A DNA stretch of 64,000 nucleotides from Blastocatellia bacterium (GCA_039648975.1 JBBWZK010000069.1:4428-68427); one strand, 5' to 3'; positions 1 to 64,000 are shown, numbered from the stretch's first letter. A program made the numbers and translations. Notes: generated by a model not told the origin, from the letters alone.

Positions 1-56
1 TATCTCAAGGAAGGCAAAGCGAAGGTGTAAAGACTTCGCCACAGCACTATACACTA

Positions 57-82
57 GAGGGGCCTCCGCGCCCCTTTTTTTG
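57..82 (+). terminator. Intrinsic terminator after a truncated upstream ORF (stop codon at 28-30)
   Basis: GGGGC (59-63) pairs with GCCCC (70-74) around a 6-nt loop. A run of seven T follows (75-81). Confidence 0.6.
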
Positions 83-137
83 TTGTATCGGCGACAAGAA
101 AAGTTAGTGCGGCGAGGAAAATGCGCGAGTATAATTT

Positions 138-1118
138 ATGGACGATACTCAGATGTCCTTACGTAAGGAGACTTTAGACAATATGCCCGTATTTGACCTT
201 TACTCTAAACGGCAAAAGAAATTAAGGGGTGAAGTGCCGGACATTTATCAGTATGATGATATTCCGCGCGAGCTTCGAGTCCAAATTATCCATATATGGG
301 AGGATGCTTTTTCTAATAACTCTGGAGGTTACATTCAATACGGGAATGAGTTAGTGCATGAAGTCTATAGGCAAATAAATAACATTTTGTGTAGAGAGTA
401 TGGATTATTTGAACTCTTGGAAGATGCGGATTCTCAATATCGTGATGCCCTTGTGAGTTTTTTCCTTTCGTCAGGAACGGATAAAGCACTAGATATAATC
501 GAATTATCTTTTCGTTTTGTTGCCCTAGTTGCAGGAAGTTCTGATTATCAAGTAAGAGTCAGACCATTACTCAATCCCGATGAAGCCATTGAAGAGTTGA
601 ACCAGCGGTTTCGTGAGCAGGGCATTGGCTATCAGTTTGAATCAGACAAGTTAATACGTATTGATTCGCAGCTAATCCATGCAGAGGTTGTAAAGCCCGC
701 GTTGAACTTTTTGAGTGACGTACGGTTCAAAGGCGCAAATGAGGAGTATTTGAAAGCTCATGAGCACTATAGGCATAGAAGATATAAAGAATGTCTGAAT
801 GACTGCCTCAAAGCATTTGAGAGCACAATGAAGGCAATTTGTGACAAGCGTGGATGGACATACAGTCCGACCGATACGGCGAGCAAGTTGATTGATGTCT
901 GTTTCAAGAATGGTCTTATTCCATCACTCTTGCAAAGCGAATTCTCTGCATTACGGACGACGCTAGAGTGCGGAGTGCCTACGGTTAGGAATAAACTCGG
1001 CGGGCATGGTCAGGGGGCACAGCCGACAACCGTCCCAAGTTATCTGGCGAGTTACCTACTGCACCTGACTGCAACGAACATTCTGTTGCTGGTCGAAGCT
1101 GAGAAAGAATTACCGTAG
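138..1118 (+). CDS. AbiJ-NTD4 / HEPN-domain protein (abortive-infection type, STM4504/CBY_0614-like)
   Basis: The N-terminus YSKRQKKLRGEVPDIYQYDDIPRELRVQI matches my memory of the AbiJ N-terminal domain 4 signature. The C-terminus has an Rx4-6H HEPN motif, R-N-K-L-G-G-H-G (nt 987-1007). The gene is AT-rich relative to its flanks. Confidence 0.6.
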   Translation: MDDTQMSLRKETLDNMPVFDLYSKRQKKLRGEVPDIYQYDDIPRELRVQIIHIWEDAFSNNSGGYIQYGNELVHEVYRQINNILCREYGLFELLEDADSQYRDALVSFFLSSGTDKALDIIELSFRFVALVAGSSDYQVRVRPLLNPDEAIEELNQRFREQGIGYQFESDKLIRIDSQLIHAEVVKPALNFLSDVRFKGANEEYLKAHEHYRHRRYKECLNDCLKAFESTMKAICDKRGWTYSPTDTASKLIDVCFKNGLIPSLLQSEFSALRTTLECGVPTVRNKLGGHGQGAQPTTVPSYLASYLLHLTATNILLLVEAEKELP

Positions 1119-1133
1119 GCCAAGAGGACACTT

Positions 1134-2015
1134 ATGGCTGACGAGAACAAAATCCGTGATGCTGCCGACGCCGTGAAAGGTATTGTTGAAGCCGTGCCTG
1201 TTTATCAGGATGCGTTACAGCCTGCCGCGAAGGAGATAGGCGCTGCGCTCCAAAAAGTAACTAAGGCAATACACGTTGCGCTGGCTCCTATCTCGGCTCT
1301 TGTGTGGGGCTATGAAAAGATTGCGGAGTATCTTGATAAGGCGCTCACTGAAAAGTTGAAGAAAGTACCGCCTGAGCGAATTGTCATGCCAAGCCCCAGT
1401 GTGGCTGGCCCGACAATTGAGGCATTGCGGTTCGTAGCCCATGAACCTACCTTGCGCGAATTATATGCGAATTTACTCGCAACTGCTATGGACGCTGATA
1501 CAGCGATAAGCGCACATCCAGCATTTGTAGAAATAATCCGGCAGTTGACACCACATGAAGCGCGCTTGATTTCTCATATGGCTACCTCGTTGTTTAATCC
1601 AGTGCTTTCTGGAGGTATCTCGTTGTTGATTAATGAAGAGGAGGCTGTCATGGAGTTTAGGCATTATTCATTGTTAGACCAAGAAATAGGATTGGAGCAA
1701 GAAATACAAGGCTGGCCTATAGGTCTAACCCTTAGCTACTTAGATAATTTAATGCGCTTAGGACTCGCTGAAATTCTCCCGGCGGTCGAGCAAGGCGACA
1801 TATCTCAATCCAAATATCCCCTGATAGAAGAGCGCGCAAAAGCAGTCGTAACCAATATAGTATCCATGCAGGGAGCAGGAGGAGAGACAAAGGTGAGTTC
1901 ATTAGAGATTAAGGATATACGAACCAGCAAAGAGCTTATACGCCTCACTGCATTAGGCCACCAGTTCCACAGCGTATGCATGGGCAGTCCTGAAAGCAAT
2001 CAGGCAGAAAAATAA
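1134..2015 (+). CDS. Abi-alpha (DUF4393)-like protein
   Basis: Starts 15 nt after the HEPN gene on the same strand. The segment PSPSVAGPTIEALRFVAHEPTLRELYANLLATAMD resembles the conserved core I recall for DUF4393/Abi-alpha. This is a recollection, not a search result. Confidence 0.45.
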   Translation: MADENKIRDAADAVKGIVEAVPVYQDALQPAAKEIGAALQKVTKAIHVALAPISALVWGYEKIAEYLDKALTEKLKKVPPERIVMPSPSVAGPTIEALRFVAHEPTLRELYANLLATAMDADTAISAHPAFVEIIRQLTPHEARLISHMATSLFNPVLSGGISLLINEEEAVMEFRHYSLLDQEIGLEQEIQGWPIGLTLSYLDNLMRLGLAEILPAVEQGDISQSKYPLIEERAKAVVTNIVSMQGAGGETKVSSLEIKDIRTSKELIRLTALGHQFHSVCMGSPESNQAEK

Positions 2016-2052
2016 ATGCCTGAGTGAGAAAGGCAGAAACCCACTCAGGCAT
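2016..2052. terminator. Hairpin between convergent genes; works as an intrinsic terminator mainly for the minus-strand phage operon
   Basis: Perfect 11-bp stem ATGCCTGAGTG (2016-2026) / CACTCAGGCAT (2042-2052). On the minus strand TTTATTTTT follows it. There is no T-run on the plus strand. Confidence 0.5.
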
Positions 2053-2198
2053 AGCCGAGTGCAGCCTTGCCACACCCGACCCAATATAGCTCCCGCTTAC
2101 AATCTATAGCCCCCTATCAGATTCCAAGCGGGAGGCTTCACGTACAGCGAGTCTCGCACAGCCGCCCTACAAGCTGCCGCACGCCTCTAGCCGCACGC

Positions 2199-2552
2199 TT
2201 ATCTTCTTTCAAAGTCTTTCCTGACTGCGCTGAGTATCTGATTGAACAAGTCCCTCTCGCGTTGGACTTCCGCTTTGAAGTCTGCCCGCTGTTGAGCAAG
2301 CTCGGCCCGAAACTCGTCCCGTTGTTCGCGCATTAACGTGTGGTGTCGCTCATTAACTTTGTCGAGGGTTGTGCCAAAACTCTTTCGTTGAGCCTCAAGT
2401 TGAGCCGTGAAGTCTGCCGTGATTTTTGGGAGCAAGGTTTTGAAAACATAATAGACTAGCCAAGCGACCAGTGCGAACGAGCCGAAGTTTACGACCGTCT
2501 TTATCCACTCGGCCTCCCCTGCGGGCACTTGAAATAAAAAGAAAGCAAGCAT
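2199..2552 (-). CDS. Small membrane-anchored coiled-coil protein, last gene of the phage operon (possible holin/lysis or exclusion function)
   Basis: One hydrophobic helix (VVNFGSFALVAWLVYYVF) is followed by a charged helical tail. It lies downstream of the tail genes. There is no enzymatic motif. Confidence 0.4.
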   Translation of the reverse strand: MLAFFLFQVPAGEAEWIKTVVNFGSFALVAWLVYYVFKTLLPKITADFTAQLEAQRKSFGTTLDKVNERHHTLMREQRDEFRAELAQQRADFKAEVQRERDLFNQILSAVRKDFERR

Positions 2553-2633
2553 AAAAACTCCAGAATGTGAACGTGAGCAACTGCATCCTGCGGGCTTTGT
2601 AATCTAGGCAACTCTTATGGTTGCTTGGCGGAG

Positions 2634-3458
2634 CTAAGAATAGAATCCATCCGAGTGAGCAAGGTCAGAATGTGCGTCCACATGAGCCACATCACTGTGC
2701 GAGTCGCTGTGAGCGGCATCACTGTGCGCTGTATCCGTATGCGCCGCATCCGAGTGCGTGTCGCTATGGCCTGCATCCGTGTGCGAATCCGTATGCGCCG
2801 CATCCGTATGCGTGTCAGTATGTGAGTCCGAGTGAGCCGCATCGCTGTGAGCGGCGTCGCTGTGAGCAACATCTGTGTGGCTGTCCGTATGATTATCCGC
2901 GTGAAAGTCACTATGATGCGGCGGGTCGAAGTCGTCTGTGTGAGCATCACTATGAGTATCTGAATGCGAATCGCTGTGAGCCGCATCAGAGTGAGCAGCA
3001 TCCGAGTGCGCCGTGTCAGTATGCGTATCTGAATGCGAATCCGTATGAGCCGCATCGGTATGTGAATCACTATGGCCCGCATCACTGTGCGTATCGCTAT
3101 GAGCAACGTCACTATGCGCAACATCGCTGTGCGCCGTGTCAGTATGAGCATCGGTGTGCGCCGCATCGGTATGGGCATCTGCATGGGGACTGTCACTGTG
3201 ATTATCGTCAGCGGTGCGCGCTATCCCGCCAAAGATAATCCAGCCATGTGAGTATCTGCCGAGCAGCACAACCTCACCTGCGACGGGCCGGTAGCCACTC
3301 AGATATGGGAAGCCCTTGCTGGTCGCACCGCTCTCACCGTCAAAGATGACCGCAGGCAAACCTGTACCCGGATAGGCAGGGTCGATGCGAGCCTTTGCTA
3401 CTTCCAGTAGCCTGTCAGCTACTAGCTCCTGTGTAATTCCGATTATTTTTGAGGGCAT
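2634..3458 (-). CDS. Tail-tip/fibre protein: 85-aa N-domain plus ~185 aa of H-[S/T]-D repeats
   Basis: The ORF is open to 3473. The ATG at 3456-3458 sits 1 nt after the upstream stop (3460-3462), matching the tight coupling of neighbouring genes. The N-domain is paralogous to the preceding gene. The C-terminus is HSDxAHTDxA-type repeats. Confidence 0.6.
   Translation of the reverse strand: MPSKIIGITQELVADRLLEVAKARIDPAYPGTGLPAVIFDGESGATSKGFPYLSGYRPVAGEVVLLGRYSHGWIIFGGIARTADDNHSDSPHADAHTDAAHTDAHTDTAHSDVAHSDVAHSDTHSDAGHSDSHTDAAHTDSHSDTHTDTAHSDAAHSDAAHSDSHSDTHSDAHTDDFDPPHHSDFHADNHTDSHTDVAHSDAAHSDAAHSDSHTDTHTDAAHTDSHTDAGHSDTHSDAAHTDTAHSDAAHSDSHSDVAHVDAHSDLAHSDGFYS
2650..3205 (-). repeat. Imperfect 12-15-nt periodic coding repeat (His/Asp-rich)
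   Basis: About 60 H-S/T-D triplets in two blocks, split by DFDPPHHSDFHADN. The periodicity keeps several frames open on both strands. Confidence 0.85.
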
Positions 3459-3459
3459 A

Positions 3460-3708
3460 TTACGAATTGACAATCTTGCCGAGTATCACCCATGAGCGGC
3501 CATAACGAATCATTGCCACTTGGTCGCCGGGCGCAGGGTGATAACTGCTGAGATAGGTATAGCTCTTGGTCGTTGCAGAGGTTTCGCCATCAAAGACAAC
3601 GGTCGGGCGCAAGGAACCATCCCAGGCGGGATTGATGCGCGCCTGCCGAGTATTTGGCTCTGGCTTGCTGTCCACAATGATTTCAATAACCTTGCTTGCC
3701 TTGCTCAT
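3460..3708 (-). CDS. Small tail-tip protein, paralogue of the N-domain of 2634-3458
   Basis: ARINPAWDGSLRPTVVFDGETSATTKSYTYLSSYHPAPGDQVAMIRYGRSWVILGKI aligns with ARIDPAYPGTGLPAVIFDGESGATSKGFPYLSGYRPVAGEVVLLGRYSHGWIIFGGI. The ATG at 3706-3708 lies 2 nt after the upstream stop at 3711-3713. Confidence 0.6.
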   Translation of the reverse strand: MSKASKVIEIIVDSKPEPNTRQARINPAWDGSLRPTVVFDGETSATTKSYTYLSSYHPAPGDQVAMIRYGRSWVILGKIVNS

Positions 3709-3710
3709 CT

Positions 3711-6278
3711 CTACACCGTGACGATGCGACGGACACTGAGTTTCATCGTGCCGCCCGGACGCATGTCGATTTCCCATTCGAGGACTTCGTACCTTGCGCG
3801 AAGCCTGAACGGGTCAAACTCAAGGTAAATAGAATCGTTGTGGCCGAGCAGAGGCACGATGCCAACTTTCATATCAACTGACTCGTAAATCTGTGAGAGT
3901 TGGAAAAGGGTCTGAACCGCCAGTGCGTCGAGTGCCGTTTGGTCGGCGGCCTGTACGTCTTTGATGACGCGCACTATCTCGCGCCCCCGGCTCGGTATGC
4001 TCGTCGGTGATTCAGGGTTGTTGTTGCTCAACTCACTACGAAGCGGACTCGTTAGTTCCGGCTCGCTTACGATAAGGACGACTGTGTTGGGTACGCCGTA
4101 GGCATCGAGTTCTAATGTCGCCTCCGATTCAACGAGCGACATCTTGTCAGTCTTGAAAGAAAAGATAGGTGTTTGCTGCTGTGGATTCACCCATGCGAGC
4201 GCAATAAACAGGCCGTTCTCGTCAAAGTAATGCACGTAACTTATGGCGGCGCACAGGTCGTCAATGATTTGATAGATAGACGTGCCCGGCTCCCATTCGA
4301 GTGAAGTAGGCAGGGTCGATGTGGTGGCATCGATGTTGTAGCTCGTGATGCCTGCCGTTGCGAGTGCCGCCTTAATTGCTGTTACATAATTCGTGCCTGC
4401 GGCAACGTAGTAGCGGTTCTTTACAATGGTGTCGCCAAGCAGGTGATTGAGGTCGTAGCCATCTATTTGATAAGTAACAGTTCCGCCCGCCGTAGAGTTC
4501 GGGCGAGCGGTTGGTAATACGAATACACCCTGCGCAAACTCTATCCACTTCGAGTTGCTTGAACTTAGAAAGCGCAGGCTTATATCGTTCAGCGTAGGGG
4601 TCTGATTAGTGTTGCTCGTGGTCATGGTTACTTTGACCACAATCGACTTGCCCGCAAGATTGTCGCCAACACTCAGCCCCGGTACTGGCCCGCCGTTGGT
4701 TGCTCGTTGATAGCTGCCCGTGCCAACTTTCACATCAACCGCAAGCGTACAGGCCGCAGGCACGTCCGCATTCCACGAGATGAGGCTGCTCTTGAGATAA
4801 TCGGTAGGGCTGTTGTCCTTGACGGCGATATTGTCGAAGCGCCCGCCGTTGCCGCCGTCGCCGTGGACAGCGATATAGCCGCCGTTGTTGGCGAAGGTGT
4901 ATGTCCCGTAAGAGACACCATCGATGAAGCCCTCGACGGTCGTTGTGCCGATGATGAGCTTAACGTGATGCCATGCGCTCACGCTGACACTTGAGTAACC
5001 CGATGGAGATGACCAACTCGTCCAGCTACTCGTTGACGCAAATCCAGATGAGAGTCCCGCTCGACCTTCAATCCTGAACATCTGCCCGGCTCCGCTGGCG
5101 TTGCACATAAAATAGAAGTTAGCCAACGGGGTTCCCGGCAGCACATACACGTCAAACTCGATTGTCTGATTCGGCGCGACGCCGACGTTACGGTAGGCGT
5201 ACTGAGAAGTCAAAGCCTGAAGAGAGGGCGCAGGGTTGCCGTTCGAGGTATCAACCGTCGCGCTTACTGCCGTCCATTGAGATAAGGAGCCGCACGCATC
5301 AGGGCCATAGATATAAGTCGGGTCTATCGTCGCCGGGCTGAACTCAGGCGATACCCAGTTGCCGCTCGTGTTATAGGGTGCTGATGCACCGAGCGTGACT
5401 GTGCCGTTTGAGTTGGCTGTCACGCTCGTTAAAGTGCCGCTTTGAAAATCAGCCTGCGAGGTTGCCGTGTAGTTGGTCAGCGCGGGCATGAGCAACTTCA
5501 CGTAGGGCATCATGCGGCTGTTAAGAAAGTTGACCGTATCGCGGCTCGTACATGAGAAATACTGATAGTGGTCGTAGGCGGTCGCATTGTTACACCAGAT
5601 GCCGACGCCGCCCACAGCCGTGATGGATGTATCCGTAACGTCGATTACAAGTGCGCCGTTGAAGAAGGCTTTAAGACGCGAACCTTCAACCCTGAAGGCT
5701 ATTGTTGCTGTCGGGCCACTGCGCACAAACGTCGGGTCGGATGAGCCGAGAGCCGTCAGGGTGCCATTTAGTTTTCTCCACAAGATGAGGTTGTTTGTGG
5801 GGTTCTGCCCGCTGTCGTCCGAAACTGATAATAAATAAAAATTGTTCTGGTCTCGGAAGCGCGCAACCAGCCCGCCGTAATGCATCTGGTTAGACGCCAT
5901 CTCTAACTCAACATCTGTGTAGGTAAGCTGGTCGCGTATGTATTGGCAGTCAAACCCGTTCAGGCCGAGTAACTCACCGTTCGCGGTGTCCCATGTGAAA
6001 ACAGAGCTACCGTTGCCGTTGAGCACCCACTCCGCCGAATGGTCAAACTCGAACCGTTCAGTAAAGCCGAGGTCATCCTTATAGCTGGCCTTGAGCGTGC
6101 GGTTTATATCTCTGTCCTGTTTGCTGTAGCTGACCGTGAGCTTATCGATAGTCGTGATTTCTCGTTGCTTGACGTTGCTGCTGTTGAGCAAGTCAATCCT
6201 GAAATCAAGCTCGCGCCTTTCATCGAGTAGGGCGTCTATAATCTCTTGGTCGGTGTATCCGTTGCGAGCGATTATCAT
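3711..6278 (-). CDS. Large tail-tip / receptor-binding protein with two concanavalin/LamG-like lectin inserts
   Basis: 855 aa, positioned after the tape measure and distal tail genes. Two segments have jelly-roll-like patterns (..NNFYLLSVSDD..IAFRVEGSRLKAFFNGALV.. and ..FYFMCNASGAGQMFRIEG..WHHVKLIIG..). The start overlaps the upstream stop (TAATG). Confidence 0.55.
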   Translation of the reverse strand: MIIARNGYTDQEIIDALLDERRELDFRIDLLNSSNVKQREITTIDKLTVSYSKQDRDINRTLKASYKDDLGFTERFEFDHSAEWVLNGNGSSVFTWDTANGELLGLNGFDCQYIRDQLTYTDVELEMASNQMHYGGLVARFRDQNNFYLLSVSDDSGQNPTNNLILWRKLNGTLTALGSSDPTFVRSGPTATIAFRVEGSRLKAFFNGALVIDVTDTSITAVGGVGIWCNNATAYDHYQYFSCTSRDTVNFLNSRMMPYVKLLMPALTNYTATSQADFQSGTLTSVTANSNGTVTLGASAPYNTSGNWVSPEFSPATIDPTYIYGPDACGSLSQWTAVSATVDTSNGNPAPSLQALTSQYAYRNVGVAPNQTIEFDVYVLPGTPLANFYFMCNASGAGQMFRIEGRAGLSSGFASTSSWTSWSSPSGYSSVSVSAWHHVKLIIGTTTVEGFIDGVSYGTYTFANNGGYIAVHGDGGNGGRFDNIAVKDNSPTDYLKSSLISWNADVPAACTLAVDVKVGTGSYQRATNGGPVPGLSVGDNLAGKSIVVKVTMTTSNTNQTPTLNDISLRFLSSSNSKWIEFAQGVFVLPTARPNSTAGGTVTYQIDGYDLNHLLGDTIVKNRYYVAAGTNYVTAIKAALATAGITSYNIDATTSTLPTSLEWEPGTSIYQIIDDLCAAISYVHYFDENGLFIALAWVNPQQQTPIFSFKTDKMSLVESEATLELDAYGVPNTVVLIVSEPELTSPLRSELSNNNPESPTSIPSRGREIVRVIKDVQAADQTALDALAVQTLFQLSQIYESVDMKVGIVPLLGHNDSIYLEFDPFRLRARYEVLEWEIDMRPGGTMKLSVRRIVTV

Positions 6279-8068
6279 TACACTTCTTCTGAGTAGGCTG
6301 TACCAAGCAGGTCGATGCCGACCGTGTCATTGTTAAGCTCGTGATTGAAGGAGCGCGGGCGAGTGGTCAAAACGCCGAAGTAGACATCGCCGCGAGGGGT
6401 ACGGACGCAAAGGGTTGCCCTGCGCTCGACTAAAGCTGCGAAGCTATCCCACTTCGCTTCCGAGGTTGGAATCTCAAGGGTTATCTTGACGGACTTCTTC
6501 TTGGCTTTGCCCCATTCCGCAACGTCACCTTCGCGCCCTAGATAGCGTTTGAGAATGACTTCAGGCTCCCAGTTATCATCGACGCGAGCTTCGAAGCCTG
6601 CGAGATTGAGCGCGGTTGATTGCGCATTGCGAACGTCATGGAGCCATACCCCACTGAGCGTGTAGGTATTGCCGCTCGAAACGGTTGAATCCTGAATCGC
6701 GCCGTTGTCTCCGACCGCACGTACCTTGTAAGAGATTGCTTTGTTGCTCGGAGCCGTATAGTCACGATAGGTTGCGCCGCTTGTTATGCTCTTGGCGATG
6801 CGGGTGTATTTCGTCTCGCCCGCAACCATTCGGTAAACCTGATTCTCCGTGAGGTTCGGCTGCCCTCCGCTCGGCGTCGGGTTCGTGATGGCGATAGACA
6901 TATAGCCGCCGCTCGCTGTGGGCGTGACTGCGATTGTCGGTGTCGCCGGATTCGTGAGGTTGGTTGTTACTACACTCGAAGCCTCCGCACTCGTCACACC
7001 ATCGCTGTTTACGATTGAGACATAGTAGGTGTAAGCGGTATCGTCTGCGAGGACGACACTCGGCACAACGCTTGTCGCCGTACTGGTTACAACACCGCTG
7101 TCATAGGTTGAGGTGCCATCGCTTTTGACGATGCGAATGCGATACTTCACCTGCCCGCTGCTCGTCCAAGTGACGGTAGGCTGCGAGCTTGTAATCGTGC
7201 CCGTGGGAGCCGTGATGCTCGGCGTTGCTGCCGCATTGCCCGCCCGCACGGTCGTCTGAGCCGAGTACGGGCCGAGTGTTGATGTATCATCGCTGCTCGC
7301 TGTGCGTACTCGCCACTCTATGTCCTGTGCGCTGCCATAGGTGTTCGCGGGCAAATCGTAAAACTGACTACTCGTGGTCTGAGTTACCGTAGTCCATGAA
7401 CCTGCGCCAACCGCCCGATGCTGGAATTCAAAGGCTCCCTGCGACTTGCCGCCTGCGTCATTGTGCGTCCACGAGAACCGCTTAATTGCCGTCCTGTCGA
7501 ACGGCGTTGTCGGGCTGAGATTCGTCGGCGCGGAGATTCTGTGATAGGTGATGACGAGTCGCGGACTGGCACTCGTTGCCGACGTACCCGCCGTGAATGT
7601 CATGGTGGATTGCGTGCCGAAATTCTCTGTCCCGTTATTGAGGCGCAACCCGATGTAACCATTCTTGGGAATGTTCGAGATGTTCGAGAGCGTTAGCGTA
7701 TTGTCTGCACTCAGGGTGAATGAGGCTTGCGTGACAGTAAAGGCAAGCGAACCGACCGTCGCATTCCAGTCGGTTGTATCAATCGAGCCATCGTGTGTGT
7801 AGTAGCTGCCCTGAACGTTCGGGTCGGTGAGTCCGGTCGTGCGCGCCGTTGGCTTGATGGTCAGAAATGCCGACACAACAGTCGCATCTACAGGAAGCCC
7901 AACAAAGAAACGAAGAAAGGCTCGCCAAGCATAGTAAGACGAGCCTGAGATAAGTCCCGACTTGACTTGGATAACGTTCGCATCTACCTGAGAGGCTCCG
8001 CCGTCCGTCGTTGCTTCTATCGTTGCGTTGTCACTTGTTGCTGATTGATAGATTGTTACCTGAGACAC
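6278..8068 (-). CDS. Minor tail protein (distal-tail position) with fibronectin-III-like repeats
   Basis: 596 aa immediately after the tape measure gene. It has S/T-rich beta-sandwich repeats (..PTNLSPTTPFDRTAIKRFSWTHND.., ..PSITAPTGTITSSQPTVTWTSSG..). Confidence 0.5.
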   Translation of the reverse strand: MSQVTIYQSATSDNATIEATTDGGASQVDANVIQVKSGLISGSSYYAWRAFLRFFVGLPVDATVVSAFLTIKPTARTTGLTDPNVQGSYYTHDGSIDTTDWNATVGSLAFTVTQASFTLSADNTLTLSNISNIPKNGYIGLRLNNGTENFGTQSTMTFTAGTSATSASPRLVITYHRISAPTNLSPTTPFDRTAIKRFSWTHNDAGGKSQGAFEFQHRAVGAGSWTTVTQTTSSQFYDLPANTYGSAQDIEWRVRTASSDDTSTLGPYSAQTTVRAGNAAATPSITAPTGTITSSQPTVTWTSSGQVKYRIRIVKSDGTSTYDSGVVTSTATSVVPSVVLADDTAYTYYVSIVNSDGVTSAEASSVVTTNLTNPATPTIAVTPTASGGYMSIAITNPTPSGGQPNLTENQVYRMVAGETKYTRIAKSITSGATYRDYTAPSNKAISYKVRAVGDNGAIQDSTVSSGNTYTLSGVWLHDVRNAQSTALNLAGFEARVDDNWEPEVILKRYLGREGDVAEWGKAKKKSVKITLEIPTSEAKWDSFAALVERRATLCVRTPRGDVYFGVLTTRPRSFNHELNNDTVGIDLLGTAYSEEV

Positions 8069-8070
8069 TA

Positions 8071-11000
8071 CTACGTTCTCCTGATGCGAGTGCGAAACTC
8101 GCCCACAAGGCTCTCGACAAATTCATTGGCGCTGTTGTACTGGTCGAGGTCGCGGGCTTCGATGGTGACGTTGATATTGCCGTTGAAGACGTTGGTCGTA
8201 CCCGCGCCTGCGCTGGCTGCGAAAGAGGATTCGCCGTAGTTGGCGCTGACAACGACGAGAGGCTGCGTGGTCGCGCCTACCGATGAGGCTGCCGCTGCCG
8301 CTACGGTCTGCCCTGCCTGTGCTGCCAACGTGCCTAGCGCCTTGCCTGCGTCCGCGAGCGCCGCCGCAATCAGCACCGCCGCATCTCTGAAAGCGGTCGC
8401 CAGCTTCTCCCCTTCGAGCGCAAGGTCGAGTGTCTCCGAGAGCAGCTTGACCGCGTTTTTGAAGTCGCTAATGACCGCTGCAAAGATTTCGGCAGGGATT
8501 GATTTGTAATCGCGCAGGGCCGTGAATGCCTCAACGCCCGCTTTGATTGCCGCAAAGATAGCCGTCGCTTTCTGCGAGAACGCGGTCGCCAGCGACAGCA
8601 TTTGCGTATCCATCGCGGCAACGAGTTCCTGCATCTTCTCGACTGCCAGCTTTATGTCGGCAAGGAAGGAGTCGAAGATTGAAGCATCAAGGGCTTTGTA
8701 ATCGTTGACACCTTGCAGCGAGTCCACGCCGTCTTTAATCAGCGAGACTATCGATTGCGCCCGGTCGCTGAACTTCGCTGCCCACTTCAGCCCTTTGTTA
8801 GAGATGTTCTCCGAAATCTCTATCATTCGCTCGATGGCGTAATCGAGGTCGGCGGCAAACTGGTCGAAGATTTCAGATGAGATGCCTTTGTAGTCGTTGA
8901 GCTTGAGGAAGGCATCAACGCCCGCACCAATGGTGTTCACCACTTCGGCAGCCCGTACCGCAAACTTCTTCGCGTGCTTGACCGCTGAGTTCTCGAAGTT
9001 GTCGCTTATCGCTATGAACAACTCGACGCTGCGCTGGAGAGCTTCGCCAAAGAGGGTGATTGCTTGGTCAGGTACGCCCGTGAAGAAGGAGAGCTTTTCA
9101 AATGCGTCAACGCCTGCACCAATCGCTTCCAGAACCGGGCCGACAGACTCCGCAAATTTCTTCGCGGCATCTATCATCGAGACGTTCCACACCTTAGCGA
9201 GCGAGATGAAAAGCTCGATAACGGTGTGCATCTGGTTAAAGAATTTGTGAATCGCGCCTGACGGGACTTTGGTGAAATCGGCCAGCTTCTCAAAGGTTTC
9301 TAATGCCTTCTGCATCGTGTCGAATGCAGCCTGCATTACATCCTGAGCGCCCTTTTGGACATCCTGCTTGAGTCGCTCTAATTCGAGCCGCTCCTTTTCC
9401 TTCTGAGCCGCACTCTTGCCCCCGCCGAACAATCCGCCGAGGATGCCCCCGATGCCGCCAATCACGGCTCCTATCGGGCCGCCCGCTGCGAAGCCCTGCA
9501 ACGCACCCTGTAAGCCGCCTACAAGCGCACCAATTGCCTTGCTGCCGGTTGCCGCCGCTGTGGATAGCCCTGTGATGAAGCCGCCGAGGGCTGCCTGCGC
9601 GACGCCGAACGCCTTTGATATGCGCCCGCCGCCTTCTTCCGCGCTGCTCGCTATCTCACCTGTTGATTGCGAGGCTGCCTTTGCTGCTTTTTGAATCTGG
9701 TCTTGAGTAGAGTTAACGGTATCGAGTACAACCTGATTCGACTTCTTGAAAATCTTGGAGATTGAATCAACCAGCCCTTGCAGCCCGTCCGGTATCTGGT
9801 TGAATACCTGATGAAGCCCATGCAGGACTGAGTTGATTTTATCGACCCAAGTGAGAAACTTGTCGGTTATCGACTTGAGCTTGTCACCGACCGCGCCCGG
9901 CACATTCTCAAGCGCCTCGATAATCCCGCCGATGCTGCCTTTTACTTTCGCGCGGAAGTTGGGGTCGAACTTGCCCCACACGTCAAGCAGCTTGTTTACC
10001 GTGCTGTCGAGTGCGCCCGGCAGCTTGTTAATGCCGTCAGACCATTCCTTGAGAACTGCCTGCGCCTGTACCCGCACCGCTGGCGGGAGTTGCGCCATCT
10101 TCTCGTTGACGAACTTAACGAGGTCGGTTCCTGTTAGCCCCGCCTGCTCGCCTAGCTTCTGGAAGGTTGAGATGGTGCCTTCAATCGAGGAGCGAATCTT
10201 TAACTGGGCTTCGGCAACCTGAACGCCCTCGTCCATCTTTAGGGCGTCCTCGATTTTCTGGACGCTGCCAATGATGGTGACTGCCGCCTCAGAGAAAGGC
10301 TTTGGCGCTTCACGGCCTAGCTTATCGAGCCGCGCCTGCATCTCATCGGCGCTGCCGTAGACCTTGAGGAAGGCTGTCTTAACCTTGTCGGCAAACTCCT
10401 GCGCCGACTTGTCGCTGGCGTTCGCCATGTCAACAAGGCCCTGCGGGATTTCCTTCAGGACAGGCGGGAGAATCCGTATCTCCGCCTTCACATCGGCAAG
10501 GTGCTTCTTAACCGTGTCAGAGAATTTGTCGAAATCGGCTTGTGTAACCGAAACTATAAGATGGGTTGAGGTCGCGGCTGCTGCCTGTACGCGCTTTAGC
10601 TCGTCACTGAATTCCTTATAGATTTGCGACTGCCTGATGAGAGAAGCCCGCAGGCTCTTTTCGAGTTCAAGGAATTGCTTATCGGAGAAGGTGTCCAGCC
10701 CTCTCGACTTGATGTAATCGTTTACGCCATCGAGGATTTCTTTGAAGGCTTCCTTAACAGACTTCGCTACCTTCTTGAATCCGGGCAGGACAGCTTTCTC
10801 AACTTTGTCAGGCGTCGTAGCGAGTAGGTTGACAACCTTTGCGACCTCGGCATCCATGCCTGCAAGCCCGGAAGCAAAGCCGTCCTTGATGCTCTTGCCA
10901 ACGCCCTTCGAAGGGCCGGATACACCTACACCCGCTTTGTTGAGAAGGTTGACGAGTCCCTTCTCCATATTTGCGGTGTCTTTCTCAGGGCCGGATGGCG

Positions 11001-13260
11001 AGTGAATATCCAGCCCTTCACGAAAGCCATTCCAGATTGATGCACCGATGCTCTTGGCTTTCTCCCAAATCAGCGACGGCAGGTTGGTCAGGAAGTTGAG
11101 AACTGAATCCCAAATGCTCTTGAGAAGCTCAGGGACTTTGCCAATCCATTCACCAATCCCGTTGTAGAGCCTGATACCTGCCTCAAGGCTGTACTGCACA
11201 CCCGCAGCAAAGGCAGACTTAACGAACTCCCATGCAGCGATAGCGAAAGCGCCGAGACGTTCCGGCAGAGTCGCAAAGAAACCGACGACCGCCTCAATCG
11301 CTGACCGAGTTGTATCGATTACAAAGCGAAGTCCCTCGCCAAACAGGCGAGCAAGCGTGCCCGGCAACGCTTCGAGTACGGCGATAATCTTGGCGGGCAG
11401 TTCTGAGAACCACGTTACTATTGCAATGACGAGGTTCGGAATGGTCGAGGTGAAGAACGACTTGATGCCACCCCATGCCGTTTGAATATCGGCAAGGATG
11501 ATGTTCCAGATGCCCTTGAGTAAGGTGAGTAAGCCTTGAAAGATGCCAGAGAGCAGGTCGTTCAAGCCCTGCATCTGTTTTGCAGCGGCAGACTTGAGCA
11601 TCTCCCACGCGCCGCTCCAATCGCCGTTAAGCGCCTTTAGAACTGCGCGAATGACATCGAGAATCGCGGAGAAGTTGTTGCCGATATAACTCAGCAACCC
11701 GGAGAGGATGGGCTTGACGGCTTCATAAACAAACGCGAACGTCGTCGCTATTTGCTTGATGCCCTCCCACAGCTTTTGCAGGACAGGGATAAGGTCGGCA
11801 ACAACTCCATCGACCGCATCCTTGATGCCCGCAAAGTTGGTCGTGTAGGCAACGACGAGCGCCGTGACCGCCGCGATAGCAATACCAATTGGGCCGGTAA
11901 GCACCTCAAGGGCGGTTGCGAATATGCCGGTGCCCGCCGCCGCGCCTGCTGCCGCCTCACCCGCTACCGCCGCACTCGCGCCGAACCCGCCGAACAGACT
12001 TGTTATCGTGCCTATGGCAGATGCAATCTGGCCGAACACGACGAGCGCCGGGCCGATAGCCGCAGCAATGGCTCCTAGAGCCAGTCCTACGGTTTGCGCC
12101 GCAGGCGAGAGATTGCCGAACCATGTAGCAAGCTGTTCAATGACGCCGACCGCTTTCTCGAACAGCGGCATCATGTTATTGACGGCTTGGAAGAGCTTCG
12201 CTCCTAATGGTTCAAGGGCCAGTAGAACTTTGTTCTTGAGGATGGTGAACGATTCAGCAAAGTCGGCTGTCTCGCCGCTCGCCTTCGCAACGGTTTCGCT
12301 GCTGTTCTTGATTGAGTCGAGAAGTGCGCCAACTTCGAAGCGGCCCTCACGAATGGCAGCCGCCATATCAGGCCCGGCGCGAGCGCCGAATATTTGCAGC
12401 GCGATAGCGTTGGCTTTACCGGAGTCGCCTGCATCCTTGATTTTTTGGGTGAGAACTTCTAAGGCTGTGGCAGGGTCTTTGATGCCCTCCTTAGCCATTT
12501 TGGTGAGAGCAATTCTCAGCGAACCTAAGACGAGTTCGGAGTTGACGCCTTCCTTCTCGAACTTGCCCATGATTGCGGCTGCTTGCTCAAAGCCGAACCC
12601 TAGCTGGCGTAGAGGTGCGCCGTACTGGACGAGCTTCTGAGATAGCTCGTTTACACCGACACCCGTTCTTTGACTGACCTTGAGCAGCGTGTCGAGTGCA
12701 GGCGTCTGGTTCTGGACAGAGATAGACCAATCGCCAAACAGGCGAGTCGTGGCTGCAATCTGTGTCTTGAGGTCGCCGCCTGTAATGCGTGCGAGGTTGA
12801 GTTCTGTCTTGGCTAGATTTTCTAGGTCTTCGCCTGTGGCAGAGGTGCGCTGTCCGAGCGCGGTGAGAGCGGTTGATATGTCGCCAAGTGAGGAAGGCGT
12901 ATCAGCCGCAACGTTGCGGAAACTCTGTTGTAGTTTGTCTAACTCTTCGCCGGTCGCGCCTGTGCCGATGCGAATCTTGTCGAATGCATCATCAAACTGC
13001 TCGCCAACTGCGAGAGCCGCCGCACCCGCCGCGACTATCGAAGTCGTGAGGGTTGCGGTAAGAGTAACGCCCGCGCTGGTGGCCGTCTTGCCAACGTTGT
13101 CCAGCTTCGCGGAGATTCGGTCAACGAGGCTGTCAAGACCAGCGGTGCTCGCGCCCTTGCCTATGTCACCGAGAGACTTGTTCGCCTCTTGGATACCTGT
13201 CTTCAGGCCAGATAGGTCGGCTCCGATTTTGGTTAAAACAGAAAGTGCCTCAAGACTCAT
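8071..13260 (-). CDS. Tail tape measure protein
   Basis: 1729 aa, Ala/Gly/Leu-rich and helical. It has a central hydrophobic Gly-rich block, five ~64-aa C-terminal tandem repeats, and the canonical position after the G/T chaperones. Confidence 0.9.
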   Translation of the reverse strand: MSLEALSVLTKIGADLSGLKTGIQEANKSLGDIGKGASTAGLDSLVDRISAKLDNVGKTATSAGVTLTATLTTSIVAAGAAALAVGEQFDDAFDKIRIGTGATGEELDKLQQSFRNVAADTPSSLGDISTALTALGQRTSATGEDLENLAKTELNLARITGGDLKTQIAATTRLFGDWSISVQNQTPALDTLLKVSQRTGVGVNELSQKLVQYGAPLRQLGFGFEQAAAIMGKFEKEGVNSELVLGSLRIALTKMAKEGIKDPATALEVLTQKIKDAGDSGKANAIALQIFGARAGPDMAAAIREGRFEVGALLDSIKNSSETVAKASGETADFAESFTILKNKVLLALEPLGAKLFQAVNNMMPLFEKAVGVIEQLATWFGNLSPAAQTVGLALGAIAAAIGPALVVFGQIASAIGTITSLFGGFGASAAVAGEAAAGAAAGTGIFATALEVLTGPIGIAIAAVTALVVAYTTNFAGIKDAVDGVVADLIPVLQKLWEGIKQIATTFAFVYEAVKPILSGLLSYIGNNFSAILDVIRAVLKALNGDWSGAWEMLKSAAAKQMQGLNDLLSGIFQGLLTLLKGIWNIILADIQTAWGGIKSFFTSTIPNLVIAIVTWFSELPAKIIAVLEALPGTLARLFGEGLRFVIDTTRSAIEAVVGFFATLPERLGAFAIAAWEFVKSAFAAGVQYSLEAGIRLYNGIGEWIGKVPELLKSIWDSVLNFLTNLPSLIWEKAKSIGASIWNGFREGLDIHSPSGPEKDTANMEKGLVNLLNKAGVGVSGPSKGVGKSIKDGFASGLAGMDAEVAKVVNLLATTPDKVEKAVLPGFKKVAKSVKEAFKEILDGVNDYIKSRGLDTFSDKQFLELEKSLRASLIRQSQIYKEFSDELKRVQAAAATSTHLIVSVTQADFDKFSDTVKKHLADVKAEIRILPPVLKEIPQGLVDMANASDKSAQEFADKVKTAFLKVYGSADEMQARLDKLGREAPKPFSEAAVTIIGSVQKIEDALKMDEGVQVAEAQLKIRSSIEGTISTFQKLGEQAGLTGTDLVKFVNEKMAQLPPAVRVQAQAVLKEWSDGINKLPGALDSTVNKLLDVWGKFDPNFRAKVKGSIGGIIEALENVPGAVGDKLKSITDKFLTWVDKINSVLHGLHQVFNQIPDGLQGLVDSISKIFKKSNQVVLDTVNSTQDQIQKAAKAASQSTGEIASSAEEGGGRISKAFGVAQAALGGFITGLSTAAATGSKAIGALVGGLQGALQGFAAGGPIGAVIGGIGGILGGLFGGGKSAAQKEKERLELERLKQDVQKGAQDVMQAAFDTMQKALETFEKLADFTKVPSGAIHKFFNQMHTVIELFISLAKVWNVSMIDAAKKFAESVGPVLEAIGAGVDAFEKLSFFTGVPDQAITLFGEALQRSVELFIAISDNFENSAVKHAKKFAVRAAEVVNTIGAGVDAFLKLNDYKGISSEIFDQFAADLDYAIERMIEISENISNKGLKWAAKFSDRAQSIVSLIKDGVDSLQGVNDYKALDASIFDSFLADIKLAVEKMQELVAAMDTQMLSLATAFSQKATAIFAAIKAGVEAFTALRDYKSIPAEIFAAVISDFKNAVKLLSETLDLALEGEKLATAFRDAAVLIAAALADAGKALGTLAAQAGQTVAAAAASSVGATTQPLVVVSANYGESSFAASAGAGTTNVFNGNINVTIEARDLDQYNSANEFVESLVGEFRTRIRRT

Positions 13261-13342
13261 CGATTACCGTTGGGCGGGGCGCTGCGGAAAAAGGAAAGGG
13301 GCGCGAGATGCACCCCTTCAAAATGGCTAGTTGTGAGAAAGA

Positions 13343-13567
13343 CTACTCTGCGGGTTCGGCTGGCTCGGCTGGTTCGGCTGGCGCTTCTGGCGCTGCGGGT
13401 TCAGCCTTGAACGCGAGATTGAACCGCTCTAACGCTGCATCTATGCCTTCGAGTTGTATTCCGGTATAGCCGAGGCCGAGCAGTTCCGCCTCGGTGTGTT
13501 CTGCGTAGAATTGCGGGTCAAGGTCGAGAATGAATCCGCGAGTTAGTTCATAGTTCAGTTCTGACAT
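13343..13567 (-). CDS. Small acidic phage protein with a C-terminal (P-A-E)n tail
   Basis: 74 aa, lying between the chaperones and the tape measure. A 9-nt tandem repeat encodes PAEPAEPAEPAE. Confidence 0.4.
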   Translation of the reverse strand: MSELNYELTRGFILDLDPQFYAEHTEAELLGLGYTGIQLEGIDAALERFNLAFKAEPAAPEAPAEPAEPAEPAE

Positions 13568-13575
13568 GGGACTCC

Positions 13576-13825
13576 TTACTGGCTGGCTTTGCGGCTGGCC
13601 TCTTTGTTGGCGAGTGCCCGTGCTTCGAGCACCATGCGAATTGCGTTGTAGTCCTTAACCGACCACTCGCGCAGTTCATCAGGGCTGATGCCAAGCTCGA
13701 TACAGACCAGATAAAAACCCACATCAAGGTCAGGTGGGCACTCGCCTTGATTACCACCCGTATAGAAATACTTGGCTAGTTGGCGCGTCGGTGTTTTCTT
13801 TGGGTTCTTACTACTCACCGCTTTT
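13576..13825 (-). CDS. Tail assembly chaperone, T-like extension (probably expressed by recoding from 13811-14149)
   Basis: The frame is open from 13917 with no ATG and no SD. It overlaps the G-like ORF by about 100 nt in the +1 frame. It is in the canonical G/GT position. Confidence 0.45.
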
Positions 13826-14149
13826 CGTCGGAGAGAACGCCGCGTCGATAACCTGCCCGACCAGCGTGTCGAGGATGCGGACAGGAATATTGCGAAGGAT
13901 GTCTTCGTCAAAGCCTAGCTGTTCGCCGTTCTCGTCTACCCAGTCGATGCTTCTAACGAGTTTGAGCAACAACTTGACGAGTACCTGCTGCTGTTCAGCC
14001 GAGCTTCGCGTGCTCAAATCGCTCGGCAGCATCTCCGTGCGCTCCGCAAGGGTGATTCCGTAGGGACGGTAGTAGACCACAACTTTCTCGCCGTCAACAT
14101 CGACGGTCAGAGGCTCAACGTGCGAATACTTAAATGGTGTAAATGCCAT
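13811..14149 (-). CDS. Tail assembly chaperone (gpG-like)
   Basis: 112 aa and acidic, lying between the major tail and tape measure genes. It overlaps the downstream ORF. Confidence 0.6.
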   Translation of the reverse strand: MAFTPFKYSHVEPLTVDVDGEKVVVYYRPYGITLAERTEMLPSDLSTRSSAEQQQVLVKLLLKLVRSIDWVDENGEQLGFDEDILRNIPVRILDTLVGQVIDAAFSPTKSGE

Positions 14150-14208
14150 TACAAATCTGCCTTTCTTTTTGGTTGGTTGAGGGACAAAGGAGGGAAAGAC
14201 GGCCCTGA

Positions 14209-15198
14209 TTAAAGAGCCGTCAGCGTGTTGATGAGATAAAGCTCGACGGCCTTACCCCACGTCGCGTCCTTGAATGCCGCGAACTCCCACTCGGCAGTCA
14301 ATGCGCCTTCAGAGTCGCCCGACTTCGGGTAGCTCTTAACGGCACCGCAGAAATCGAGGTTGAAGGTATAGGGAATTGCAGCCTCAATCGTCGCGCCGGT
14401 CGCAGAGATGCGAACGAATTGCTGCGCGCCGCTGGTCAGCTTCGCTAACGGCCCGCCGTAGCCTGTGTCATCAGCATCGAGCACGAGGGACAGCGCGCAA
14501 TCGGGAGCCTGCTCAACGATGCTGCTGAACGTGGTCGTGCCATCGAGGCGGTGCTGTGGCTTGAAACGGTTGCCAATCGAGAACGAGGCAGCAACATCGA
14601 TGGCGAGTGCAGACGCACCCGTTAGACCCGCCTGCGTGTCGGCCAGCTTCACAGTTACGGACTGCGGGGTAATCGGGACGATAGCTATGGTCGTCGGGCT
14701 GCCGGTCATGGTGATGTCGTCAGCGATTTCCTGACCCATGAACGTGCCGCTGATTTTGATTTCCTGCTTACTGAACTCAATCTTGAGGTCGTTGCAGTGA
14801 CCGTATGCGAACTTCTGAGCGCGGTCGGTATCGCCCTGCTCAATCGTGAAAGTTTTCCACGTATCGGCAGAGTTGGCAGTCACGTCGAACAGCCACTTGC
14901 GCGAGTTGGTGCCGCCGCCCGGCGTCGTGATGGTCGCGGTGCGGAACACAGACGAGAGCGGGTAAACCATCTGCGTATAGGTCGCAGGGGCATTAAAGCT
15001 CGCCTGCACCATGCGCTTGCCGGGTGCAACCTGAGTGGTGACAAACTTCTGGCCGAGAGGCTTGTAGAGCGTTGAATCGCCCTGTGCCTCAACGGTCATT
15101 TCAAACGTGTCGAGCAGTTTGCTTGCTGCGACGCCAGTACCGGGAGTGGTCTCAACACCAAACTGGACTTTGCGTAGAGTCTTACTAACAACAGCCAT
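14209..15198 (-). CDS. Major tail (tube) protein
   Basis: The ATG at 15196-15198 is preceded by GGAGG; the longer ORF begins at a TTG at 15210. The call rests on its ~330-aa size and its position after the tail-completion genes. Confidence 0.65.
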   Translation of the reverse strand: MAVVSKTLRKVQFGVETTPGTGVAASKLLDTFEMTVEAQGDSTLYKPLGQKFVTTQVAPGKRMVQASFNAPATYTQMVYPLSSVFRTATITTPGGGTNSRKWLFDVTANSADTWKTFTIEQGDTDRAQKFAYGHCNDLKIEFSKQEIKISGTFMGQEIADDITMTGSPTTIAIVPITPQSVTVKLADTQAGLTGASALAIDVAASFSIGNRFKPQHRLDGTTTFSSIVEQAPDCALSLVLDADDTGYGGPLAKLTSGAQQFVRISATGATIEAAIPYTFNLDFCGAVKSYPKSGDSEGALTAEWEFAAFKDATWGKAVELYLINTLTAL

Positions 15199-15278
15199 TG
15201 AATCCTCCAAAGGGACGGTTTGGAGGGGGTTGGGAACGGGGTTAGTCTCGGCGCGTGAGACTGTAAGGATTGCTACTT

Positions 15279-15713
15279 TTAATCGGTCTGGACTTGCAGG
15301 AGGTATAGCCCGCCTGAGTGCCGTATCTTTGTGCCGCCCTGCAGCGTTTCAGTAAACGAGCGCGGCTGTGTGCGGACGCATGAGATAACCTTGCCGCCTG
15401 TTATCGTGCCTGCTTTGGCATGAATGAGGGCGTCAACGAGCGTGTATATCGCATCAGCATCGGCGGGCGTGCCTGTGTGCAGCACTTCCACCTTGTAAAT
15501 GACGTTACTGTAGACGCGAGTTGCGCCGCCGTAGCGAGTCTCGTCTTGGCCTGCGATGAACCCGTACAGCACGCATGGGAAACCAGCCTCACCGAAGTCT
15601 TGCGGCACCTCGTCGGCAAAGATATTCCCGCTCGTTGCGGTGTTGACCGCACTACTCCCGCTCAACACGGAATGGAGCCATGTTTCGACTACGCCTTGAA
15701 CAGTAAGAGCCAT
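15279..15713 (-). CDS. Tail terminator / tail-completion protein (DUF3168-like)
   Basis: 144 aa, directly after the HK97 gp10-family gene with a 1-nt overlap. Size and order match gp17/gpU-type proteins. Confidence 0.45.
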   Translation of the reverse strand: MALTVQGVVETWLHSVLSGSSAVNTATSGNIFADEVPQDFGEAGFPCVLYGFIAGQDETRYGGATRVYSNVIYKVEVLHTGTPADADAIYTLVDALIHAKAGTITGGKVISCVRTQPRSFTETLQGGTKIRHSGGLYLLQVQTD

Positions 15714-16045
15714 TAACCACCACCGAGTTTGAGCTTCAATTTTTCACGTGCGCTGATTGCAGCAGGTGTTAGGTAAGGCTGTGCCGCCATCTTGCTCGTG
15801 CCGTACTCGACATAGCCTGCGTACTCAGCGTCACTACCGACCGCGACGTTCAATTCGTCAATCGGCTCCTTGTGGATGGACTCACGCAACGCGCCTGTTC
15901 TAACGGGTGCGAGTGCCTGCGCTTCATTCACAAGTTCGTCGGCTACTTCTTGGATTGCCTGAGAGACAAGGCGGGTAATCTCTTCGAGAACTCTGTCGGT
16001 GTTGTTCACCGCGACGACCACATCAACCGTGAGAGTATTGCCCAT
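15713..16045 (-). CDS. HK97 gp10-family head-tail joining protein
   Basis: Motifs TGALRESIH and YAGYVEYGTSKMAAQPYLTPA are typical of the HK97 gp10 family. Confidence 0.75.
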   Translation of the reverse strand: MGNTLTVDVVVAVNNTDRVLEEITRLVSQAIQEVADELVNEAQALAPVRTGALRESIHKEPIDELNVAVGSDAEYAGYVEYGTSKMAAQPYLTPAAISAREKLKLKLGGG

Positions 16046-16407
16046 TAGCGAAACCGCACCGCATAGACCAGCACCGCAACCTGATTCGAGGTTGTCGTGT
16101 AGCCTTCCGTCACCTGTAGAGTTAGAGAGCCGATAATCAACTTGTCTGAGGGCCGCACGTCAGACCCCGCAGGAAAGTAGACCTTGTAGCCGCTGGTCGC
16201 GTGTAGTTGCTCACCGCTGACCGCCTCGATAGGCGCTTTATCTTCTTCTATGCGGCAGGCAAGCGTTGCAACGTTGCTGTAGCCCGTGCCCGCGCTGCCC
16301 CTCGCATCCGTAACAGTCGTTTTGCGCGCGATAATCGCCGTGCTCGGAAAGTTACCTGAGACACAGGCTCGCATTCTTGATAATTGGTCAGCGGTTAGTG
16401 GACGCAT
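16045..16407 (-). CDS. Head closure / head-tail adaptor protein
   Basis: 120 aa, placed between the connector and gp10-like genes, with overlapping start and stop codons. Confidence 0.5.
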   Translation of the reverse strand: MRPLTADQLSRMRACVSGNFPSTAIIARKTTVTDARGSAGTGYSNVATLACRIEEDKAPIEAVSGEQLHATSGYKVYFPAGSDVRPSDKLIIGSLTLQVTEGYTTTSNQVAVLVYAVRFR

Positions 16408-16410
16408 GGG

Positions 16411-16902
16411 CTAGGCAACCTTGATGGGCGAGAACTTCGCGGCTTGCTTAATACACTGCTCGTAAACTTGAGAGCGTTTATAGCTTTCACCCGCGCCTGA
16501 GAAGTCGAAGTCGGGCGCAACCTTTGCGGCCTTTGCGAGCCAGCCGTTATAAGCTGCCGTATTCATATCCCAAAGGCTTTTCGGCTGTGCGCCGCACTCC
16601 TCCCAAACCAGAGTCGAGCCTTCGAATACACGCCCGCCGTAATACGGATTCCAAAACGGTTCTGTACTGCCTGATGTGCCCGCCTTGATACAGCGATAGC
16701 GCCGACCATTCTGATTTGCAGATGTAGGCACGATTACATCGCCATAGCTATAGCCTGTAGAGGCTACCCATAGGCTACATATCTTCGCGGCTTCGAGAAT
16801 GGGTGCGAGGTCTTCGCCTTCATTAAGCGCAGGCTCAGTATCAAACTGAGTGAGCCGCTTGAGTTCGTCCATCGCTGCGCTTGCGTCGGTGAGGATAGGC
16901 AT
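16411..16902 (-). CDS. Putative head-tail connector / structural protein
   Basis: 163 aa, called by position. The N-terminus ELKRLTQFDTEPALNEGEDLAPILEAA resembles gp6-type connectors. The C-terminal half is not recognised. Confidence 0.35.
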   Translation of the reverse strand: MPILTDASAAMDELKRLTQFDTEPALNEGEDLAPILEAAKICSLWVASTGYSYGDVIVPTSANQNGRRYRCIKAGTSGSTEPFWNPYYGGRVFEGSTLVWEECGAQPKSLWDMNTAAYNGWLAKAAKVAPDFDFSGAGESYKRSQVYEQCIKQAAKFSPIKVA

Positions 16903-17135
16903 TACTTACTCGACTTCTTTGACCGCTTGTTCTCAGGCGGGAATTGAATCGCCTTGTTTTCGGGCGAGGCTTCGATAGCCTTCTCCTCTTGCACGACGAT
17001 AATGCCGTACTTGAGCGCCACAAGGTCGGGCAGTTCGCAGCCTGAACCGACCAAAAGGAAAGCCGCGTCGGGGTCGTTCTCTTCCACAACGCGGCTCCTG
17101 TCACTTGTCAGGTACAATCTCTTTTGAGATAGCAC
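16902..17135 (-). CDS. Small phage protein, unknown function
   Basis: 77-aa ORF, translationally coupled within the head module. Confidence 0.35.
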   Translation of the reverse strand: MLSQKRLYLTSDRSRVVEENDPDAAFLLVGSGCELPDLVALKYGIIVVQEEKAIEASPENKAIQFPPENKRSKKSSK

Positions 17136-17137
17136 TT

Positions 17138-17713
17138 CTAGCTCCTGTAGTAGTCCACGATGACCGCGTTGCCGTTGAGCGCACTCGCAAGCTGCGCCGT
17201 GTTGCCGCTGATGTTAGTCGCATCAAAAGCAACAGTCGGAGCGGTGCCTTCCTTCACGCCGTTGAGGAACGCAGCGAGGACGGTGTTGCGACTCAGCCTG
17301 TGACCTAGCCCTAGCTTCGAGCCAAAGCCGATGGCTGTCGTCGCGCCCGTGCCGTCATGTGCGGGAATCGTGATACTGGTTACGGTTTTGAACGCCTTGC
17401 TGCCGGTAACGGTGCCAGCGGTGTCGACCGTGAACGCGGGCAGGGTTTCGCTAATGCTGTGGCCCTCTGCGTCGGTGCCTGTGACCACAACCTGAATCGC
17501 TTTAATGTCCGTGTTTGTGCCGCCAGCCGTAGCCGTGATGTTACGAGGCACATCGGGATTCGTGATTGCAGTCGTGATTACCTGCTGTGAGCCATTATCC
17601 GTAACCGCCGCATGGACACCCGTAGTAGAAGCAGCCGCAGGACTGCCGACCGCAACGCTGAAAACATCAGCGCCAGCACCCGCAATGATGTTGCCGCCTT
17701 CAATTACTGCCAT
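17138..17713 (-). CDS. Putative capsid decoration / accessory head protein
   Basis: The ATG at 17711-17713 follows AAGGAG. It is a Gly/Thr/Ala-rich beta-type sequence directly downstream of the capsid gene. Confidence 0.4.
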   Translation of the reverse strand: MAVIEGGNIIAGAGADVFSVAVGSPAAASTTGVHAAVTDNGSQQVITTAITNPDVPRNITATAGGTNTDIKAIQVVVTGTDAEGHSISETLPAFTVDTAGTVTGSKAFKTVTSITIPAHDGTGATTAIGFGSKLGLGHRLSRNTVLAAFLNGVKEGTAPTVAFDATNISGNTAQLASALNGNAVIVDYYRS

Positions 17714-17783
17714 ATCTTTCTCCTTAAAAAGCAAAGTCGGGCATAGCCGAAGCCATGCCCGACGTAGCCACGATTACAGTGGA

Positions 17784-19031
17784 TTAGAGGCCGGTAACGG
17801 TGGCGAATGCCTGCGGGCGGTATACTTCGAGCGAGAGACGCTCAACCGCACGGATGCTCTTCTTCACCTTCTGGAAGTCGTCGTTGATGTAGCCAACCTC
17901 AACCGTGATGCCCTTGCGACGAGAGATGTGACTGTATGCGCGGAACGCGCCGATGAGAGCCGTACCCGCGCTGATGGCGGTCGTCTGCACAACGGGCAAG
18001 CCCCAAATGCGCTCAACACCTGAATCGCTCGGCGCACCCCAAATGTAGAGGCCGTCAGACGTGCGAAGCAGGCGCACGTTCTGCCAGTCGGTCGGGTTGA
18101 AGATAACGGCATCCGGCGTGGCGAAAGCGACTGTCATCACCTTGACCATCGCCTTGTACACCGCATCGGGTGACGGGTCTGCGCCCTTCGCCTGCGTCTG
18201 AATGCTCGCCGTGTTCAGCAAGCCCGTGAGGTTCGGAGAATTGCCGTCGCCGTTGAGTAGCTGCGAGTCCTCGCGCAAACCAACCATGTAAACAAGGCGG
18301 TCGTTGATGAGGCTCTGAATGCCGTCAACGTCGTCAAGCTGCTCCTCCGTTACCGGGAGGAAGGTGCCGAGCGACTGCACGGGCGACGTGACTTCGCTGT
18401 AGGCCAGCGCGGACTCGGCAAGGGCCGCACCCTCGTTGCGCTCTGCGGCATTGTTCGTGAAGGTCGTTTCCTTCATGAACTTGACCGCGTTCTGGTTGGT
18501 CGTGCCCTGCGGAATCAGGTCGGCAACACGGAGCGGACGCTGCGCGCTCGGAATAAGCACGCCAGTACGAGTCACCTGCGGCGGGAAACCACCGCTCGTG
18601 GTCATCGTCGTCTTAACGTCGGCATCGGGAAACTCGACCGTATAGCTGTATGAGCTAGAAACGTGACGGCCAACGCGGGACTTATACTCGTTGCTCGCTA
18701 CAAAGAGTTCGCCAAGAGTGCGCGTGCCCTTTGCATCAGTAGAAACCGTGAAGCCGCTTCCCTGAGCAACAGGAAAGCGCATATCGCCCACAGGCTCGCG
18801 CTCAAGACGCTCAAGAGCGGCCTTGTTCTCGTTGGCGATGCGCTCGGCGTCCTGTAGCTTTTCATACTTCTTGGCAAGGTCGTTGAGTTCCTTGTTCTTG
18901 GCATCAACGTCCTCAAGGACTGCCATATCCATATCAAACTCACCGTTCGCATTGCTGTGCTTTGCGAAAATCTCGGCAAGTGCTTGCCGCTTGGCCGCAA
19001 GTTCCTCGGCCATCTGTCGTACATTGGACAT
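17784..19031 (-). CDS. Major capsid protein, HK97 family
   Basis: 415 aa with an N-terminal coiled delta-like region. The core reads ..LIPQGTTNQNAVKFMKETTFTNNAAERNEGAALAES..FLPVTEEQLDDVDGIQSLINDRL... It follows the prohead protease. Confidence 0.9.
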   Translation of the reverse strand: MSNVRQMAEELAAKRQALAEIFAKHSNANGEFDMDMAVLEDVDAKNKELNDLAKKYEKLQDAERIANENKAALERLEREPVGDMRFPVAQGSGFTVSTDAKGTRTLGELFVASNEYKSRVGRHVSSSYSYTVEFPDADVKTTMTTSGGFPPQVTRTGVLIPSAQRPLRVADLIPQGTTNQNAVKFMKETTFTNNAAERNEGAALAESALAYSEVTSPVQSLGTFLPVTEEQLDDVDGIQSLINDRLVYMVGLREDSQLLNGDGNSPNLTGLLNTASIQTQAKGADPSPDAVYKAMVKVMTVAFATPDAVIFNPTDWQNVRLLRTSDGLYIWGAPSDSGVERIWGLPVVQTTAISAGTALIGAFRAYSHISRRKGITVEVGYINDDFQKVKKSIRAVERLSLEVYRPQAFATVTGL

Positions 19032-19047
19032 AATTGCTCCTCTTCTT

Positions 19048-19911
19048 CTAGGCAGCGCCTAGCTGCTTTGCTTGATTTCGTAAAAACTCGGCGTAGAGCT
19101 TGCGGGCTTGTTCTTTGGCCTTGTTCTTCTCGGCGGGGTCGGTTGCTGATAGAAGCTCTTTGATTGAGTTAATCGCTTCCTGCCCGCCATCCCATGCATC
19201 AACCACGCTCTGTAACTTGGCGCGATTGGACGCACTAATAACGCGACCTTCTTTAACTCGAAGCTCGTTTATCGCCTTTGCTCGTGTTGCGAACTCCAGC
19301 ACGGCAGCACGCACCGCTTCGGAGTGGAGTTGAAACGGCAGTCCAGCACGCGAACCGCCGTCAATAAGCTCGTTTAATTCTTTGACCGCCGTAACCGATG
19401 CCGCAGGGTTCGCGGGCACAGTTACAAGCGAGATTTCATATAGGTCGATTTGCTTGAGTAGCCGCACGCCACCCATCACCCCTTCAAGGTTGTCTAGCTT
19501 GAGCGGGATGCTGTTGTTGCGGGCGTATGCGGCGAGTTCATCAAGACTGTCGAAGAACTCGGCATCCTTAATCCGATAACCGATAGATAACTTTTTGATA
19601 ACGCCGTCGCGCAGGAGTGTGAGCGCATCCTTGCCCTGTGCGGTGTCGCTTATCTTCGCCTTGATAAAGAGGCCGTTCTCGTCCTCATGGGCTTCGAGAG
19701 CTTTGCCGATTGGAGTCGTCCAATCGTGCTGCCAAGCAATAAAGCCATTGGCAAGAAACTCTTGCAGGCCGTCTTTGAAAGCGCCCGGCGCGATGATGTC
19801 GCCAACTCTGTCGAGGTTGGAGAATGCGGCTCCGTAGCCTGCGAACTCGCCCTCTTTCAAACTGTCGGCTTTTAGAGAAAAAGATATAGCTTTGCGTTCA
19901 AGCTGATTCAT
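19048..19911 (-). CDS. Prohead protease (HK97/S78 family) with a scaffold-like C-terminus
   Basis: Shows AWQHDWTTPIGKALEAHEDENGLFIKAKI and YEISLVTVPANP, followed by a C-terminal helical region. Confidence 0.85.
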   Translation of the reverse strand: MNQLERKAISFSLKADSLKEGEFAGYGAAFSNLDRVGDIIAPGAFKDGLQEFLANGFIAWQHDWTTPIGKALEAHEDENGLFIKAKISDTAQGKDALTLLRDGVIKKLSIGYRIKDAEFFDSLDELAAYARNNSIPLKLDNLEGVMGGVRLLKQIDLYEISLVTVPANPAASVTAVKELNELIDGGSRAGLPFQLHSEAVRAAVLEFATRAKAINELRVKEGRVISASNRAKLQSVVDAWDGGQEAINSIKELLSATDPAEKNKAKEQARKLYAEFLRNQAKQLGAA

Positions 19912-19948
19912 CAGCCAAACTCCAGTCTGCCTTTGGTTGTTAAGTTGA

Positions 19949-20578
19949 TTACTCTTCGGAAACGGAGGCTGTGGGGCGTTTGCGATACTCTATTGAGCAA
20001 CGACAACGGGCCATGCACTCGCGCCCGCCAATCGGTGTTAGCGTGCCGAGCGGAACCCATCCTGCCGCCGCTTCAGCCGGGCAGTCGCCACAATGATTCG
20101 CGCCGTCATCAAGGATGCTGCGTTCTTCTTCAAAGCCTGCGTCTGCTTTCTCGCCGCGTTTGACGTATTCGTATGTGCCGACACCCGCATCGGCGTATAG
20201 CTCGGCGCGAGTCTTGAGCGTGCCGTCCTTTTGCTGTATGCCTGTGTCGATGTCGATTGTGAACTTGACCAGATAGCGGTCTTGCTCAAGCAACTTGGCA
20301 TTGATGCGGCTGAGAGTATTCTGCGATATGTGGTTAAGACCACCCGCAGCTATCAGGCTCACGCCTGTATGCATGGCTCGCAATCGGCTTGTGATTTTCT
20401 GTTTCCACTCAGGGCCATCTATCTCACCGCCGATTAGCTCTTCGGCTATTTGCCCTAAATCGTCTTTGGTGTCGTCTACCGCAGAGTCAATCCACTCGCG
20501 TACAACGCTGTCGGGTACAGGATTGCCCTTCGCATCAACATACTGCCGATTCGCCTTGTCCCATGTGTACTTAGGCAT
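19949..20578 (-). CDS. Minor head (MuF/gp7-position) protein with a Cys-rich C-terminus
   Basis: Lies between the portal and protease genes. The C-terminus is HCGDC..GW..IGGRECMARCRCSIEY. Confidence 0.45.
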   Translation of the reverse strand: MPKYTWDKANRQYVDAKGNPVPDSVVREWIDSAVDDTKDDLGQIAEELIGGEIDGPEWKQKITSRLRAMHTGVSLIAAGGLNHISQNTLSRINAKLLEQDRYLVKFTIDIDTGIQQKDGTLKTRAELYADAGVGTYEYVKRGEKADAGFEEERSILDDGANHCGDCPAEAAAGWVPLGTLTPIGGRECMARCRCSIEYRKRPTASVSEE

Positions 20579-21983
20579 GGAGCGTGTCAGCGTTTACGAG
20601 GTCACGGGCAAGCGCGGGAGCGTGTTCGCGCCACCATGCCGCGCCTTCATCAAGATTCAACTCGCCCGCCAGCCCTTTATGCTCAATGCCCTTGCCCGCA
20701 CTCACATCAGCAAGCGGGTTCAGCCCGTTGTCGTGTGGGTTCGGTGCGCTCGCCGTGATGTAAACCTCATCGTCGGGCGTAACAGGTAGGCCGACCGCTG
20801 CGCGAGCTTCTGAGCGCTTAATCCAACCGCCCTTAACGCCGATGGTGAGCCGTTGGTAAAGCGCCGTCTGGTCTTCCTGTAGCACTCTCACTTGAGACAG
20901 GTCATGCGATACCCGCATGGTGCCGTCGCTTGTGAAGTCGGGCAGGAGTTGCAGGGTTAGCTCTTCCTCGAAGTGACGCAGCAACGGCACGACATAGCTC
21001 TCGTATGCCGCCTCTCGTGCTTCTTTGAAGTTGGCAAAGGTTGAACGCTGAAGCCCCGCACCGAGGCCGAGAACGATTGCGGGAATGCCAAGTACAGCCG
21101 ATACCCGCTCCTCGTTAATCATTCGAGCCGCTTTCAAGTTCAGGGACTCAGGGTTAAAGCTGAGTTGCTTAACTTCAATACCGCCGCTGGCAACAATCGG
21201 CTCGCCTCTGTTATCGCCTGATGTCTGTCGTTTGATTGCTTCCTTGAGGCTTTCAGCGTCGATGTCCGCGCCGTCCTTGCTGGTCACGATATAAGGCGGG
21301 ACGCCCGAATTGACCAACAATGCAGCCGAGAAGTTTGCAGCCTCGTTGTCGCTGAATATCTCGCGGAACAGCGAGCGCATCGGACTCATGCCGCGTCGGG
21401 TGAGCGGGTTCATGCCGTCCGCAATATGAACTATCTCGGAAGGCTCGAAGCGTTGCGGTATGCCATCAACGAAGTACTCGTAATAGCTGATGAACTGTGA
21501 GCCGTCGCCCGGCCAGCGCGGTCGTACCATCCAGTGAGGCAAGTAATAAAGCTCAACAGGCTTGCCTGCGCCATTGCGCCTCTTGAGAAAGAAGGCGTTG
21601 CCATCCGTCACCCACGAAAGCGCAAAACACTTGAGTAGCGTCGAGCCTGAGTGATAAGGATTCGGGCGTTTGAAGAGTTGAACGAGTGGGTGGTTAGGAA
21701 CAACCTCGTCTTTGCCCTTGCGATTCGTGACAACTGTTAGCGGCGACTCCGGCAAAGTGTTGCCGACCCATCGAACCGCGCTCATCACGATTGAGTTGCG
21801 GGTTACATCTCCAACCTCTGCCTCGTAATCGATTCGGCTGCGTGAGAGAATCGTTGGCAGTAGTCCGTCAAGGAGATGCCAGTTCGCGCCGAAGTAACGA
21901 TTACCTCCACTGCCGCCGAACCCCGTAAACAGCCCCTTGATGGACGCGCCGATTCTTTGTAGTAGCGTTTTATTCTCTCGCAT
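20571..21983 (-). CDS. Portal protein (HK97 family)
   Basis: 470 aa, directly after terL with a 1-nt overlap. Typical portal core segments are present (..NPLTRRGMSPMRSLFREIFSDNEAANFSAALLVNSG..). Confidence 0.85.
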   Translation of the reverse strand: MRENKTLLQRIGASIKGLFTGFGGSGGNRYFGANWHLLDGLLPTILSRSRIDYEAEVGDVTRNSIVMSAVRWVGNTLPESPLTVVTNRKGKDEVVPNHPLVQLFKRPNPYHSGSTLLKCFALSWVTDGNAFFLKRRNGAGKPVELYYLPHWMVRPRWPGDGSQFISYYEYFVDGIPQRFEPSEIVHIADGMNPLTRRGMSPMRSLFREIFSDNEAANFSAALLVNSGVPPYIVTSKDGADIDAESLKEAIKRQTSGDNRGEPIVASGGIEVKQLSFNPESLNLKAARMINEERVSAVLGIPAIVLGLGAGLQRSTFANFKEAREAAYESYVVPLLRHFEEELTLQLLPDFTSDGTMRVSHDLSQVRVLQEDQTALYQRLTIGVKGGWIKRSEARAAVGLPVTPDDEVYITASAPNPHDNGLNPLADVSAGKGIEHKGLAGELNLDEGAAWWREHAPALARDLVNADTLHA

Positions 21984-23278
21984 TATGAAAACGTGATGAC
22001 TCCGCGCCCGCTCAGTTCCGAGAGCGCATACACAACCGCATCAACCTCGTCGTCGTTCTCGGTTGCGACAGGAAAGCGTGTGAGTTGGTCTTCGAGTGAA
22101 GCGAACACGCCAACGTGATGCACCCGCCCTTGCTCGTATAGTGCTGCCGCAGGCTCAGCGCGTACTGTCTTGCCCCTTGAGGCATGAACTGTCTTGATTG
22201 GTGCTGTGCGGCGTATGGTTCGCAGCGTGTGCTCGACCATCTCGCCGCCGTTGTTGCGTTCAGCTATCAGTCGGTCAGCCTTGAACTTGTCGAACAGGTC
22301 GAGGGCGCGTTTCGCCCATGCTTGCGGGGATAGCTTCACACCCTCGCTGTGCAGCAAATAGAACTGGTCGTCGTTACCTTTGCCAGCGACCGCAATACCT
22401 GTGAAATCTGAATCCTCGCCATGCGTTGTCGCGGGGTCTATTGCGACCACGACGCGCTGTAGACTTTCTGGCGCTTCATCAACGCGGTTATTCGCAATCC
22501 AATCAAACTTCCAAAGTGCGCCGGGCACATCGAGCAGGAGCTCGCCTTCAATCTCTTGCCGACCGAGCCGTGTGCCTTCGTATGCGCCTACAACCGTGTC
22601 GATAAAGTTGGCAGCGAGGTTTAATTGATTCTCGTAGGTGCTGCCCTTTGTGATAGCAACCGAGTTATCTTTCTCGGCTTTCTGGACTAGCTCACGGATG
22701 AGCTTTACAGGCTTTGGGGTAGTGGTTGCGATAACCTGCGGGTGTGCGCCGAGGCGCAAACCGAGCAGCAGCATGTCCCATGCTTCCGGTCGGTTCCATG
22801 CCGCAATCTCATCAGCCCATCCCGCATCGTGTTGCGGGCCGCGCAACAGGTCAGGCTCGTCGGCTGAGTAGCAAGTGGCGATTGCCCCGTTCGGCCAGGT
22901 CAACAACCTCTTGCTCGGCTCGTAAACAGGCTTACTATCTTGCGGGCAACAGGCGAGGAGGCCCGACTCACCGCGCACCATAACGTCGCGCACGTCTGCG
23001 GCTGTCCTGCCTACAAGTGCGATGCGTTTGGCAGTACCCGATTCAACCTTTGAACGAACCCACTCGGCACCCGTTCGAGTCTTGCCGAATCCGCGCCCGG
23101 CCATGATTAGCCAGATGAACCATGCGCCATCGGGCGGTAGTTGTTTCTCGCGCGCCCAAAAAGGCCAGCGAAACCTAAGCCTCGCTTTGTCCTGAATCGT
23201 CAGGCTCGCTAGAAACTGGCTGCGCTGTGATTCGGGTAGCAAGAGCAGCCATTCGGCTGTCAAAGTCTGAGGCTGCAT
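21983..23278 (-). CDS. terL: Terminase large subunit
   Basis: Walker A is MAGRGFGKTRTGAEWV, as in the GTA/HK97-like terminase clade. There is a C-terminal RNase-H-like nuclease region. Confidence 0.9.
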   Translation of the reverse strand: MQPQTLTAEWLLLLPESQRSQFLASLTIQDKARLRFRWPFWAREKQLPPDGAWFIWLIMAGRGFGKTRTGAEWVRSKVESGTAKRIALVGRTAADVRDVMVRGESGLLACCPQDSKPVYEPSKRLLTWPNGAIATCYSADEPDLLRGPQHDAGWADEIAAWNRPEAWDMLLLGLRLGAHPQVIATTTPKPVKLIRELVQKAEKDNSVAITKGSTYENQLNLAANFIDTVVGAYEGTRLGRQEIEGELLLDVPGALWKFDWIANNRVDEAPESLQRVVVAIDPATTHGEDSDFTGIAVAGKGNDDQFYLLHSEGVKLSPQAWAKRALDLFDKFKADRLIAERNNGGEMVEHTLRTIRRTAPIKTVHASRGKTVRAEPAAALYEQGRVHHVGVFASLEDQLTRFPVATENDDEVDAVVYALSELSGRGVITFS

Positions 23279-23810
23279 TTGTAATTTCGATTGCGCCGCC
23301 GTCTGCGCCGGTTATCTCTTGGCGGGTAGTCTCAACAGGCATACCTGCGGATGTGCGGTATAGCTTGGCGACCGTCTCAGCCATGCGGGTCACATCGCGC
23401 ACGCTCCAATTCAACGGCTTGATTGTCATTTGCTGACCGTGTTCGTTGGTGTGCTCGACTTGGTAAACCGGGAACTCAAGCATCTGCGCGAGCTTGCTGT
23501 GGATGCGCTCGGCCAGTTTCCACTCTTCGTTGCGTAACTCTTCTCGGCGCTTCGCCCACTTCTCGGCTTCTACCTGTGCGGCTTTTTCGCGGGCTTTCTC
23601 TTGTAGTTCGTTCTGGTGGTCATCGTAGGCTTGTGCGCGGTTTACCCAGTCAAACGTTCTCGACCAACGGTCACAAATCGTTTTACTCTTGCCTAACTTC
23701 TGACTAACCGCCTCAAGCGTGCGTTTCGCGCCCATCTCGAAGTAGCATTTAGCTGCCTCGTAAGCTTTGGCGCTTTCGTTTGTTTGACGTAGCCAACTCT
23801 TGATAGCCAT
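23175..23810 (-). CDS. terS: Terminase small subunit (HTH)
   Basis: It is upstream of and overlaps terL. The N-terminus KAYEAAKCYFEMGAKRTLEAVSQKLGKSKTICDRWSRTFDWVNR is HTH-like. The start is the ATG at 23808-23810; a longer GTG-initiated ORF reaches 23873. Confidence 0.6.
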   Translation of the reverse strand: MAIKSWLRQTNESAKAYEAAKCYFEMGAKRTLEAVSQKLGKSKTICDRWSRTFDWVNRAQAYDDHQNELQEKAREKAAQVEAEKWAKRREELRNEEWKLAERIHSKLAQMLEFPVYQVEHTNEHGQQMTIKPLNWSVRDVTRMAETVAKLYRTSAGMPVETTRQEITGADGGAIEITNAASDFDSRMAALATRITAQPVSSEPDDSGQSEA

Positions 23811-23842
23811 AAAAAAAGGCGGAGCCAATTGCTCGGCTCCGC
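23811..23842 (-). terminator. Intrinsic terminator abutting the terS start
   Basis: 8-bp stem GCGGAGCC (23819-23826) / GGCTCCGC (23835-23842). On the minus strand T7 (23811-23817) follows, then the terS ATG. Confidence 0.5.
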
Positions 23843-23959
23843 TTCTAGGAGATGAGAGGAAGGTAATGGACACCGCACACGAAAAAAGGCGGGCACGGAT
23901 GCGCCTCTCGCCGTTTCAGCCCCCTCAAAAACAACGGCAAGAATCCATGCCCATAAAAC

Positions 23960-24160
23960 TCAATAGCCGCGATAGTCGCTGTTCATATAGGTAGCGACAA
24001 TTTCATCCTGCTCGCGGAGCCAGCGTTTGAACGCAGGGTCGTTCTGCACCTGAGTCTGAATGAACTCGACGCTCTTCCAGCCTCGCACCTTGTCTGTCTG
24101 CTTTCTCTTTGCTTTTGCAAGCGACTGCACATCCGCCGTCGCTTTGTCTTTTCGTCGCAT
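23960..24160 (-). CDS. Small basic phage protein, unknown function
   Basis: 66-aa ORF upstream of the packaging genes. Confidence 0.35.
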   Translation of the reverse strand: MRRKDKATADVQSLAKAKRKQTDKVRGWKSVEFIQTQVQNDPAFKRWLREQDEIVATYMNSDYRGY

Positions 24161-24178
24161 GGTGAAGCCGCACGGGAC

Positions 24179-24532
24179 TCAGCCAGCTTTCTCTAAAAGT
24201 TTTGCCTGATGCCAGCGCAATAGCATCTCCGCATAGTTGTCGGTGCTGTCATTGCCCGCACCAAAGCGAAAGTACTCAACATCACATGCGGGTATCGGTG
24301 AAGGCGCATAGCTAAACACTCTGCGCATCATCACGCCGAACAAAGCCCGCAGCCCGAAAGAGGGCGAGGTCTGTTCAAGCGAACGTAGCTGTGTGCGATT
24401 CGTTTCAGGGTCGAGCGTGAGCAAGTATTGCTTGCGTTCCTGTTCGGCAAGTTGCCGCTGATGCTCAAGGACATAAAGTTTCTTCTTGCGCGCAGCTTCG
24501 CGGCGAGCCTTCGGCTTGCGGTGTCGTGCCAT
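24179..24532 (-). CDS. Phage protein, unknown function
   Basis: 117-aa ORF co-oriented with the late operon. Confidence 0.35.
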   Translation of the reverse strand: MARHRKPKARREAARKKKLYVLEHQRQLAEQERKQYLLTLDPETNRTQLRSLEQTSPSFGLRALFGVMMRRVFSYAPSPIPACDVEYFRFGAGNDSTDNYAEMLLRWHQAKLLEKAG

Positions 24533-24947
24533 TTATCTCCTCGGTGCTTTCAGGCACACGAATCCTGTCGATGATTTTTGGGGTTTCACGGTGCCCGCGT
24601 CTCAACGAGCAATGCCCGGAGACTGCGGATAGTCTTTAGGTAGGTGTGTGAGCGAGAAACCTGAAAGTTTCTATCGGACACGGGGCCAACCATGTCTGTT
24701 CTTTTTATCTGCTACAACCTGTAACTTGCTGACAATTCAGCTTACACATCAAGAAGTAACTCGATTCACAATAAGAGTCAACGGTTTCGAAGCAAAAAAT
24801 ATGCTCGGAATGAAAAAACTGTTTCATACAAGTTACAGACAACTTTGCTTTACATTTTCGTGCGTCTGGACTACTACAAGAATTAAGGCGAGTAGATTTG
24901 GCAGGGTTAAGGGGATACAGGCAGTTTGTTTTGCTTGGCGGGCCGCC

Positions 24948-25253
24948 TCAACTTTTCTTCGACCGCAACACAGACCACCGATAGCCCTGACCAGCGGGCA
25001 GCTTCGCAGGCAGTTCAATAGCATCGTCAACCAGCGCGTCGATGTACACGCCCGCAACACGCCCATATTCCAACAGCACCAGCAAATCAGGCTCGCGCAC
25101 CCCACGCTCGAACGCCGAGATAGAATCCTGAAACAACTCTCCGGTCAGGCCCATTCGGCCAATCAACTCATTCTGTGATAGGCCGAGAGCGGTGCGAACG
25201 TGCAGGAGTTTTTCTGCAAGGCGGTCAGGTTTTCGGCGGGAAGCTCGGCCCAT
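24948..25253 (-). CDS. XRE-family HTH transcriptional regulator (phage repressor-like)
   Basis: LRTALGLSQNELIGRMGLTGELFQDSISAFERGVREP is a classic Cro/CI-type HTH. Confidence 0.8.
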   Translation of the reverse strand: MGRASRRKPDRLAEKLLHVRTALGLSQNELIGRMGLTGELFQDSISAFERGVREPDLLVLLEYGRVAGVYIDALVDDAIELPAKLPAGQGYRWSVLRSKKS

Positions 25254-25302
25254 CAGGAGGCACCCCCTGACGGTAGAAGCTCATCATTTTTTTGCTTGCG
25301 AG

Positions 25303-25320
25303 TAAGGGTATTTACCCTTA
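25303..25320. promoter_or_regulatory. Operator-like palindrome upstream of the XRE gene
   Basis: TAAGGGTA-TT-TACCCTTA, with perfect 8-bp arms. It lies in the divergent region between 25253 and 25461. Confidence 0.4.
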
Positions 25321-25460
25321 GTATGTCGTCGCTATTGTGAATTGCCGGGAACTTTAGTAATTTTAGCTCCCTAGCAGCACTCATCATCAGCGATGCGCCG
25401 CCTGATACATAGGATGGCACTCAAAATAGCAAAGAACGACTCGCCGCGAAAGGAGAACCG

Positions 25461-25940
25461 ATGAATCACGATGCTCCCCCTGTTTCTCAACAGGAAAAGC
25501 CGCCGCTGCCACTCGCCGTACGAGTTTCTGTTCTAATCGGGATAATTGTGGGCGGACTCTACCTCGCATCCTTCCTCGCAGACAAAAAAACTCTACAGCC
25601 TGAATCACAATCTGCCACGCCCCATACCTCGCAACAATCCAACTCAGCCACACCGAAACGCACCAAGTCGGTAGGAGATGAAGTTAAGATTTATGTTGAA
25701 GGGCTGAAGACGATTACGGTCGCGGTTGACGAGGACGCCTATAGTGAGCTGGACAAAGTGTTTCAGGCGAAAGACCAGTATGGGTACGACCATCTGTTAG
25801 CCGAGGGGAGAATCTTTCGTGTGACAAACAATACGAGGGCACTCATCCTTGAAAATGGCTTCTTTAAGTTAAAAGTGCGGATTCTTGAGGGCATCAAGCA
25901 GGGATACGCCGGACTGGTTCCGAGAGAATGGCTCCAGTAG
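25461..25940 (+). CDS. Membrane-anchored protein, unknown function (lysogeny-region moron)
   Basis: One TM helix (VSVLIGIIVGGLYLASFL) plus a ~90-aa globular domain. It is divergent from the XRE gene. Confidence 0.4.
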   Translation: MNHDAPPVSQQEKPPLPLAVRVSVLIGIIVGGLYLASFLADKKTLQPESQSATPHTSQQSNSATPKRTKSVGDEVKIYVEGLKTITVAVDEDAYSELDKVFQAKDQYGYDHLLAEGRIFRVTNNTRALILENGFFKLKVRILEGIKQGYAGLVPREWLQ

Positions 25941-26072
25941 AGCGGACTTCTACCAGCCCCCTTGTCCTATGCCGCCGCGCCTGTTGTGCCCTGTGACGCG
26001 TTTCTCTGGTTGCGTCCCTGTGCGGCTTACCTGAATCCAGCGAAAGGTTTGTCAGGGCTGATATGGCCGACG

Positions 26073-26113
26073 CTGGTTCAGTGGGTGAACCGCTCTGGTT
26101 CAGTGGGTGAACC
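26073..26113. promoter_or_regulatory. Two tandem GGTTCA-N5-TGAACC palindromes, 22-bp period
   Basis: CTGGTTCAGTGGGTGAACC occurs at 26073-26091 and again at 26095-26113. Confidence 0.4.
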
Positions 26114-26891
26114 ACCGTCGATATTAGGCCGATTTTCAGAGATTTTAGTACCTATCTGCGGTCGGCGGTCGATTTTATCTCCCCGCGCCGCTCGCGTCCC
26201 TCTCCTTCTCAGTAATGTAGGTAGCATATCTCTTTAGAAAGGACAGACAGGGGCCATTCCCTGCTGATACATTAAATAATGTGCAGGGTTCCAAAGCTAT
26301 TCGTGGAGTGAATTGATGACGGCTGTTATCGTTTAGTTAGCAGAAACGAGCTTATGCTCAGATTTATTAAGCTGATAAAATCGACCGACGACTTATCAGG
26401 TATCAGTTAAGGACTCGGACGTAGACCCCATTGCCGCATCAACTAGCGACCCGTTGCCGAGGAAAAACACTCAAGCGAACTTGAGCCAAAAATCTAATTT
26501 CACCGTTTCTCAAAGAGCCTGCTGAAACTCTGCCTAACACCGAGAGGGCTTGTCTCTCGTAGCCTTGCCGGATAAACCGGCTACGCGCCCGTTTTTTCGC
26601 GGAGAACGTTTGCGTGATTACCACAACCGCTTGCAGGCCGAACCTGCAAAAGTTCACTCTTCCAATGCCGACAGGCGATGCCTGCCACAAAACACACTCC
26701 GCGCCAAGCAGCCGCGAACGGCCCGCCTGTCGCTATCACTACCTCATGGGATAATCCAACCTGAGAGTAAAATTACATTCGACACCAGAGTAACTCGAAT
26801 AAATAGAATGTCAATAATTGTGGTCGACTTTCCGTTTCAGTTATGAAACACTTTTTTTGATGGGCGCAGTCTCCCGCGCCCATGCTGATAA

Positions 26892-27143
26892 TTAAACCGT
26901 CGCCGCTGCTATCGGCAGCCACACAACCTCCGCTCGGTGCGAGTACTTAATCGCAACGAGCCACGCATTCAAGAAATCGCCCGCGTAACCGCGCACCCTC
27001 AACAGGCCATCGCCGTTTGCGCTCAGAGCTTCAGCCGGTACGACCGCAGTCAAGCCTGCGCCCGCCGTCGCTACGTAATCAAAGTCACCATCTAGCATGA
27101 GTAGGAAATCATCGTCGTCTTGTTGGACTCGAACTTTCAACAT
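26892..27143 (-). CDS. Small acidic protein, unknown function
   Basis: The ATG at 27141-27143 begins MLKVRVQQDDDDFLLMLDG... The track ORF extends to 27200. Confidence 0.35.
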   Translation of the reverse strand: MLKVRVQQDDDDFLLMLDGDFDYVATAGAGLTAVVPAEALSANGDGLLRVRGYAGDFLNAWLVAIKYSHRAEVVWLPIAAATV

Positions 27144-27262
27144 AGTTGTCACCTTTCTCTTCTTCGTTTGTAACTGTCTGCACACAGCCATCGTTTTCAA
27201 GAATGCGGGTAGCTATTAACCGACAGAGCTTCGCCCACGCCGCCGATTGTTCGGGGGGAACC

Positions 27263-27469
27263 TCAAGCGCACCCATCGCTCGCCTCCTGCACAGGCGGCA
27301 ACTTCACGCCGAGTGCGCTTTCTAATCTTTGGATTTCGTCGGGACGGGGTATCCTGCGGGAGTTCTCGATACGGCTCAGGCGGGTTTCTTCAACTCCTGC
27401 CTTCGTCGCCAATTCGAATAGTTTCAGGCCCGCTCTGATTCGGGCGATACGCAACTCTAAACCAAACAC
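27263..27469 (-). CDS. XRE/Cro-like HTH regulator
   Basis: IRAGLKLFELATKAGVEETRLSRIENSRRIP is an HTH. The GTG start is preceded by GGAGG (27477-27481). Confidence 0.7.
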   Translation of the reverse strand: MFGLELRIARIRAGLKLFELATKAGVEETRLSRIENSRRIPRPDEIQRLESALGVKLPPVQEASDGCA

Positions 27470-27482
27470 ACGAACACCTCCA

Positions 27483-27497
27483 AAGGGATAATCCCTT
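27483..27497. promoter_or_regulatory. Operator-like palindrome just upstream of the Cro-like gene SD
   Basis: AAGGGAT-A-ATCCCTT. It shares the AAGGG...CCCTT half-sites with the palindrome at 25303-25320. Confidence 0.4.
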
Positions 27498-27874
27498 CAA
27501 AAGCCTGCCGGTTCCTTTTCGGTTTGGTTTAACTGCCTTACAATGTTGAGATTACTATAACAGCAATTTGATGTCAATAGTTAAACTAAGTAAATAAAGC
27601 GGTTATGTATACTACTTGTGGAATACTTAGTAGGTGTGGCTTAGGATAAGTTGCGCCAACAGCGCGGGATACAGGGAATCTATAACTCCTTTTCGGCAGT
27701 AAATTTTTTTTTGCAGGCGGGTAGGGTTTTGGTCAAAAAAACAGAGTCGGCGTTAAGCTGTCGGGACGTTGCCAAACTTACTCCTTTGAAGTATTAGTAT
27801 AAAGTACATAATCGCAACGGCACTCATTCAAGAAGCAAACTAGCCGAATAGGACAAGGGAGGTTAAAGCGTCCA

Positions 27875-30800
27875 ATGCGTATTGACGAATCAACCCGCAA
27901 CACACTTAGCCAGTACCTAACGGATATTCGAAGCCTGCCGAACGAGTCCGCGAAAACAAACAGGTTCTCCGCGCTCGTTGCCACGTTGTTTCCCGGCACC
28001 TCTGCGTCCACTGAGTTAGCAGCAGGGGTCGAGAAGATGATTCGCATCGATACGTTGGACGGTGAGAAGCGAGGGCGGATGGATGCCTATTACGGCAATG
28101 CAATCGTGGAGTTTGAAAGGTCTTTGAAGGCTACTGGGGCGGAAGCTGAAAGGCAGTTGAGGGAGTATACGGCGGGCGTTTGGAAAAAGAGCAAGGAGAG
28201 AAGACAAATCCTGTGTGTAGCTTCTGACGGTATCGTGTGGAAAACTTATCGGCCATCGCTCAAGGAAGGAACGAAGGCGAAAGTCACACCTGAAGACGTT
28301 GTATTGGAGTCACTGAGAACTATTGAAGTCACCGAGCAAACGCTTGATGACTTTTATATGTGGCTGACCAGTTTTCTTTTCCGGCCTTCTCGCATCGCGC
28401 CGACCGCAAGTCAATTCCAGTTTGACTTCGGGGCAACCAGTCCGGCCTTTGTCGATGCGATGGAAACATTAAGCCGAGCATGGGAAGCCGTTAGTAAAGA
28501 GTCCGAGCCGCAGTTGATGTACAACACATGGCAGAGGTATTTGACGGTCACATACGGCCAACTCGGCAAGGCTGAAACTCAAGAACTCCACAAGCTGTTT
28601 TTGAAGCATACCTATCTCGCAAGCGTTGCCAAACTGCTGATATGGGCATCCCTCTCGCGTGGCAGAACCGAAACCAGCCTTCGTGAAGTTGCGAAGGAGA
28701 TTCTGTCGGGCCAATATTTTCAAGCTCGAAAGATTGCCAATCTCGTTGAGGACGATTTCTTTCAGTGGGTGAGGCGGCCAAAAGCTGAAGCCATCGTTTC
28801 GGAAGTATGGGAGCGAATCCTCGACCAGATGACCACTTATGATTTGCCGCTTCTCAATCAAGATGTTCTGAGGGGCGTGTATCAAGAGCTAGTCGACCCG
28901 AAAGACCGTCATGAATTAGGCGAGTACTATACGCCCGAATGGTTATGCGAAAGGGTTGTCGATGAACTACTACCTTCAAGCGGGTTCGTGAGCGTTCTCG
29001 ACCCCACATGCGGCTCAGGCAGTTTTCTACACGCTGTCATTGCTCATCAATTAAATGCAAATCAGGAAGGCGGAGATGCAACACGCCTGCGCCAAATACT
29101 CGAAAACGTAGCGGGGATAGATATTCATCCACTGGCCGTCACTATAGCGAAGGCTACTTATTTGCTCGCGGTGCGCTCGCTGTTGAAGGCAACGAAGCGG
29201 CCCATTCAAGTCCCTGTCTACCTTGCCGATTCGCTCTTTCTACCAAGAGAGGTGTCACAAATGAGTTTTGGCGAAGTGCCAGGCTATGAGATACGCTTCG
29301 GCAAAGATAGCAAGGTGTCCATCCCTGAAGAACTTGTCCAAACGCCCGAATTGTTTGACCCCGCGATTGCGGCATCGGCGCAGATTGCCCTCGACCATGC
29401 AAAGACCAATAAGGAGAGCGAGAAATCACTTCAGGCATATCTAAAGCAGGCCGTGCCCGAACTCATCGAGCATAAAGACTCGGATGCGATGGTTACTGCG
29501 CTTTGGTCTTTCACAAAGGAGTTGAGCAGCCTGATAAAGAAGAAAGAGGACACCATTTGGGCCTTCATCGTGAGGAACAGCTACCGGCCAGCGATGTTCC
29601 GAGAAAGATTCGACTATATAGTTGGCAACCCTCCGTGGCTCTCATACAGATACATTTCTGACCCTGAGTATCAAGCCGAGGTAAAGAAGCGGGCCATTGA
29701 CGATTATGGCATAGCTCCTAATTCTCGAAAGCTATTCACGCAAATGGAGCTTGCTACAATCTTCTTAGCTCACACTCTTTCAACATTCGGGCGGAAGGAT
29801 GCTCACCTCGCATTTGTATTGCCTAGAAGCGTGGTGTCGGCTGACCAGCATGAGAATTTACGAGTACGCAGCTATAAAGCGCCGATAGAACTGTATGAAC
29901 TTTGGGATATGGTTGATGTATATGAAATATTCAAGGTTCCGACGTGCGTCCTATTCGCTAAGAAGATAGATAAGCCCGTCGTACCTTCCACCAACTATTC
30001 TCTTCCTGCAATCGAATGGAGCGGCGACTTACCATCCCGCGATGTGGCATGGAGTGAGGCGCAGAACTATTTAACAAGTGAAAAAGCCACAGCGAAGATT
30101 ATCTATCTAGGAGAGCGCACCGCCCTTTCCACGAAGCCCGGTAGAACCAAGCCCAACTCTCCCAGTTTGTACTCAAAGGATTTTCATCAGGGAGCTACCA
30201 TTGTCCCGCGTAGTGTCTACTTCGTTCAGGCCGAGGGGCTTGAGGGCGAAGCGGACGCCGATAGTCTCTACTGGGCAGAAACCGAGCCTGAGCAAGCTAA
30301 GGAGGCAAAGGAGCCGTACAAAGATGTTTATCTCAAGGGACACGTTGAGGGACGCTTTTTGTTTTCGACGGCTCTATCTAGGCACGTCCTACCGTTCGTA
30401 TTCTTAGAGCCTGCCGTCGTGGTTCTACCTGTCGAAGAAAATAAAGGAAAATTAGAGTTAAAGACTGCCGACCAGTTAAGAGAGGAGGGATACAGAGAAT
30501 TCTCGTCTTGGATGGAGCAAGCTGAGACAATATGGAACTCAAAGCGCGGAGATAAAGCCGACAAGCAAACCATCTATGAAAGGCTAGATTATGGTAGTGG
30601 ACTGACCATCCAAAAACCTAATGCAAAATACATCGTGCTTTACAACGCCGCAGGAACTAACATCTCGGCAACTCGCGTGTTCCGAAAGGACTTGGTGCTT
30701 CCTTTTATTATCGAGCATAAATTGTATTGGTGTGCTTGTGCGAACGCTGACGAGGCAGATTACTTAACGGCAATTCTGAACGCTGAGTATGTTAACGATT

Positions 30801-31066
30801 TAATCAAACCCTTCCAGTCTCATGGACTAATGGGCGAAAGGGATATTGAGAAGAAGGTTCTAGACCTTCCCATCCCTCCGTTTAACCCTAATAAGTCAGA
30901 GCACAATGACATTGTTGAATTAGGGAAACGGGCGCGACTCGAAGCGGCAGCATTCGTAAAGAAAGTCTCTTTTCCAAAATCGCTCGGCAGACGCCGCGCT
31001 ATGGTCAGAGAGGCTATTGTGGACACGCTACAGGAAATCGACATGGCTGTAAAAAAACTGTTTTGA
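27875..31066 (+). CDS. MmeI/PglX-like single-chain N6-adenine DNA methyltransferase (possible type IIG/IIL enzyme)
   Basis: SAM motif I is VLDPTCGSGSFL (28994-29029) and motif IV is NPPW (29627-29638). The N-terminal block GRMD70AYYGNAIVE79FE81R resembles the MmeI-family D..ExK nuclease motif, with Lys replaced. About 400 aa of TRD-like C-terminus follows. GGGAGG lies upstream of the ATG. Confidence 0.75.
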   Translation: MRIDESTRNTLSQYLTDIRSLPNESAKTNRFSALVATLFPGTSASTELAAGVEKMIRIDTLDGEKRGRMDAYYGNAIVEFERSLKATGAEAERQLREYTAGVWKKSKERRQILCVASDGIVWKTYRPSLKEGTKAKVTPEDVVLESLRTIEVTEQTLDDFYMWLTSFLFRPSRIAPTASQFQFDFGATSPAFVDAMETLSRAWEAVSKESEPQLMYNTWQRYLTVTYGQLGKAETQELHKLFLKHTYLASVAKLLIWASLSRGRTETSLREVAKEILSGQYFQARKIANLVEDDFFQWVRRPKAEAIVSEVWERILDQMTTYDLPLLNQDVLRGVYQELVDPKDRHELGEYYTPEWLCERVVDELLPSSGFVSVLDPTCGSGSFLHAVIAHQLNANQEGGDATRLRQILENVAGIDIHPLAVTIAKATYLLAVRSLLKATKRPIQVPVYLADSLFLPREVSQMSFGEVPGYEIRFGKDSKVSIPEELVQTPELFDPAIAASAQIALDHAKTNKESEKSLQAYLKQAVPELIEHKDSDAMVTALWSFTKELSSLIKKKEDTIWAFIVRNSYRPAMFRERFDYIVGNPPWLSYRYISDPEYQAEVKKRAIDDYGIAPNSRKLFTQMELATIFLAHTLSTFGRKDAHLAFVLPRSVVSADQHENLRVRSYKAPIELYELWDMVDVYEIFKVPTCVLFAKKIDKPVVPSTNYSLPAIEWSGDLPSRDVAWSEAQNYLTSEKATAKIIYLGERTALSTKPGRTKPNSPSLYSKDFHQGATIVPRSVYFVQAEGLEGEADADSLYWAETEPEQAKEAKEPYKDVYLKGHVEGRFLFSTALSRHVLPFVFLEPAVVVLPVEENKGKLELKTADQLREEGYREFSSWMEQAETIWNSKRGDKADKQTIYERLDYGSGLTIQKPNAKYIVLYNAAGTNISATRVFRKDLVLPFIIEHKLYWCACANADEADYLTAILNAEYVNDLIKPFQSHGLMGERDIEKKVLDLPIPPFNPNKSEHNDIVELGKRARLEAAAFVKKVSFPKSLGRRRAMVREAIVDTLQEIDMAVKKLF

Positions 31067-31190
31067 TAGTTGTGTCTTTTTTTTAAGTTAGACAGGCTAG
31101 AGGTTAGAAGCGGAGAAACCTTCCTTGCTTGACAGAGTAACTGCCAGTCAAAATAATGAGGCCGCACGTCATAGGAAGAGGGGAGAGCGT

Positions 31191-32342
31191 GTGAGTCAGC
31201 ATAACCAGATGGACTTATTTGGTCAGCCAATAACTGAAAAAGTCCTATTAGAAAATGACGTTCACTTGCTGGCCCTAACCGAGATTCAGGGTATCGGTTC
31301 TGCGACCGCTCGGTCATTTTTTGAAATGTTTGATGGCGATTTATCGCGGGTTTGGAGCGCGCAGGCAGAAGAGTTATATGAAGGGCTGCGGAAGTCACGG
31401 GCGCAACATCCGATAAATATTGTCAACAAAATACACAAAGACTCTGCGAAGCTAATCGAGTTGGCGCGAGACCGGCTTCGGATGTTCAAGGAGCGAAGGA
31501 AGATTTCGGTCATTTTCCGCGACACCCCCGAATACCCAGTCACGCTCCTTGACCTGCCTAATCCGCCTGCATGGATATTTGTACAGGGCGATTCAAAGCT
31601 CCTACACAACACAAATCTCGTCGCGGTTGTTGGCACTCGCACGCCCACAGAGAACGGAATTGAAGCGGCCAAACGGCTCTCAATTTTACTCGTCACAAAC
31701 GGAGCCTTGATTCTGTCGGGTTTGGCTGAAGGCATAGACGAGGTGGGCCATCGCACAGCCGTCGACCACGGTGTTCCTACCGTCTCGGTGTTAGGTCACG
31801 GCATCGACATCGTATTTCCTCGGTCAACTGCTGCCTTACGGCAACAGATAATCGATGTCGGCGGCGCTGTGGTGACTGAATATCTGCCGAGAGACTCCTA
31901 CAATGCCGAGCGATTCGTTCAGAGAAACCGCATTCAGGCTGCGCTCTCACAAGCGGTTGCGATTGTGGAAGGAAAGACAAAGAGCGGTACGGCGCATACG
32001 GTACGTTTTGCCAAACAACTTAAAAGGCCGTTGTTCGGCGTCCGAATTGGTCGGCCAACTAAGTCACCGAATCAGGAATTGCTCGAAGAGTTGAGTAAAA
32101 ATAATGCGCCCGTGTTTGACCTCGATGCTCTTGATACAAAGGAAGCTCTGACTAAATTTATGCACGAGCATCTTTCTTTGGGCAATAATCTACATGCCCC
32201 TGCCAAGCCGTCGCGGTTCCGCATGATTCTGAAAGAACTCGATAGGATTATTGAATACTATGGCGCGAATGACGCAGACTATCAGTACCTCATTGATGAA
32301 ATAGACCAACGCCGTAAAGGAAGTAAGAAAGATGCCAATTAA
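31191..32342 (+). CDS. DprA/Smf-family (SLOG Rossmann) protein
   Basis: VAVVGTRTPTENG..LSGLAEGIDEVGHRTAV..TVSVLGHGIDIVFP..RFVQRNRIQAAL..VEGKTKSGTAHTVRFA is the DNA_processg_A pattern. An N-terminal HhH/SAM-like segment (LLALTEIQGIGSATARSFF) is present. The start is ambiguous: TTG 31125, GTG 31191 after GGGGAG, or ATG 31209. Confidence 0.8.
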   Translation: MSQHNQMDLFGQPITEKVLLENDVHLLALTEIQGIGSATARSFFEMFDGDLSRVWSAQAEELYEGLRKSRAQHPINIVNKIHKDSAKLIELARDRLRMFKERRKISVIFRDTPEYPVTLLDLPNPPAWIFVQGDSKLLHNTNLVAVVGTRTPTENGIEAAKRLSILLVTNGALILSGLAEGIDEVGHRTAVDHGVPTVSVLGHGIDIVFPRSTAALRQQIIDVGGAVVTEYLPRDSYNAERFVQRNRIQAALSQAVAIVEGKTKSGTAHTVRFAKQLKRPLFGVRIGRPTKSPNQELLEELSKNNAPVFDLDALDTKEALTKFMHEHLSLGNNLHAPAKPSRFRMILKELDRIIEYYGANDADYQYLIDEIDQRRKGSKKDAN

Positions 32343-33486
32343 GGCTGTTATACTCGACCTTGATGGAACGCTCATCGATACCACGGACAATATCGTGGCC
32401 GGTGTTCCACAGATGATTTCGAGTCTTCAACAGAATGGCGTAGCCGTCTATGTTGCGTCCAACAGATTGCCTGCGCCACCAGTGGATTTTAATGGGCTAG
32501 GAATAACTCCGAACGAGTACCTCACGAGGCGCAGAGTTGGCCAACGTAAGGGAACGGGTGCGTTTGTTGATGCGGTTCTAGCAAACCTTAGAATCGAAAG
32601 AAATGAACTCCTATATTTGGGAGATTCCGTCAATGATATGAGAGAGGCTGTTAATAGTAAGGTAGCCTTCTTTCTAGCGGCTTGGTCAAATCCAACGTAT
32701 TCATACGGGCTTGCAATTAAGACGCCTGCGCGATTTGCTCATATCGTGAAGACTTTTTTCTTAAAAGACAAGCTATGGTTTTACCGGATAAACAGTGTCG
32801 ACCACCTTACTCGAACTGTCGCTGTACGAGCACTCCTAGACCCGGACACCGCAATTTCAACTGGCATCAGAGACCTCCTAAAAAGGAATATACTTGGCCC
32901 ACCTATAAAGACCTATTCCCTACCTGCCTATTTATCCTTCCATCTGTTCTCAAGCGTGTATCTTGAGGGCTTACATTTACATGGAAGTCAGGGAGGGCCA
33001 ACCATTTGGTGTATTTATCCGGGGCATGATGGCAGTCAGGGCAGAGTCTTAAGTACTTTCGCACAGGTGGTATCACGATTGTTTCATGACAATTATCAAC
33101 CTTCTTTAATTAATCGGCATACTCCTTCTATAAAAAGTGCATATGCACGATGGCGCGGCGAAACGGTCGATTTTGCTAATCAACTAAAGACAATCAACCT
33201 CTCTCCTGCACTTCGCAGATTCATAGAAGACAGGACTATATTAGTCTTTGACGATTTCACTACTGAGGCTTATAGCTTTGAAGCGGCAAGGAACTTTTTA
33301 TACAACGCAGGTGCGCGTGAAGTAATCAGTATTGCTGTTGGGAAGTATCGGAAACCCTACTATCCTCACTGTCCACATCCCGGCGTTGTTTGGGATAGTT
33401 TCGCTCCCGCCAATCTTGAGGATAGAGATTTTAGAATCGACGCAGTTGAGGAAAACTACGACCTCGATGCGGTCACTCCCTTTTAG
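32332..33486 (+). CDS. HAD-phosphatase :: ComF/GntX-like phosphoribosyltransferase fusion
   Basis: HAD motif I is VILDLDGTLIDT and motif IV is YLGDSVNDMREA. The C-terminus IWCIYPGH..LINRHTPSIKSAYAR..ILVFDDFTTEAYSFEAARNFLYNAGAREVISIAVGKY is a PRTase fold with a non-canonical PRPP loop. It overlaps the DprA-like gene by 11 nt. Confidence 0.65.
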   Translation: MPIKAVILDLDGTLIDTTDNIVAGVPQMISSLQQNGVAVYVASNRLPAPPVDFNGLGITPNEYLTRRRVGQRKGTGAFVDAVLANLRIERNELLYLGDSVNDMREAVNSKVAFFLAAWSNPTYSYGLAIKTPARFAHIVKTFFLKDKLWFYRINSVDHLTRTVAVRALLDPDTAISTGIRDLLKRNILGPPIKTYSLPAYLSFHLFSSVYLEGLHLHGSQGGPTIWCIYPGHDGSQGRVLSTFAQVVSRLFHDNYQPSLINRHTPSIKSAYARWRGETVDFANQLKTINLSPALRRFIEDRTILVFDDFTTEAYSFEAARNFLYNAGAREVISIAVGKYRKPYYPHCPHPGVVWDSFAPANLEDRDFRIDAVEENYDLDAVTPF

Positions 33487-33526
33487 TAGTTGCCAATCCC
33501 TATATTGGGTAGGCCATTAGACGCCT

Positions 33527-33558
33527 AAAAAAAAGGGGCAAGCCCGAAAGCCTACCCC
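33527..33558 (-). terminator. Intrinsic terminator of 33568-34194
   Basis: The minus-strand RNA is GGGGUAGGC-UUUCGG-GCUUGCCCC followed by U8. The G-U pairs make the stem strand-specific. Confidence 0.65.
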
Positions 33559-33567
33559 GCCTGCGCT

Positions 33568-34194
33568 CTACAGCGTGCCGCATGGTCTAGCACCACTCCA
33601 TACCCGTTTGAGGCTGCCGCCCGGCCCCCACTTCGTCTTCCGATACAAGGCGTCCACGTACCAAACGTAACGCACGCCGTCCTGCAAGGTACGGAGGCAC
33701 ACGATGTCTACGCCGCCTAAGTTCTCATAAGGCAGTCTGTCCCTGCCCAAGTTTGCCCACTCGCCGCCCGGCTGGATTCTGTGCCCGTGCAGGCGGTAAA
33801 ACCCGTCGTCCTTAGAGTGCGAGTTCCAGCCAAACTGGAGGCGCTCCTCGTGCAAGGCGTACCCCTCGCGGGAAAGAAACCAGCGCCGCTTGTACTCCTC
33901 AAGGCCCGCCAGTTTCATGTCCATGTCGACTACCACGATGCCGTCGTGCGCCTCCCGCCTGTCCCTGTCGTGGCTGTAGTTGGATACACGCTCCGACGCC
34001 AGAAGCCAGATAGCCCGTGCGTGCGTTTTCACATAGTCGCTCACTGCAATAGCCGCAGCCGTAAAGTCATCCTCGGTTACGGATTCCTTAGCTGCTTTGC
34101 GCCGTGCCGAGCCGCCCGCATGACGAGCGCCGGTCGCCGTAGGCAGATAAATCACGTTGGTCGTTTCTGTGTTCTCGGTTCTTTCGTTCATCAA
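33568..34194 (-). CDS. Hypothetical protein (GC-rich orphan inside the island)
   Basis: 208-aa ORF with its own terminator. I recognise no motif. Confidence 0.4.
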   Translation of the reverse strand: MMNERTENTETTNVIYLPTATGARHAGGSARRKAAKESVTEDDFTAAAIAVSDYVKTHARAIWLLASERVSNYSHDRDRREAHDGIVVVDMDMKLAGLEEYKRRWFLSREGYALHEERLQFGWNSHSKDDGFYRLHGHRIQPGGEWANLGRDRLPYENLGGVDIVCLRTLQDGVRYVWYVDALYRKTKWGPGGSLKRVWSGARPCGTL

Positions 34195-34508
34195 AATTCG
34201 TCTCCTTTTTTCATTGATTTGGGGATAAAACTAGCCCCTCTAAACTCCCGATTTTGAAGTCCCGATTTGCTTTGTTTGTCAATAACAAAATGCAGGCATG
34301 AGCAAAAAAAAGGCAGGCCGTTTAAGCCCGCCCGGTGCCCATTTTAAGCGTTGTATATGTCCTTCTCCGGTGTATTCTAGTGTTTCATCGCAATAGATTT
34401 GATGGACGGAATGCAAGAAATCGCCCGAAAAAAGGAGATTCTATCCTACAAATTCATTGCGATGAAACACAAGGACGCCCTCCATTCTTTCATTTCCCTA
34501 AAAGGTAA

Positions 34509-34537
34509 TTGACATTTCTCTCATTAAATAATATAAC
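34509..34537 (+). promoter_or_regulatory. Sigma70-type promoter for the membrane-protein pair
   Basis: TTGACA (34509-34514), a 17-nt spacer, then TATAAC (34532-34537). It lies about 60 nt upstream of the ATG at 34600. Confidence 0.5.
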
Positions 34538-34599
34538 GTGCGCATCAATTGGATTTCCTTAGCAAAATGAGTTGATAAATTTACACTAGGCGGATATAT

Positions 34600-35295
34600 A
34601 TGAGTGCACCAGATAAACAACCACCGAATCGTTACGAGAATTACAAAAAACGAGCTAAAAAACAGGAAGACTTTACTAGGAAATCCACTATCAACGTGAC
34701 TATATCAATTATAGTGGCGCTATTCGGATTAGTGTTCGCTCTATTTGTCATGTATAAAGATGTTGAATTTCAAAAGCAATACAATTGGAAATTGATAGCG
34801 GTATTGAGTTCTATCGGGTTCATAATTCTTGCTCTAATGGCCTTATATACGCCACGATTACTGAAATTAAATCCAAAAACGGAAAGTCAGACAGAAAAAA
34901 AAGAGGTGGGATTAAGGGCTACAGTTGTCGGCTTATTAGTAGATGATAAACAAAAGAGCTTTTTTACTATATATATATCACTTTTAATAGGTTTCCTTAT
35001 TTATCTAGTTTCGATTTATTTTGCAGGTCAGGCTATAAGCATAGGAACTCTGTCTTTACTAGCAGCTTTCCTATTAGCACTCTTTCTTAACCAATACTTA
35101 TTGAAGTATCGATTGAAATATGGATACTTTGGCACGACCGAACACGAAGCACGCGAGATAATTGACCTAATTCTCAAACATTCTGATAAATCAGACTTCT
35201 CCGATGGGGATGGCCTTAATGAGCTTTTCCCTGAACCAGAGAGAGGGGGGACGGGGCATCGAGTATTAGTTCCATCACTGGACAATGACAGATGA
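34600..35295 (+). CDS. Four-TM membrane protein, unknown function
   Basis: 231 aa with four hydrophobic helices and a Lys-rich N-terminus. It is very AT-rich. Confidence 0.5.
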   Translation: MSAPDKQPPNRYENYKKRAKKQEDFTRKSTINVTISIIVALFGLVFALFVMYKDVEFQKQYNWKLIAVLSSIGFIILALMALYTPRLLKLNPKTESQTEKKEVGLRATVVGLLVDDKQKSFFTIYISLLIGFLIYLVSIYFAGQAISIGTLSLLAAFLLALFLNQYLLKYRLKYGYFGTTEHEAREIIDLILKHSDKSDFSDGDGLNELFPEPERGGTGHRVLVPSLDNDR

Positions 35296-35738
35296 AAAAC
35301 GCTGATGCTGATTCGGTGACAGCCTTTCTTAAACGGGCAACTGATATTTTGTTCGTACAGAACCCAAAAGGAACTGCACTAGGAGTCCTCTTCGGATTTA
35401 TGCTGTATGGACTTTCACTAATGTTTGCTCCTGCTTTGGGAAAAATTAGCTTTATAGACCTTACTAAGGTTTATGCAATCTACTATGTGATTTTCGGAAT
35501 GTTCGTTTTTAACATACGCTCTTACTTTCGGAGACGAGAGTTCAGCCCGGAAATTGAAAAGGCATTTGAGGTAATTAGGGAAGCACGCAAGTCAGGGAAT
35601 ATGGGTGAACTAGAAGCAAAGATAGAATATCGCAAACTGATTCATAAGGTGTTGGAAGAAGTAACAATCAAGGTTCCTCCAACACCTGAACCGCGACGCC
35701 GAAAACCTATTGCCTCCAAATCCCAATCAGGTAGTTAA
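35292..35738 (+). CDS. Two-TM membrane protein with a charged helical tail, unknown function
   Basis: 148 aa, with an ATGA overlap onto the previous gene. It is AT-rich. Confidence 0.5.
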   Translation: MKNADADSVTAFLKRATDILFVQNPKGTALGVLFGFMLYGLSLMFAPALGKISFIDLTKVYAIYYVIFGMFVFNIRSYFRRREFSPEIEKAFEVIREARKSGNMGELEAKIEYRKLIHKVLEEVTIKVPPTPEPRRRKPIASKSQSGS

Positions 35739-35809
35739 TTCACCTTGAAGTCTTTACCCGCTAAACCTTATTTTAATCGGGCTATGCGCTACCAAACTTC
35801 CACCTCGCT

Positions 35810-36568
35810 TCACATCAGTTGGCACAACGCTATTTTCCAGCCGGTCAACCCTTGGGGTACAGCCTTAAAACGACGGTGTTCCGTCCCGAATAGCAAAATG
35901 TTATGCGCCCCCGCCGTAGCCACTTCGATTGCCCGCTTCGCATGCGCCTGGCCGCGCACTTCGCGGAAGTCTTCCGGGTAATCATCGAGGTGCGCCAGCA
36001 AGGTTTCGGCTTCGATCTCAAGCGGCGCGGGCGGCGTCGGGCTATTGATCAACTCGACTACCGCCTTGAGCGAAGCGACCGGATAAACGTTGACGCCCGT
36101 GACGACCGCCGCTTCCTCGGCGTTCTCTTCGGGCAGCAGCAAACGCTTTGCGCCATTAGCCCGCGCTGCTACCGCGATGGATAGCGCGCCCTTGACGGGG
36201 CGCACGCGACCGTCGAGCGATAACTCGCCGACGATCACCGTGTCGGTCAACTCTTCGCATTTGAGGTCGCCGTTCGCGCCGAGAATGCCGACGGCAATCG
36301 GCAGGTCGAAGCTTGAGCCTTCTTTCTTCACATCGGCGGGCGCGAGGTTGACCGTGACGCGATGAATCGGGAAGAAGAAGCCGCAGTTATTGATGGCGGC
36401 GCGAATGCGTTCGCGGCTCTCGCGCACGGCGGCGTCCGGCAGTCCGACCATAGTGAACGACGGCGCGAGGCTGTCGCCCGCCTTCGGCGTCAGGTCAACT
36501 TCAACGTCCATCACGTAGGCATCAATGCCATACACGGCGGCGCTCAAGGTCTTGAATAGCATGGCCAC
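35810..36568 (-). pseudogene. comM: comM/yifB (Mg-chelatase-like competence ATPase), 5' fragment truncated by insertion
   Basis: The N-terminal Lon-like domain and ..DFREVRGQAHAKRAIEVATAGAHNILLFG are intact. The expected GPPGxGKT is replaced by TEHRRFKAV... from nt 35884 downward. A stop follows at 35810. Confidence 0.8.
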
Positions 36569-37016
36569 TCCCCCTGCGTTGATCAGGCCGCAAGCCTGTT
36601 TGATACGGATTTAGTCGTTGCCCGCGCTGACAGACGCAATCGCGCCGCAGTTCGCCTGGCTTTCAGATTGACTTAGGTGGGGAAGCTATTCAGCTTGTCG
36701 AGTCGGGATCAGCCGCCTTTTATTAACGAAGCAATCTATGCTTAAAATTTCTCTTTTACCTGGCAGCAGATTCATTCTACCTCAGGAATTCAAACAAGGC
36801 ATGAGAAAGGCGGCAAGTTCGTCGAGGGCTAAACTTTCCGCGCCCGACTGCCAGCCGGCGCTCGGCTGCGGTAAGCGCATCTTTATAGCAATCGAGTGTA
36901 TGATCAATTAAAAAGGCGTTGATCCACTTTTATAATTATGATAACTTAGCAACCATCGTTGGTTTTGGATTATTGTTCCCTGTAAATATGTCTCCGGCAT
37001 CTGAAAGGAGAACGCC

Positions 37017-37733
37017 ATGAAAAAAGGATTTCGCGCTTTGTGTCTGATGGTTTTTGGAATCGGCATATTGTCATTCTCGCTGGCATGGGAAAAAAGCAAG
37101 AGTGACGTTGAGCCATCCCGCCCTTTCGTGGCGGTTTATTACCAAGCCCATGCAACTCCTGATGGCAAGCGAACTATCACCAGTTGGCGCACGAGGTATG
37201 TCAAGGCAAACGGCGAATGGAAAGTCGTCGCGCACGGCTCTGATGCCATCGCTGCTTTTGCATATGATGCCGCAGGCGCTTCGGGAACCTCGTCAACGGT
37301 TCTTGCCGGAACGGCTGAAGGTGTTTTTGTCAAACCCTCTGGCGCAACGGAGCGCAAATCATTAGGCTCCGCTTCTACTGAGAAGTCATGGGACTCCTCC
37401 GTTCCTGAGATGCTCGATAAGAAATTTCACTCACATAGTTTTCTGAGGAATCACCCGGAATTTGTTCGCATGGATAAGGTTGCCGGATTGGAAGTCTATG
37501 TCCTGAGGTGGGTCAGTGAAGACAATCAGAATTTCTGGGTTGAAGATAGTTATTCTCCCTTAACAGGTAGAAACCCGCTGCGAATCCTTTCGCATGAGCT
37601 TGATGGCAGTGAATATATGATTGAAGCAGTTAAGGTAGAGTTCAGAGACCTGCCTGACAACTTGAATGACGACATCCAATCGCTACCCAACACTGGACAT
37701 TTGGGCGATAAGACGACACCGCCCAAGCAATAG
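37017..37733 (+). CDS. Secreted protein, unknown function
   Basis: Signal peptide MKKGFRALCLMVFGIGILSFSLA. AAAGGAG lies upstream of the ATG. Confidence 0.5.
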   Translation: MKKGFRALCLMVFGIGILSFSLAWEKSKSDVEPSRPFVAVYYQAHATPDGKRTITSWRTRYVKANGEWKVVAHGSDAIAAFAYDAAGASGTSSTVLAGTAEGVFVKPSGATERKSLGSASTEKSWDSSVPEMLDKKFHSHSFLRNHPEFVRMDKVAGLEVYVLRWVSEDNQNFWVEDSYSPLTGRNPLRILSHELDGSEYMIEAVKVEFRDLPDNLNDDIQSLPNTGHLGDKTTPPKQ

Positions 37734-37790
37734 AATGCAAATTAACCTCTGATCCACTACCGCATAACTTTACTCACAGGAGGGGCAGGC

Positions 37791-38660
37791 TTACAGGCTT
37801 GTCCCTCCTGTCGTTTTTCCACCTTCTTTGTGTAAAGCCTGATCGAGCGCGGCGAATTCATCGAGCGATAAGGTCTCCGCGCGGCGCTGCGGATTAATGC
37901 CCGCCCGTTCAAGCACCACAGCAATCTCATTCGTGATGCCGAGCGCAGAGCGTGCGGCTTTCAAGTTGTTGGCTATCGTCTTGCGCCGTTGCGCGAAGGC
38001 AGCGCGCACCAGCGCGAAGAACCGCGCTTCGTCTGTGACATCAACCGCAGGCTGCTCGCGCACGGTCAGCCGCAGAATAGCCGATTGCACTTTCGGACGC
38101 GGGCGGAACGCGCTCGCCGGCACGTCGAATAGCTTCGCGGCCCGACAATGATACTGCACGAGCACCGAAAGATAGCCGTAGTCGCGGCTGCCGGGCGGAC
38201 TCGCGATGCGCTCGACGACTTCGCTTTGCAGCATCAAGGTCATGTCGAATAGCCGGTCGCCGAGGCGCATCAGCCGCTCAATGATCGGCGTCGAAATGTA
38301 ATAAGGCAGGTTCGCAACCACACGTATGCGCGGTCGGCCATCCGTGTGCGTCGCGGTGCGCCATCCTTCGCTTGCCGAATCGAGCAACGCGTTCCAGTCG
38401 ACGCCCATTGCATCAGCTTCGATGATGGCAACACGGTCAGCGGCAAAGCTGCGCCGCAACTCTTCGATTAAGCGTTGATCAATCTCAATGGCGAGCAGGT
38501 AAGGGCTGGCCTCCAACAGCAAGCCTGTGAGCGCGCCGGTGCCTGGGCCGATCTCGATAATCAGATCACCCGGCTGAGGCCGGACGCTATCGACAATGCG
38601 GCGCGCGATCTGGCGGTCGGCGAGAAAGTTCTGTCCGAGACTTTTCTTTGCGGTAATCAA
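37791..38660 (-). CDS. rsmA: 16S rRNA (adenine1518/1519-N6)-dimethyltransferase
   Basis: KSLGQNFLADRQIARRIVDSV..IIEIGPGTGALT..NLPYYISTPI matches RsmA/KsgA. Confidence 0.9.
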   Translation of the reverse strand: MITAKKSLGQNFLADRQIARRIVDSVRPQPGDLIIEIGPGTGALTGLLLEASPYLLAIEIDQRLIEELRRSFAADRVAIIEADAMGVDWNALLDSASEGWRTATHTDGRPRIRVVANLPYYISTPIIERLMRLGDRLFDMTLMLQSEVVERIASPPGSRDYGYLSVLVQYHCRAAKLFDVPASAFRPRPKVQSAILRLTVREQPAVDVTDEARFFALVRAAFAQRRKTIANNLKAARSALGITNEIAVVLERAGINPQRRAETLSLDEFAALDQALHKEGGKTTGGTSL

Positions 38661-38662
38661 GC

Positions 38663-39661
38663 TTACTTTTCGTCGCGGTATCGCGGATAGCCGGTGAACT
38701 CTTTGAAGCCTGGTGATTCGGTGATGACCACCGCTTGCATCTCACGGGCAATAGCTTGCTGCTGATCTGCCGAGCCTGCGGCGTCGACGATGCAGGTCAC
38801 TTTGTCAGCCGCATGAACGAGCGGCGAGGCTTTCGTTGATGCAGCCAATACCAGCACGCTTACGGCGCGCAACTCGGCAAGCGGGGCGAGCAGTCTTGCC
38901 GCAAGGATTTGCTGATCTGCCAAGCTTTCGCTGGCAGGCGCGATTCTGGCCAGTTCAATGGTCGAGGCTTTCTCGCGATCATTCATCGTCGGCAACCGTG
39001 CGCCGGCTCGCTGCAAGACCGCGCGCGCGCCGGCGATGATCAGCGGACGGTGCCGATGTCTTGCAAAACTTGATTGCAGGATATTCAACGTTGCCGCGCT
39101 CAATGATTCGAGCAGAATCGCATCGTACTCCGTTGCGGTTTCGAGAAATTTGGTTGAGGGTATCCAGGCGCGCACGGTTTGCTCGATGGCCTCAACCCGC
39201 ACCGCATGGATGAAAGGCAAACCGGTTTGTGCGAACTTGAAGAAGGCTTCGTTGATGCGCTGCGATTCTGCTTCCAACAATCCGACCTCGACGACAATGC
39301 CGGCGTCGCGCAATTGTTCGAGGCCGCGCCCGCGAACCCGCGAATGTGGATCGGCGACCGCAATCACTGCGCGCGCGATGCCCGCTTCGATGACGGCATC
39401 CGTGCAAGGCGGCGTACGGCCTTGAAAACAACACGGCTCCAGGCTGCAATAAAGCGTCGCGCCGCGCGCCTGTTCGCCCGCCTGTTCGAGCGCGTAAACT
39501 TCGGCGTGCTTGAGATGTTCGTAAAGAAAGAAGCCTTCGCCGACGACGCGCCCATCGCGCACGACGACCGCGCCGACCGCAGGGTTCGGGCTGACCAGCC
39601 CTGTGCCGCGCCGCGCCAGTTCAAGCGCGCGCTTCATGAATTGTTCGTCGAGTTCGCTCAT
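38663..39661 (-). CDS. ribD: RibD-type pyrimidine deaminase with a divergent C-terminal domain
   Basis: The CDA zinc motifs HAEVYAL and SLEPCCFQGRTPPC are present. The C-terminal half lacks the usual reductase SLDG-type pattern. Confidence 0.7.
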   Translation of the reverse strand: MSELDEQFMKRALELARRGTGLVSPNPAVGAVVVRDGRVVGEGFFLYEHLKHAEVYALEQAGEQARGATLYCSLEPCCFQGRTPPCTDAVIEAGIARAVIAVADPHSRVRGRGLEQLRDAGIVVEVGLLEAESQRINEAFFKFAQTGLPFIHAVRVEAIEQTVRAWIPSTKFLETATEYDAILLESLSAATLNILQSSFARHRHRPLIIAGARAVLQRAGARLPTMNDREKASTIELARIAPASESLADQQILAARLLAPLAELRAVSVLVLAASTKASPLVHAADKVTCIVDAAGSADQQQAIAREMQAVVITESPGFKEFTGYPRYRDEK

Positions 39662-39679
39662 TCAATATCAGAAGAAAAT

Positions 39680-39769
39680 GGCCACAGAGGCGCCGCAGAC
39701 ACAGAGAATACCTTGGAAAAACCTGCTTTCCAAAAATCTTTCTTCATCTTTCTCTGTGTCTCTGTGGCC
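39680..39769. repeat. Inverted repeat hairpin (CACAGAG-type units) between the tsaD stop and the ribD start
   Basis: GGCCACAGAG..ACACAGAGAA (39680-39708, with a 9-nt bulge) pairs with TTCTCTGTGTCTCTGTGGCC (39750-39769). Confidence 0.7.
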
Positions 39770-39799
39770 AATCCGCTGTCCTCATTCGTGTAATTCAAT

Positions 39800-40873
39800 T
39801 TATAGACGATAGCGCGCTTTCGCGGGCACCTCGTAGCCTTCCAGCTTGAGGTTATCGAGCCTGATCGATGTTGAAGCCGTGAATGCAAGTCCATGATCAT
39901 CGCCGCGCAAGAGCTTCGGATAACCTGCCGCCGCGATCATCGCCGCATTGTCGGTCGTCAGAATCGGGCTCGGATAATAGACTGGCGCGTTGAAGTCTTC
40001 GGCCTTGAGACTCCGGCGCAGGGCGCTGTTGCAGGCGACGCCGCCGGCCAGAATGATCGTGCGCGGATGATGACGGCGCACCGCCGCACGGACGCGAGCG
40101 AGCAGCGAACGAATCACTTTATCCTGAAAGCTGGTCACCAGATTGATGATCGTTTCAGTCGGCATTTCGCCCGCTTGCAAAGGCTCGATGCGATGCTCGC
40201 GCACATAACGCAGCACGGCGGTCTTCAGGCCGCTGAAGCTGAAATCGAGATTCGGCGAATCCATGCGCGGAATCGTGAAGACTAGATCAGCCGCCCGCGC
40301 ATCGCCTTGCGTAGCCAGCCGGTCAATCACCGGCCCGCCGGGATAGCCGAGCCCCAGCAGCTTCGCCACTTTGTCGTAAGCTTCGCCTGCCGCATCATCG
40401 CGCGTCCGCCCGATGATGGCGTACTGTCCTGCTTCGGGAATCAGGAAGAGCGTCGTGTGCCCGCCCGACACCACCAGCGCCAGCGCAGGGTATTGGACCG
40501 GCGGATGCTCGAAGACCACTGAATAGATGTGACCTTCGATGTGATTGACGCCGACAATCGGCTTGCGCGCGACGAAAGCCAGCGACTTCGCGTAGCTGAT
40601 GCCGACCAGCAACGAGCCGATCAGTCCCGGCCCCTGGGTCACGGCGATGCCGTCAATCTCCTGTAAGGTCACGCCGGCATCCGCCAGGGCTTGATTGACG
40701 ACCGGCGCGATGTGATTGAGGTGTTCGCGCGAAGCCAGTTCCGGCACGACGCCGCCGAACGGCGCGTGCGTTTTAATTTGCGAAGCGATGACATTCGATA
40801 AAACCTTGCGCCCGTCTTCGATGACGGCGGCGGCAGTTTCGTCGCACGAGCTTTCAATGCCAAGTGTGAGCAT
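39800..40873 (-). CDS. tsaD: tRNA N6-adenosine threonylcarbamoyltransferase
   Basis: [41 protein letters not shown].. is the Kae1/TsaD signature. Confidence 0.9.
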
Positions 40874-40924
40874 ACATGTTTATTCTACACGAGCGGCGCA
40901 TTGCATCGAAACGCGCTGTCAAGA

Positions 40925-41049
40925 GTGACAAGTGACAAGACATGGTGAATTTATAACGATGAATGAGACGCGTGATCCAGGGAGCGCGCGGCATTCAGCG
41001 CGCCTTTCTTTCGCCCGCCACTCCTTTCTTGTCACTTGTCACTTGTCAC
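40925..41049. repeat. Heptamer-array inverted repeat (GTGACAA units) in the tsaD/adh divergent region
   Basis: GTGACAAGTGACAAGA (40925-40940) pairs with TCTTGTCACTTGTCACTTGTCAC (41027-41049). Confidence 0.8.
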
Positions 41050-41071
41050 CTCAGTTATTAATCTGAAGACC

Positions 41072-42085
41072 ATGATGAAAGCTGCCGTCCTGCACGAATA
41101 CAAACAACCGCTGGCCATCGAAACCGTCGACACGCCGATGCTTGAGGCCGATGAAGTGCTCATCAAAGTCGAAGCCTGCGGCGTCTGCCATTCCGATCTG
41201 CATCTCGCCGAAGGCGACTGGCAACAGCTATTGCGAATCATCAAGAAGCCGCTCATACCGGGCCACGAAGTCGCCGGGCGCGTGGTGGCCAGAGGCGCGG
41301 CGGTGACGACGCTCGACATAGGCGACCGCGTCGGCGTCGCGTGGGTCTACTGGACTTGCGGCGAATGTGATCTGTGCCGCGAAGGCCAAGAGAATCTCTG
41401 CCGCAAGCAGATCATCACCGGCGCGATGGTCGATGGCGGCTTTGCCGAATTCATCCGTGCGAAAGCCTCGCACGCCCTGCGCGTTCCCGACCGGCTCACT
41501 TCCGAGGAGGCCGCGCCGCTCTTCTGTGCAGGCGTGACGGTCTATCGCGCCGTCACGCGCGCCAATCTCTCTCAGGGTCAGCGGCTGGCGGTCTTCGGCA
41601 TCGGCGGGCTCGGCCACCTCGCGGTGCAGATCGCCAGACACTTCGGCGCGCAAGTGATCGCCGTTGACATCGCTGAAGACAAGCTGGAGATTGCTCGATC
41701 ATTCGGCGCCGAGATGACTATCAACGCGGCGGCGGAAGATGCTGTGAAAGCTCTGCGCAAACTCGGCGGCGCGCATGCGGCGGTGGTGACATCGGGCGCG
41801 AAGGCAGCCTATGACGCGGCATTTTATGCCGTGCGACCGGGCGGCAGGCTGGTCGTCGTCGGCATGCCTGCCGAGCCGTTGAGCTTCCCGGCCATCATGA
41901 TGCGCGAGATGACCATCACCTCGGCGGCGACCGGCACGCGCGAAGACCTGCGCGCCGTCTTGCAGTTGGCGGCAGAAGGCAAGGTGCGTTGTTTGATCGA
42001 CACCGCGCCGCTTGAAGCGATCAACGACATTCTTGATGCGATGCGCGGCGGCAAAATCGCGGGCCGCGTGGTGCTGAAGTTTTAG
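41072..42085 (+). CDS. Zinc-dependent alcohol dehydrogenase
   Basis: CGVCHSDLHLAEGDW and the GIGGLGHLAVQ Rossmann motif are present. ATG ATG at 41072-41077; the track ORF starts at an upstream TTG inside a repeat. Confidence 0.85.
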   Translation: MMKAAVLHEYKQPLAIETVDTPMLEADEVLIKVEACGVCHSDLHLAEGDWQQLLRIIKKPLIPGHEVAGRVVARGAAVTTLDIGDRVGVAWVYWTCGECDLCREGQENLCRKQIITGAMVDGGFAEFIRAKASHALRVPDRLTSEEAAPLFCAGVTVYRAVTRANLSQGQRLAVFGIGGLGHLAVQIARHFGAQVIAVDIAEDKLEIARSFGAEMTINAAAEDAVKALRKLGGAHAAVVTSGAKAAYDAAFYAVRPGGRLVVVGMPAEPLSFPAIMMREMTITSAATGTREDLRAVLQLAAEGKVRCLIDTAPLEAINDILDAMRGGKIAGRVVLKF

Positions 42086-42920
42086 GCAGGCCGCTGTGGT
42101 TGCGCCCCTGTTTTAACGACTGGCGCGGCTTCCATTCAATTTTGGAGGTAAAGCTGTAGGGTTTAAGACAAGGATAAAACGGGTTGCGAGAGGCTAATTG
42201 CGGCCAGCCAGGTTCAAGACGAACGCATACTATGCAATTCGGCTTTTCAGCAAAGAAAGCGTTCACCCTCCAAGACAAGTCGGTATAGTTTACATAAAGC
42301 GGCTCAACCGGCGGAGCGTCATTCCCATGGCAAGGATCAGGCAACGGGCCTTCTTCTCGGTTTAGCCCCGCCGGGTCGATGAAATCCAGCGGCGCATTCA
42401 GCACATAGGCATAGCGATTCCAACTCTGCGGCGACTCCGCTCCGGCGCTCGCCTTAAACGGATCGGCGGATTGGAAGCGTCCCGTACCAGATGAATAATT
42501 CCGGTTCGCCGCATAGTCAGTGCCGCTCTGGCTGTCGCGCTCATAGCTGGTGAAGTGCTGCTTCTGCTGCGTGCCGCTCTCAGCGAAGTCTTCGCCAAAT
42601 GGCAGGTGCGCCTGCTGGCCAACCGCTGTGCCGCTTGTGTTCAAGGTCAACCGCACACTCAGCTGGTCGTTCAGCAGGTAAGTCGTCGTGCCGCCAACGA
42701 TCCTGGCAATCTTCCAGTTGCCGGCGTAGACATAATTCACCAACACTGCGCCCGTGCTGCCGTTATGTTCAGCTAATCCCTGTCCGCCTTTCCAGAGGTA
42801 ATGCGTCACCGTGCTGCCGACGGTCGTTTTGTACCGCCGGTTCTGATGGTCATAGCTGTAGCTCGCCGTCGCTCCACCATCCACGCTCACCAGCCGGTTC
42901 TCCGAGTCATAGGCCCAAAC
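42021..42920 (-). pseudogene. Orphan Rhs core-end plus truncated toxin tip (no own start)
   Basis: It is homologous to the main Rhs C-terminal core (..YSYDHQNRRYKTT..SVRLTLNTSG..HLPFGEDFAESGTQQKQHFTSYERDSQSGTDYA..DPAGL). Homology begins right after the stop of the upstream gene. The tail reads into the 3' end of adh. Confidence 0.7.
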
Positions 42921-42925
42921 GGCTC

Positions 42926-43486
42926 TTACTGCTTGCAGAGTCGAATGGCCTGTGCAAATGCTTGGCCGACTCTTTCAGCGATCTTTTTACTTCTGCTGTT
43001 AAGAACAATGGTCACCTGGTCAAGGGCATAAATTTCCGGCTCACCGTTAAGCTTTACCAAGTCCGCCGTTACTGCATTTTTCTTATCCACAGTAAAAATG
43101 TCTATTGTGAAGCCTGTCATACCTGGAGAAAGTTTGCTGATTTTTATGCTGACAGGGTCTAAATCTCTTAGCTGAAAACCTAATTTTTCAGTACCGCTCT
43201 GGGGCTTCCTATCCGGAAAGGAACGCTTTTGGAAGTCATTTTGTATCTCCATCCGACAGCCATCAACAACTGCGATTTTCGAGGTGTAGATGATTTGAGC
43301 ATCATTGCGTTTATGGGTGATAATGGCATCACGGTCAAGTTGATCTTTAATCCAATTCAGTGTGTCCTGAAGTGAAGAGTTGCTGTCTTGAACACCAACG
43401 GGCTCTGGGTATGCCGCAAGATCCGTTGCAAGCAGCAACATAAGCATGAAAAACAGGACAGCAGCGCGAAGCACGTTTTTTTTCAT
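42926..43486 (-). CDS. Secreted/lipoprotein-like protein (immunity candidate for the HExxH cassette)
   Basis: The ATG at 43484-43486 follows AAAGGAG. The signal peptide is MKKNVLRAAVLFFMLMLLLA. It lies directly downstream of the orphan toxin fragment. Confidence 0.45.
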   Translation of the reverse strand: MKKNVLRAAVLFFMLMLLLATDLAAYPEPVGVQDSNSSLQDTLNWIKDQLDRDAIITHKRNDAQIIYTSKIAVVDGCRMEIQNDFQKRSFPDRKPQSGTEKLGFQLRDLDPVSIKISKLSPGMTGFTIDIFTVDKKNAVTADLVKLNGEPEIYALDQVTIVLNSRSKKIAERVGQAFAQAIRLCKQ

Positions 43487-43699
43487 GGGAGGCGCTCCTT
43501 TCATTTCAAGGCTATTCAGAACCGTATGCCACGATCACCATTGTCCATCCATCCTTGGCCTTGCGCTGAATTCTATAACAGAGTAGCGGAACACTTCCTG
43601 GTTGAACATCGCACGCACACGCTGTGATGGAACTGACCCATTGCCGGATCAACCAGGCAAATTTCATCTTGCTGCTTCCGCACACCTACCGAATCGGAT

Positions 43700-44194
43700 T
43701 CACTTTTTCTTATTTCGCGGGCAGCCGTGATCCAAAAAATCATCGATGGCATCTGAAGCTGAGAATTCGGGGCCGTCATACCCAAACAAAGCTTTCGCAA
43801 TTGCCCCATGGTTGCCCGTACCATAGAAGAGATGCAAAACCTCATGGGTAATGATTCTATTACGATGGTACTGACCAAATATTCCTTCCGAATAGAATCT
43901 TCTACCCACAGCGATTGTATTTTCCTGAATCCAGCTTCCCGCCCAAACATAGCTAAGCCTGTTGAAGATGTTGGCGTCCGCAGAATGACTGTACAAATCA
44001 ACCTCGAAGAATACATGGTTATTAGCGATGGCTTTGTTATGTTCGTCTTTCTCGAAATCAATATAATAAGCGTTTCTAGCCCTGTTCAAAAACGACCAGA
44101 GGATTCCCTTATTGAAAAAGTATGTCGTACAACCAGGCTTGTCAGCGAAGAAAGGATAAACTCTATAAGTCGGTATAGTTTACATAAAGCGGCT
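43700..44194 (-). pseudogene. Orphan toxin C-terminal cassette with an HExxH metallopeptidase motif, frame-disrupted at its 5' junction
   Basis: An ITHEVLH motif is present. The 5' end shares ..PLYVNYTDL and ..FFADKPGC.. with the other orphan, but a stop and frame change intervene (44165-44190). There is no ATG. Confidence 0.5.
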
Positions 44195-44256
44195 TATCCG
44201 AATGAATAATCCACATCTAGCCGCAAAGAGAAACGTCGTTGTTAATTCAAATCCGC

Positions 44257-45045
44257 TCAGTTGGACTTCCAAATCTGCCTTATGGCTTCTTTAACATAAC
44301 GAAGGAGTTCCTCATCCCTATTTTTGTTTAGTAATTCTTCCAGAATTGGCAGGGCGCGAGTGTCGCCCATAGCTCCCAAAATCATAGCGGCCCTTGCCTG
44401 GATTTTGACCGTTTCTGCCCTGATGAAAAATTCCGAAGGGGTATGATCAAAACCAAATTTGGTAGCAGCGGCTCTTGATTCTGCCGTCTCAATTGCTTCA
44501 ATGATTCTTGGAAATATCACAGGGCCTATCCTTACTAAAGCTTTCATTGCCGGGTTCATTCTCTCTTCCGAACCTATGCTATCTTCCGTTTCCATCATCT
44601 TCATAAGAACAGGGATCGCTGCCTCAGCGCGCAAGCGTCCGAGCAATTCACATATATCTGATTTTAACCTCCAATTCACTACTAATTCTCCTAATTGATT
44701 TACAAGCCTTACCGCTTCTCTTCGACTCTCTTTTGGAAGCGAGCGTAAACGTTCGTCAAGCTCAGATGCCTCCATTTCTTTGCCACGTAAATACCTTGCT
44801 GTGGGATTTGTGATAATATCTTGAAGAAGATCTATGAGAGGTTGCACAGAGGCTTGTCCTAGTTGAATGAGTTTCTCTTTTGCCGCTTGTCTTTCTTCGT
44901 CATTTGCTGACCATAAGTCATCGATTGCGCCGGCAACCTCACGATCTTGTGATACTCTCTGTTGGGGGTAGCTGGTTAATCGCCCCCCCGAGCCGAAAGC
45001 TAGAGTGAGTATCCCGCTGATCGCCAAAAATCTCTTCAAGCGCAT
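44257..45045 (-). CDS. HEAT-repeat protein with a signal peptide (immunity candidate of the main Rhs toxin)
   Basis: PBS-lyase/HEAT-like repeats are present (..AAIPVLMKMMETED.., ..RALPILEELLNKNRDEE..). It sits 64 nt downstream of the Rhs stop. Confidence 0.5.
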   Translation of the reverse strand: MRLKRFLAISGILTLAFGSGGRLTSYPQQRVSQDREVAGAIDDLWSANDEERQAAKEKLIQLGQASVQPLIDLLQDIITNPTARYLRGKEMEASELDERLRSLPKESRREAVRLVNQLGELVVNWRLKSDICELLGRLRAEAAIPVLMKMMETEDSIGSEERMNPAMKALVRIGPVIFPRIIEAIETAESRAAATKFGFDHTPSEFFIRAETVKIQARAAMILGAMGDTRALPILEELLNKNRDEELLRYVKEAIRQIWKSN

Positions 45046-45109
45046 TTATTCACCTCCGTACTATGTGACGTAAGCTGCACCGACACCATCAATACTGCGA
45101 GGGCTGTTA

Positions 45110-47209
45110 TTAAATGCTTTTTATACGGGCGCTCCAAGCTGGATTGCCGTCCGTAATGGTCAGCGTCAAAAACAAGATTGCTGCGCAACTCCGCCTTGGG
45201 TCTTGCGTGTTTTTCACGTTGAAGGTGAAGGTCCAATTAATATGCCCGCTGACGACTTTTTGACCATTACCTTTAGGATCGCTGGCTATCTTTCGAATAT
45301 CAGGAGTGTCAACAACGAAAAGCCAGCCGCGTTTCGTCCAATCTTCATTGCTTTCGCCGGGACCATCCGGTTCAGGTCCTAAATTTTTACTAACATCATA
45401 TGGATTCCCATTATAGAGAATAGTTACATTACCCATTCTCAGTACAATTCTTGATGCCACCCAATGGGCCGGGTCTTTATCATCTTTCGGCAACTGAACG
45501 CGGAGTTCATCAACATATCCCCAGAAGCCATCTTCGACAGGATTTTCCACCGGACCTATCGTAGTAGCAGAAGCAAAGTGCCCCCCTATGTGATAATCGC
45601 CGTTCAAGTGGAGGCCACGAGCTCCCAACGTCACATGGCATCTTTTTGGCGGCGGCGGATCAGGCTCATAGTGACAAGGCTCTGGTAGCGTTGGTTCTTC
45701 GACATTCAACCCCGACGGGTCAACGAAATCTACTGGCGACCCCATCACATACGTATACCGATTCCAACTCTGCGGCACCGACGCGTCCGCGCTTGGCTCG
45801 AATGGGTCCGCTGACTGGAAGCGACCTACAGCGGCGGCATAATTGCGATTCCCCGCATAGTCAGTACCGCTCTGACTGTCGCGCTCATAGCTGGTGAAAT
45901 GCTGCTTCTGTTGCGTGCCACTCTCCGCAAAGTCCTCACCATACGGTAAATGTGCCTGCCGTCCGACCACCGCCGCACCGCTGGTATTCAACGTCAAGCG
46001 CACGCTCAGCCGGTCGCTCAACAAGTAATTCGTCGTGCCGCTGGCGATCTTGGCGATGGGCCGGCTGCCGGCGTAGAGGTAATTCACCAGCATTGTTCCC
46101 GTGCCGCCATTGTGCTCAGCCAGTACCTTCCCCGCTTGCCAAATGTAATGCGTGAGGCTGCTGCCCGCCGTGGTTTTGTACCGCTGGTTCTGATGGTTAT
46201 AGGCATAGTTCGCCGTCGTGCCTGAGTCGACGGCCACCACACGGTTCTCACTGTCATAGGTGTAGCTATGCACTCCGTCGTTGGTCACATTGCCCGCCAC
46301 ATCATAGGTGTAATTCACGCCGTTGACGCTCTGGAGGCGATTGGTCGTCATCCCACCGCTCTGCTGCAAGACGAGGCTTTGAATCTGGTGGAAGCCTTTG
46401 GCGTCGTCGTAAGCTGCCGTACGGTTGCCCCAACGGTCATAGCTGTATGCCCGGTCGGCGCTCTGCCCATTCGAGGTCTGTAAGGATATTTTAAGCCTCG
46501 CTAGATTGTCGTAATAGTAGGTCGCCGATTCCGTCGTGCCGTTGATCGTTCCCAATACGCCGGTCAATTGCCCCGCATTGCCGGCTGTCGTGTTTACTCC
46601 CATCTGGCCGGCTTGCGCGTTGTAGCTATAGGTTAAGTCCATGCGATTGGTGTACGGCGACGTGGTGCCCGCCTTCTGTGAGGTCATCTGCATGCGCGCC
46701 GCGTCGTAGCCGAACTGCTCGGTCACGCCGTTGCCATACGTGTTACTGGACACTTGCCCGGCGATGTTATGACTATGACCGCTCACATAATCCGTGCCGG
46801 CGCTGCCGCTCGGATAATTGGCCAGACTACTCACGATGCCCGTGCTGTCGTGCCCAATATAGAGCAGTTGGCCTGACGGATAGGTCATCTGCGTCAACTG
46901 ATTGGCCTCGTTGTAGCTGTTGTAGCTGGTCGTGTAGTTGCGCGTGCCAATCGTCTGCACGCTACTGGCGATTCGGAAGCTGCTATCAAAAGTGTAACGC
47001 TCCTGATAATCACTGCCGACGTTGACCCGCAACAGTTCCCCCATCGCCGTCGTGCTGTAGCCGGTGCCGGAATCTTGGTCATAGATGTAAGTCACGGTCG
47101 GCGCGGTGGTCACTCCACTCACTGTGTTGTAACTCACCTGCGTCAGGCGATTAAGCGTGTCATGCGTATAGGTCGTCACCACGCCACGGATGTCCGTGCG
47201 CGTCGCCAC
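45110..47209 (-). pseudogene. Rhs/YD-repeat protein, C-terminal fragment (core end, DPxGL, unknown toxin domain)
   Basis: YD repeats, ..RFQSADPFEPS..NRYTYVMGSPVDFVDPSGL, then about 200 aa of unique C-terminus. The open frame continues upstream of 47209 without a start. Confidence 0.7.
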
Positions 47210-47988
47210 CGCATTGGCAGCCGTATAGGTGTAGGTCGTCGTCCATTGATTCGACTGGCTCGGATCGCCTTGCTCTGGAATCTTCTCACCAGTGAGTCTC
47301 GATAAGGCATCGTACTTGTTCTTGGAATCTGTCCGCCTTGATTGACCTCGGTCAGATTGCCCAGCACGTCGTAAGTATAATTCGTCGCCTGAGAGAGTAC
47401 GCCAGACGAGTTTTGTTCGTTGATCGTTACCATGTGACCCAAGCCATCTGTCAGCCGTTGCATCTTTCGATTTACTTGATCAGTTATGGTCACGCTGTTG
47501 CCACTGGAGCTGGTCTGCACAATTTGACTATCCGGCAAAGTCACAGTAGTTTGTCGTCCGAGCGCATCATAGCTGTAATTTGTCCAGTATGACGGCGTGC
47601 CGCCAGCAATGAACGGATTGCTCACGCCCGCTACCCGCCCCATCGTATCATAAGTTGTGTTGACCTGCCCGCCAAATTCATTTGTCTGCTTAATGACTTG
47701 GCCCCAGCCGTCGTATTCGGTCGTCGTCGTGATGGCCCTCGGCGTCCCCTGGTCATCATAGCTGATGGTATGTGCGACCGTCAGCGACCCGTCGTTGTAA
47801 CTGGTCGAAGCGACCGCCCCGCTCGGCGCAGTCGCTTGCGTGGCACGAAAGGCCGCGTCATAGGCATACTGCGTCTGTCGATTGTTGGCATCCTTCTGCC
47901 AATCCGACAGCCCGGTGTTGAAATCGTAATGCATCTGCTCGGTCAGTTGTGGCCCACCGGCATTGCCTTTCGTCACCTGTTCCGTCAT
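47176..47988 (-). pseudogene. Rhs/YD-repeat protein, middle fragment
   Basis: YD repeats continue to ..YTYDVLGNLTEVNQGGQ, then the sequence goes out of frame. It is in the same frame as the N-terminal fragment, separated from it only by the TAG at 48121-48123. Confidence 0.7.
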
Positions 47989-48120
47989 GGCCCAGAACGT
48001 GGTCTGTGAGGCTATCTGCGTCTGCTCGTTGCAGCAGGCTAATTGCTCTTTGACCGTGTTGCCAAAGGCATCTATCTTGCGCAGCCGTGTGTAAGAGAAA
48101 TTGTTCGCCAGGTCATACCA

Positions 48121-50592
48121 CTACGTCGTGCCAGTGACGTTGCCGCGCAATGTGTAACTGGCATAATACCAGGACAAATGGCCGGGCGGATTCTCAGGCA
48201 GTTGGCCTTGGGCGTCTCGGTATTCTTCCATGCCGCCCATCGCATTGTAGTCGTCATAAGCATAGATCGTCTTTGCCATCAGCACATCGTCGGCGTCGTT
48301 GGAATTCAGTTGCGCGTCATAGACGTCCGCCTCAATGATCAGATTGCGCAGGTAGGCGTTCACATAGCTGGTGTCGGTCTTGTAGACTGCACGCGTGCGT
48401 CGCCGCACCTGCCACTGGCCGCCCGCCTGATAGCCATACTCGCGCCTGTTCGTGACGTTGCCATAGCTGTCATAATCATAATCCACCTTTGTCGGCGTGC
48501 CCGCGTCGTCATAGCTCGTCACCGCCTGCACCTGCGGCTCGCCGCCGCCATCGTTGACGTATGCCAGTTCGCTTTTCGCCATCAGCGTGCCGCTGCTGTT
48601 CTTGACTTCGCTCCGCACCAGCAAGCCATTGGCTATCGCCGACGGGTTGGTTGAGCGTATCAGATTGTGCGTCGAGTAGTCGGGCCGCGTGATCGTGAAG
48701 GTCTTCTCCTGTGCGCTGCCGTTGGTGCTGCTCGAATAGGCGTAGGTCGCCGTTGGCGCATTCACCGCGCTCTCGGTACGTTGCGTGAAGGCCGGCGCGT
48801 CAGTAATCGGCCCCGCGGTCGGATAGGTGAACGACACATTGTTGCTCTCCACGCCGTCTGGCGAGCCGACGGTCATCTGCCGCCGCCCTGACATACTCGT
48901 GACGACGCCGTAAATCGAGTAGCTCGGCATGTAGCCGGTGCCGGTCGCTGGAAAGGTGATATGTTTGAGCGTTGTGATGCTGCCGCCCGTGCCGCGCTCA
49001 ACCGTCAAGCCGCTGAACGTGCCGTTGGTCGTTACCATTTGATAATCGAACTGCACGATGGTCTGCGTCACTGGATTCTGCCCCGTGCCGCCATAGCCTG
49101 GCACGATGATCGAGGTCAGGCGATAGTTGGTATCATAATTGAATTGAATCATCCGCCCCAGGGTGTCAATGAGGTAATCAATCGCCATCGGCGCAAACAC
49201 TTCACAGTACATTCCCCCATTTCCCTGGACGCAATCGGGCTTGTAGGCAACCTGCACATAGTTGCCGTTGCGGTCGCTGATGGTCGTCGGCAGCAGGCGA
49301 TTGTTGACCATCGAGAAGTAAACACTCGTGCCGTCCGGGTAGTAGAGATAGCCTCCGTGGCTGCCATTGCCGGTGTAGGTGATATGGCTGCCGTCATTGG
49401 TTTCAAACGGCCCGCCCAGATCGTAACCGCTGCCTGCCCACGCGCCGCCGCCGAGATAATGGCGCGTGCCATCCGGGTCAATCAGCATGTACTTGCAGGT
49501 AGGATTGCCACCCGCTGATATATCATAAGTGACGATGCGTCCAAAGCCGAGCGAGAAGCCTGGCGCGGGCCAGCCTACGATGGCGTTATAAGCTACGTTG
49601 TTGTTGCGCCGCGACCACAGGCGGCTGTTGTAATAGAGTGTCAAATTCGCGCCGATACCGCGCCCGCCGAGGCTGACAAGCGGCGCGGCAAAGTTGAAGT
49701 TCGAGCCTTCCGGCAGCACTGTGCCCATGCGCGTGCTTTCAGCGGCGCGGTTGCGTGGCGAGCCAACGAGATTGCGCGGATCATTCCACTGTTCGTCATA
49801 GCCAAGGTCATCTGTCCAACCCGACTGCGCTTGTGCCGTTGGCGACAAGTGATTGAGCAGGGAGGCAGCAACTTGCTCGACTGTGCGGCTCTGGTTAGCT
49901 CCGCTGGTTGTGGTTTCATTGAGGCCCAGTTGGTCAGCTTGCCATTCGGCGTCTGACTGCCTTGGACGATGACCAGGCCGCACCAGCAGGGGAACGCTGG
50001 CCCGCACGCTACCAGCGCGACAGGTAAGGCGCACCAGCCCTGGCTGCAACAGGCGGGCCCGGCCTGCGTCGTCAATCACGGCCTTGTCGGCATTTGAAGT
50101 TTCCCAATCGAAGCGCACGCCTTGAATGATCTGGCCGCTGGCGTTAAGGGGCAAAGCAGTGAAAGTAACCGTCTGACCGAGATAGCCGACAAACCGGCGC
50201 GGGGTGACTTGCAGTTGCGTAACATAAGCGAGACGGTCAGCGAGAGTCTCTTGACGCACTGGTTTAGCCGAACGACGCAAGAGACCTTTGAACCATTCAA
50301 GGGCGACCGGCACCGGCGCTATCGTGTCTTTGGCGACTTGCACGGCTAGCGCGGAAGCGGCGCTGATGGCATAGCCGGCATCCGGCACAATCAACAACCC
50401 CAGGATGAGCACGAGGCAAAGTATTCGCCGCCGCCCGCCGCGAACGAACATCCGGGGCAGAGTCGTTGAAGAATGACGAGAACGGTAAGCAAGTGGCGAG
50501 TGCGGTGAACGCATGAGGATGCTCCTATAAGTCGGACATGCGCCTGCCCTGCCTGACATAAACTGAGTTCTTCTGATTAGCGAAAGCGGCAC
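48121..50592 (-). pseudogene. Rhs/YD-repeat protein, N-terminal fragment (signal-anchor, Ig-like domain, YD repeats)
   Basis: 823 aa ending ..RGNVTGTT then TAG. YD-repeat sequence (WYDLANNFSYTRL..) continues in frame after the stop. Confidence 0.7.
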
Positions 50593-51148
50593 GGCGACTA
50601 TGGGCTATGCATCTCCCCGCAGAAGCCGACGGCTTCAGCGATAAACTACGGATAGGAAAGCTGATTGCTACCGCAAGACTACTGTGGGCTTTTTGTTCGT
50701 TTGACCAAAATCGATTGAAATGTTCAACGACTTGAATTGTAATCTTGCTCACAGGTAGCAGAGGCAGCCGCGATAATATTCAATTCACATTTTAATGTCA
50801 AGGATTATTTTATTGGCAGTCTGCCTCGCCATGGCCTGAACGGCGAGGCGAGTTGACTTTGTAGGCAGAGTGCAAAGAGAGGTTAGGTTTTCGGCAAACC
50901 CTGAAGGTTCGCCTGATGAAAACTATTGACTCTCGCGGCATCCTCTCTTACCATCCCACCACATAGAGTCCCCCAATATGTTTGCTTGCCCCAGTTAAGT
51001 AGGAGTGTTTGGTTCTGCCCCTTTGGTGTTAGCGCGACCCCGCTGAACGCAGCAAGCCGAGCGTATTCGAGATGAGGGAACGGCCTCGCCTCACACGTCG
51101 CCCCAACCGCCGAATGCTCGCTGCCTGCGCACCCCGGAGCAAGCAATC

Positions 51149-54100
51149 ATGGCTCGATTCAAACTCCACCTGACGGTTCTTTCGTTCTTCATACTCGCAT
51201 TAATCTTTGCAGGGCGGCAGCCTGCCTATACTGATTCGTCGGCGCAAAAGTCGCCACATGCGGTCTTCGATGCAACCTATCGCAGCCGCACGGCGACGCA
51301 CAAAGTCATCATACAGGCCGATGACCCGGCGCTCGGCGGTTCTCTGCTGGCCGATGGCGCCACGGTCGTCGAAGACTACGGCAGCTTCGTGCTGATGAGC
51401 GTCCCGGATCGCGCGGCTGAAACCGTCTCGACGCAATCGCTCACAGGCTCCGCCGTGCGCGATGACATGAACGTGCTATTGCTGCGGGCGCATTCGTTCG
51501 ACACCACCAGCGTCAGCGATGAAGAATTTTCAACCTCATCACTCGGCGAGCTTGAGCCGTCCGACGAACAGCTTTATCTTGTGCAGATGGTCGGCCCGGT
51601 CAAAAAAGACTGGGTGCGCCAGCTTCAGGATGCAGCCGAGATCGTCTCTTACATACCCAACAACGCTTATCTCGTGCGCGCCACGCCGCAAGGCTTTGCG
51701 CGCCTCAGAGAAATGAAGTCCGGCGACCACAGCTTCGTGCAATTCGCCGGCTCGTATAAGCCCGAATTCCGCATCGCGCCGGAAATCGCCATCAATTCCG
51801 ATACAGTAATCAATGTTACTGTGCAAATCGCCAACGGCAAGCGCGTCGCCAGAGACATCGAAGAGGTTGCCGCCGTTTCTCAAGCCTTGATCGAGCCGCC
51901 GCACACGGCGCTCGGCTACACCAACTTGCGCCTGCGGGTCAGCGCACGGCAACTCGCAGACATCGCCCGCAAGAGCAACGTCGTCTGGATCGAGCCGTTC
52001 GCAACGCCCGAACTGCTGGACGAAAAGCAAGGCATGATCGTCGCCGGTCTGTATAACGGCAACACCTTGAATCCGCATGGCTATCTTACCTGGCTGGCCT
52101 CGAAGGGCATCACCTCGCCGCCCGATTTCGCCATTGATATCGCCGACACAGGGATTGACAAAGGCAGCCTCGACCCGGCGGAGATTCACAAAGACTTTCT
52201 CGGCGCGGGCGGCTTGTCGCGCGTCGTCTATGCGCGCTATGTCGCCGGCGGCGGCCTTGAAGGAACCGTCAACGACTCTCAGGGACATGGGACGATCAAC
52301 GCGGCGATTGCCGGTGGCTATAACGACAAGACCGGCGCGCCTTACGTCGACAGCGACGGCTATAGCCTCGGTCTCGGCATCCATCCGTTTGCCAAGCTCG
52401 GCGTCTCGAAGATCTTCGGGCCGGATTATTTGAGTCCGTCGTTTACGGCGTTGATCGATCAGATGTACGGCAGCGGCGCGCGCATCTCGAATAACAGTTG
52501 GGGCACGTATAACAATAATTACACAGTGGATAGCCAGACCTATGACGCGCTGGTGCGCGACGCGCGCGAGGGCGATGAAGGCAATCAGGAACTGACGGTC
52601 ATTTTTTCGTCAGGCAACAAAGGCGCGGGCGGTCATCTGACTTCGCCGGGCAATGCCAAGAACACCATCATGGTCGGGGCCAGCGAAAACCTGCGAGCCG
52701 GAATCGATGGCTGCCAAGTTGATTCGAGCGGCGCGGACGACATCAATTCAATTATTGATTTTTCATCCAGCGGCCCGACCACCGACGGGCGCTTCAAGCC
52801 TGAGATCATTGCGCCGGGCACACACATACAGGGAGCGCGCTCGCAGGACAGAGGCTTCACCGCCGGCGGCGTCTGCGGGCCGGGCAACTATCCGACAGAT
52901 CAAACGACTTATACATGGTCGTCGGGCACCAGCCATGCTGCGCCCGCCGTCTCTGGAGCTGCCGCCTTGTTGCGCCAGTTCTTCCAACAATCGGTCGGCC
53001 ATCCGCCGAGCCCTGCGATGGTCAAAGCCTATTTGACCAACGCGGCGACCTATATGACAGGCTTTCGCGCAGGCGGCACGCTGCCGAGCGCCGATCAAGG
53101 CTTTGGCCTGCTGAACATCGGTCGCGCGCTCGATGAAACACCGCGCCTCATGGTGGATCAGGATCAGGTGCTTGCCAACACAGGCCAGGTCTACACGCTC
53201 ACAGGTCATATCGTCGATCCGTCGAAGCCTTTACGCATCACCCTGGCGTGGACGGACGCGCCGGGATCGCCAGCCGCGAGCCCTGTGGTCAACAACCTCG
53301 ACTTGCAAGTTGATGTCGGCGGCAAAACTTATCTCGGCAATCACTTCAGCGGCGCATTTTCGTTAGAAGGCGGCAGTGCCGATGCGTTGAACAACCTCGA
53401 AGCGGTCTATGCGCCGACCGGCACAGCGGGCGAATTCACCGTGCGCATCGTGGCGGCCAACATTGCCGGCGACGGCATTCCCGGCAACGGCGACAGCACC
53501 GATCAGGATTTCGCTTTAGTCGTTTACAATGCAATCGGTTCGGACGGCAGCGGTGGCGGCGGCGGCGGTGGTGGCGGCAGCCTGGATTCGCCGCCGACCG
53601 TCAACCTCAAGTATCCGCTGGGTGGCGAACACATCACCGTCGGCAGCTTCCTGCGCGTGCTCTGGGATGCGTCGGACGATAAAGGGCTTCAGAGCCAGCG
53701 CATAGCATTCTCGGCTGATGGATTTACTTACAATCGGATCGGCGCGGTTGATGGCACAACGCGGCAATTCGACTGGCGTGTGCCGGCGATTCCAACGCCA
53801 GTGGCGCGCATTCGCGTGACGGCGCAGGACGGCGTCAATCTGCCTGTCTCGTCGACCAGTCCGGGGCCTTTTCAGATTGTCAGTGGCCCGCCCGACAACG
53901 TGCCGCCAACCGTGCTGGTGACCGCGCCCAACAAGAACACGACCGTTGGCGGCGGCCAGGCGCTGACGATTCAGTGGCGCGAAACCGACAACGTCGGCGT
54001 CGTGCAGCGCGTCATCGAGTTGTCGACTGACAACGGCAACACCTGGACGCGCATTCTATCAATCAGCGCGCCGAGCAGCGGCGAGAATCAAAAGTATGAT

Positions 54101-54511
54101 TGGATCGTTCCGGTTGATATGGCGACGCTGAAGGCGCAGGTGCGGGTTGCCGTTTATGACGGCGCAGGCAATTCGGCAACTGCAGTCAGCGGTGGCAACT
54201 TCGACGTCTGGCCGCTGCCGATCATTACCAACGTCGTTTATAACGAGGGCACGCCGGCTAACCTGGAAATCTCAGGCCGCAATTTCCGCAATGGCGAAAC
54301 CGAGATCTGGGTCAACGGCAAGGTGCTCGCCAAAATCTTCTTCCAGGACAAGTTCTACGAGGGCCAGGGCATCAGCCGCAAGGTGTTCAGCAAAGACAAG
54401 AAGCTCAACAAGAAAGTGCCGGTCAAATCGGAAGTCGCCGTCGTCGTGAAGTTTCCGAAGACCGGCCAAGCATCGCCGGCCTTCACTTACAAGCGGCCAA
54501 GAAACCCTTGA
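51149..54511 (+). CDS. Secreted subtilisin-like (S8) serine protease with C-terminal Ig-like domains
   Basis: The catalytic triad contexts are IADTGID, GHGTINAAIAGG and SGTSHAAPAVSGAAALL. It has a signal peptide and a G9 linker. Confidence 0.9.
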   Translation: MARFKLHLTVLSFFILALIFAGRQPAYTDSSAQKSPHAVFDATYRSRTATHKVIIQADDPALGGSLLADGATVVEDYGSFVLMSVPDRAAETVSTQSLTGSAVRDDMNVLLLRAHSFDTTSVSDEEFSTSSLGELEPSDEQLYLVQMVGPVKKDWVRQLQDAAEIVSYIPNNAYLVRATPQGFARLREMKSGDHSFVQFAGSYKPEFRIAPEIAINSDTVINVTVQIANGKRVARDIEEVAAVSQALIEPPHTALGYTNLRLRVSARQLADIARKSNVVWIEPFATPELLDEKQGMIVAGLYNGNTLNPHGYLTWLASKGITSPPDFAIDIADTGIDKGSLDPAEIHKDFLGAGGLSRVVYARYVAGGGLEGTVNDSQGHGTINAAIAGGYNDKTGAPYVDSDGYSLGLGIHPFAKLGVSKIFGPDYLSPSFTALIDQMYGSGARISNNSWGTYNNNYTVDSQTYDALVRDAREGDEGNQELTVIFSSGNKGAGGHLTSPGNAKNTIMVGASENLRAGIDGCQVDSSGADDINSIIDFSSSGPTTDGRFKPEIIAPGTHIQGARSQDRGFTAGGVCGPGNYPTDQTTYTWSSGTSHAAPAVSGAAALLRQFFQQSVGHPPSPAMVKAYLTNAATYMTGFRAGGTLPSADQGFGLLNIGRALDETPRLMVDQDQVLANTGQVYTLTGHIVDPSKPLRITLAWTDAPGSPAASPVVNNLDLQVDVGGKTYLGNHFSGAFSLEGGSADALNNLEAVYAPTGTAGEFTVRIVAANIAGDGIPGNGDSTDQDFALVVYNAIGSDGSGGGGGGGGGSLDSPPTVNLKYPLGGEHITVGSFLRVLWDASDDKGLQSQRIAFSADGFTYNRIGAVDGTTRQFDWRVPAIPTPVARIRVTAQDGVNLPVSSTSPGPFQIVSGPPDNVPPTVLVTAPNKNTTVGGGQALTIQWRETDNVGVVQRVIELSTDNGNTWTRILSISAPSSGENQKYDWIVPVDMATLKAQVRVAVYDGAGNSATAVSGGNFDVWPLPIITNVVYNEGTPANLEISGRNFRNGETEIWVNGKVLAKIFFQDKFYEGQGISRKVFSKDKKLNKKVPVKSEVAVVVKFPKTGQASPAFTYKRPRNP

Positions 54512-54535
54512 GGCTCGCGCCCAGCGGCAAAAATC

Positions 54536-54568
54536 AAAGCGCGGATGACGATCAGCCATCCGCGCTTT
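54536..54568. terminator. Bidirectional hairpin between convergent genes
   Basis: AAAGCGCGGATG (54536-54547) / CATCCGCGCTTT (54557-54568), a 12-bp stem. Confidence 0.55.
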
Positions 54569-54592
54569 CACTTATGAAGAAGACTACAAAAC

Positions 54593-55081
54593 TTAAACGC
54601 TAATCCGGCAGCCGCAGAGCAGTTCAATCTCAACTTCGGATTGATGCGTCACCGTATGGTCACGGCGTGCGTGCAGGACTTCAAGCGTATAGGGGTTGAA
54701 CACGATCACATCTTTGACGCCCTGCCGGAGATAAAATTCGCGCCCGATTTCCAGATCTTTCGCTTCAAACCCTTTGCTGATGACTTCAATCACCGCTTCC
54801 GGCACAAGGGAAATCGCCTCCTCTTCTTCTTCCGGCTCGCGACAAAAGATCGAAATATCCGGGCGCTTCAATGAACCATCCGGGAAACTGATGTAAACAT
54901 CGGCAGCGTGGATCCAGTCACACCGTGTCTGCGATAAGGCAGGCGACTTGCGAATCCCAGAGCGTATGCGGTCAACGGCTTTCTGGTGTTTATAGACGGG
55001 GCTTGGTTCCCAGATCGGGATACCGCCGACAATCTCAAGCCTGACACCCATCTCATCTGCCCGCAAGAATCTTGAATCCAT
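54593..55081 (-). CDS. Uma2-family (DUF820) endonuclease
   Basis: ..GIPIWEPSPVYKHQ..PDISIFC..PEAVIEVISKGFEAKDLEIGREFYLRQGVKDVIVFNP.. is the typical Uma2 pattern. Confidence 0.7.
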   Translation of the reverse strand: MDSRFLRADEMGVRLEIVGGIPIWEPSPVYKHQKAVDRIRSGIRKSPALSQTRCDWIHAADVYISFPDGSLKRPDISIFCREPEEEEEAISLVPEAVIEVISKGFEAKDLEIGREFYLRQGVKDVIVFNPYTLEVLHARRDHTVTHQSEVEIELLCGCRISV

Positions 55082-55102
55082 TGCCGCTCCGTGAAATGTA
55101 AT

Positions 55103-56317
55103 CTAAGTTGTTTTCGCTTTCAATCCTTTGCGCGCGCCTTCGTTGGCGACTTCGGCCTGTTCGATGGCGCGGCGCAAGGCGTCGCTTTCGCGCTCGTCAT
55201 TGGTCGCAGGCGTCAAGGCCCGCAAGGTCTGCAACTGATGGTCTGTCCCTTCGCGCAAAATGTCCAGCGCTTTCGCAAGCGCCTTGCTCTTCGGATTGTG
55301 TTCGTAAGCGTCTTCGAGCTTGGCGATGCATTCCTCGATGGCGCGGGCATAGTGGCGCAGCAGATTGGCGCGATCCAGCTTCGGCAACTCGCCCCATTCC
55401 TTCTTCTCTTCTTCAGTCTTCTTCTGCGCTTTCACTTCGGTTGGCGCAGGCACAGGGTTGAGGGCCGCAAGCCTGCGGTCGGCGATCCTCATGAAGACCT
55501 TGATGCGGTCGTCAGGCGATTGCGCCTTGCGGACGTGGTCGTCCTCTTCTTCGGTCAGGTAATCGCCGGGAATCTGCCGAACCCATCGGCGCAGGCTCGC
55601 CGCGCGCAGTCCATCACGAATTGGTAATGAATATCGCCAGATCACTTGATACAGGATTGACTCAACGCGCCAGGATTCGAGCGCCAGCGGAGAGGCCGGC
55701 GGCAGCAGATTGTTGCGGTTCTCGGTCTGCGGCGGCTTCTCGGCGTCAGGGTCTTTCAAGACCTCGCCGCTGGCAATGGCGATGTTGAGCATCTGCACGC
55801 GAAAGCGCTTGGCGCGTTTGATGGCGGCTTCGGCAAACTGCACGCGCTCGGCGGGAAACAGGCGCTCGACGGATTCCAGCGTCCGCAGTTCTTTGTACAG
55901 CGATTGCTCGACCTTTTTCGCGGCGCTGCGCTTGCCATCATCGAGCGCCTCGGCGGCCTTCACGCATTCAGCCATCGCCTTTTGAAAGGCGTCAAGCTCA
56001 CGTTCAGCGCGCAGCGTATCATTGCTTTTGATCGCAGTGAGCGCCGCTTCAACGCGCCCTTCGGCGATCTTCATGTAAGCTTCAACTGCCTTCTTGGGAT
56101 TGTGCGCCTCGGCAAGCAAGCCCTTCTCCTGCGCCGTCAGCAGATCGGCAAGCGGCGTCGGGTCAACCGGCAATGGCGGCAGGTCGCCTTGAGCCTTTGC
56201 AGCCGGCGCGTACAAAATAACCAGGCCGACAAGCAGCGCAGCGGCGACGCTTGGCAGCCAGCCCCGCAAGCGAGCCGCCGCCGTCGCGCCTTTGTCAGAA
56301 TCATCGCTGTCCTTCAT
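55103..56317 (-). CDS. Secreted helical protein, unknown function
   Basis: The ATG at 56315-56317 lies 2 nt after the upstream stop. A signal-anchor (VAAALLVGLVILYAPAAKA) is present and the sequence is charged and helical. Confidence 0.45.
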   Translation of the reverse strand: MKDSDDSDKGATAAARLRGWLPSVAAALLVGLVILYAPAAKAQGDLPPLPVDPTPLADLLTAQEKGLLAEAHNPKKAVEAYMKIAEGRVEAALTAIKSNDTLRAERELDAFQKAMAECVKAAEALDDGKRSAAKKVEQSLYKELRTLESVERLFPAERVQFAEAAIKRAKRFRVQMLNIAIASGEVLKDPDAEKPPQTENRNNLLPPASPLALESWRVESILYQVIWRYSLPIRDGLRAASLRRWVRQIPGDYLTEEEDDHVRKAQSPDDRIKVFMRIADRRLAALNPVPAPTEVKAQKKTEEEKKEWGELPKLDRANLLRHYARAIEECIAKLEDAYEHNPKSKALAKALDILREGTDHQLQTLRALTPATNDERESDALRRAIEQAEVANEGARKGLKAKTT

Positions 56318-56319
56318 GC

Positions 56320-57768
56320 TCACTTCCCTTTTGCCGGCGACTTGCACTTGCCTTCCTTAGCGAGCCGGGCAAGCAAACTCAGGCGCAGGTTAGCGCTATC
56401 AAGCTCCAGCTTATTCTTGGTCGCGTCGGCTCGCCGCGTGAATTCTTGATAAGCGCGTTGCGCCTGCGGACCATCGCTCAATTTATCGAAGGCAATACCG
56501 AGAAAGTAATAGCTCGCCGCTACCTCTGGCTTCTGGCGAATCAGCCAGATGAACTCGACTGCCGCCTGCGGAAACTGCTTCAACTCAAAGAGCGCCGTCG
56601 CCAGGCTGGCGTGCGCCGCGTAGTTATTGGCGTCGCGCTGCAACGCTTCGGCAAGCACCGCGAGCGCCGGCTCGAATTGCCGCGAGCGCACGAGTGCCGC
56701 GCCCAGTTGAACGCGCGCGTGGTTGTCTTTTGCATCAATTTCCAGCGCCCGCTGATAATAAACGGCAGCTTCCCCGGGCTGCTGTTTGAAAAGCAAGTCG
56801 CCCGCCGTCACCAGCAGCCGTGCATCGTTGGGCCGCAGTTTGATGAGGCCGGCAATCTCTTTCATGGCCTCCGCGGTCTGGCCGCCTTCGGCCATCAGGC
56901 GGGCGATTTCCGTGCGCAGCGCATAATCGTTCGGGCGCTCGATGAGCAGCGTACGGTAGATTTGCAGCGCCGTCTGCGGCTGCCCTGTGCGCGTGTAGAG
57001 CGTCGCCAGCCGCAGCGCCGTCTCCTGCGACGGCTGTGTGCGATAAGCGATAGAGTAATCGGCAATCGCTTTGGCCGTATCGCCGTGCGCTTCGTAGAGT
57101 CGCGCACGTCCCTCGCGCGCCGTCGCGATGCTGGCATCCATCTCGATGGCTTTCGAGTAATCGGCAAACGCCTCCTCGGCTTTGCCTGTGCGTTCTTCGG
57201 CAATGCCGAGCAGCGCATAGATGAGCGCCGTCGCTTCGCCCTGTTCGATTGCGGCGCGCAGGTGCTCAAGGGCTTTCTGCGGCTCGTTGGTTTTGAGCAG
57301 CGCGCTGGCATAGAGCAGACGCACGCCGGTGATCTTCGGATCGAGTTCGAGGGCGCGGGCAAGCGCCGCCTTGGCGTCGGGCGTTGCATCGCGATCCAGC
57401 AGCACCTGGCCGAGGGCGCGATAAGCGCGGGCGAAGTTCGGCTCCATGGCGATGACTTTTCTGAGATCGGCTTCGGCCTCTTTGTCGCGGGCCAGGGCAA
57501 TCAGCGCCGTGGCGCGTTGATAGTACGGCTGGTAAAGCGACGGCGCGGCGTTGATGGCGTTGCTGTAATAGCGCACCGCCGCCGAATGATCGCCGCGCTG
57601 CTGGGCATTCTGCCCTTCTTCAAAAGCGGCGGCGGCCCGCTGATCTTCATTGTGACTATTGGTTTGCGCCCGACAGATCGGCGCGGCGACGACCAGTAAA
57701 GTAACGACGATTATAAAACCGGAAAGGCGCATACGGATGACAACCTCGCAAGCCATCATAGCACCCAC
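56320..57768 (-). CDS. TPR-repeat protein (secreted)
   Basis: About ten 34-aa TPR units (..A..Y..A..P....A...LG..). The probable start is MRLSGFIIVV at 57732. Confidence 0.75.
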   Translation of the reverse strand: MGAMMACEVVIRMRLSGFIIVVTLLVVAAPICRAQTNSHNEDQRAAAAFEEGQNAQQRGDHSAAVRYYSNAINAAPSLYQPYYQRATALIALARDKEAEADLRKVIAMEPNFARAYRALGQVLLDRDATPDAKAALARALELDPKITGVRLLYASALLKTNEPQKALEHLRAAIEQGEATALIYALLGIAEERTGKAEEAFADYSKAIEMDASIATAREGRARLYEAHGDTAKAIADYSIAYRTQPSQETALRLATLYTRTGQPQTALQIYRTLLIERPNDYALRTEIARLMAEGGQTAEAMKEIAGLIKLRPNDARLLVTAGDLLFKQQPGEAAVYYQRALEIDAKDNHARVQLGAALVRSRQFEPALAVLAEALQRDANNYAAHASLATALFELKQFPQAAVEFIWLIRQKPEVAASYYFLGIAFDKLSDGPQAQRAYQEFTRRADATKNKLELDSANLRLSLLARLAKEGKCKSPAKGK

Positions 57769-57830
57769 GCCATCGGCGCATCAACAGAACGACTTTGAGC
57801 CGAAGCGGGTAACGTTTACTGGCATCATCA

Positions 57831-57973
57831 GTCCATTAGGGACGAAATGTTTATAGCCACCATTGCCGATAATACTCCAAGCTCCGTTAGGAGCGTAATG
57901 TTGACATTTCGCCCCTACGAGGCTTGGCTTCTTTTCGACGCTCGCAACTATAAACATTTCGTCCCTACGGGAC
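57831..57973. repeat. MITE/REP-like nested palindromic element
   Basis: The 26-bp terminal inverted repeats are GTCCATTAGGGACGAAATGTTTATAG (57831-57856) and CTATAAACATTTCGTCCCTACGGGAC (57948-57973). Internal mini-hairpins GCTCC-GTTA-GGAGC and GCC-CCTACGA-GGC are present. Confidence 0.6.
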
Positions 57974-58069
57974 TGGCACAAAACTGAGCCACGGCGTCAC
58001 AACAACCCTTACAGACTTCAGACCTTGAGCGATCATCAGCACGGGCTAATCGTTCGTGCTGCTATACTC

Positions 58070-58660
58070 ATGGACATGAAAGCCGATGGATTTGTCACGG
58101 CAGGCGGCAAGAGTTCGCGCATGGGCCGCGATAAAGCCTGGCTCGAACTCGACGGCGCAACCATGATTGCGCGTGTCGTTGCAGCGCTCAGACCTGTGAC
58201 CGCGAGCGTGACGATCATCGCCAATCGCCCTGAATATGGACGACTCAATTTGCCTGTCGTCGCTGATACACACAACGGCATCGGCCCGCTTGAAGCCATC
58301 CGCACAGCCTTAGCCCATTCCCGACAGCCGCGCGTTGTGCTGGCCGGCTGCGACCTGCCTTTTGTCACGCCGCAATTGTTTACTTACCTGCTGTGTGTTG
58401 ATGGCAACGCACAGGCGGTTGTGCCTCTGGATGAAAGCGGGCGATTAGAGCCACTGTGCGCCATCTATTCGACCGCTGCGCTTGACGCTGTGACCGAGTT
58501 GATCGCCAATGGCGAGCGCAAGGTGAGCCGCTTGTTCGAGCGCATCCCGACGCGCTTTGTGGCGTTCAGCGAGCTTCATCATCTGGCCGGGGCAAGGCGG
58601 TTTTTTGAAAACATCAATTCGCCGCAAGATTATCAGCGGATTATTGCCAGCTTAAAATAA
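58070..58660 (+). CDS. mobA: Molybdenum cofactor guanylyltransferase
   Basis: GFVTAGGKSSRMGRDKAWLELDGATMI is present. ATG at 58070; the track ORF starts at TTG 58025. Confidence 0.8.
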   Translation: MDMKADGFVTAGGKSSRMGRDKAWLELDGATMIARVVAALRPVTASVTIIANRPEYGRLNLPVVADTHNGIGPLEAIRTALAHSRQPRVVLAGCDLPFVTPQLFTYLLCVDGNAQAVVPLDESGRLEPLCAIYSTAALDAVTELIANGERKVSRLFERIPTRFVAFSELHHLAGARRFFENINSPQDYQRIIASLK

Positions 58661-58904
58661 TCTGATTGGGTGGAAAGGCCCGAAAGGAAAGACAAATTTC
58701 AAATTAATGAAGAAAAGGCTTGCGTTCCGCACGAGACGTTACATATACTTGCGGCTCTTGGGTATCCCCTCAGATCTAACTAGTTGTCATGATGGTCGCT
58801 GTCATGACTGTTAATGTGGCGCGCGGCTTGAAATCTGCTCCCCAGCAGGCAGCCCCTATAGGTGAGATTCCCATACATTATCCCTTAAGGGTAGAGGCTG
58901 AAAA

Positions 58905-59195
58905 ATGACTCTATTTTGTAAGCTAAGTAGAAAACATTACTGGTGCACACCGCATCGCTCGGAAGATCATCGGTTAGTGCAAGTCTGTTATGAATGCGGT
59001 GCCGAGCGTCCGGCCCGCGAGCTGCACACCGAAAAATTGCCCGAGGGTGTTCATCGCACACTGGCGACCGCGACGAGGAATCTCACCGGTGTTGTCGCCA
59101 GACCTGTTGGACTGGAAAGGCCAGAGAGCAGAAGAAGCGATCAACGCCTGGCCCTGGGTCAAGCCACTTTGAGCCGGCTGACGCTGGTGAAGTAA
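58905..59195 (+). CDS. Small Cys-containing (zinc-ribbon-like) protein, unknown function
   Basis: C..x7..C ... CYEC spacing is seen. GAGG lies 8 nt upstream of the ATG. Confidence 0.35.
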   Translation: MTLFCKLSRKHYWCTPHRSEDHRLVQVCYECGAERPARELHTEKLPEGVHRTLATATRNLTGVVARPVGLERPESRRSDQRLALGQATLSRLTLVK

Positions 59196-59330
59196 ATGAT
59201 GCATGCAGAATGATGAATGATGAACTAAAGAGGAATAGGAAGCGTCGGCGCGTTGCGCCGGATTATTTATAAACCATCCCACGTCCGTTTCCGCCGCACA
59301 TTCATCATTCATCACTCATCATTCATCATT
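59195..59330. repeat. Heptamer-array inverted repeat (AATGATG units) at the 3' end of the response-regulator gene
   Basis: AATGATG units at 59195-59224 pair with TTCATCATTCATCACTCATCATTCATCATT (59301-59330). The right arm includes the last codons and the stop codon of the gene. Confidence 0.8.
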
Positions 59331-60659
59331 TCCTTTTGTCGGTTTCTTCAAGCCGAATTTTTCGAGGCGATATTGCAGCGTGCGGAACGACAGCCCCAGT
59401 AGTTTGGCGGCGCGCGTGATGTTCCAGCCGGTCTGCTCCATCGCCTGTGTGATCAAAGACTTCTCTACTTCATCGAACGAAATGCCTTCGGGCGGCAGCT
59501 TGAAAGTGAAAGCGCCCGCGCCGCTCGCTTCCTGGCGAATCTCCACAGGCAAATCTTCCACATCAATCGTATCGCCTTCACATAACAGGATGGCGCGCTC
59601 GATGGCCGATTCCACCTGCCGCACGTTGCCCGGCCACGCATAGTTCATCAGGAAGTTGCGCGCCGACGGCGTCAGGCCGCGAATCAAGCGATGCGCCGTG
59701 GCGCTGTGCTTGGCGATGAAGTGTTCGATCAATGGCGGAATATCCGTGCGCCGATTGCGCAGTGGCGGAATGGTAATCGGAATAATATTCAGACGGTAAT
59801 AGAGGTCTTCGCGGAAACGGCCATCTTTGACCATGGCTTCGAGATCGCGGTTGGTCGCCGCGATGACTCGCACATCGACGCGCAGAGGCCGCGAGCCGCC
59901 GACGCGCATGACCTCTTTTTCCTGTAGAGCGCGCAGCAGCTTGGCCTGCATGCTGATGTTCAAGTCGCCGATTTCATCGAGAAAGAGCGTGCCTTTGTCG
60001 GCGAGTTCAAACTGGCCCTTCTTCTGCGCGTGCGCGCCAGTGAACGAGCCTTTTTCGTGACCGAACAACTCGGATTCGATCAGGTTTTCGTTGATGGCGG
60101 CGCAGTTGACAGCTTGAAAGATTTCGCCGGCGCGCGGGCTGGCTTTGTGTATGGCGCGGGCGACGCGCTCTTTGCCGACGCCCGATTCGCCGCGCACCAA
60201 CACGGTCGAAGTCGAGCCTGCGACTTTCAAGATCATCTTCTTGACGCGCTCCATCTCTTCGCTTGCGCCGATGATTTCATCGTCAATGCTGTTCAAGCGA
60301 CTGAGCGCGCTTTCGACGACCTTCAACAACTGCTCGCGATCAATCGGCTTTTCGAGATAATCATAAGCGCCGCTGCGCAAGGCTTCTTTCACCGATTCGA
60401 CAGAGCCGTGCGCCGTCATCATCACGACGAGCCGCGACGGGTCGTCTCTGAGCAACTCGCTGAGCAGCGTCAGACCGTCCATGCCGGTCATCTTGTAATC
60501 GGTGAGCACGAGGTCGAAATCCTGCTCGCGCGCCAGCTTCAGCGCGTGTTCACCGCTCTGCCCGGTCGTCACCTGATACCCATCGTCTTCAAGGATGAGC
60601 GTGTAGATTTCTCGCTGGTTGCGTTCGTCATCGACGACCAGCACTTTATTTCTTGGCAT
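59319..60659 (-). CDS. Sigma-54-dependent response regulator (NtrC/AtoC family)
   Basis: It has a REC domain ([12 protein letters not shown]), an AAA+ domain ([23 protein letters not shown]) and a Fis-type HTH. The ATG at 60657-60659 follows AAGGGAGAA. Confidence 0.9.
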
Positions 60660-60676
60660 TCGCTGTTCTCCCTTAA

Positions 60677-60769
60677 CGTGATGCGTGATACGTGATGCGT
60701 GATTCATCGGGCATTGTGAGTTTGCATAAGGTGCAAACCTCCGGTCACGCATCACGCATCACGTATCAC
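60677..60769. repeat. Heptamer-array inverted repeat (CGTGATG units) filling the kinase-regulator intercistronic gap
   Basis: CGTGATG CGTGATA CGTGATG CGTGATT (60677-60704) pairs with TCACGCA TCACGCA TCACGTA TCAC (60745-60769). At least 18 bp are complementary. Confidence 0.8.
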
Positions 60770-62261
60770 TTCCTTCCGCTGCCGGCAGCGTAACGGTAAA
60801 AGTCGTGCCGCGATCTAACTGGCTCTCGACGGCAATGCTTCCCTTATGCTCTTCGATGATCTTTCGGGTTACCGCCAGCCCGAGCCCGAAGCCCGACTGC
60901 TTGGTTGAAAAATAGGGTTCAAAAATTTTACCCAGTGATTCTTCGCTGATGCCGACGCCTGTGTCGCTGATCTTCACTTCAACGTCGCCGTCGTGACGTG
61001 CGACCTGTGCGGTGAGATGCCCGCCCGTAGGCATGGCTTGCAGCGCGTTGATGGCGAGATTCGAGACAAATGATTTCAAGCGCTCACGGTCGCCGCGCAC
61101 GCTGGCCGGGCCGCTGGCTTCGTCAATCGTCACGGCGACGCCCTGTATATCGGCCTGCTGACGCAGCAGCGCCAACGTCTCTTCGACCAGTTGCCGCATA
61201 TCTATGGTTTCAACCGCAAAGCGCGCCGGTCGCCCATAATTCAACAGATCGTTGACCAGATGCTTCAAGCGTTCGATCTCATCTTTGATCGACGAGAGCA
61301 ACTGCGTGAACTTCTCGCGCCGCGCCGGGTCTTCGGGCGCGTACTTCTTGTTGACGTGATCAATTGAGAGATTGATTACATTCAGCGGATTGCGAATCTC
61401 GTGGGCCACCGATTGCGTCAATCGCCCGATGACGGCGGCGCGCTCGGATTGATTCAGACGTTCTTCAAGGTCGCGTTTCGATTTCAGCCCATCAATCATT
61501 TCATTAAACGTCGTGGCGAGCTGGCCGACTTCGTCATTGCGCTTCACTGTGACCTGAAAATCGAGGTTGCCGGCGGCGACGACGCGCGCCGCGCGCGCCA
61601 GTTCCTGAATCGGGCGCGTGAAGCTCCAGCCGATCAACACGGCGATGGCGATGGCAATCAGCAACAGGCCGGAGGTGGCGACCAGCCGATAATTCGACAG
61701 TTCTTTGTTATTGTCTGAGAGCGTCTGCGACGCCGCTTTGATCTGATTGATCGTGGATTTCTGCGACAACACGATGACGATCCAATGCAGTCCTTTAGTC
61801 GTCACCACGGGCAAGTCGTAGGTCCTGGTCAGGCCGCCGTGAATATCGACTTCGCCCTCGACCGGATCGCCGGCAAGCTCTTTGGCGATGGCTTCGCTCG
61901 GCACCGGAATGTACTCGTTGATCTTTTCACGCAGCGTGCTATCTTTCACTTTGCCGTCGCTGTCGGCGACCAGGATGTGCTCAACGGCGGGCGGCAACTC
62001 GTCGGGCTTAACCGTCTGGTAAAGAAACTCTTCTTTATCGAGGTTCCCCTGGGCAAGATTAATGGCTTGCGCGAAATCGCCGATCAGGCCATTGAGGGCG
62101 GCAGTGACTTTCTGATTCTGTGTGTCGATCTCCACAGCGGCGCGCTTGGCAGCCCAGTGGTCGAGCAAGATAACCAGGGCAATCGTCAGCAATAAAAAAG
62201 ACGCGAGCAGCAATATCAGCCGCGCCCGAAAGCTCATCAGGAATCTTACTTTGTCACTCAT
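60759..62261 (-). CDS. HAMP-domain sensor histidine kinase
   Basis: Two TM segments, a HAMP domain, the H-box SVAHEIRNPL, and N/G boxes (..ISDTGVGI.., GFGLGLAVTRKII). Confidence 0.9.
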   Translation of the reverse strand: MSDKVRFLMSFRARLILLLASFLLLTIALVILLDHWAAKRAAVEIDTQNQKVTAALNGLIGDFAQAINLAQGNLDKEEFLYQTVKPDELPPAVEHILVADSDGKVKDSTLREKINEYIPVPSEAIAKELAGDPVEGEVDIHGGLTRTYDLPVVTTKGLHWIVIVLSQKSTINQIKAASQTLSDNNKELSNYRLVATSGLLLIAIAIAVLIGWSFTRPIQELARAARVVAAGNLDFQVTVKRNDEVGQLATTFNEMIDGLKSKRDLEERLNQSERAAVIGRLTQSVAHEIRNPLNVINLSIDHVNKKYAPEDPARREKFTQLLSSIKDEIERLKHLVNDLLNYGRPARFAVETIDMRQLVEETLALLRQQADIQGVAVTIDEASGPASVRGDRERLKSFVSNLAINALQAMPTGGHLTAQVARHDGDVEVKISDTGVGISEESLGKIFEPYFSTKQSGFGLGLAVTRKIIEEHKGSIAVESQLDRGTTFTVTLPAAEGSDT

Positions 62262-62493
62262 ACATGACGCCTATGGCTTTGATGCCCTCACCCGGCCTTT
62301 GTCACCTGCGCCTGTCGTCTTATTTGCCATCATAGCACACGGCGCGCGGCTTCAGGAGTCGTCGCCGCTCGAGTTGCCCGGCCAACCGTGCCAACGCGCG
62401 GGCCAACCAGGTGCATCATCGTTATTGAATAAGATTGAAAATGAAGCCCGTGCGGTAGAATCTAAAGTTGAGGACAGAAGAGTGGAGGAACAG

Positions 62494-62634
62494 ATGAGAT
62501 ACATTAAGCCAGCCATCCTGGGGATGTGCGCGCGCGCCGCGGGAGCGGAATTTGGCAAAGCCTCGACGCCAATCGAATCAGGCACGATTGACGTGCAGGC
62601 CATTGTCACGCTCACCGTCGAGATCGCCCAGTAA
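62494..62634 (+). CDS. Candidate 46-aa small ORF
   Basis: The ATG is preceded by GGAGGA at 4-5 nt. The peptide is MRYIKPAILGMCARAAGAEFGKASTPIESGTIDVQAIVTLTVEIAQ. No partner genes are nearby. Confidence 0.3.
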   Translation: MRYIKPAILGMCARAAGAEFGKASTPIESGTIDVQAIVTLTVEIAQ

Positions 62635-62915
62635 GCCATAACTCTGACGGGACGAATGAATGAACAGAGCGTCGGGAAGTATTGAGGCAAGCTGCAACGG
62701 TAAGGGGTTGCGGCAATCCGTTGAAGTGAATCGTCAAAGGTCGTGCAGCCGACTTCTGAAGCATCGCTTTAAGGTGAGGGCGGTCGACAGCGCGGGTTTT
62801 CTGAATTGCCATCGTCGCCATACGGCTAGTATTTCATACGTCTCCGGTTCATCCTTGTTCGGTTGCGCCGTCAGATATTATAGTTGACCCAGCTTGTTCA
62901 GCTTGATGAAATCCT

Positions 62916-63974
62916 ATGATGCAAAACTTCAGAACCATCATTCAGCGCCTACTGGCGCTTGGCCTTTTATTGCTGGCGGTCAATCTTTCGGGCTGTGCGC
63001 AGCCGAAGCCGATCAAAGATTTGCAGCCGACCGTGATTCTCGTCTCGTTGGACGGGTTTCGTAACGATTACCTGGAGAAATACGATCCGCCCAACCTGAA
63101 TCTTCTGGCGCGCGAGGGCGTGCGCGCCCGCTGGATGACGCCGTCGTTCCCCAGCAAAACTTTCCCTAACCATTACGCCATTGCCACAGGGCTTTATCCG
63201 CAAAATAACGGCATCGTCGAAAACAACATCTACGACCGTGAATCCCATGTCCTCTTCACTATGGACAATCGGCAAGAGGTGCGCAACGGGCGCTGGTGGC
63301 TGGGCGAGCCGATCTGGATCACTGCCGAAAAGCAGGGGCAGCGCGCCGCCCCCTTCTTCTTTCCCGGCAGCGAGGCGGAAATCGCCGGCCTTCGACCGAC
63401 CTTCTGGAAGCCTTTTGACGACGGCATGCCGAATAATGCGCGCGTTGATACGGTGCTTTCCTGGCTCGATCTGCCGGTGAATCAGCGGCCTACGTTTCTG
63501 AGCCTGTACTTCAGCGACGTCGACAGTGCGGGGCATGAGTTCAGCCCGGACTCAAGCGAGACGAAAGATGCGGTGCTCAAAGTTGACCGCGCCATCGCCA
63601 GGCTGATTGCCGGACTCAAAACGCGCGGGATTTTCACGAAGGTTAATCTGATTATCATTTCCGATCACGGCATGACGGCGGTGAATTCCAATAACGCCAT
63701 TCTCCTGGATGAGCTATTCGACACCAATCTGGCGGAGAAGATTTTGTGGACAGCGGAAATCGCCGGCATCTTTCCCAAAGAAGGTCAAGAAGAGGTGATT
63801 TACGAAGCTCTGAAAGCCGGTTTGCCGCCGCAGGCAAAGGTTTATCACAAACGCGAAGTCCCTGCACGTTTTCATTATTCCGACAGCCCGCGCATCCCGC
63901 CGCTTTTGGTTCTACCGGACGAAGGCTGGATCATCACGAATCGCAAACGCTTTGCCGATACTGAGCGACAGTGA
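62916..63974 (+). CDS. Ectonucleotide pyrophosphatase/phosphodiesterase (alkaline-phosphatase superfamily)
   Basis: VILVSLDGFRNDY..PSFPSKTFPNHYAIATGLYP..SDVDSAGHEFGP-type motifs and a signal peptide are present. Confidence 0.85.
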   Translation: MMQNFRTIIQRLLALGLLLLAVNLSGCAQPKPIKDLQPTVILVSLDGFRNDYLEKYDPPNLNLLAREGVRARWMTPSFPSKTFPNHYAIATGLYPQNNGIVENNIYDRESHVLFTMDNRQEVRNGRWWLGEPIWITAEKQGQRAAPFFFPGSEAEIAGLRPTFWKPFDDGMPNNARVDTVLSWLDLPVNQRPTFLSLYFSDVDSAGHEFSPDSSETKDAVLKVDRAIARLIAGLKTRGIFTKVNLIIISDHGMTAVNSNNAILLDELFDTNLAEKILWTAEIAGIFPKEGQEEVIYEALKAGLPPQAKVYHKREVPARFHYSDSPRIPPLLVLPDEGWIITNRKRFADTERQ

Positions 63975-64000
63975 ACGATGAATCACTTGCGTGGCGGGCA

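Follow-up and report, generated by a model that had tools for sequence, protein, structure and literature searches.

Heptamer-armed hairpins at gene junctions of a Blastocatellia bacterium: candidate small palindromic modules resembling rRNA intervening sequences

The DNA considered here is a window of 64,000 nucleotides from the genome of a soil acidobacterium (Acidobacteriota, Blastocatellia), represented by a 6.9-Mb MAG. Four inverted repeats with arms built from short tandem units lie at gene boundaries in the window, all of them present where a sequence-only reading had placed them, and none is assigned to a strand. Site 1 (39680-39769) separates the stop of tsaD (39800-40873, minus strand) from the start of a ribD-like gene (38663-39661, minus strand), which begins just left of the hairpin; its arms, at 39680-39708 (GGCCACAGAGG..CACAGAGAA) and 39750-39769 (TTCTCTGTGTCTCTGTGGCC), pair across an AT-rich loop. 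On the other side of tsaD, site 2 (40924-41049) occupies the divergent region between that gene and a plus-strand Zn-dependent alcohol dehydrogenase-like gene (41072-42085) that starts 23 nt past the 3' arm. The 5' arm of site 2 is (GTGACAA)x2.3 at 40924-40940 and the 3' arm (CTTGTCA)x3.1 at 41027-41049; positions 40924-40940 and 41027-41043 pair over 17 nt with 100% complementarity, 86 nt apart.

Site 3 (59190-59335) lies between convergent genes and consists of an AATGATG array (59190-59224), a conserved core (59225-59298) that contains ..GCCGGATTATTTATAAACCATCC..CGTTTCC.., and a CATTCAT array (59299-59335), with pairing arms at 59190-59224 and 59301-59335 that are 35 nt long, 86% complementary and 76 nt apart. 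The first unit adjoins the TAA stop (59193-59195) of a plus-strand ORF; the 3' arm provides the last codons and the stop (59319-59321, minus strand) of a Sigma54-dependent response regulator (59319-60659, minus strand). The regulator starts 17 nt from site 4 (60676-60769), which fills the junction with a sensor histidine kinase (60759-62261, minus strand), the last codons and TGA stop of which (60759-60761) are supplied by the site 4 3' arm. Here the 5' arm is (CGTGATG/CGTGATA)x3.9 at 60676-60704 and the 3' arm (TCACGCA)x3.6 at 60745-60769, and 60678-60702 pairs with 60745-60769 over 25 nt (92% complementary, 42 nt apart).

The sequence-only reading had described loops of about 40-90 nt, some with a further small hairpin, and units that share GTGA at three of the four sites. 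Loops measure 41-86 nt, an inner GC hairpin is found in the 86-nt loop of site 2 and in the loop of site 3, an inner TTTGCA/TGCAAA hairpin in the 42-nt loop of site 4, and GTGA is indeed common to three units. The description of the arms as 7-nt units holds for sites 2, 3 and 4 and fails at site 1, where TRF reports a period of 8 (TCTCTGTG / CACAGAGN), making it an octamer relative. Folded as RNA, the four sites reach -38.8 to -59.5 kcal/mol with z-scores of -4.6 to -7.9 (-38.8 kcal/mol and z -4.9 for site 1; -49.1 kcal/mol and z -7.9 for site 4), and none of 200 dinucleotide shuffles folds as well.

A genome-wide scan for inverted heptamer pairs and their positions relative to genes, which that reading had proposed, places the four sites in a genome-wide class; they are not isolated, locally evolved structures. 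TRF finds 1422 period-7 arrays in the whole genome as against 749 at period 8, and perfect runs number 899 at period 7, 275 at period 8, 116 at period 9 and 5 at period 10, an excess over neighbouring periods, far beyond chance, that matches the STRR and GGGAATC type of heptamer repeat. Arrays are paired in inverted orientation 425 times and in direct orientation 3 times, forming about 410 hairpin loci with a median loop of 45 nt and an arm length that peaks at 4-4.5 units (a stem of 28-31 bp). G exceeds C in the 5' arm of 422 of the 425 elements, and of 45 of 46 in congener samples, so that paired convergent arrays, a G-rich 5' arm and about four units are again features of the STRR and GGGAATC type. 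About 12 units make up most arrays, and identical units recur in congeners; the most abundant (GTGATGC, AATGATG, GTGACAA, GGATTTT and GGATTCA) have no G-tract of 3 or more, and a few families, GGGGCTA and GGGGCCA, carry G-runs.

The placement of the four sites at gene boundaries likewise extends to the class: 374 of 382 placeable loci (98%) are intergenic and 8 lie inside called genes, though the genome is 80% coding. Co-directional gaps hold 313 of the placeable loci, and hairpin density per kb of intergenic DNA is 0.45 in co-directional, 0.14 in convergent and 0.12 in divergent gaps. The 5' arm follows the upstream stop at a median of 1 nt (15 nt or less in 92%), with the qualification that the gene calls were home-made and each ORF was continued until a stop appeared, so that the figure for stops inside the arm is partly inflated. 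The 3' arm precedes the next start by a median of 15 nt, and the element fills a median of 86% of the gap. An intergenic position between co-oriented ORFs, near one stop and the next start, is a further trait of the STRR and GGGAATC type. Strong stems directly after stop codons could also be intrinsic (rho-independent) terminators acting in both directions at gene ends, which is highly improbable here: TTTT occurs within 10 nt past the 3' arm in just 17 of 313 cases, the hairpins are 3-fold rarer per kb in convergent than in co-directional gaps, a 28-bp stem around a loop of at least 45 nt is nothing like the geometry of a terminator, and many of the hairpins occur within what are clearly operons, the kinase-regulator pair for one.

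Among the closest precedents are other heptamer repeats. The GGGAATC arrays of Xanthomonas are transcribed and make up 70-75 "convergent" inverted pairs in gaps between aligned ORFs (Rehm et al. 2015, PMC4692102). The Xanthomonas GGGAATC and Nostoc GGGGAYT arrays resemble those described here in being intergenic 7-nt tandems found preferentially between aligned ORFs, with four units preferred and, in Xanthomonas, a G-rich 5' arm; sense-strand arrays lie no more than 50 bp from the stop, and antisense-strand arrays no more than 50 bp from the next ORF (PMC4692102). Each of those genomes has one unit, which was read as a G-quadruplex former (PMC4692102); by contrast, one architecture is common here to at least 12 unit families, most of which lack G-tracts, with family-specific loops and versions that bear a PF05635 gene. 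That the present arrays too are G-quadruplex-forming repeats is extremely doubtful, in spite of the G-rich 5' arm, the preference for four units seen by Rehm et al. (PMC4692102) and the G-runs of the GGGGCTA and GGGGCCA families, as the most abundant units have identical architecture and no G-tracts of 3 or more. The short tandemly repeated repetitive heptanucleotides (STRR) of Calothrix and Nostoc and the TAACTGA repeats of Beggiatoaceae also comprise several intergenic heptamer families per genome, have stop codons in all frames, are patchy across phyla and have no known function (PMC4679880). They have been described mainly as direct arrays, for instance 169 direct sets of TAACTGA versus one indirect set in 'Maribeggiatoa' (MacGregor 2015, PMC4679880), whereas inverted pairs are the rule here.

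All four sites belong to dispersed families with family-specific loops. Site 1 belongs to the octamer family CACAGAGN, with at least 5 octamer relatives that have similar loops (for instance C244:15468), and the GTGACAA family of site 2 has 37 elements in the genome. The arms and core of site 3 form a cluster of 38 copies, with many dispersed copies in the congener G001, and the loop of site 4 has two further copies in the genome, at C21:7691 and C354:7111. Loop similarity within an arm family is 5- to 600-fold above the between-family rate. Among AATGATG loops 81% have a family partner, as do 63% of those of GTGATGC; several GTGATGC cores recur, and for 219 of 334 loops no relative could be detected. 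Thus the statement that the hairpins are not a single dispersed REP or MITE sequence is right in that there is more than one family and wrong in that each site has dispersed relatives. Dispersed copies, terminal inverted repeats and common internal sequence are MITE-like. A classic MITE was considered and set aside: no target-site duplication is visible where clean insertions are compared with empty sites, and there is no cognate transposase-bearing parent.

The gene-bearing versions carry PF05635 only (23S-rRNA-IVS protein, Avd-like), not a transposase, and no catalytic protein linked to the elements was found. In six related genomes (G000-G005), 14 of 14 PF05635 genes lie within such hairpin loops, 4 in the host genome and 10 in G001-G005, bracketed by inverted arrays from the same unit families, and in every case the ORF is enclosed by a terminal stem of some 25-30 bp. 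The four host proteins score 60-133 bits against a cut-off of 33.8; they belong to cassettes elsewhere in the genome, and the four window sites are gene-less. Thirteen of the 14 point the same way as their upstream neighbour. Of 20 complete PF05635 loci from other genera, 11 pass a strict inverted-array test, and an array lies within 250 nt in 18 of 23. Protein identity drops with growing unit distance (Spearman -0.53, permutation p 0.0006), with one orthologous locus pair only, and matching arms are found on cassettes at non-orthologous loci. The host's four PF05635 genes compare with some 400 hairpins in 12 or more arm families, and hairpin density is equal in congeners with one or two PF05635 genes. 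No enzymatic activity is known for PF05635. No reverse transcriptase was found in four of the five genus genomes.

PF05635 genes are otherwise associated with intervening sequences (IVSs) of 23S rRNA. That of Coxiella is 444 nt long, with a 28-bp terminal stem, an S23p ORF in the loop and RNase III cleavage in mid-stem (Warrier et al. 2016, PMC4990558). Like the IVSs of Coxiella and Leptospira, the cassettes are inserts of about 430-490 nt that lack their own promoter and carry a PF05635 ORF within the loop of a terminal stem of roughly 28 bp (PMC4990558). Known IVSs are inserted in helix 25 or 45 of 23S rRNA and excised by RNase III (PMC4990558), whereas all cassettes and hairpins examined here lie between protein-coding genes; no 23S rRNA gene is assembled in the MAG. 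Unlike known IVSs, the stems here are tandem heptamers, and gene-less copies outnumber cassettes by about 100 to 1. The genome encodes RNase III (rnc). The REPIN-RAYT system (Bertels and Rainey 2011, PMC3116915) is similar in combining hundreds of short intergenic palindromes with one or a few repeat-flanked protein genes, family and protein co-varying; it differs in that the RAYT is a domesticated IS200/IS605 Y1 transposase, as against a four-helix bundle without known catalysis, and in that tandem-array stems replace the palindromes with a conserved GTAG-type motif. Identity with REPIN-RAYT was rejected, the Y1 genes of this genome not being flanked by heptamer arrays; its one clear RAYT (C5:5620-5964) is bordered by another REP, GGGACGAAATGTTTATAG.

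Comparison of orthologous junctions among congeners, also suggested by the sequence-only reading, reveals turnover in which the unit differs and both arms have changed together. The site 1 junction is empty in G001-G003 and holds a different palindrome in G004. Fillings differ between congeners at sites 2-4 and at both tested cassette sites. At site 2, GTGACAA arms or remnants persist in all four congeners (G001-G004) around quite different loops, of 7 nt in G003 and with a nested GTCAGAA hairpin in G001, G002 and G004. The site 3 element is orthologous in G001, G003 and G004 and is replaced by a GACGCGGC-type hairpin in G002. At site 4 the arms are GTGACAA in G001 and G003 and GTGATGA in G002; the junction is empty in G004, where the kinase stop lies 4 nt ahead of the regulator ATG. 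Among 36 mapped loci, about 15 were empty, about 6 had the same unit and about 15 a different unit.

Both arms also vary in concert within the genome: both arms carry a variant at 276 paired positions (267 complementary), compared with 35.6 expected and with 102 (93 complementary) in a control slid by 7, in line with the claim that units differ between sites while arms remain complementary. The mirrored variants, a unit number that differs between arms and between congeners, a one-base change made in both arms in situ at C199:9663 (GGTTTCT versus GGTTCCT), and single words resembling a unit at certain empty sites ('gatcttc', 'cttattac' and, following the stop in G001 and G004, TGACGCGGC) would suit an origin on the spot, by which slippage amplifies a local 7-mer and template switching makes and corrects the inverted arm, with no movement; a slippage proposal for 7-nt repeats by Mrazek is cited in PMC4679880. 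As a full account this is quite unlikely. Arm-plus-loop modules recur at dozens of unrelated loci, some 12 units shared with congeners dominate the arrays, the arms are polarized 422 to 1, non-orthologous loci hold PF05635 cassettes whose arms match, and insertions carry loop sequence that is missing from empty sites. Slippage alone, one of two mechanisms offered earlier, leaves the shared loops, the small common repertoire of units, the strict polarity and the PF05635 link unexplained. The accompanying idea of locally maintained complementarity fared poorly, as an arm mismatches its own partner at 6.0% of positions and the partner from another element of the same family at 7.0%.

The other mechanism offered was selection on structure. 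Host-selected RNA elements could punctuate operons as processing sites, as protection of mRNA ends or as translational uncouplers; any long stem would serve, and position would be kept while sequence turns over. Enrichment between co-directional genes, the tight fit from stop codon to ribosome-binding site, and transcription of repeats of this class in Xanthomonas (PMC4692102) agree with such a role, as do arms that are near-perfect while flanking genes have diverged by 14-20%. So does co-occupancy, which over 292 junctions has an odds ratio of 10.7 (p 1e-7), about 10-fold above chance, despite a unit that is shared at just 3 of 15 co-occupied junctions. On the other side, 37 of the 52 junctions occupied in either genome are filled in one only, and 14 of 31 relatives, among them several from the same family, yielded no GTGA-core arrays. 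Selection on sense RNA finds no echo in the mismatches, where no excess of G·U over A·C is seen in transcript orientation (183 G·U-type versus 207 A·C-type), and loop cores have no preferred orientation (sense to antisense 12:12 and 7:6); with the mirrored variants, these results speak for symmetry at the DNA level. A selfish-looking gene would moreover be unexpected cargo for a host regulatory signal. Taken together, a host-selected function seems unlikely as the explanation of the class, and the earlier interpretation is partly supported.

The hairpins are abundant, strictly polarized and placed at junctions, fall into arm-plus-loop families, are associated with PF05635, and have been gained, lost and replaced between congeners. 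On balance, and with slightly more confidence than doubt, we regard the four as copies of a genome-wide class of small palindromic, IVS-like mobile modules of the STRR/GGGAATC heptamer-repeat type. Each module consists of two inverted arrays of about four 7-nt (at times 8-nt) units around a family-specific loop, placed after one gene's stop codon and ahead of the next gene's ribosome-binding site, and the hairpins would be the gene-less counterparts of identically armed cassettes with a gene for the PF05635 four-helix bundle in the loop. The architecture is that of the RNase III-excised 23S rRNA IVS, here in mRNA junctions. The modules are probably mobile or copied at the DNA level, and their insertion into, or survival at, junctions already occupied by a hairpin may be favoured, in which case old arms would decay outside new ones. 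Conserved occupancy could instead reflect host function. Slippage presumably alters unit number, and the two arms may be kept alike at the DNA level, for example through template switching within the hairpin, not by selection on sense RNA. Because known IVS stems are cut by RNase III, that enzyme would, by analogy, cleave the long perfect stem in read-through transcripts. Such cleavage could make an insert tolerable within operons and free the PF05635 mRNA from promoterless cassettes, and the PF05635 protein may be the trans-acting partner of the modules.

The four inverted pairs reported by the sequence-only reading were all recovered with Tandem Repeats Finder and a repeat finder, and each lies at a gene boundary. 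Site 1 (39680-39769) separates the tsaD stop from the ribD start, site 2 (40924-41049) lies between the divergent tsaD and alcohol-dehydrogenase genes, site 3 (59190-59335) between convergent genes, and site 4 (60676-60769) between a histidine kinase and its sigma54 response regulator. The description of the arms as tandem heptamers holds for sites 2, 3 and 4 but not for site 1, an octamer relative whose arms pair and whose unit, CACAGAGN, has a period of 8; such octamers form a small family that includes site 1, with similar, AT-rich loops. At site 2, arms of GTGACAA x2.3 and CTTGTCA x3.1 share 17 fully complementary nt at a spacing of 86 nt; at site 3, AATGATG x4.3 and CATTCAT x4.6 pair over 35 nt (86% complementary, spacing 76 nt); and at site 4, CGTGATG x3.9 and TCACGCA x3.6 pair over 25 nt (92%, spacing 42 nt). 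RNA folds of the four sites have z-scores of -4.6 to -7.9, and none of 200 dinucleotide shuffles was as stable. The 3' arms also contribute coding sequence, with the last codons and stop codon of the regulator coming from site 3 and those of the kinase from site 4.

These sites are not special places but part of a population of about 410 loci, found by scanning the genome for inverted tandem-heptamer pairs. The assembly that holds the window comprises 6.9 Mb on 486 contigs with 57.7% G+C, and its TsaD places it in the Acidobacteriota, class Blastocatellia, where the nearest named relative is 'Ca. Onstottus arcticum' (79%). Perfect runs of period 7 number 899, against 275 of period 8 and 5 of period 10, and Tandem Repeats Finder reports 1422 period-7 arrays in all. 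About a dozen units dominate (GTGATGC/GTGGTGC, AATGATG, GTGACAA, GGATTTT/AGATTTT, GAGGCTA/GGGGCTA, GGATTCA, GGAGGCA and a few others), and besides the heptamers there is a large octamer family, GACGCGGC. Adjacent arrays are paired in inverted orientation in 425 cases and directly in only 3, with a median loop of 45 nt. At a density of about 6 loci per 100 kb, the window carries an average share.

The association with gene boundaries that was noticed at four sites extends to the whole genome. Against gene calls made by a codon-usage caller written for this genome (5017 genes, 80.5% coding), 374 of 382 placeable loci lie outside genes and only 8 within them. The intergenic loci fall into 313 co-directional, 25 convergent and 36 divergent gaps, or 0.45, 0.14 and 0.12 loci per kb of intergenic DNA, respectively. 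Within co-directional gaps the placement is tight: the 5' arm begins a median of 1 nt after the upstream stop (at most 15 nt in 92%) and contains that stop codon in 49%, the 3' arm ends a median of 15 nt before the next start, and the element takes up a median of 86% of the gap. Arm length in these gaps peaks at 4-4.5 units, or 28-31 nt. These elements are not intrinsic terminators, a T-run following the stem in only 17 of 313, and the G-quadruplex reading also fails a direct test.

The arms have a polarity as well, with G exceeding C in the 5' arm of 422 of 425 elements in this genome and 45 of 46 in two congeners. Because both strands of an inverted repeat read X...rc(X), this arm order is a real property of the elements. 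The same 'convergent' orientation was seen in Xanthomonas by Rehm et al. (PMC4692102). Stop codons explain the polarity in part at most, since arms that block every reading frame are found on the 5' side in 201 of 425 elements and on the 3' side in 96, which is a tendency.

The loops are not random filler. Among loops of at least 25 nt, 115 of 334 cluster by BLAST, and each cluster keeps to one arm family. Similarity within a family exceeds the between-family rate by a factor of 5 to 600, and a family partner was found for 81% of AATGATG and 63% of GTGATGC loops. Site 3, arms and core together, is one of 38 clustered copies, and the loop of site 4 recurs at C21:7691 and C354:7111 (contig:position). 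Thus each site falls in a dispersed repeat family, which runs counter to the earlier statement that the hairpins are not a single dispersed REP or MITE sequence, with the qualification that the families are many and not one. Loop cores show both orientations with respect to the neighboring genes (12:12 and 7:6).

Within single elements, arm pairing across the genome's hairpins is 93.5%. Paired positions that vary on both arms number 276, of which 267 are complementary, where independence predicts 35.6 and a control slid by 7 nt gives 102 (93 complementary); variant units are mirrored, so that each element has arms that are true inverted copies of one another. Only this test gives a signal of local maintenance, and the overall effect is small, with mismatches of 6.0% against an arm's own partner and 7.0% against the partner in another element of the same family, which argues against strong local compensation. 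Selection on RNA structure, one of the two causes first proposed, finds no support in the arms: among the 313 co-directional hairpins, oriented by transcript, 183 G·U-type and 207 A·C-type mismatches were counted (p 0.24), so G·U is not in excess, and the loop cores likewise lack an orientation bias. Arm variation does not look like selection on sense RNA. The other proposed cause, slippage, taken here as de novo slippage combined with template switching, fits the mirrored variants, but it accounts for neither the shared loops nor the strict polarity, nor for gene-bearing versions of the hairpins described below.

Comparison with four same-genus genomes, whose flanking genes are 78-87% identical, shows that units, loops and presence itself vary. 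Site 2 retains GTGACAA arms or remnants in 5 of 5 genomes, but what they enclose differs: 7 nt in congener G003, 86 unrelated nt in this genome, and a nested GTCAGAA hairpin in the other three. Site 3 is common to four genomes and is replaced by a GACGCGGC-type hairpin in the fifth. The arms of site 4 are GTGATGC here, GTGACAA in two congeners and GTGATGA in one, and the site is absent from G004, where only 4 nt separate the kinase stop from the start of the regulator. Three congeners have nothing at site 1, and an unrelated palindrome occupies the point in the fourth. This ribD/tsaD junction has a 20-nt empty gap in the three, the CACAGAG hairpin in this genome, and in G004 (locus L086, ortholog of window 39662-39799) a 27-bp non-heptamer palindrome, AAAGTGGCGCAAGCTGTTAGCTTGCGC..GCGCAAGCTAACAGCTTGCGCCACTTT; the junction therefore attracts unrelated hairpin elements.

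Extending the comparison to 400 kb from each of two congeners, 36 loci could be mapped, with about 15 empty, about 6 carrying the same unit and about 15 a different one. Across 292 orthologous junctions the co-occupancy odds ratio is 10.7 (p 1e-7), and the unit is common to both genomes at only 3 of 15 co-occupied junctions. Turnover between species is quick, yet the elements return to the same junctions. No target-site duplication was seen at clean insertions in these comparisons. Some unoccupied sites carry short unit-like sequences: a minimal two-unit palindrome (GTGGCCA followed by CTGACCAC) at the 'empty' G003 junction orthologous to C101:14626-14854, the single unit-like word 'cttattac' at site 4 of G004, and TGACGCGGC after the stop at the C329 site in G001 and G004. 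Such palindromes and words may have been left behind by lost hairpins or may serve as seeds from which new ones arise. The class-wide distribution is patchy: each genome of the genus has 54-381 matches to GTGA-core arrays, whereas 14 of 31 relatives have none. Conserved occupancy would fit a host function, in which the hairpins punctuate operons; against this stand the missing RNA signature and the many junctions occupied in one genome only.

Some of the elements carry a gene. The genome encodes four proteins of PF05635, the 23S-rRNA-IVS family of Avd-like four-helix bundles, all above the Pfam cut-off, and each gene lies in the loop of inverted arrays: TAGGGGC on C124, GACGCGGC on C329, AATGATG on C319 and GTGGTGC on C216. 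The PF05635 genes of the four congeners and a sister-genus genome are likewise bracketed in 10 of 10 cases, by units (GTGACAA, GGATTTT, GAGGCTA, GGAGGCA, GGATTCA and others) that are those of gene-less hairpin families. In genera farther away within the class, a strict bracketing test succeeds at 11 of 20 complete loci, and an array lies within 250 nt of the gene at 18 of 23 loci. Protein identity follows the arm unit, being 79% for identical units, 69% for one difference and at most 33% for more (Spearman -0.53, permutation p 0.0006), in a comparison in which only one cassette pair is at an orthologous locus. At two cassette sites checked, congeners carry gene-less hairpins of other families, and a GTGACAAG remnant lies outside newer arms. 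Gene-less loops are unlikely to be remnants of PF05635 genes, as further fragments of such genes were sought in this genome and none was detected.

All four PF05635 ORFs, and those of the congeners, were rejected by the codon-usage caller, which was trained on this genome; they therefore use codons in a way that is unusual for the host, as mobile or newly acquired genes would. One congener ORF (G003:C6:84600-84902) has an in-frame TGA and may be a pseudogene. The cassettes, at 430-490 nt, match in size and stem length the Coxiella IVS, a 444-nt element with a 28-bp stem, an S23p ORF in the loop, and an RNase III cut in mid-stem (PMC4990558). The gene is co-oriented with the gene directly upstream in 13 of 14 cases, which fits expression by read-through. 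An rnc gene is present, and by analogy with rRNA IVSs, RNase III would cut the stems in read-through transcripts; as for an IVS in 23S rRNA itself, that gene is not among the assembled sequences of this MAG.

Other repeats in the window belong to different classes. A triple palindrome of about 150 nt (57829-57975) consists of GTCCC(G)TTAGGGACGAAATGTTTATAG-type hairpins, a family distinct from the heptamers. Hairpins of this family lie on either side of a Y1 (IS200/IS605-like) transposase gene at C5:5620-5964 (region C5:5300-6250), and therefore form with it a REPIN-RAYT pair of the classical kind; 8 GCAGGAA-type heptamer hairpins also contain copies within their loops. With its one clear RAYT flanked by this different family, the genome offers no Y1 partner for the heptamer elements. 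A long degenerate array at 2640-3200, with periods of 15 and 27 (..GCCGCATCCGTATGCG..), would encode on the minus strand a putative His/Asp/Ser/Ala-rich pentapeptide repeat and looks like a coding repeat unrelated to the hairpins. Finally, a 36-nt inverted repeat at 34377-34473 (CTAGTGTTTCATCGCAATAGATTTGATGG.. / ..CATTGCGATGAAACACAAG; 81%, arm spacing 25 nt) has arms without tandem units.

Taken together, the elements behave like selfish palindromic modules. Such modules would be copied to new junctions and tolerated only where neither a gene nor a ribosome-binding site is disrupted; replacement from within would leave a junction occupied while its sequence changes, and a DNA-level process would keep the arms alike. 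Another idea is telomerase-like healing, in which a 7-nt template is copied reiteratively onto each of two DNA ends before these are joined. Polarity, mirrored unit order and 'filler' loops would all follow from it, but it is disfavored because a search for RVT_1 reverse transcriptases in G000 (this genome), G001, G002 and G003 found none, leaving four of the five genus genomes without one; hairpin density is equal in G003, without a reverse transcriptase, and G004, with one. A polymerase outside RVT_1 might still act in this way. For selfish modules, PF05635 is the obvious candidate partner, because no versions other than the IVS-type cassettes bear a gene, although the family has no known catalytic activity and its genes are far outnumbered by hairpins. 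A more speculative proposal, which we consider rather improbable, is that the PF05635 bundle is the trans-acting partner of a new autonomous/non-autonomous mobile system, each lineage recognizing its own heptamer unit and promoting copying or insertion at stop-codon/RBS junctions without a transposase or reverse transcriptase.

Heptanucleotide repeats have been known since 1990 as STRRs, and in many bacteria no other long simple repeat is as over-represented, an excess for which we know of no accepted cause. Published work covers STRR arrays, GGGAATC arrays with inverted pairs, TAACTGA arrays and the general over-representation (PMC4692102, PMC4679880), and, separately, PF05635-bearing IVSs (PMC4990558). 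The literature searched held no paper joining heptamer arrays with PF05635 IVSs, and no description of a multi-family hairpin design between protein genes. This genome presents the pattern cleanly, with about a dozen unit families in one strict hairpin design, placed exactly between stop codons and ribosome-binding sites. Annotation is affected too: many genes, the kinase and regulator of the window among them, take their final codons and stop from an arm. The elements also extend ORF predictions and take up about 86% of the gaps in which they lie. The findings provide a concrete candidate partner protein, PF05635, and a concrete prediction of RNA processing by RNase III, both testable by ordinary methods, and if the proposed mobile system were real, it would supply the long-sought reason why heptamers are over-represented in many bacterial phyla.
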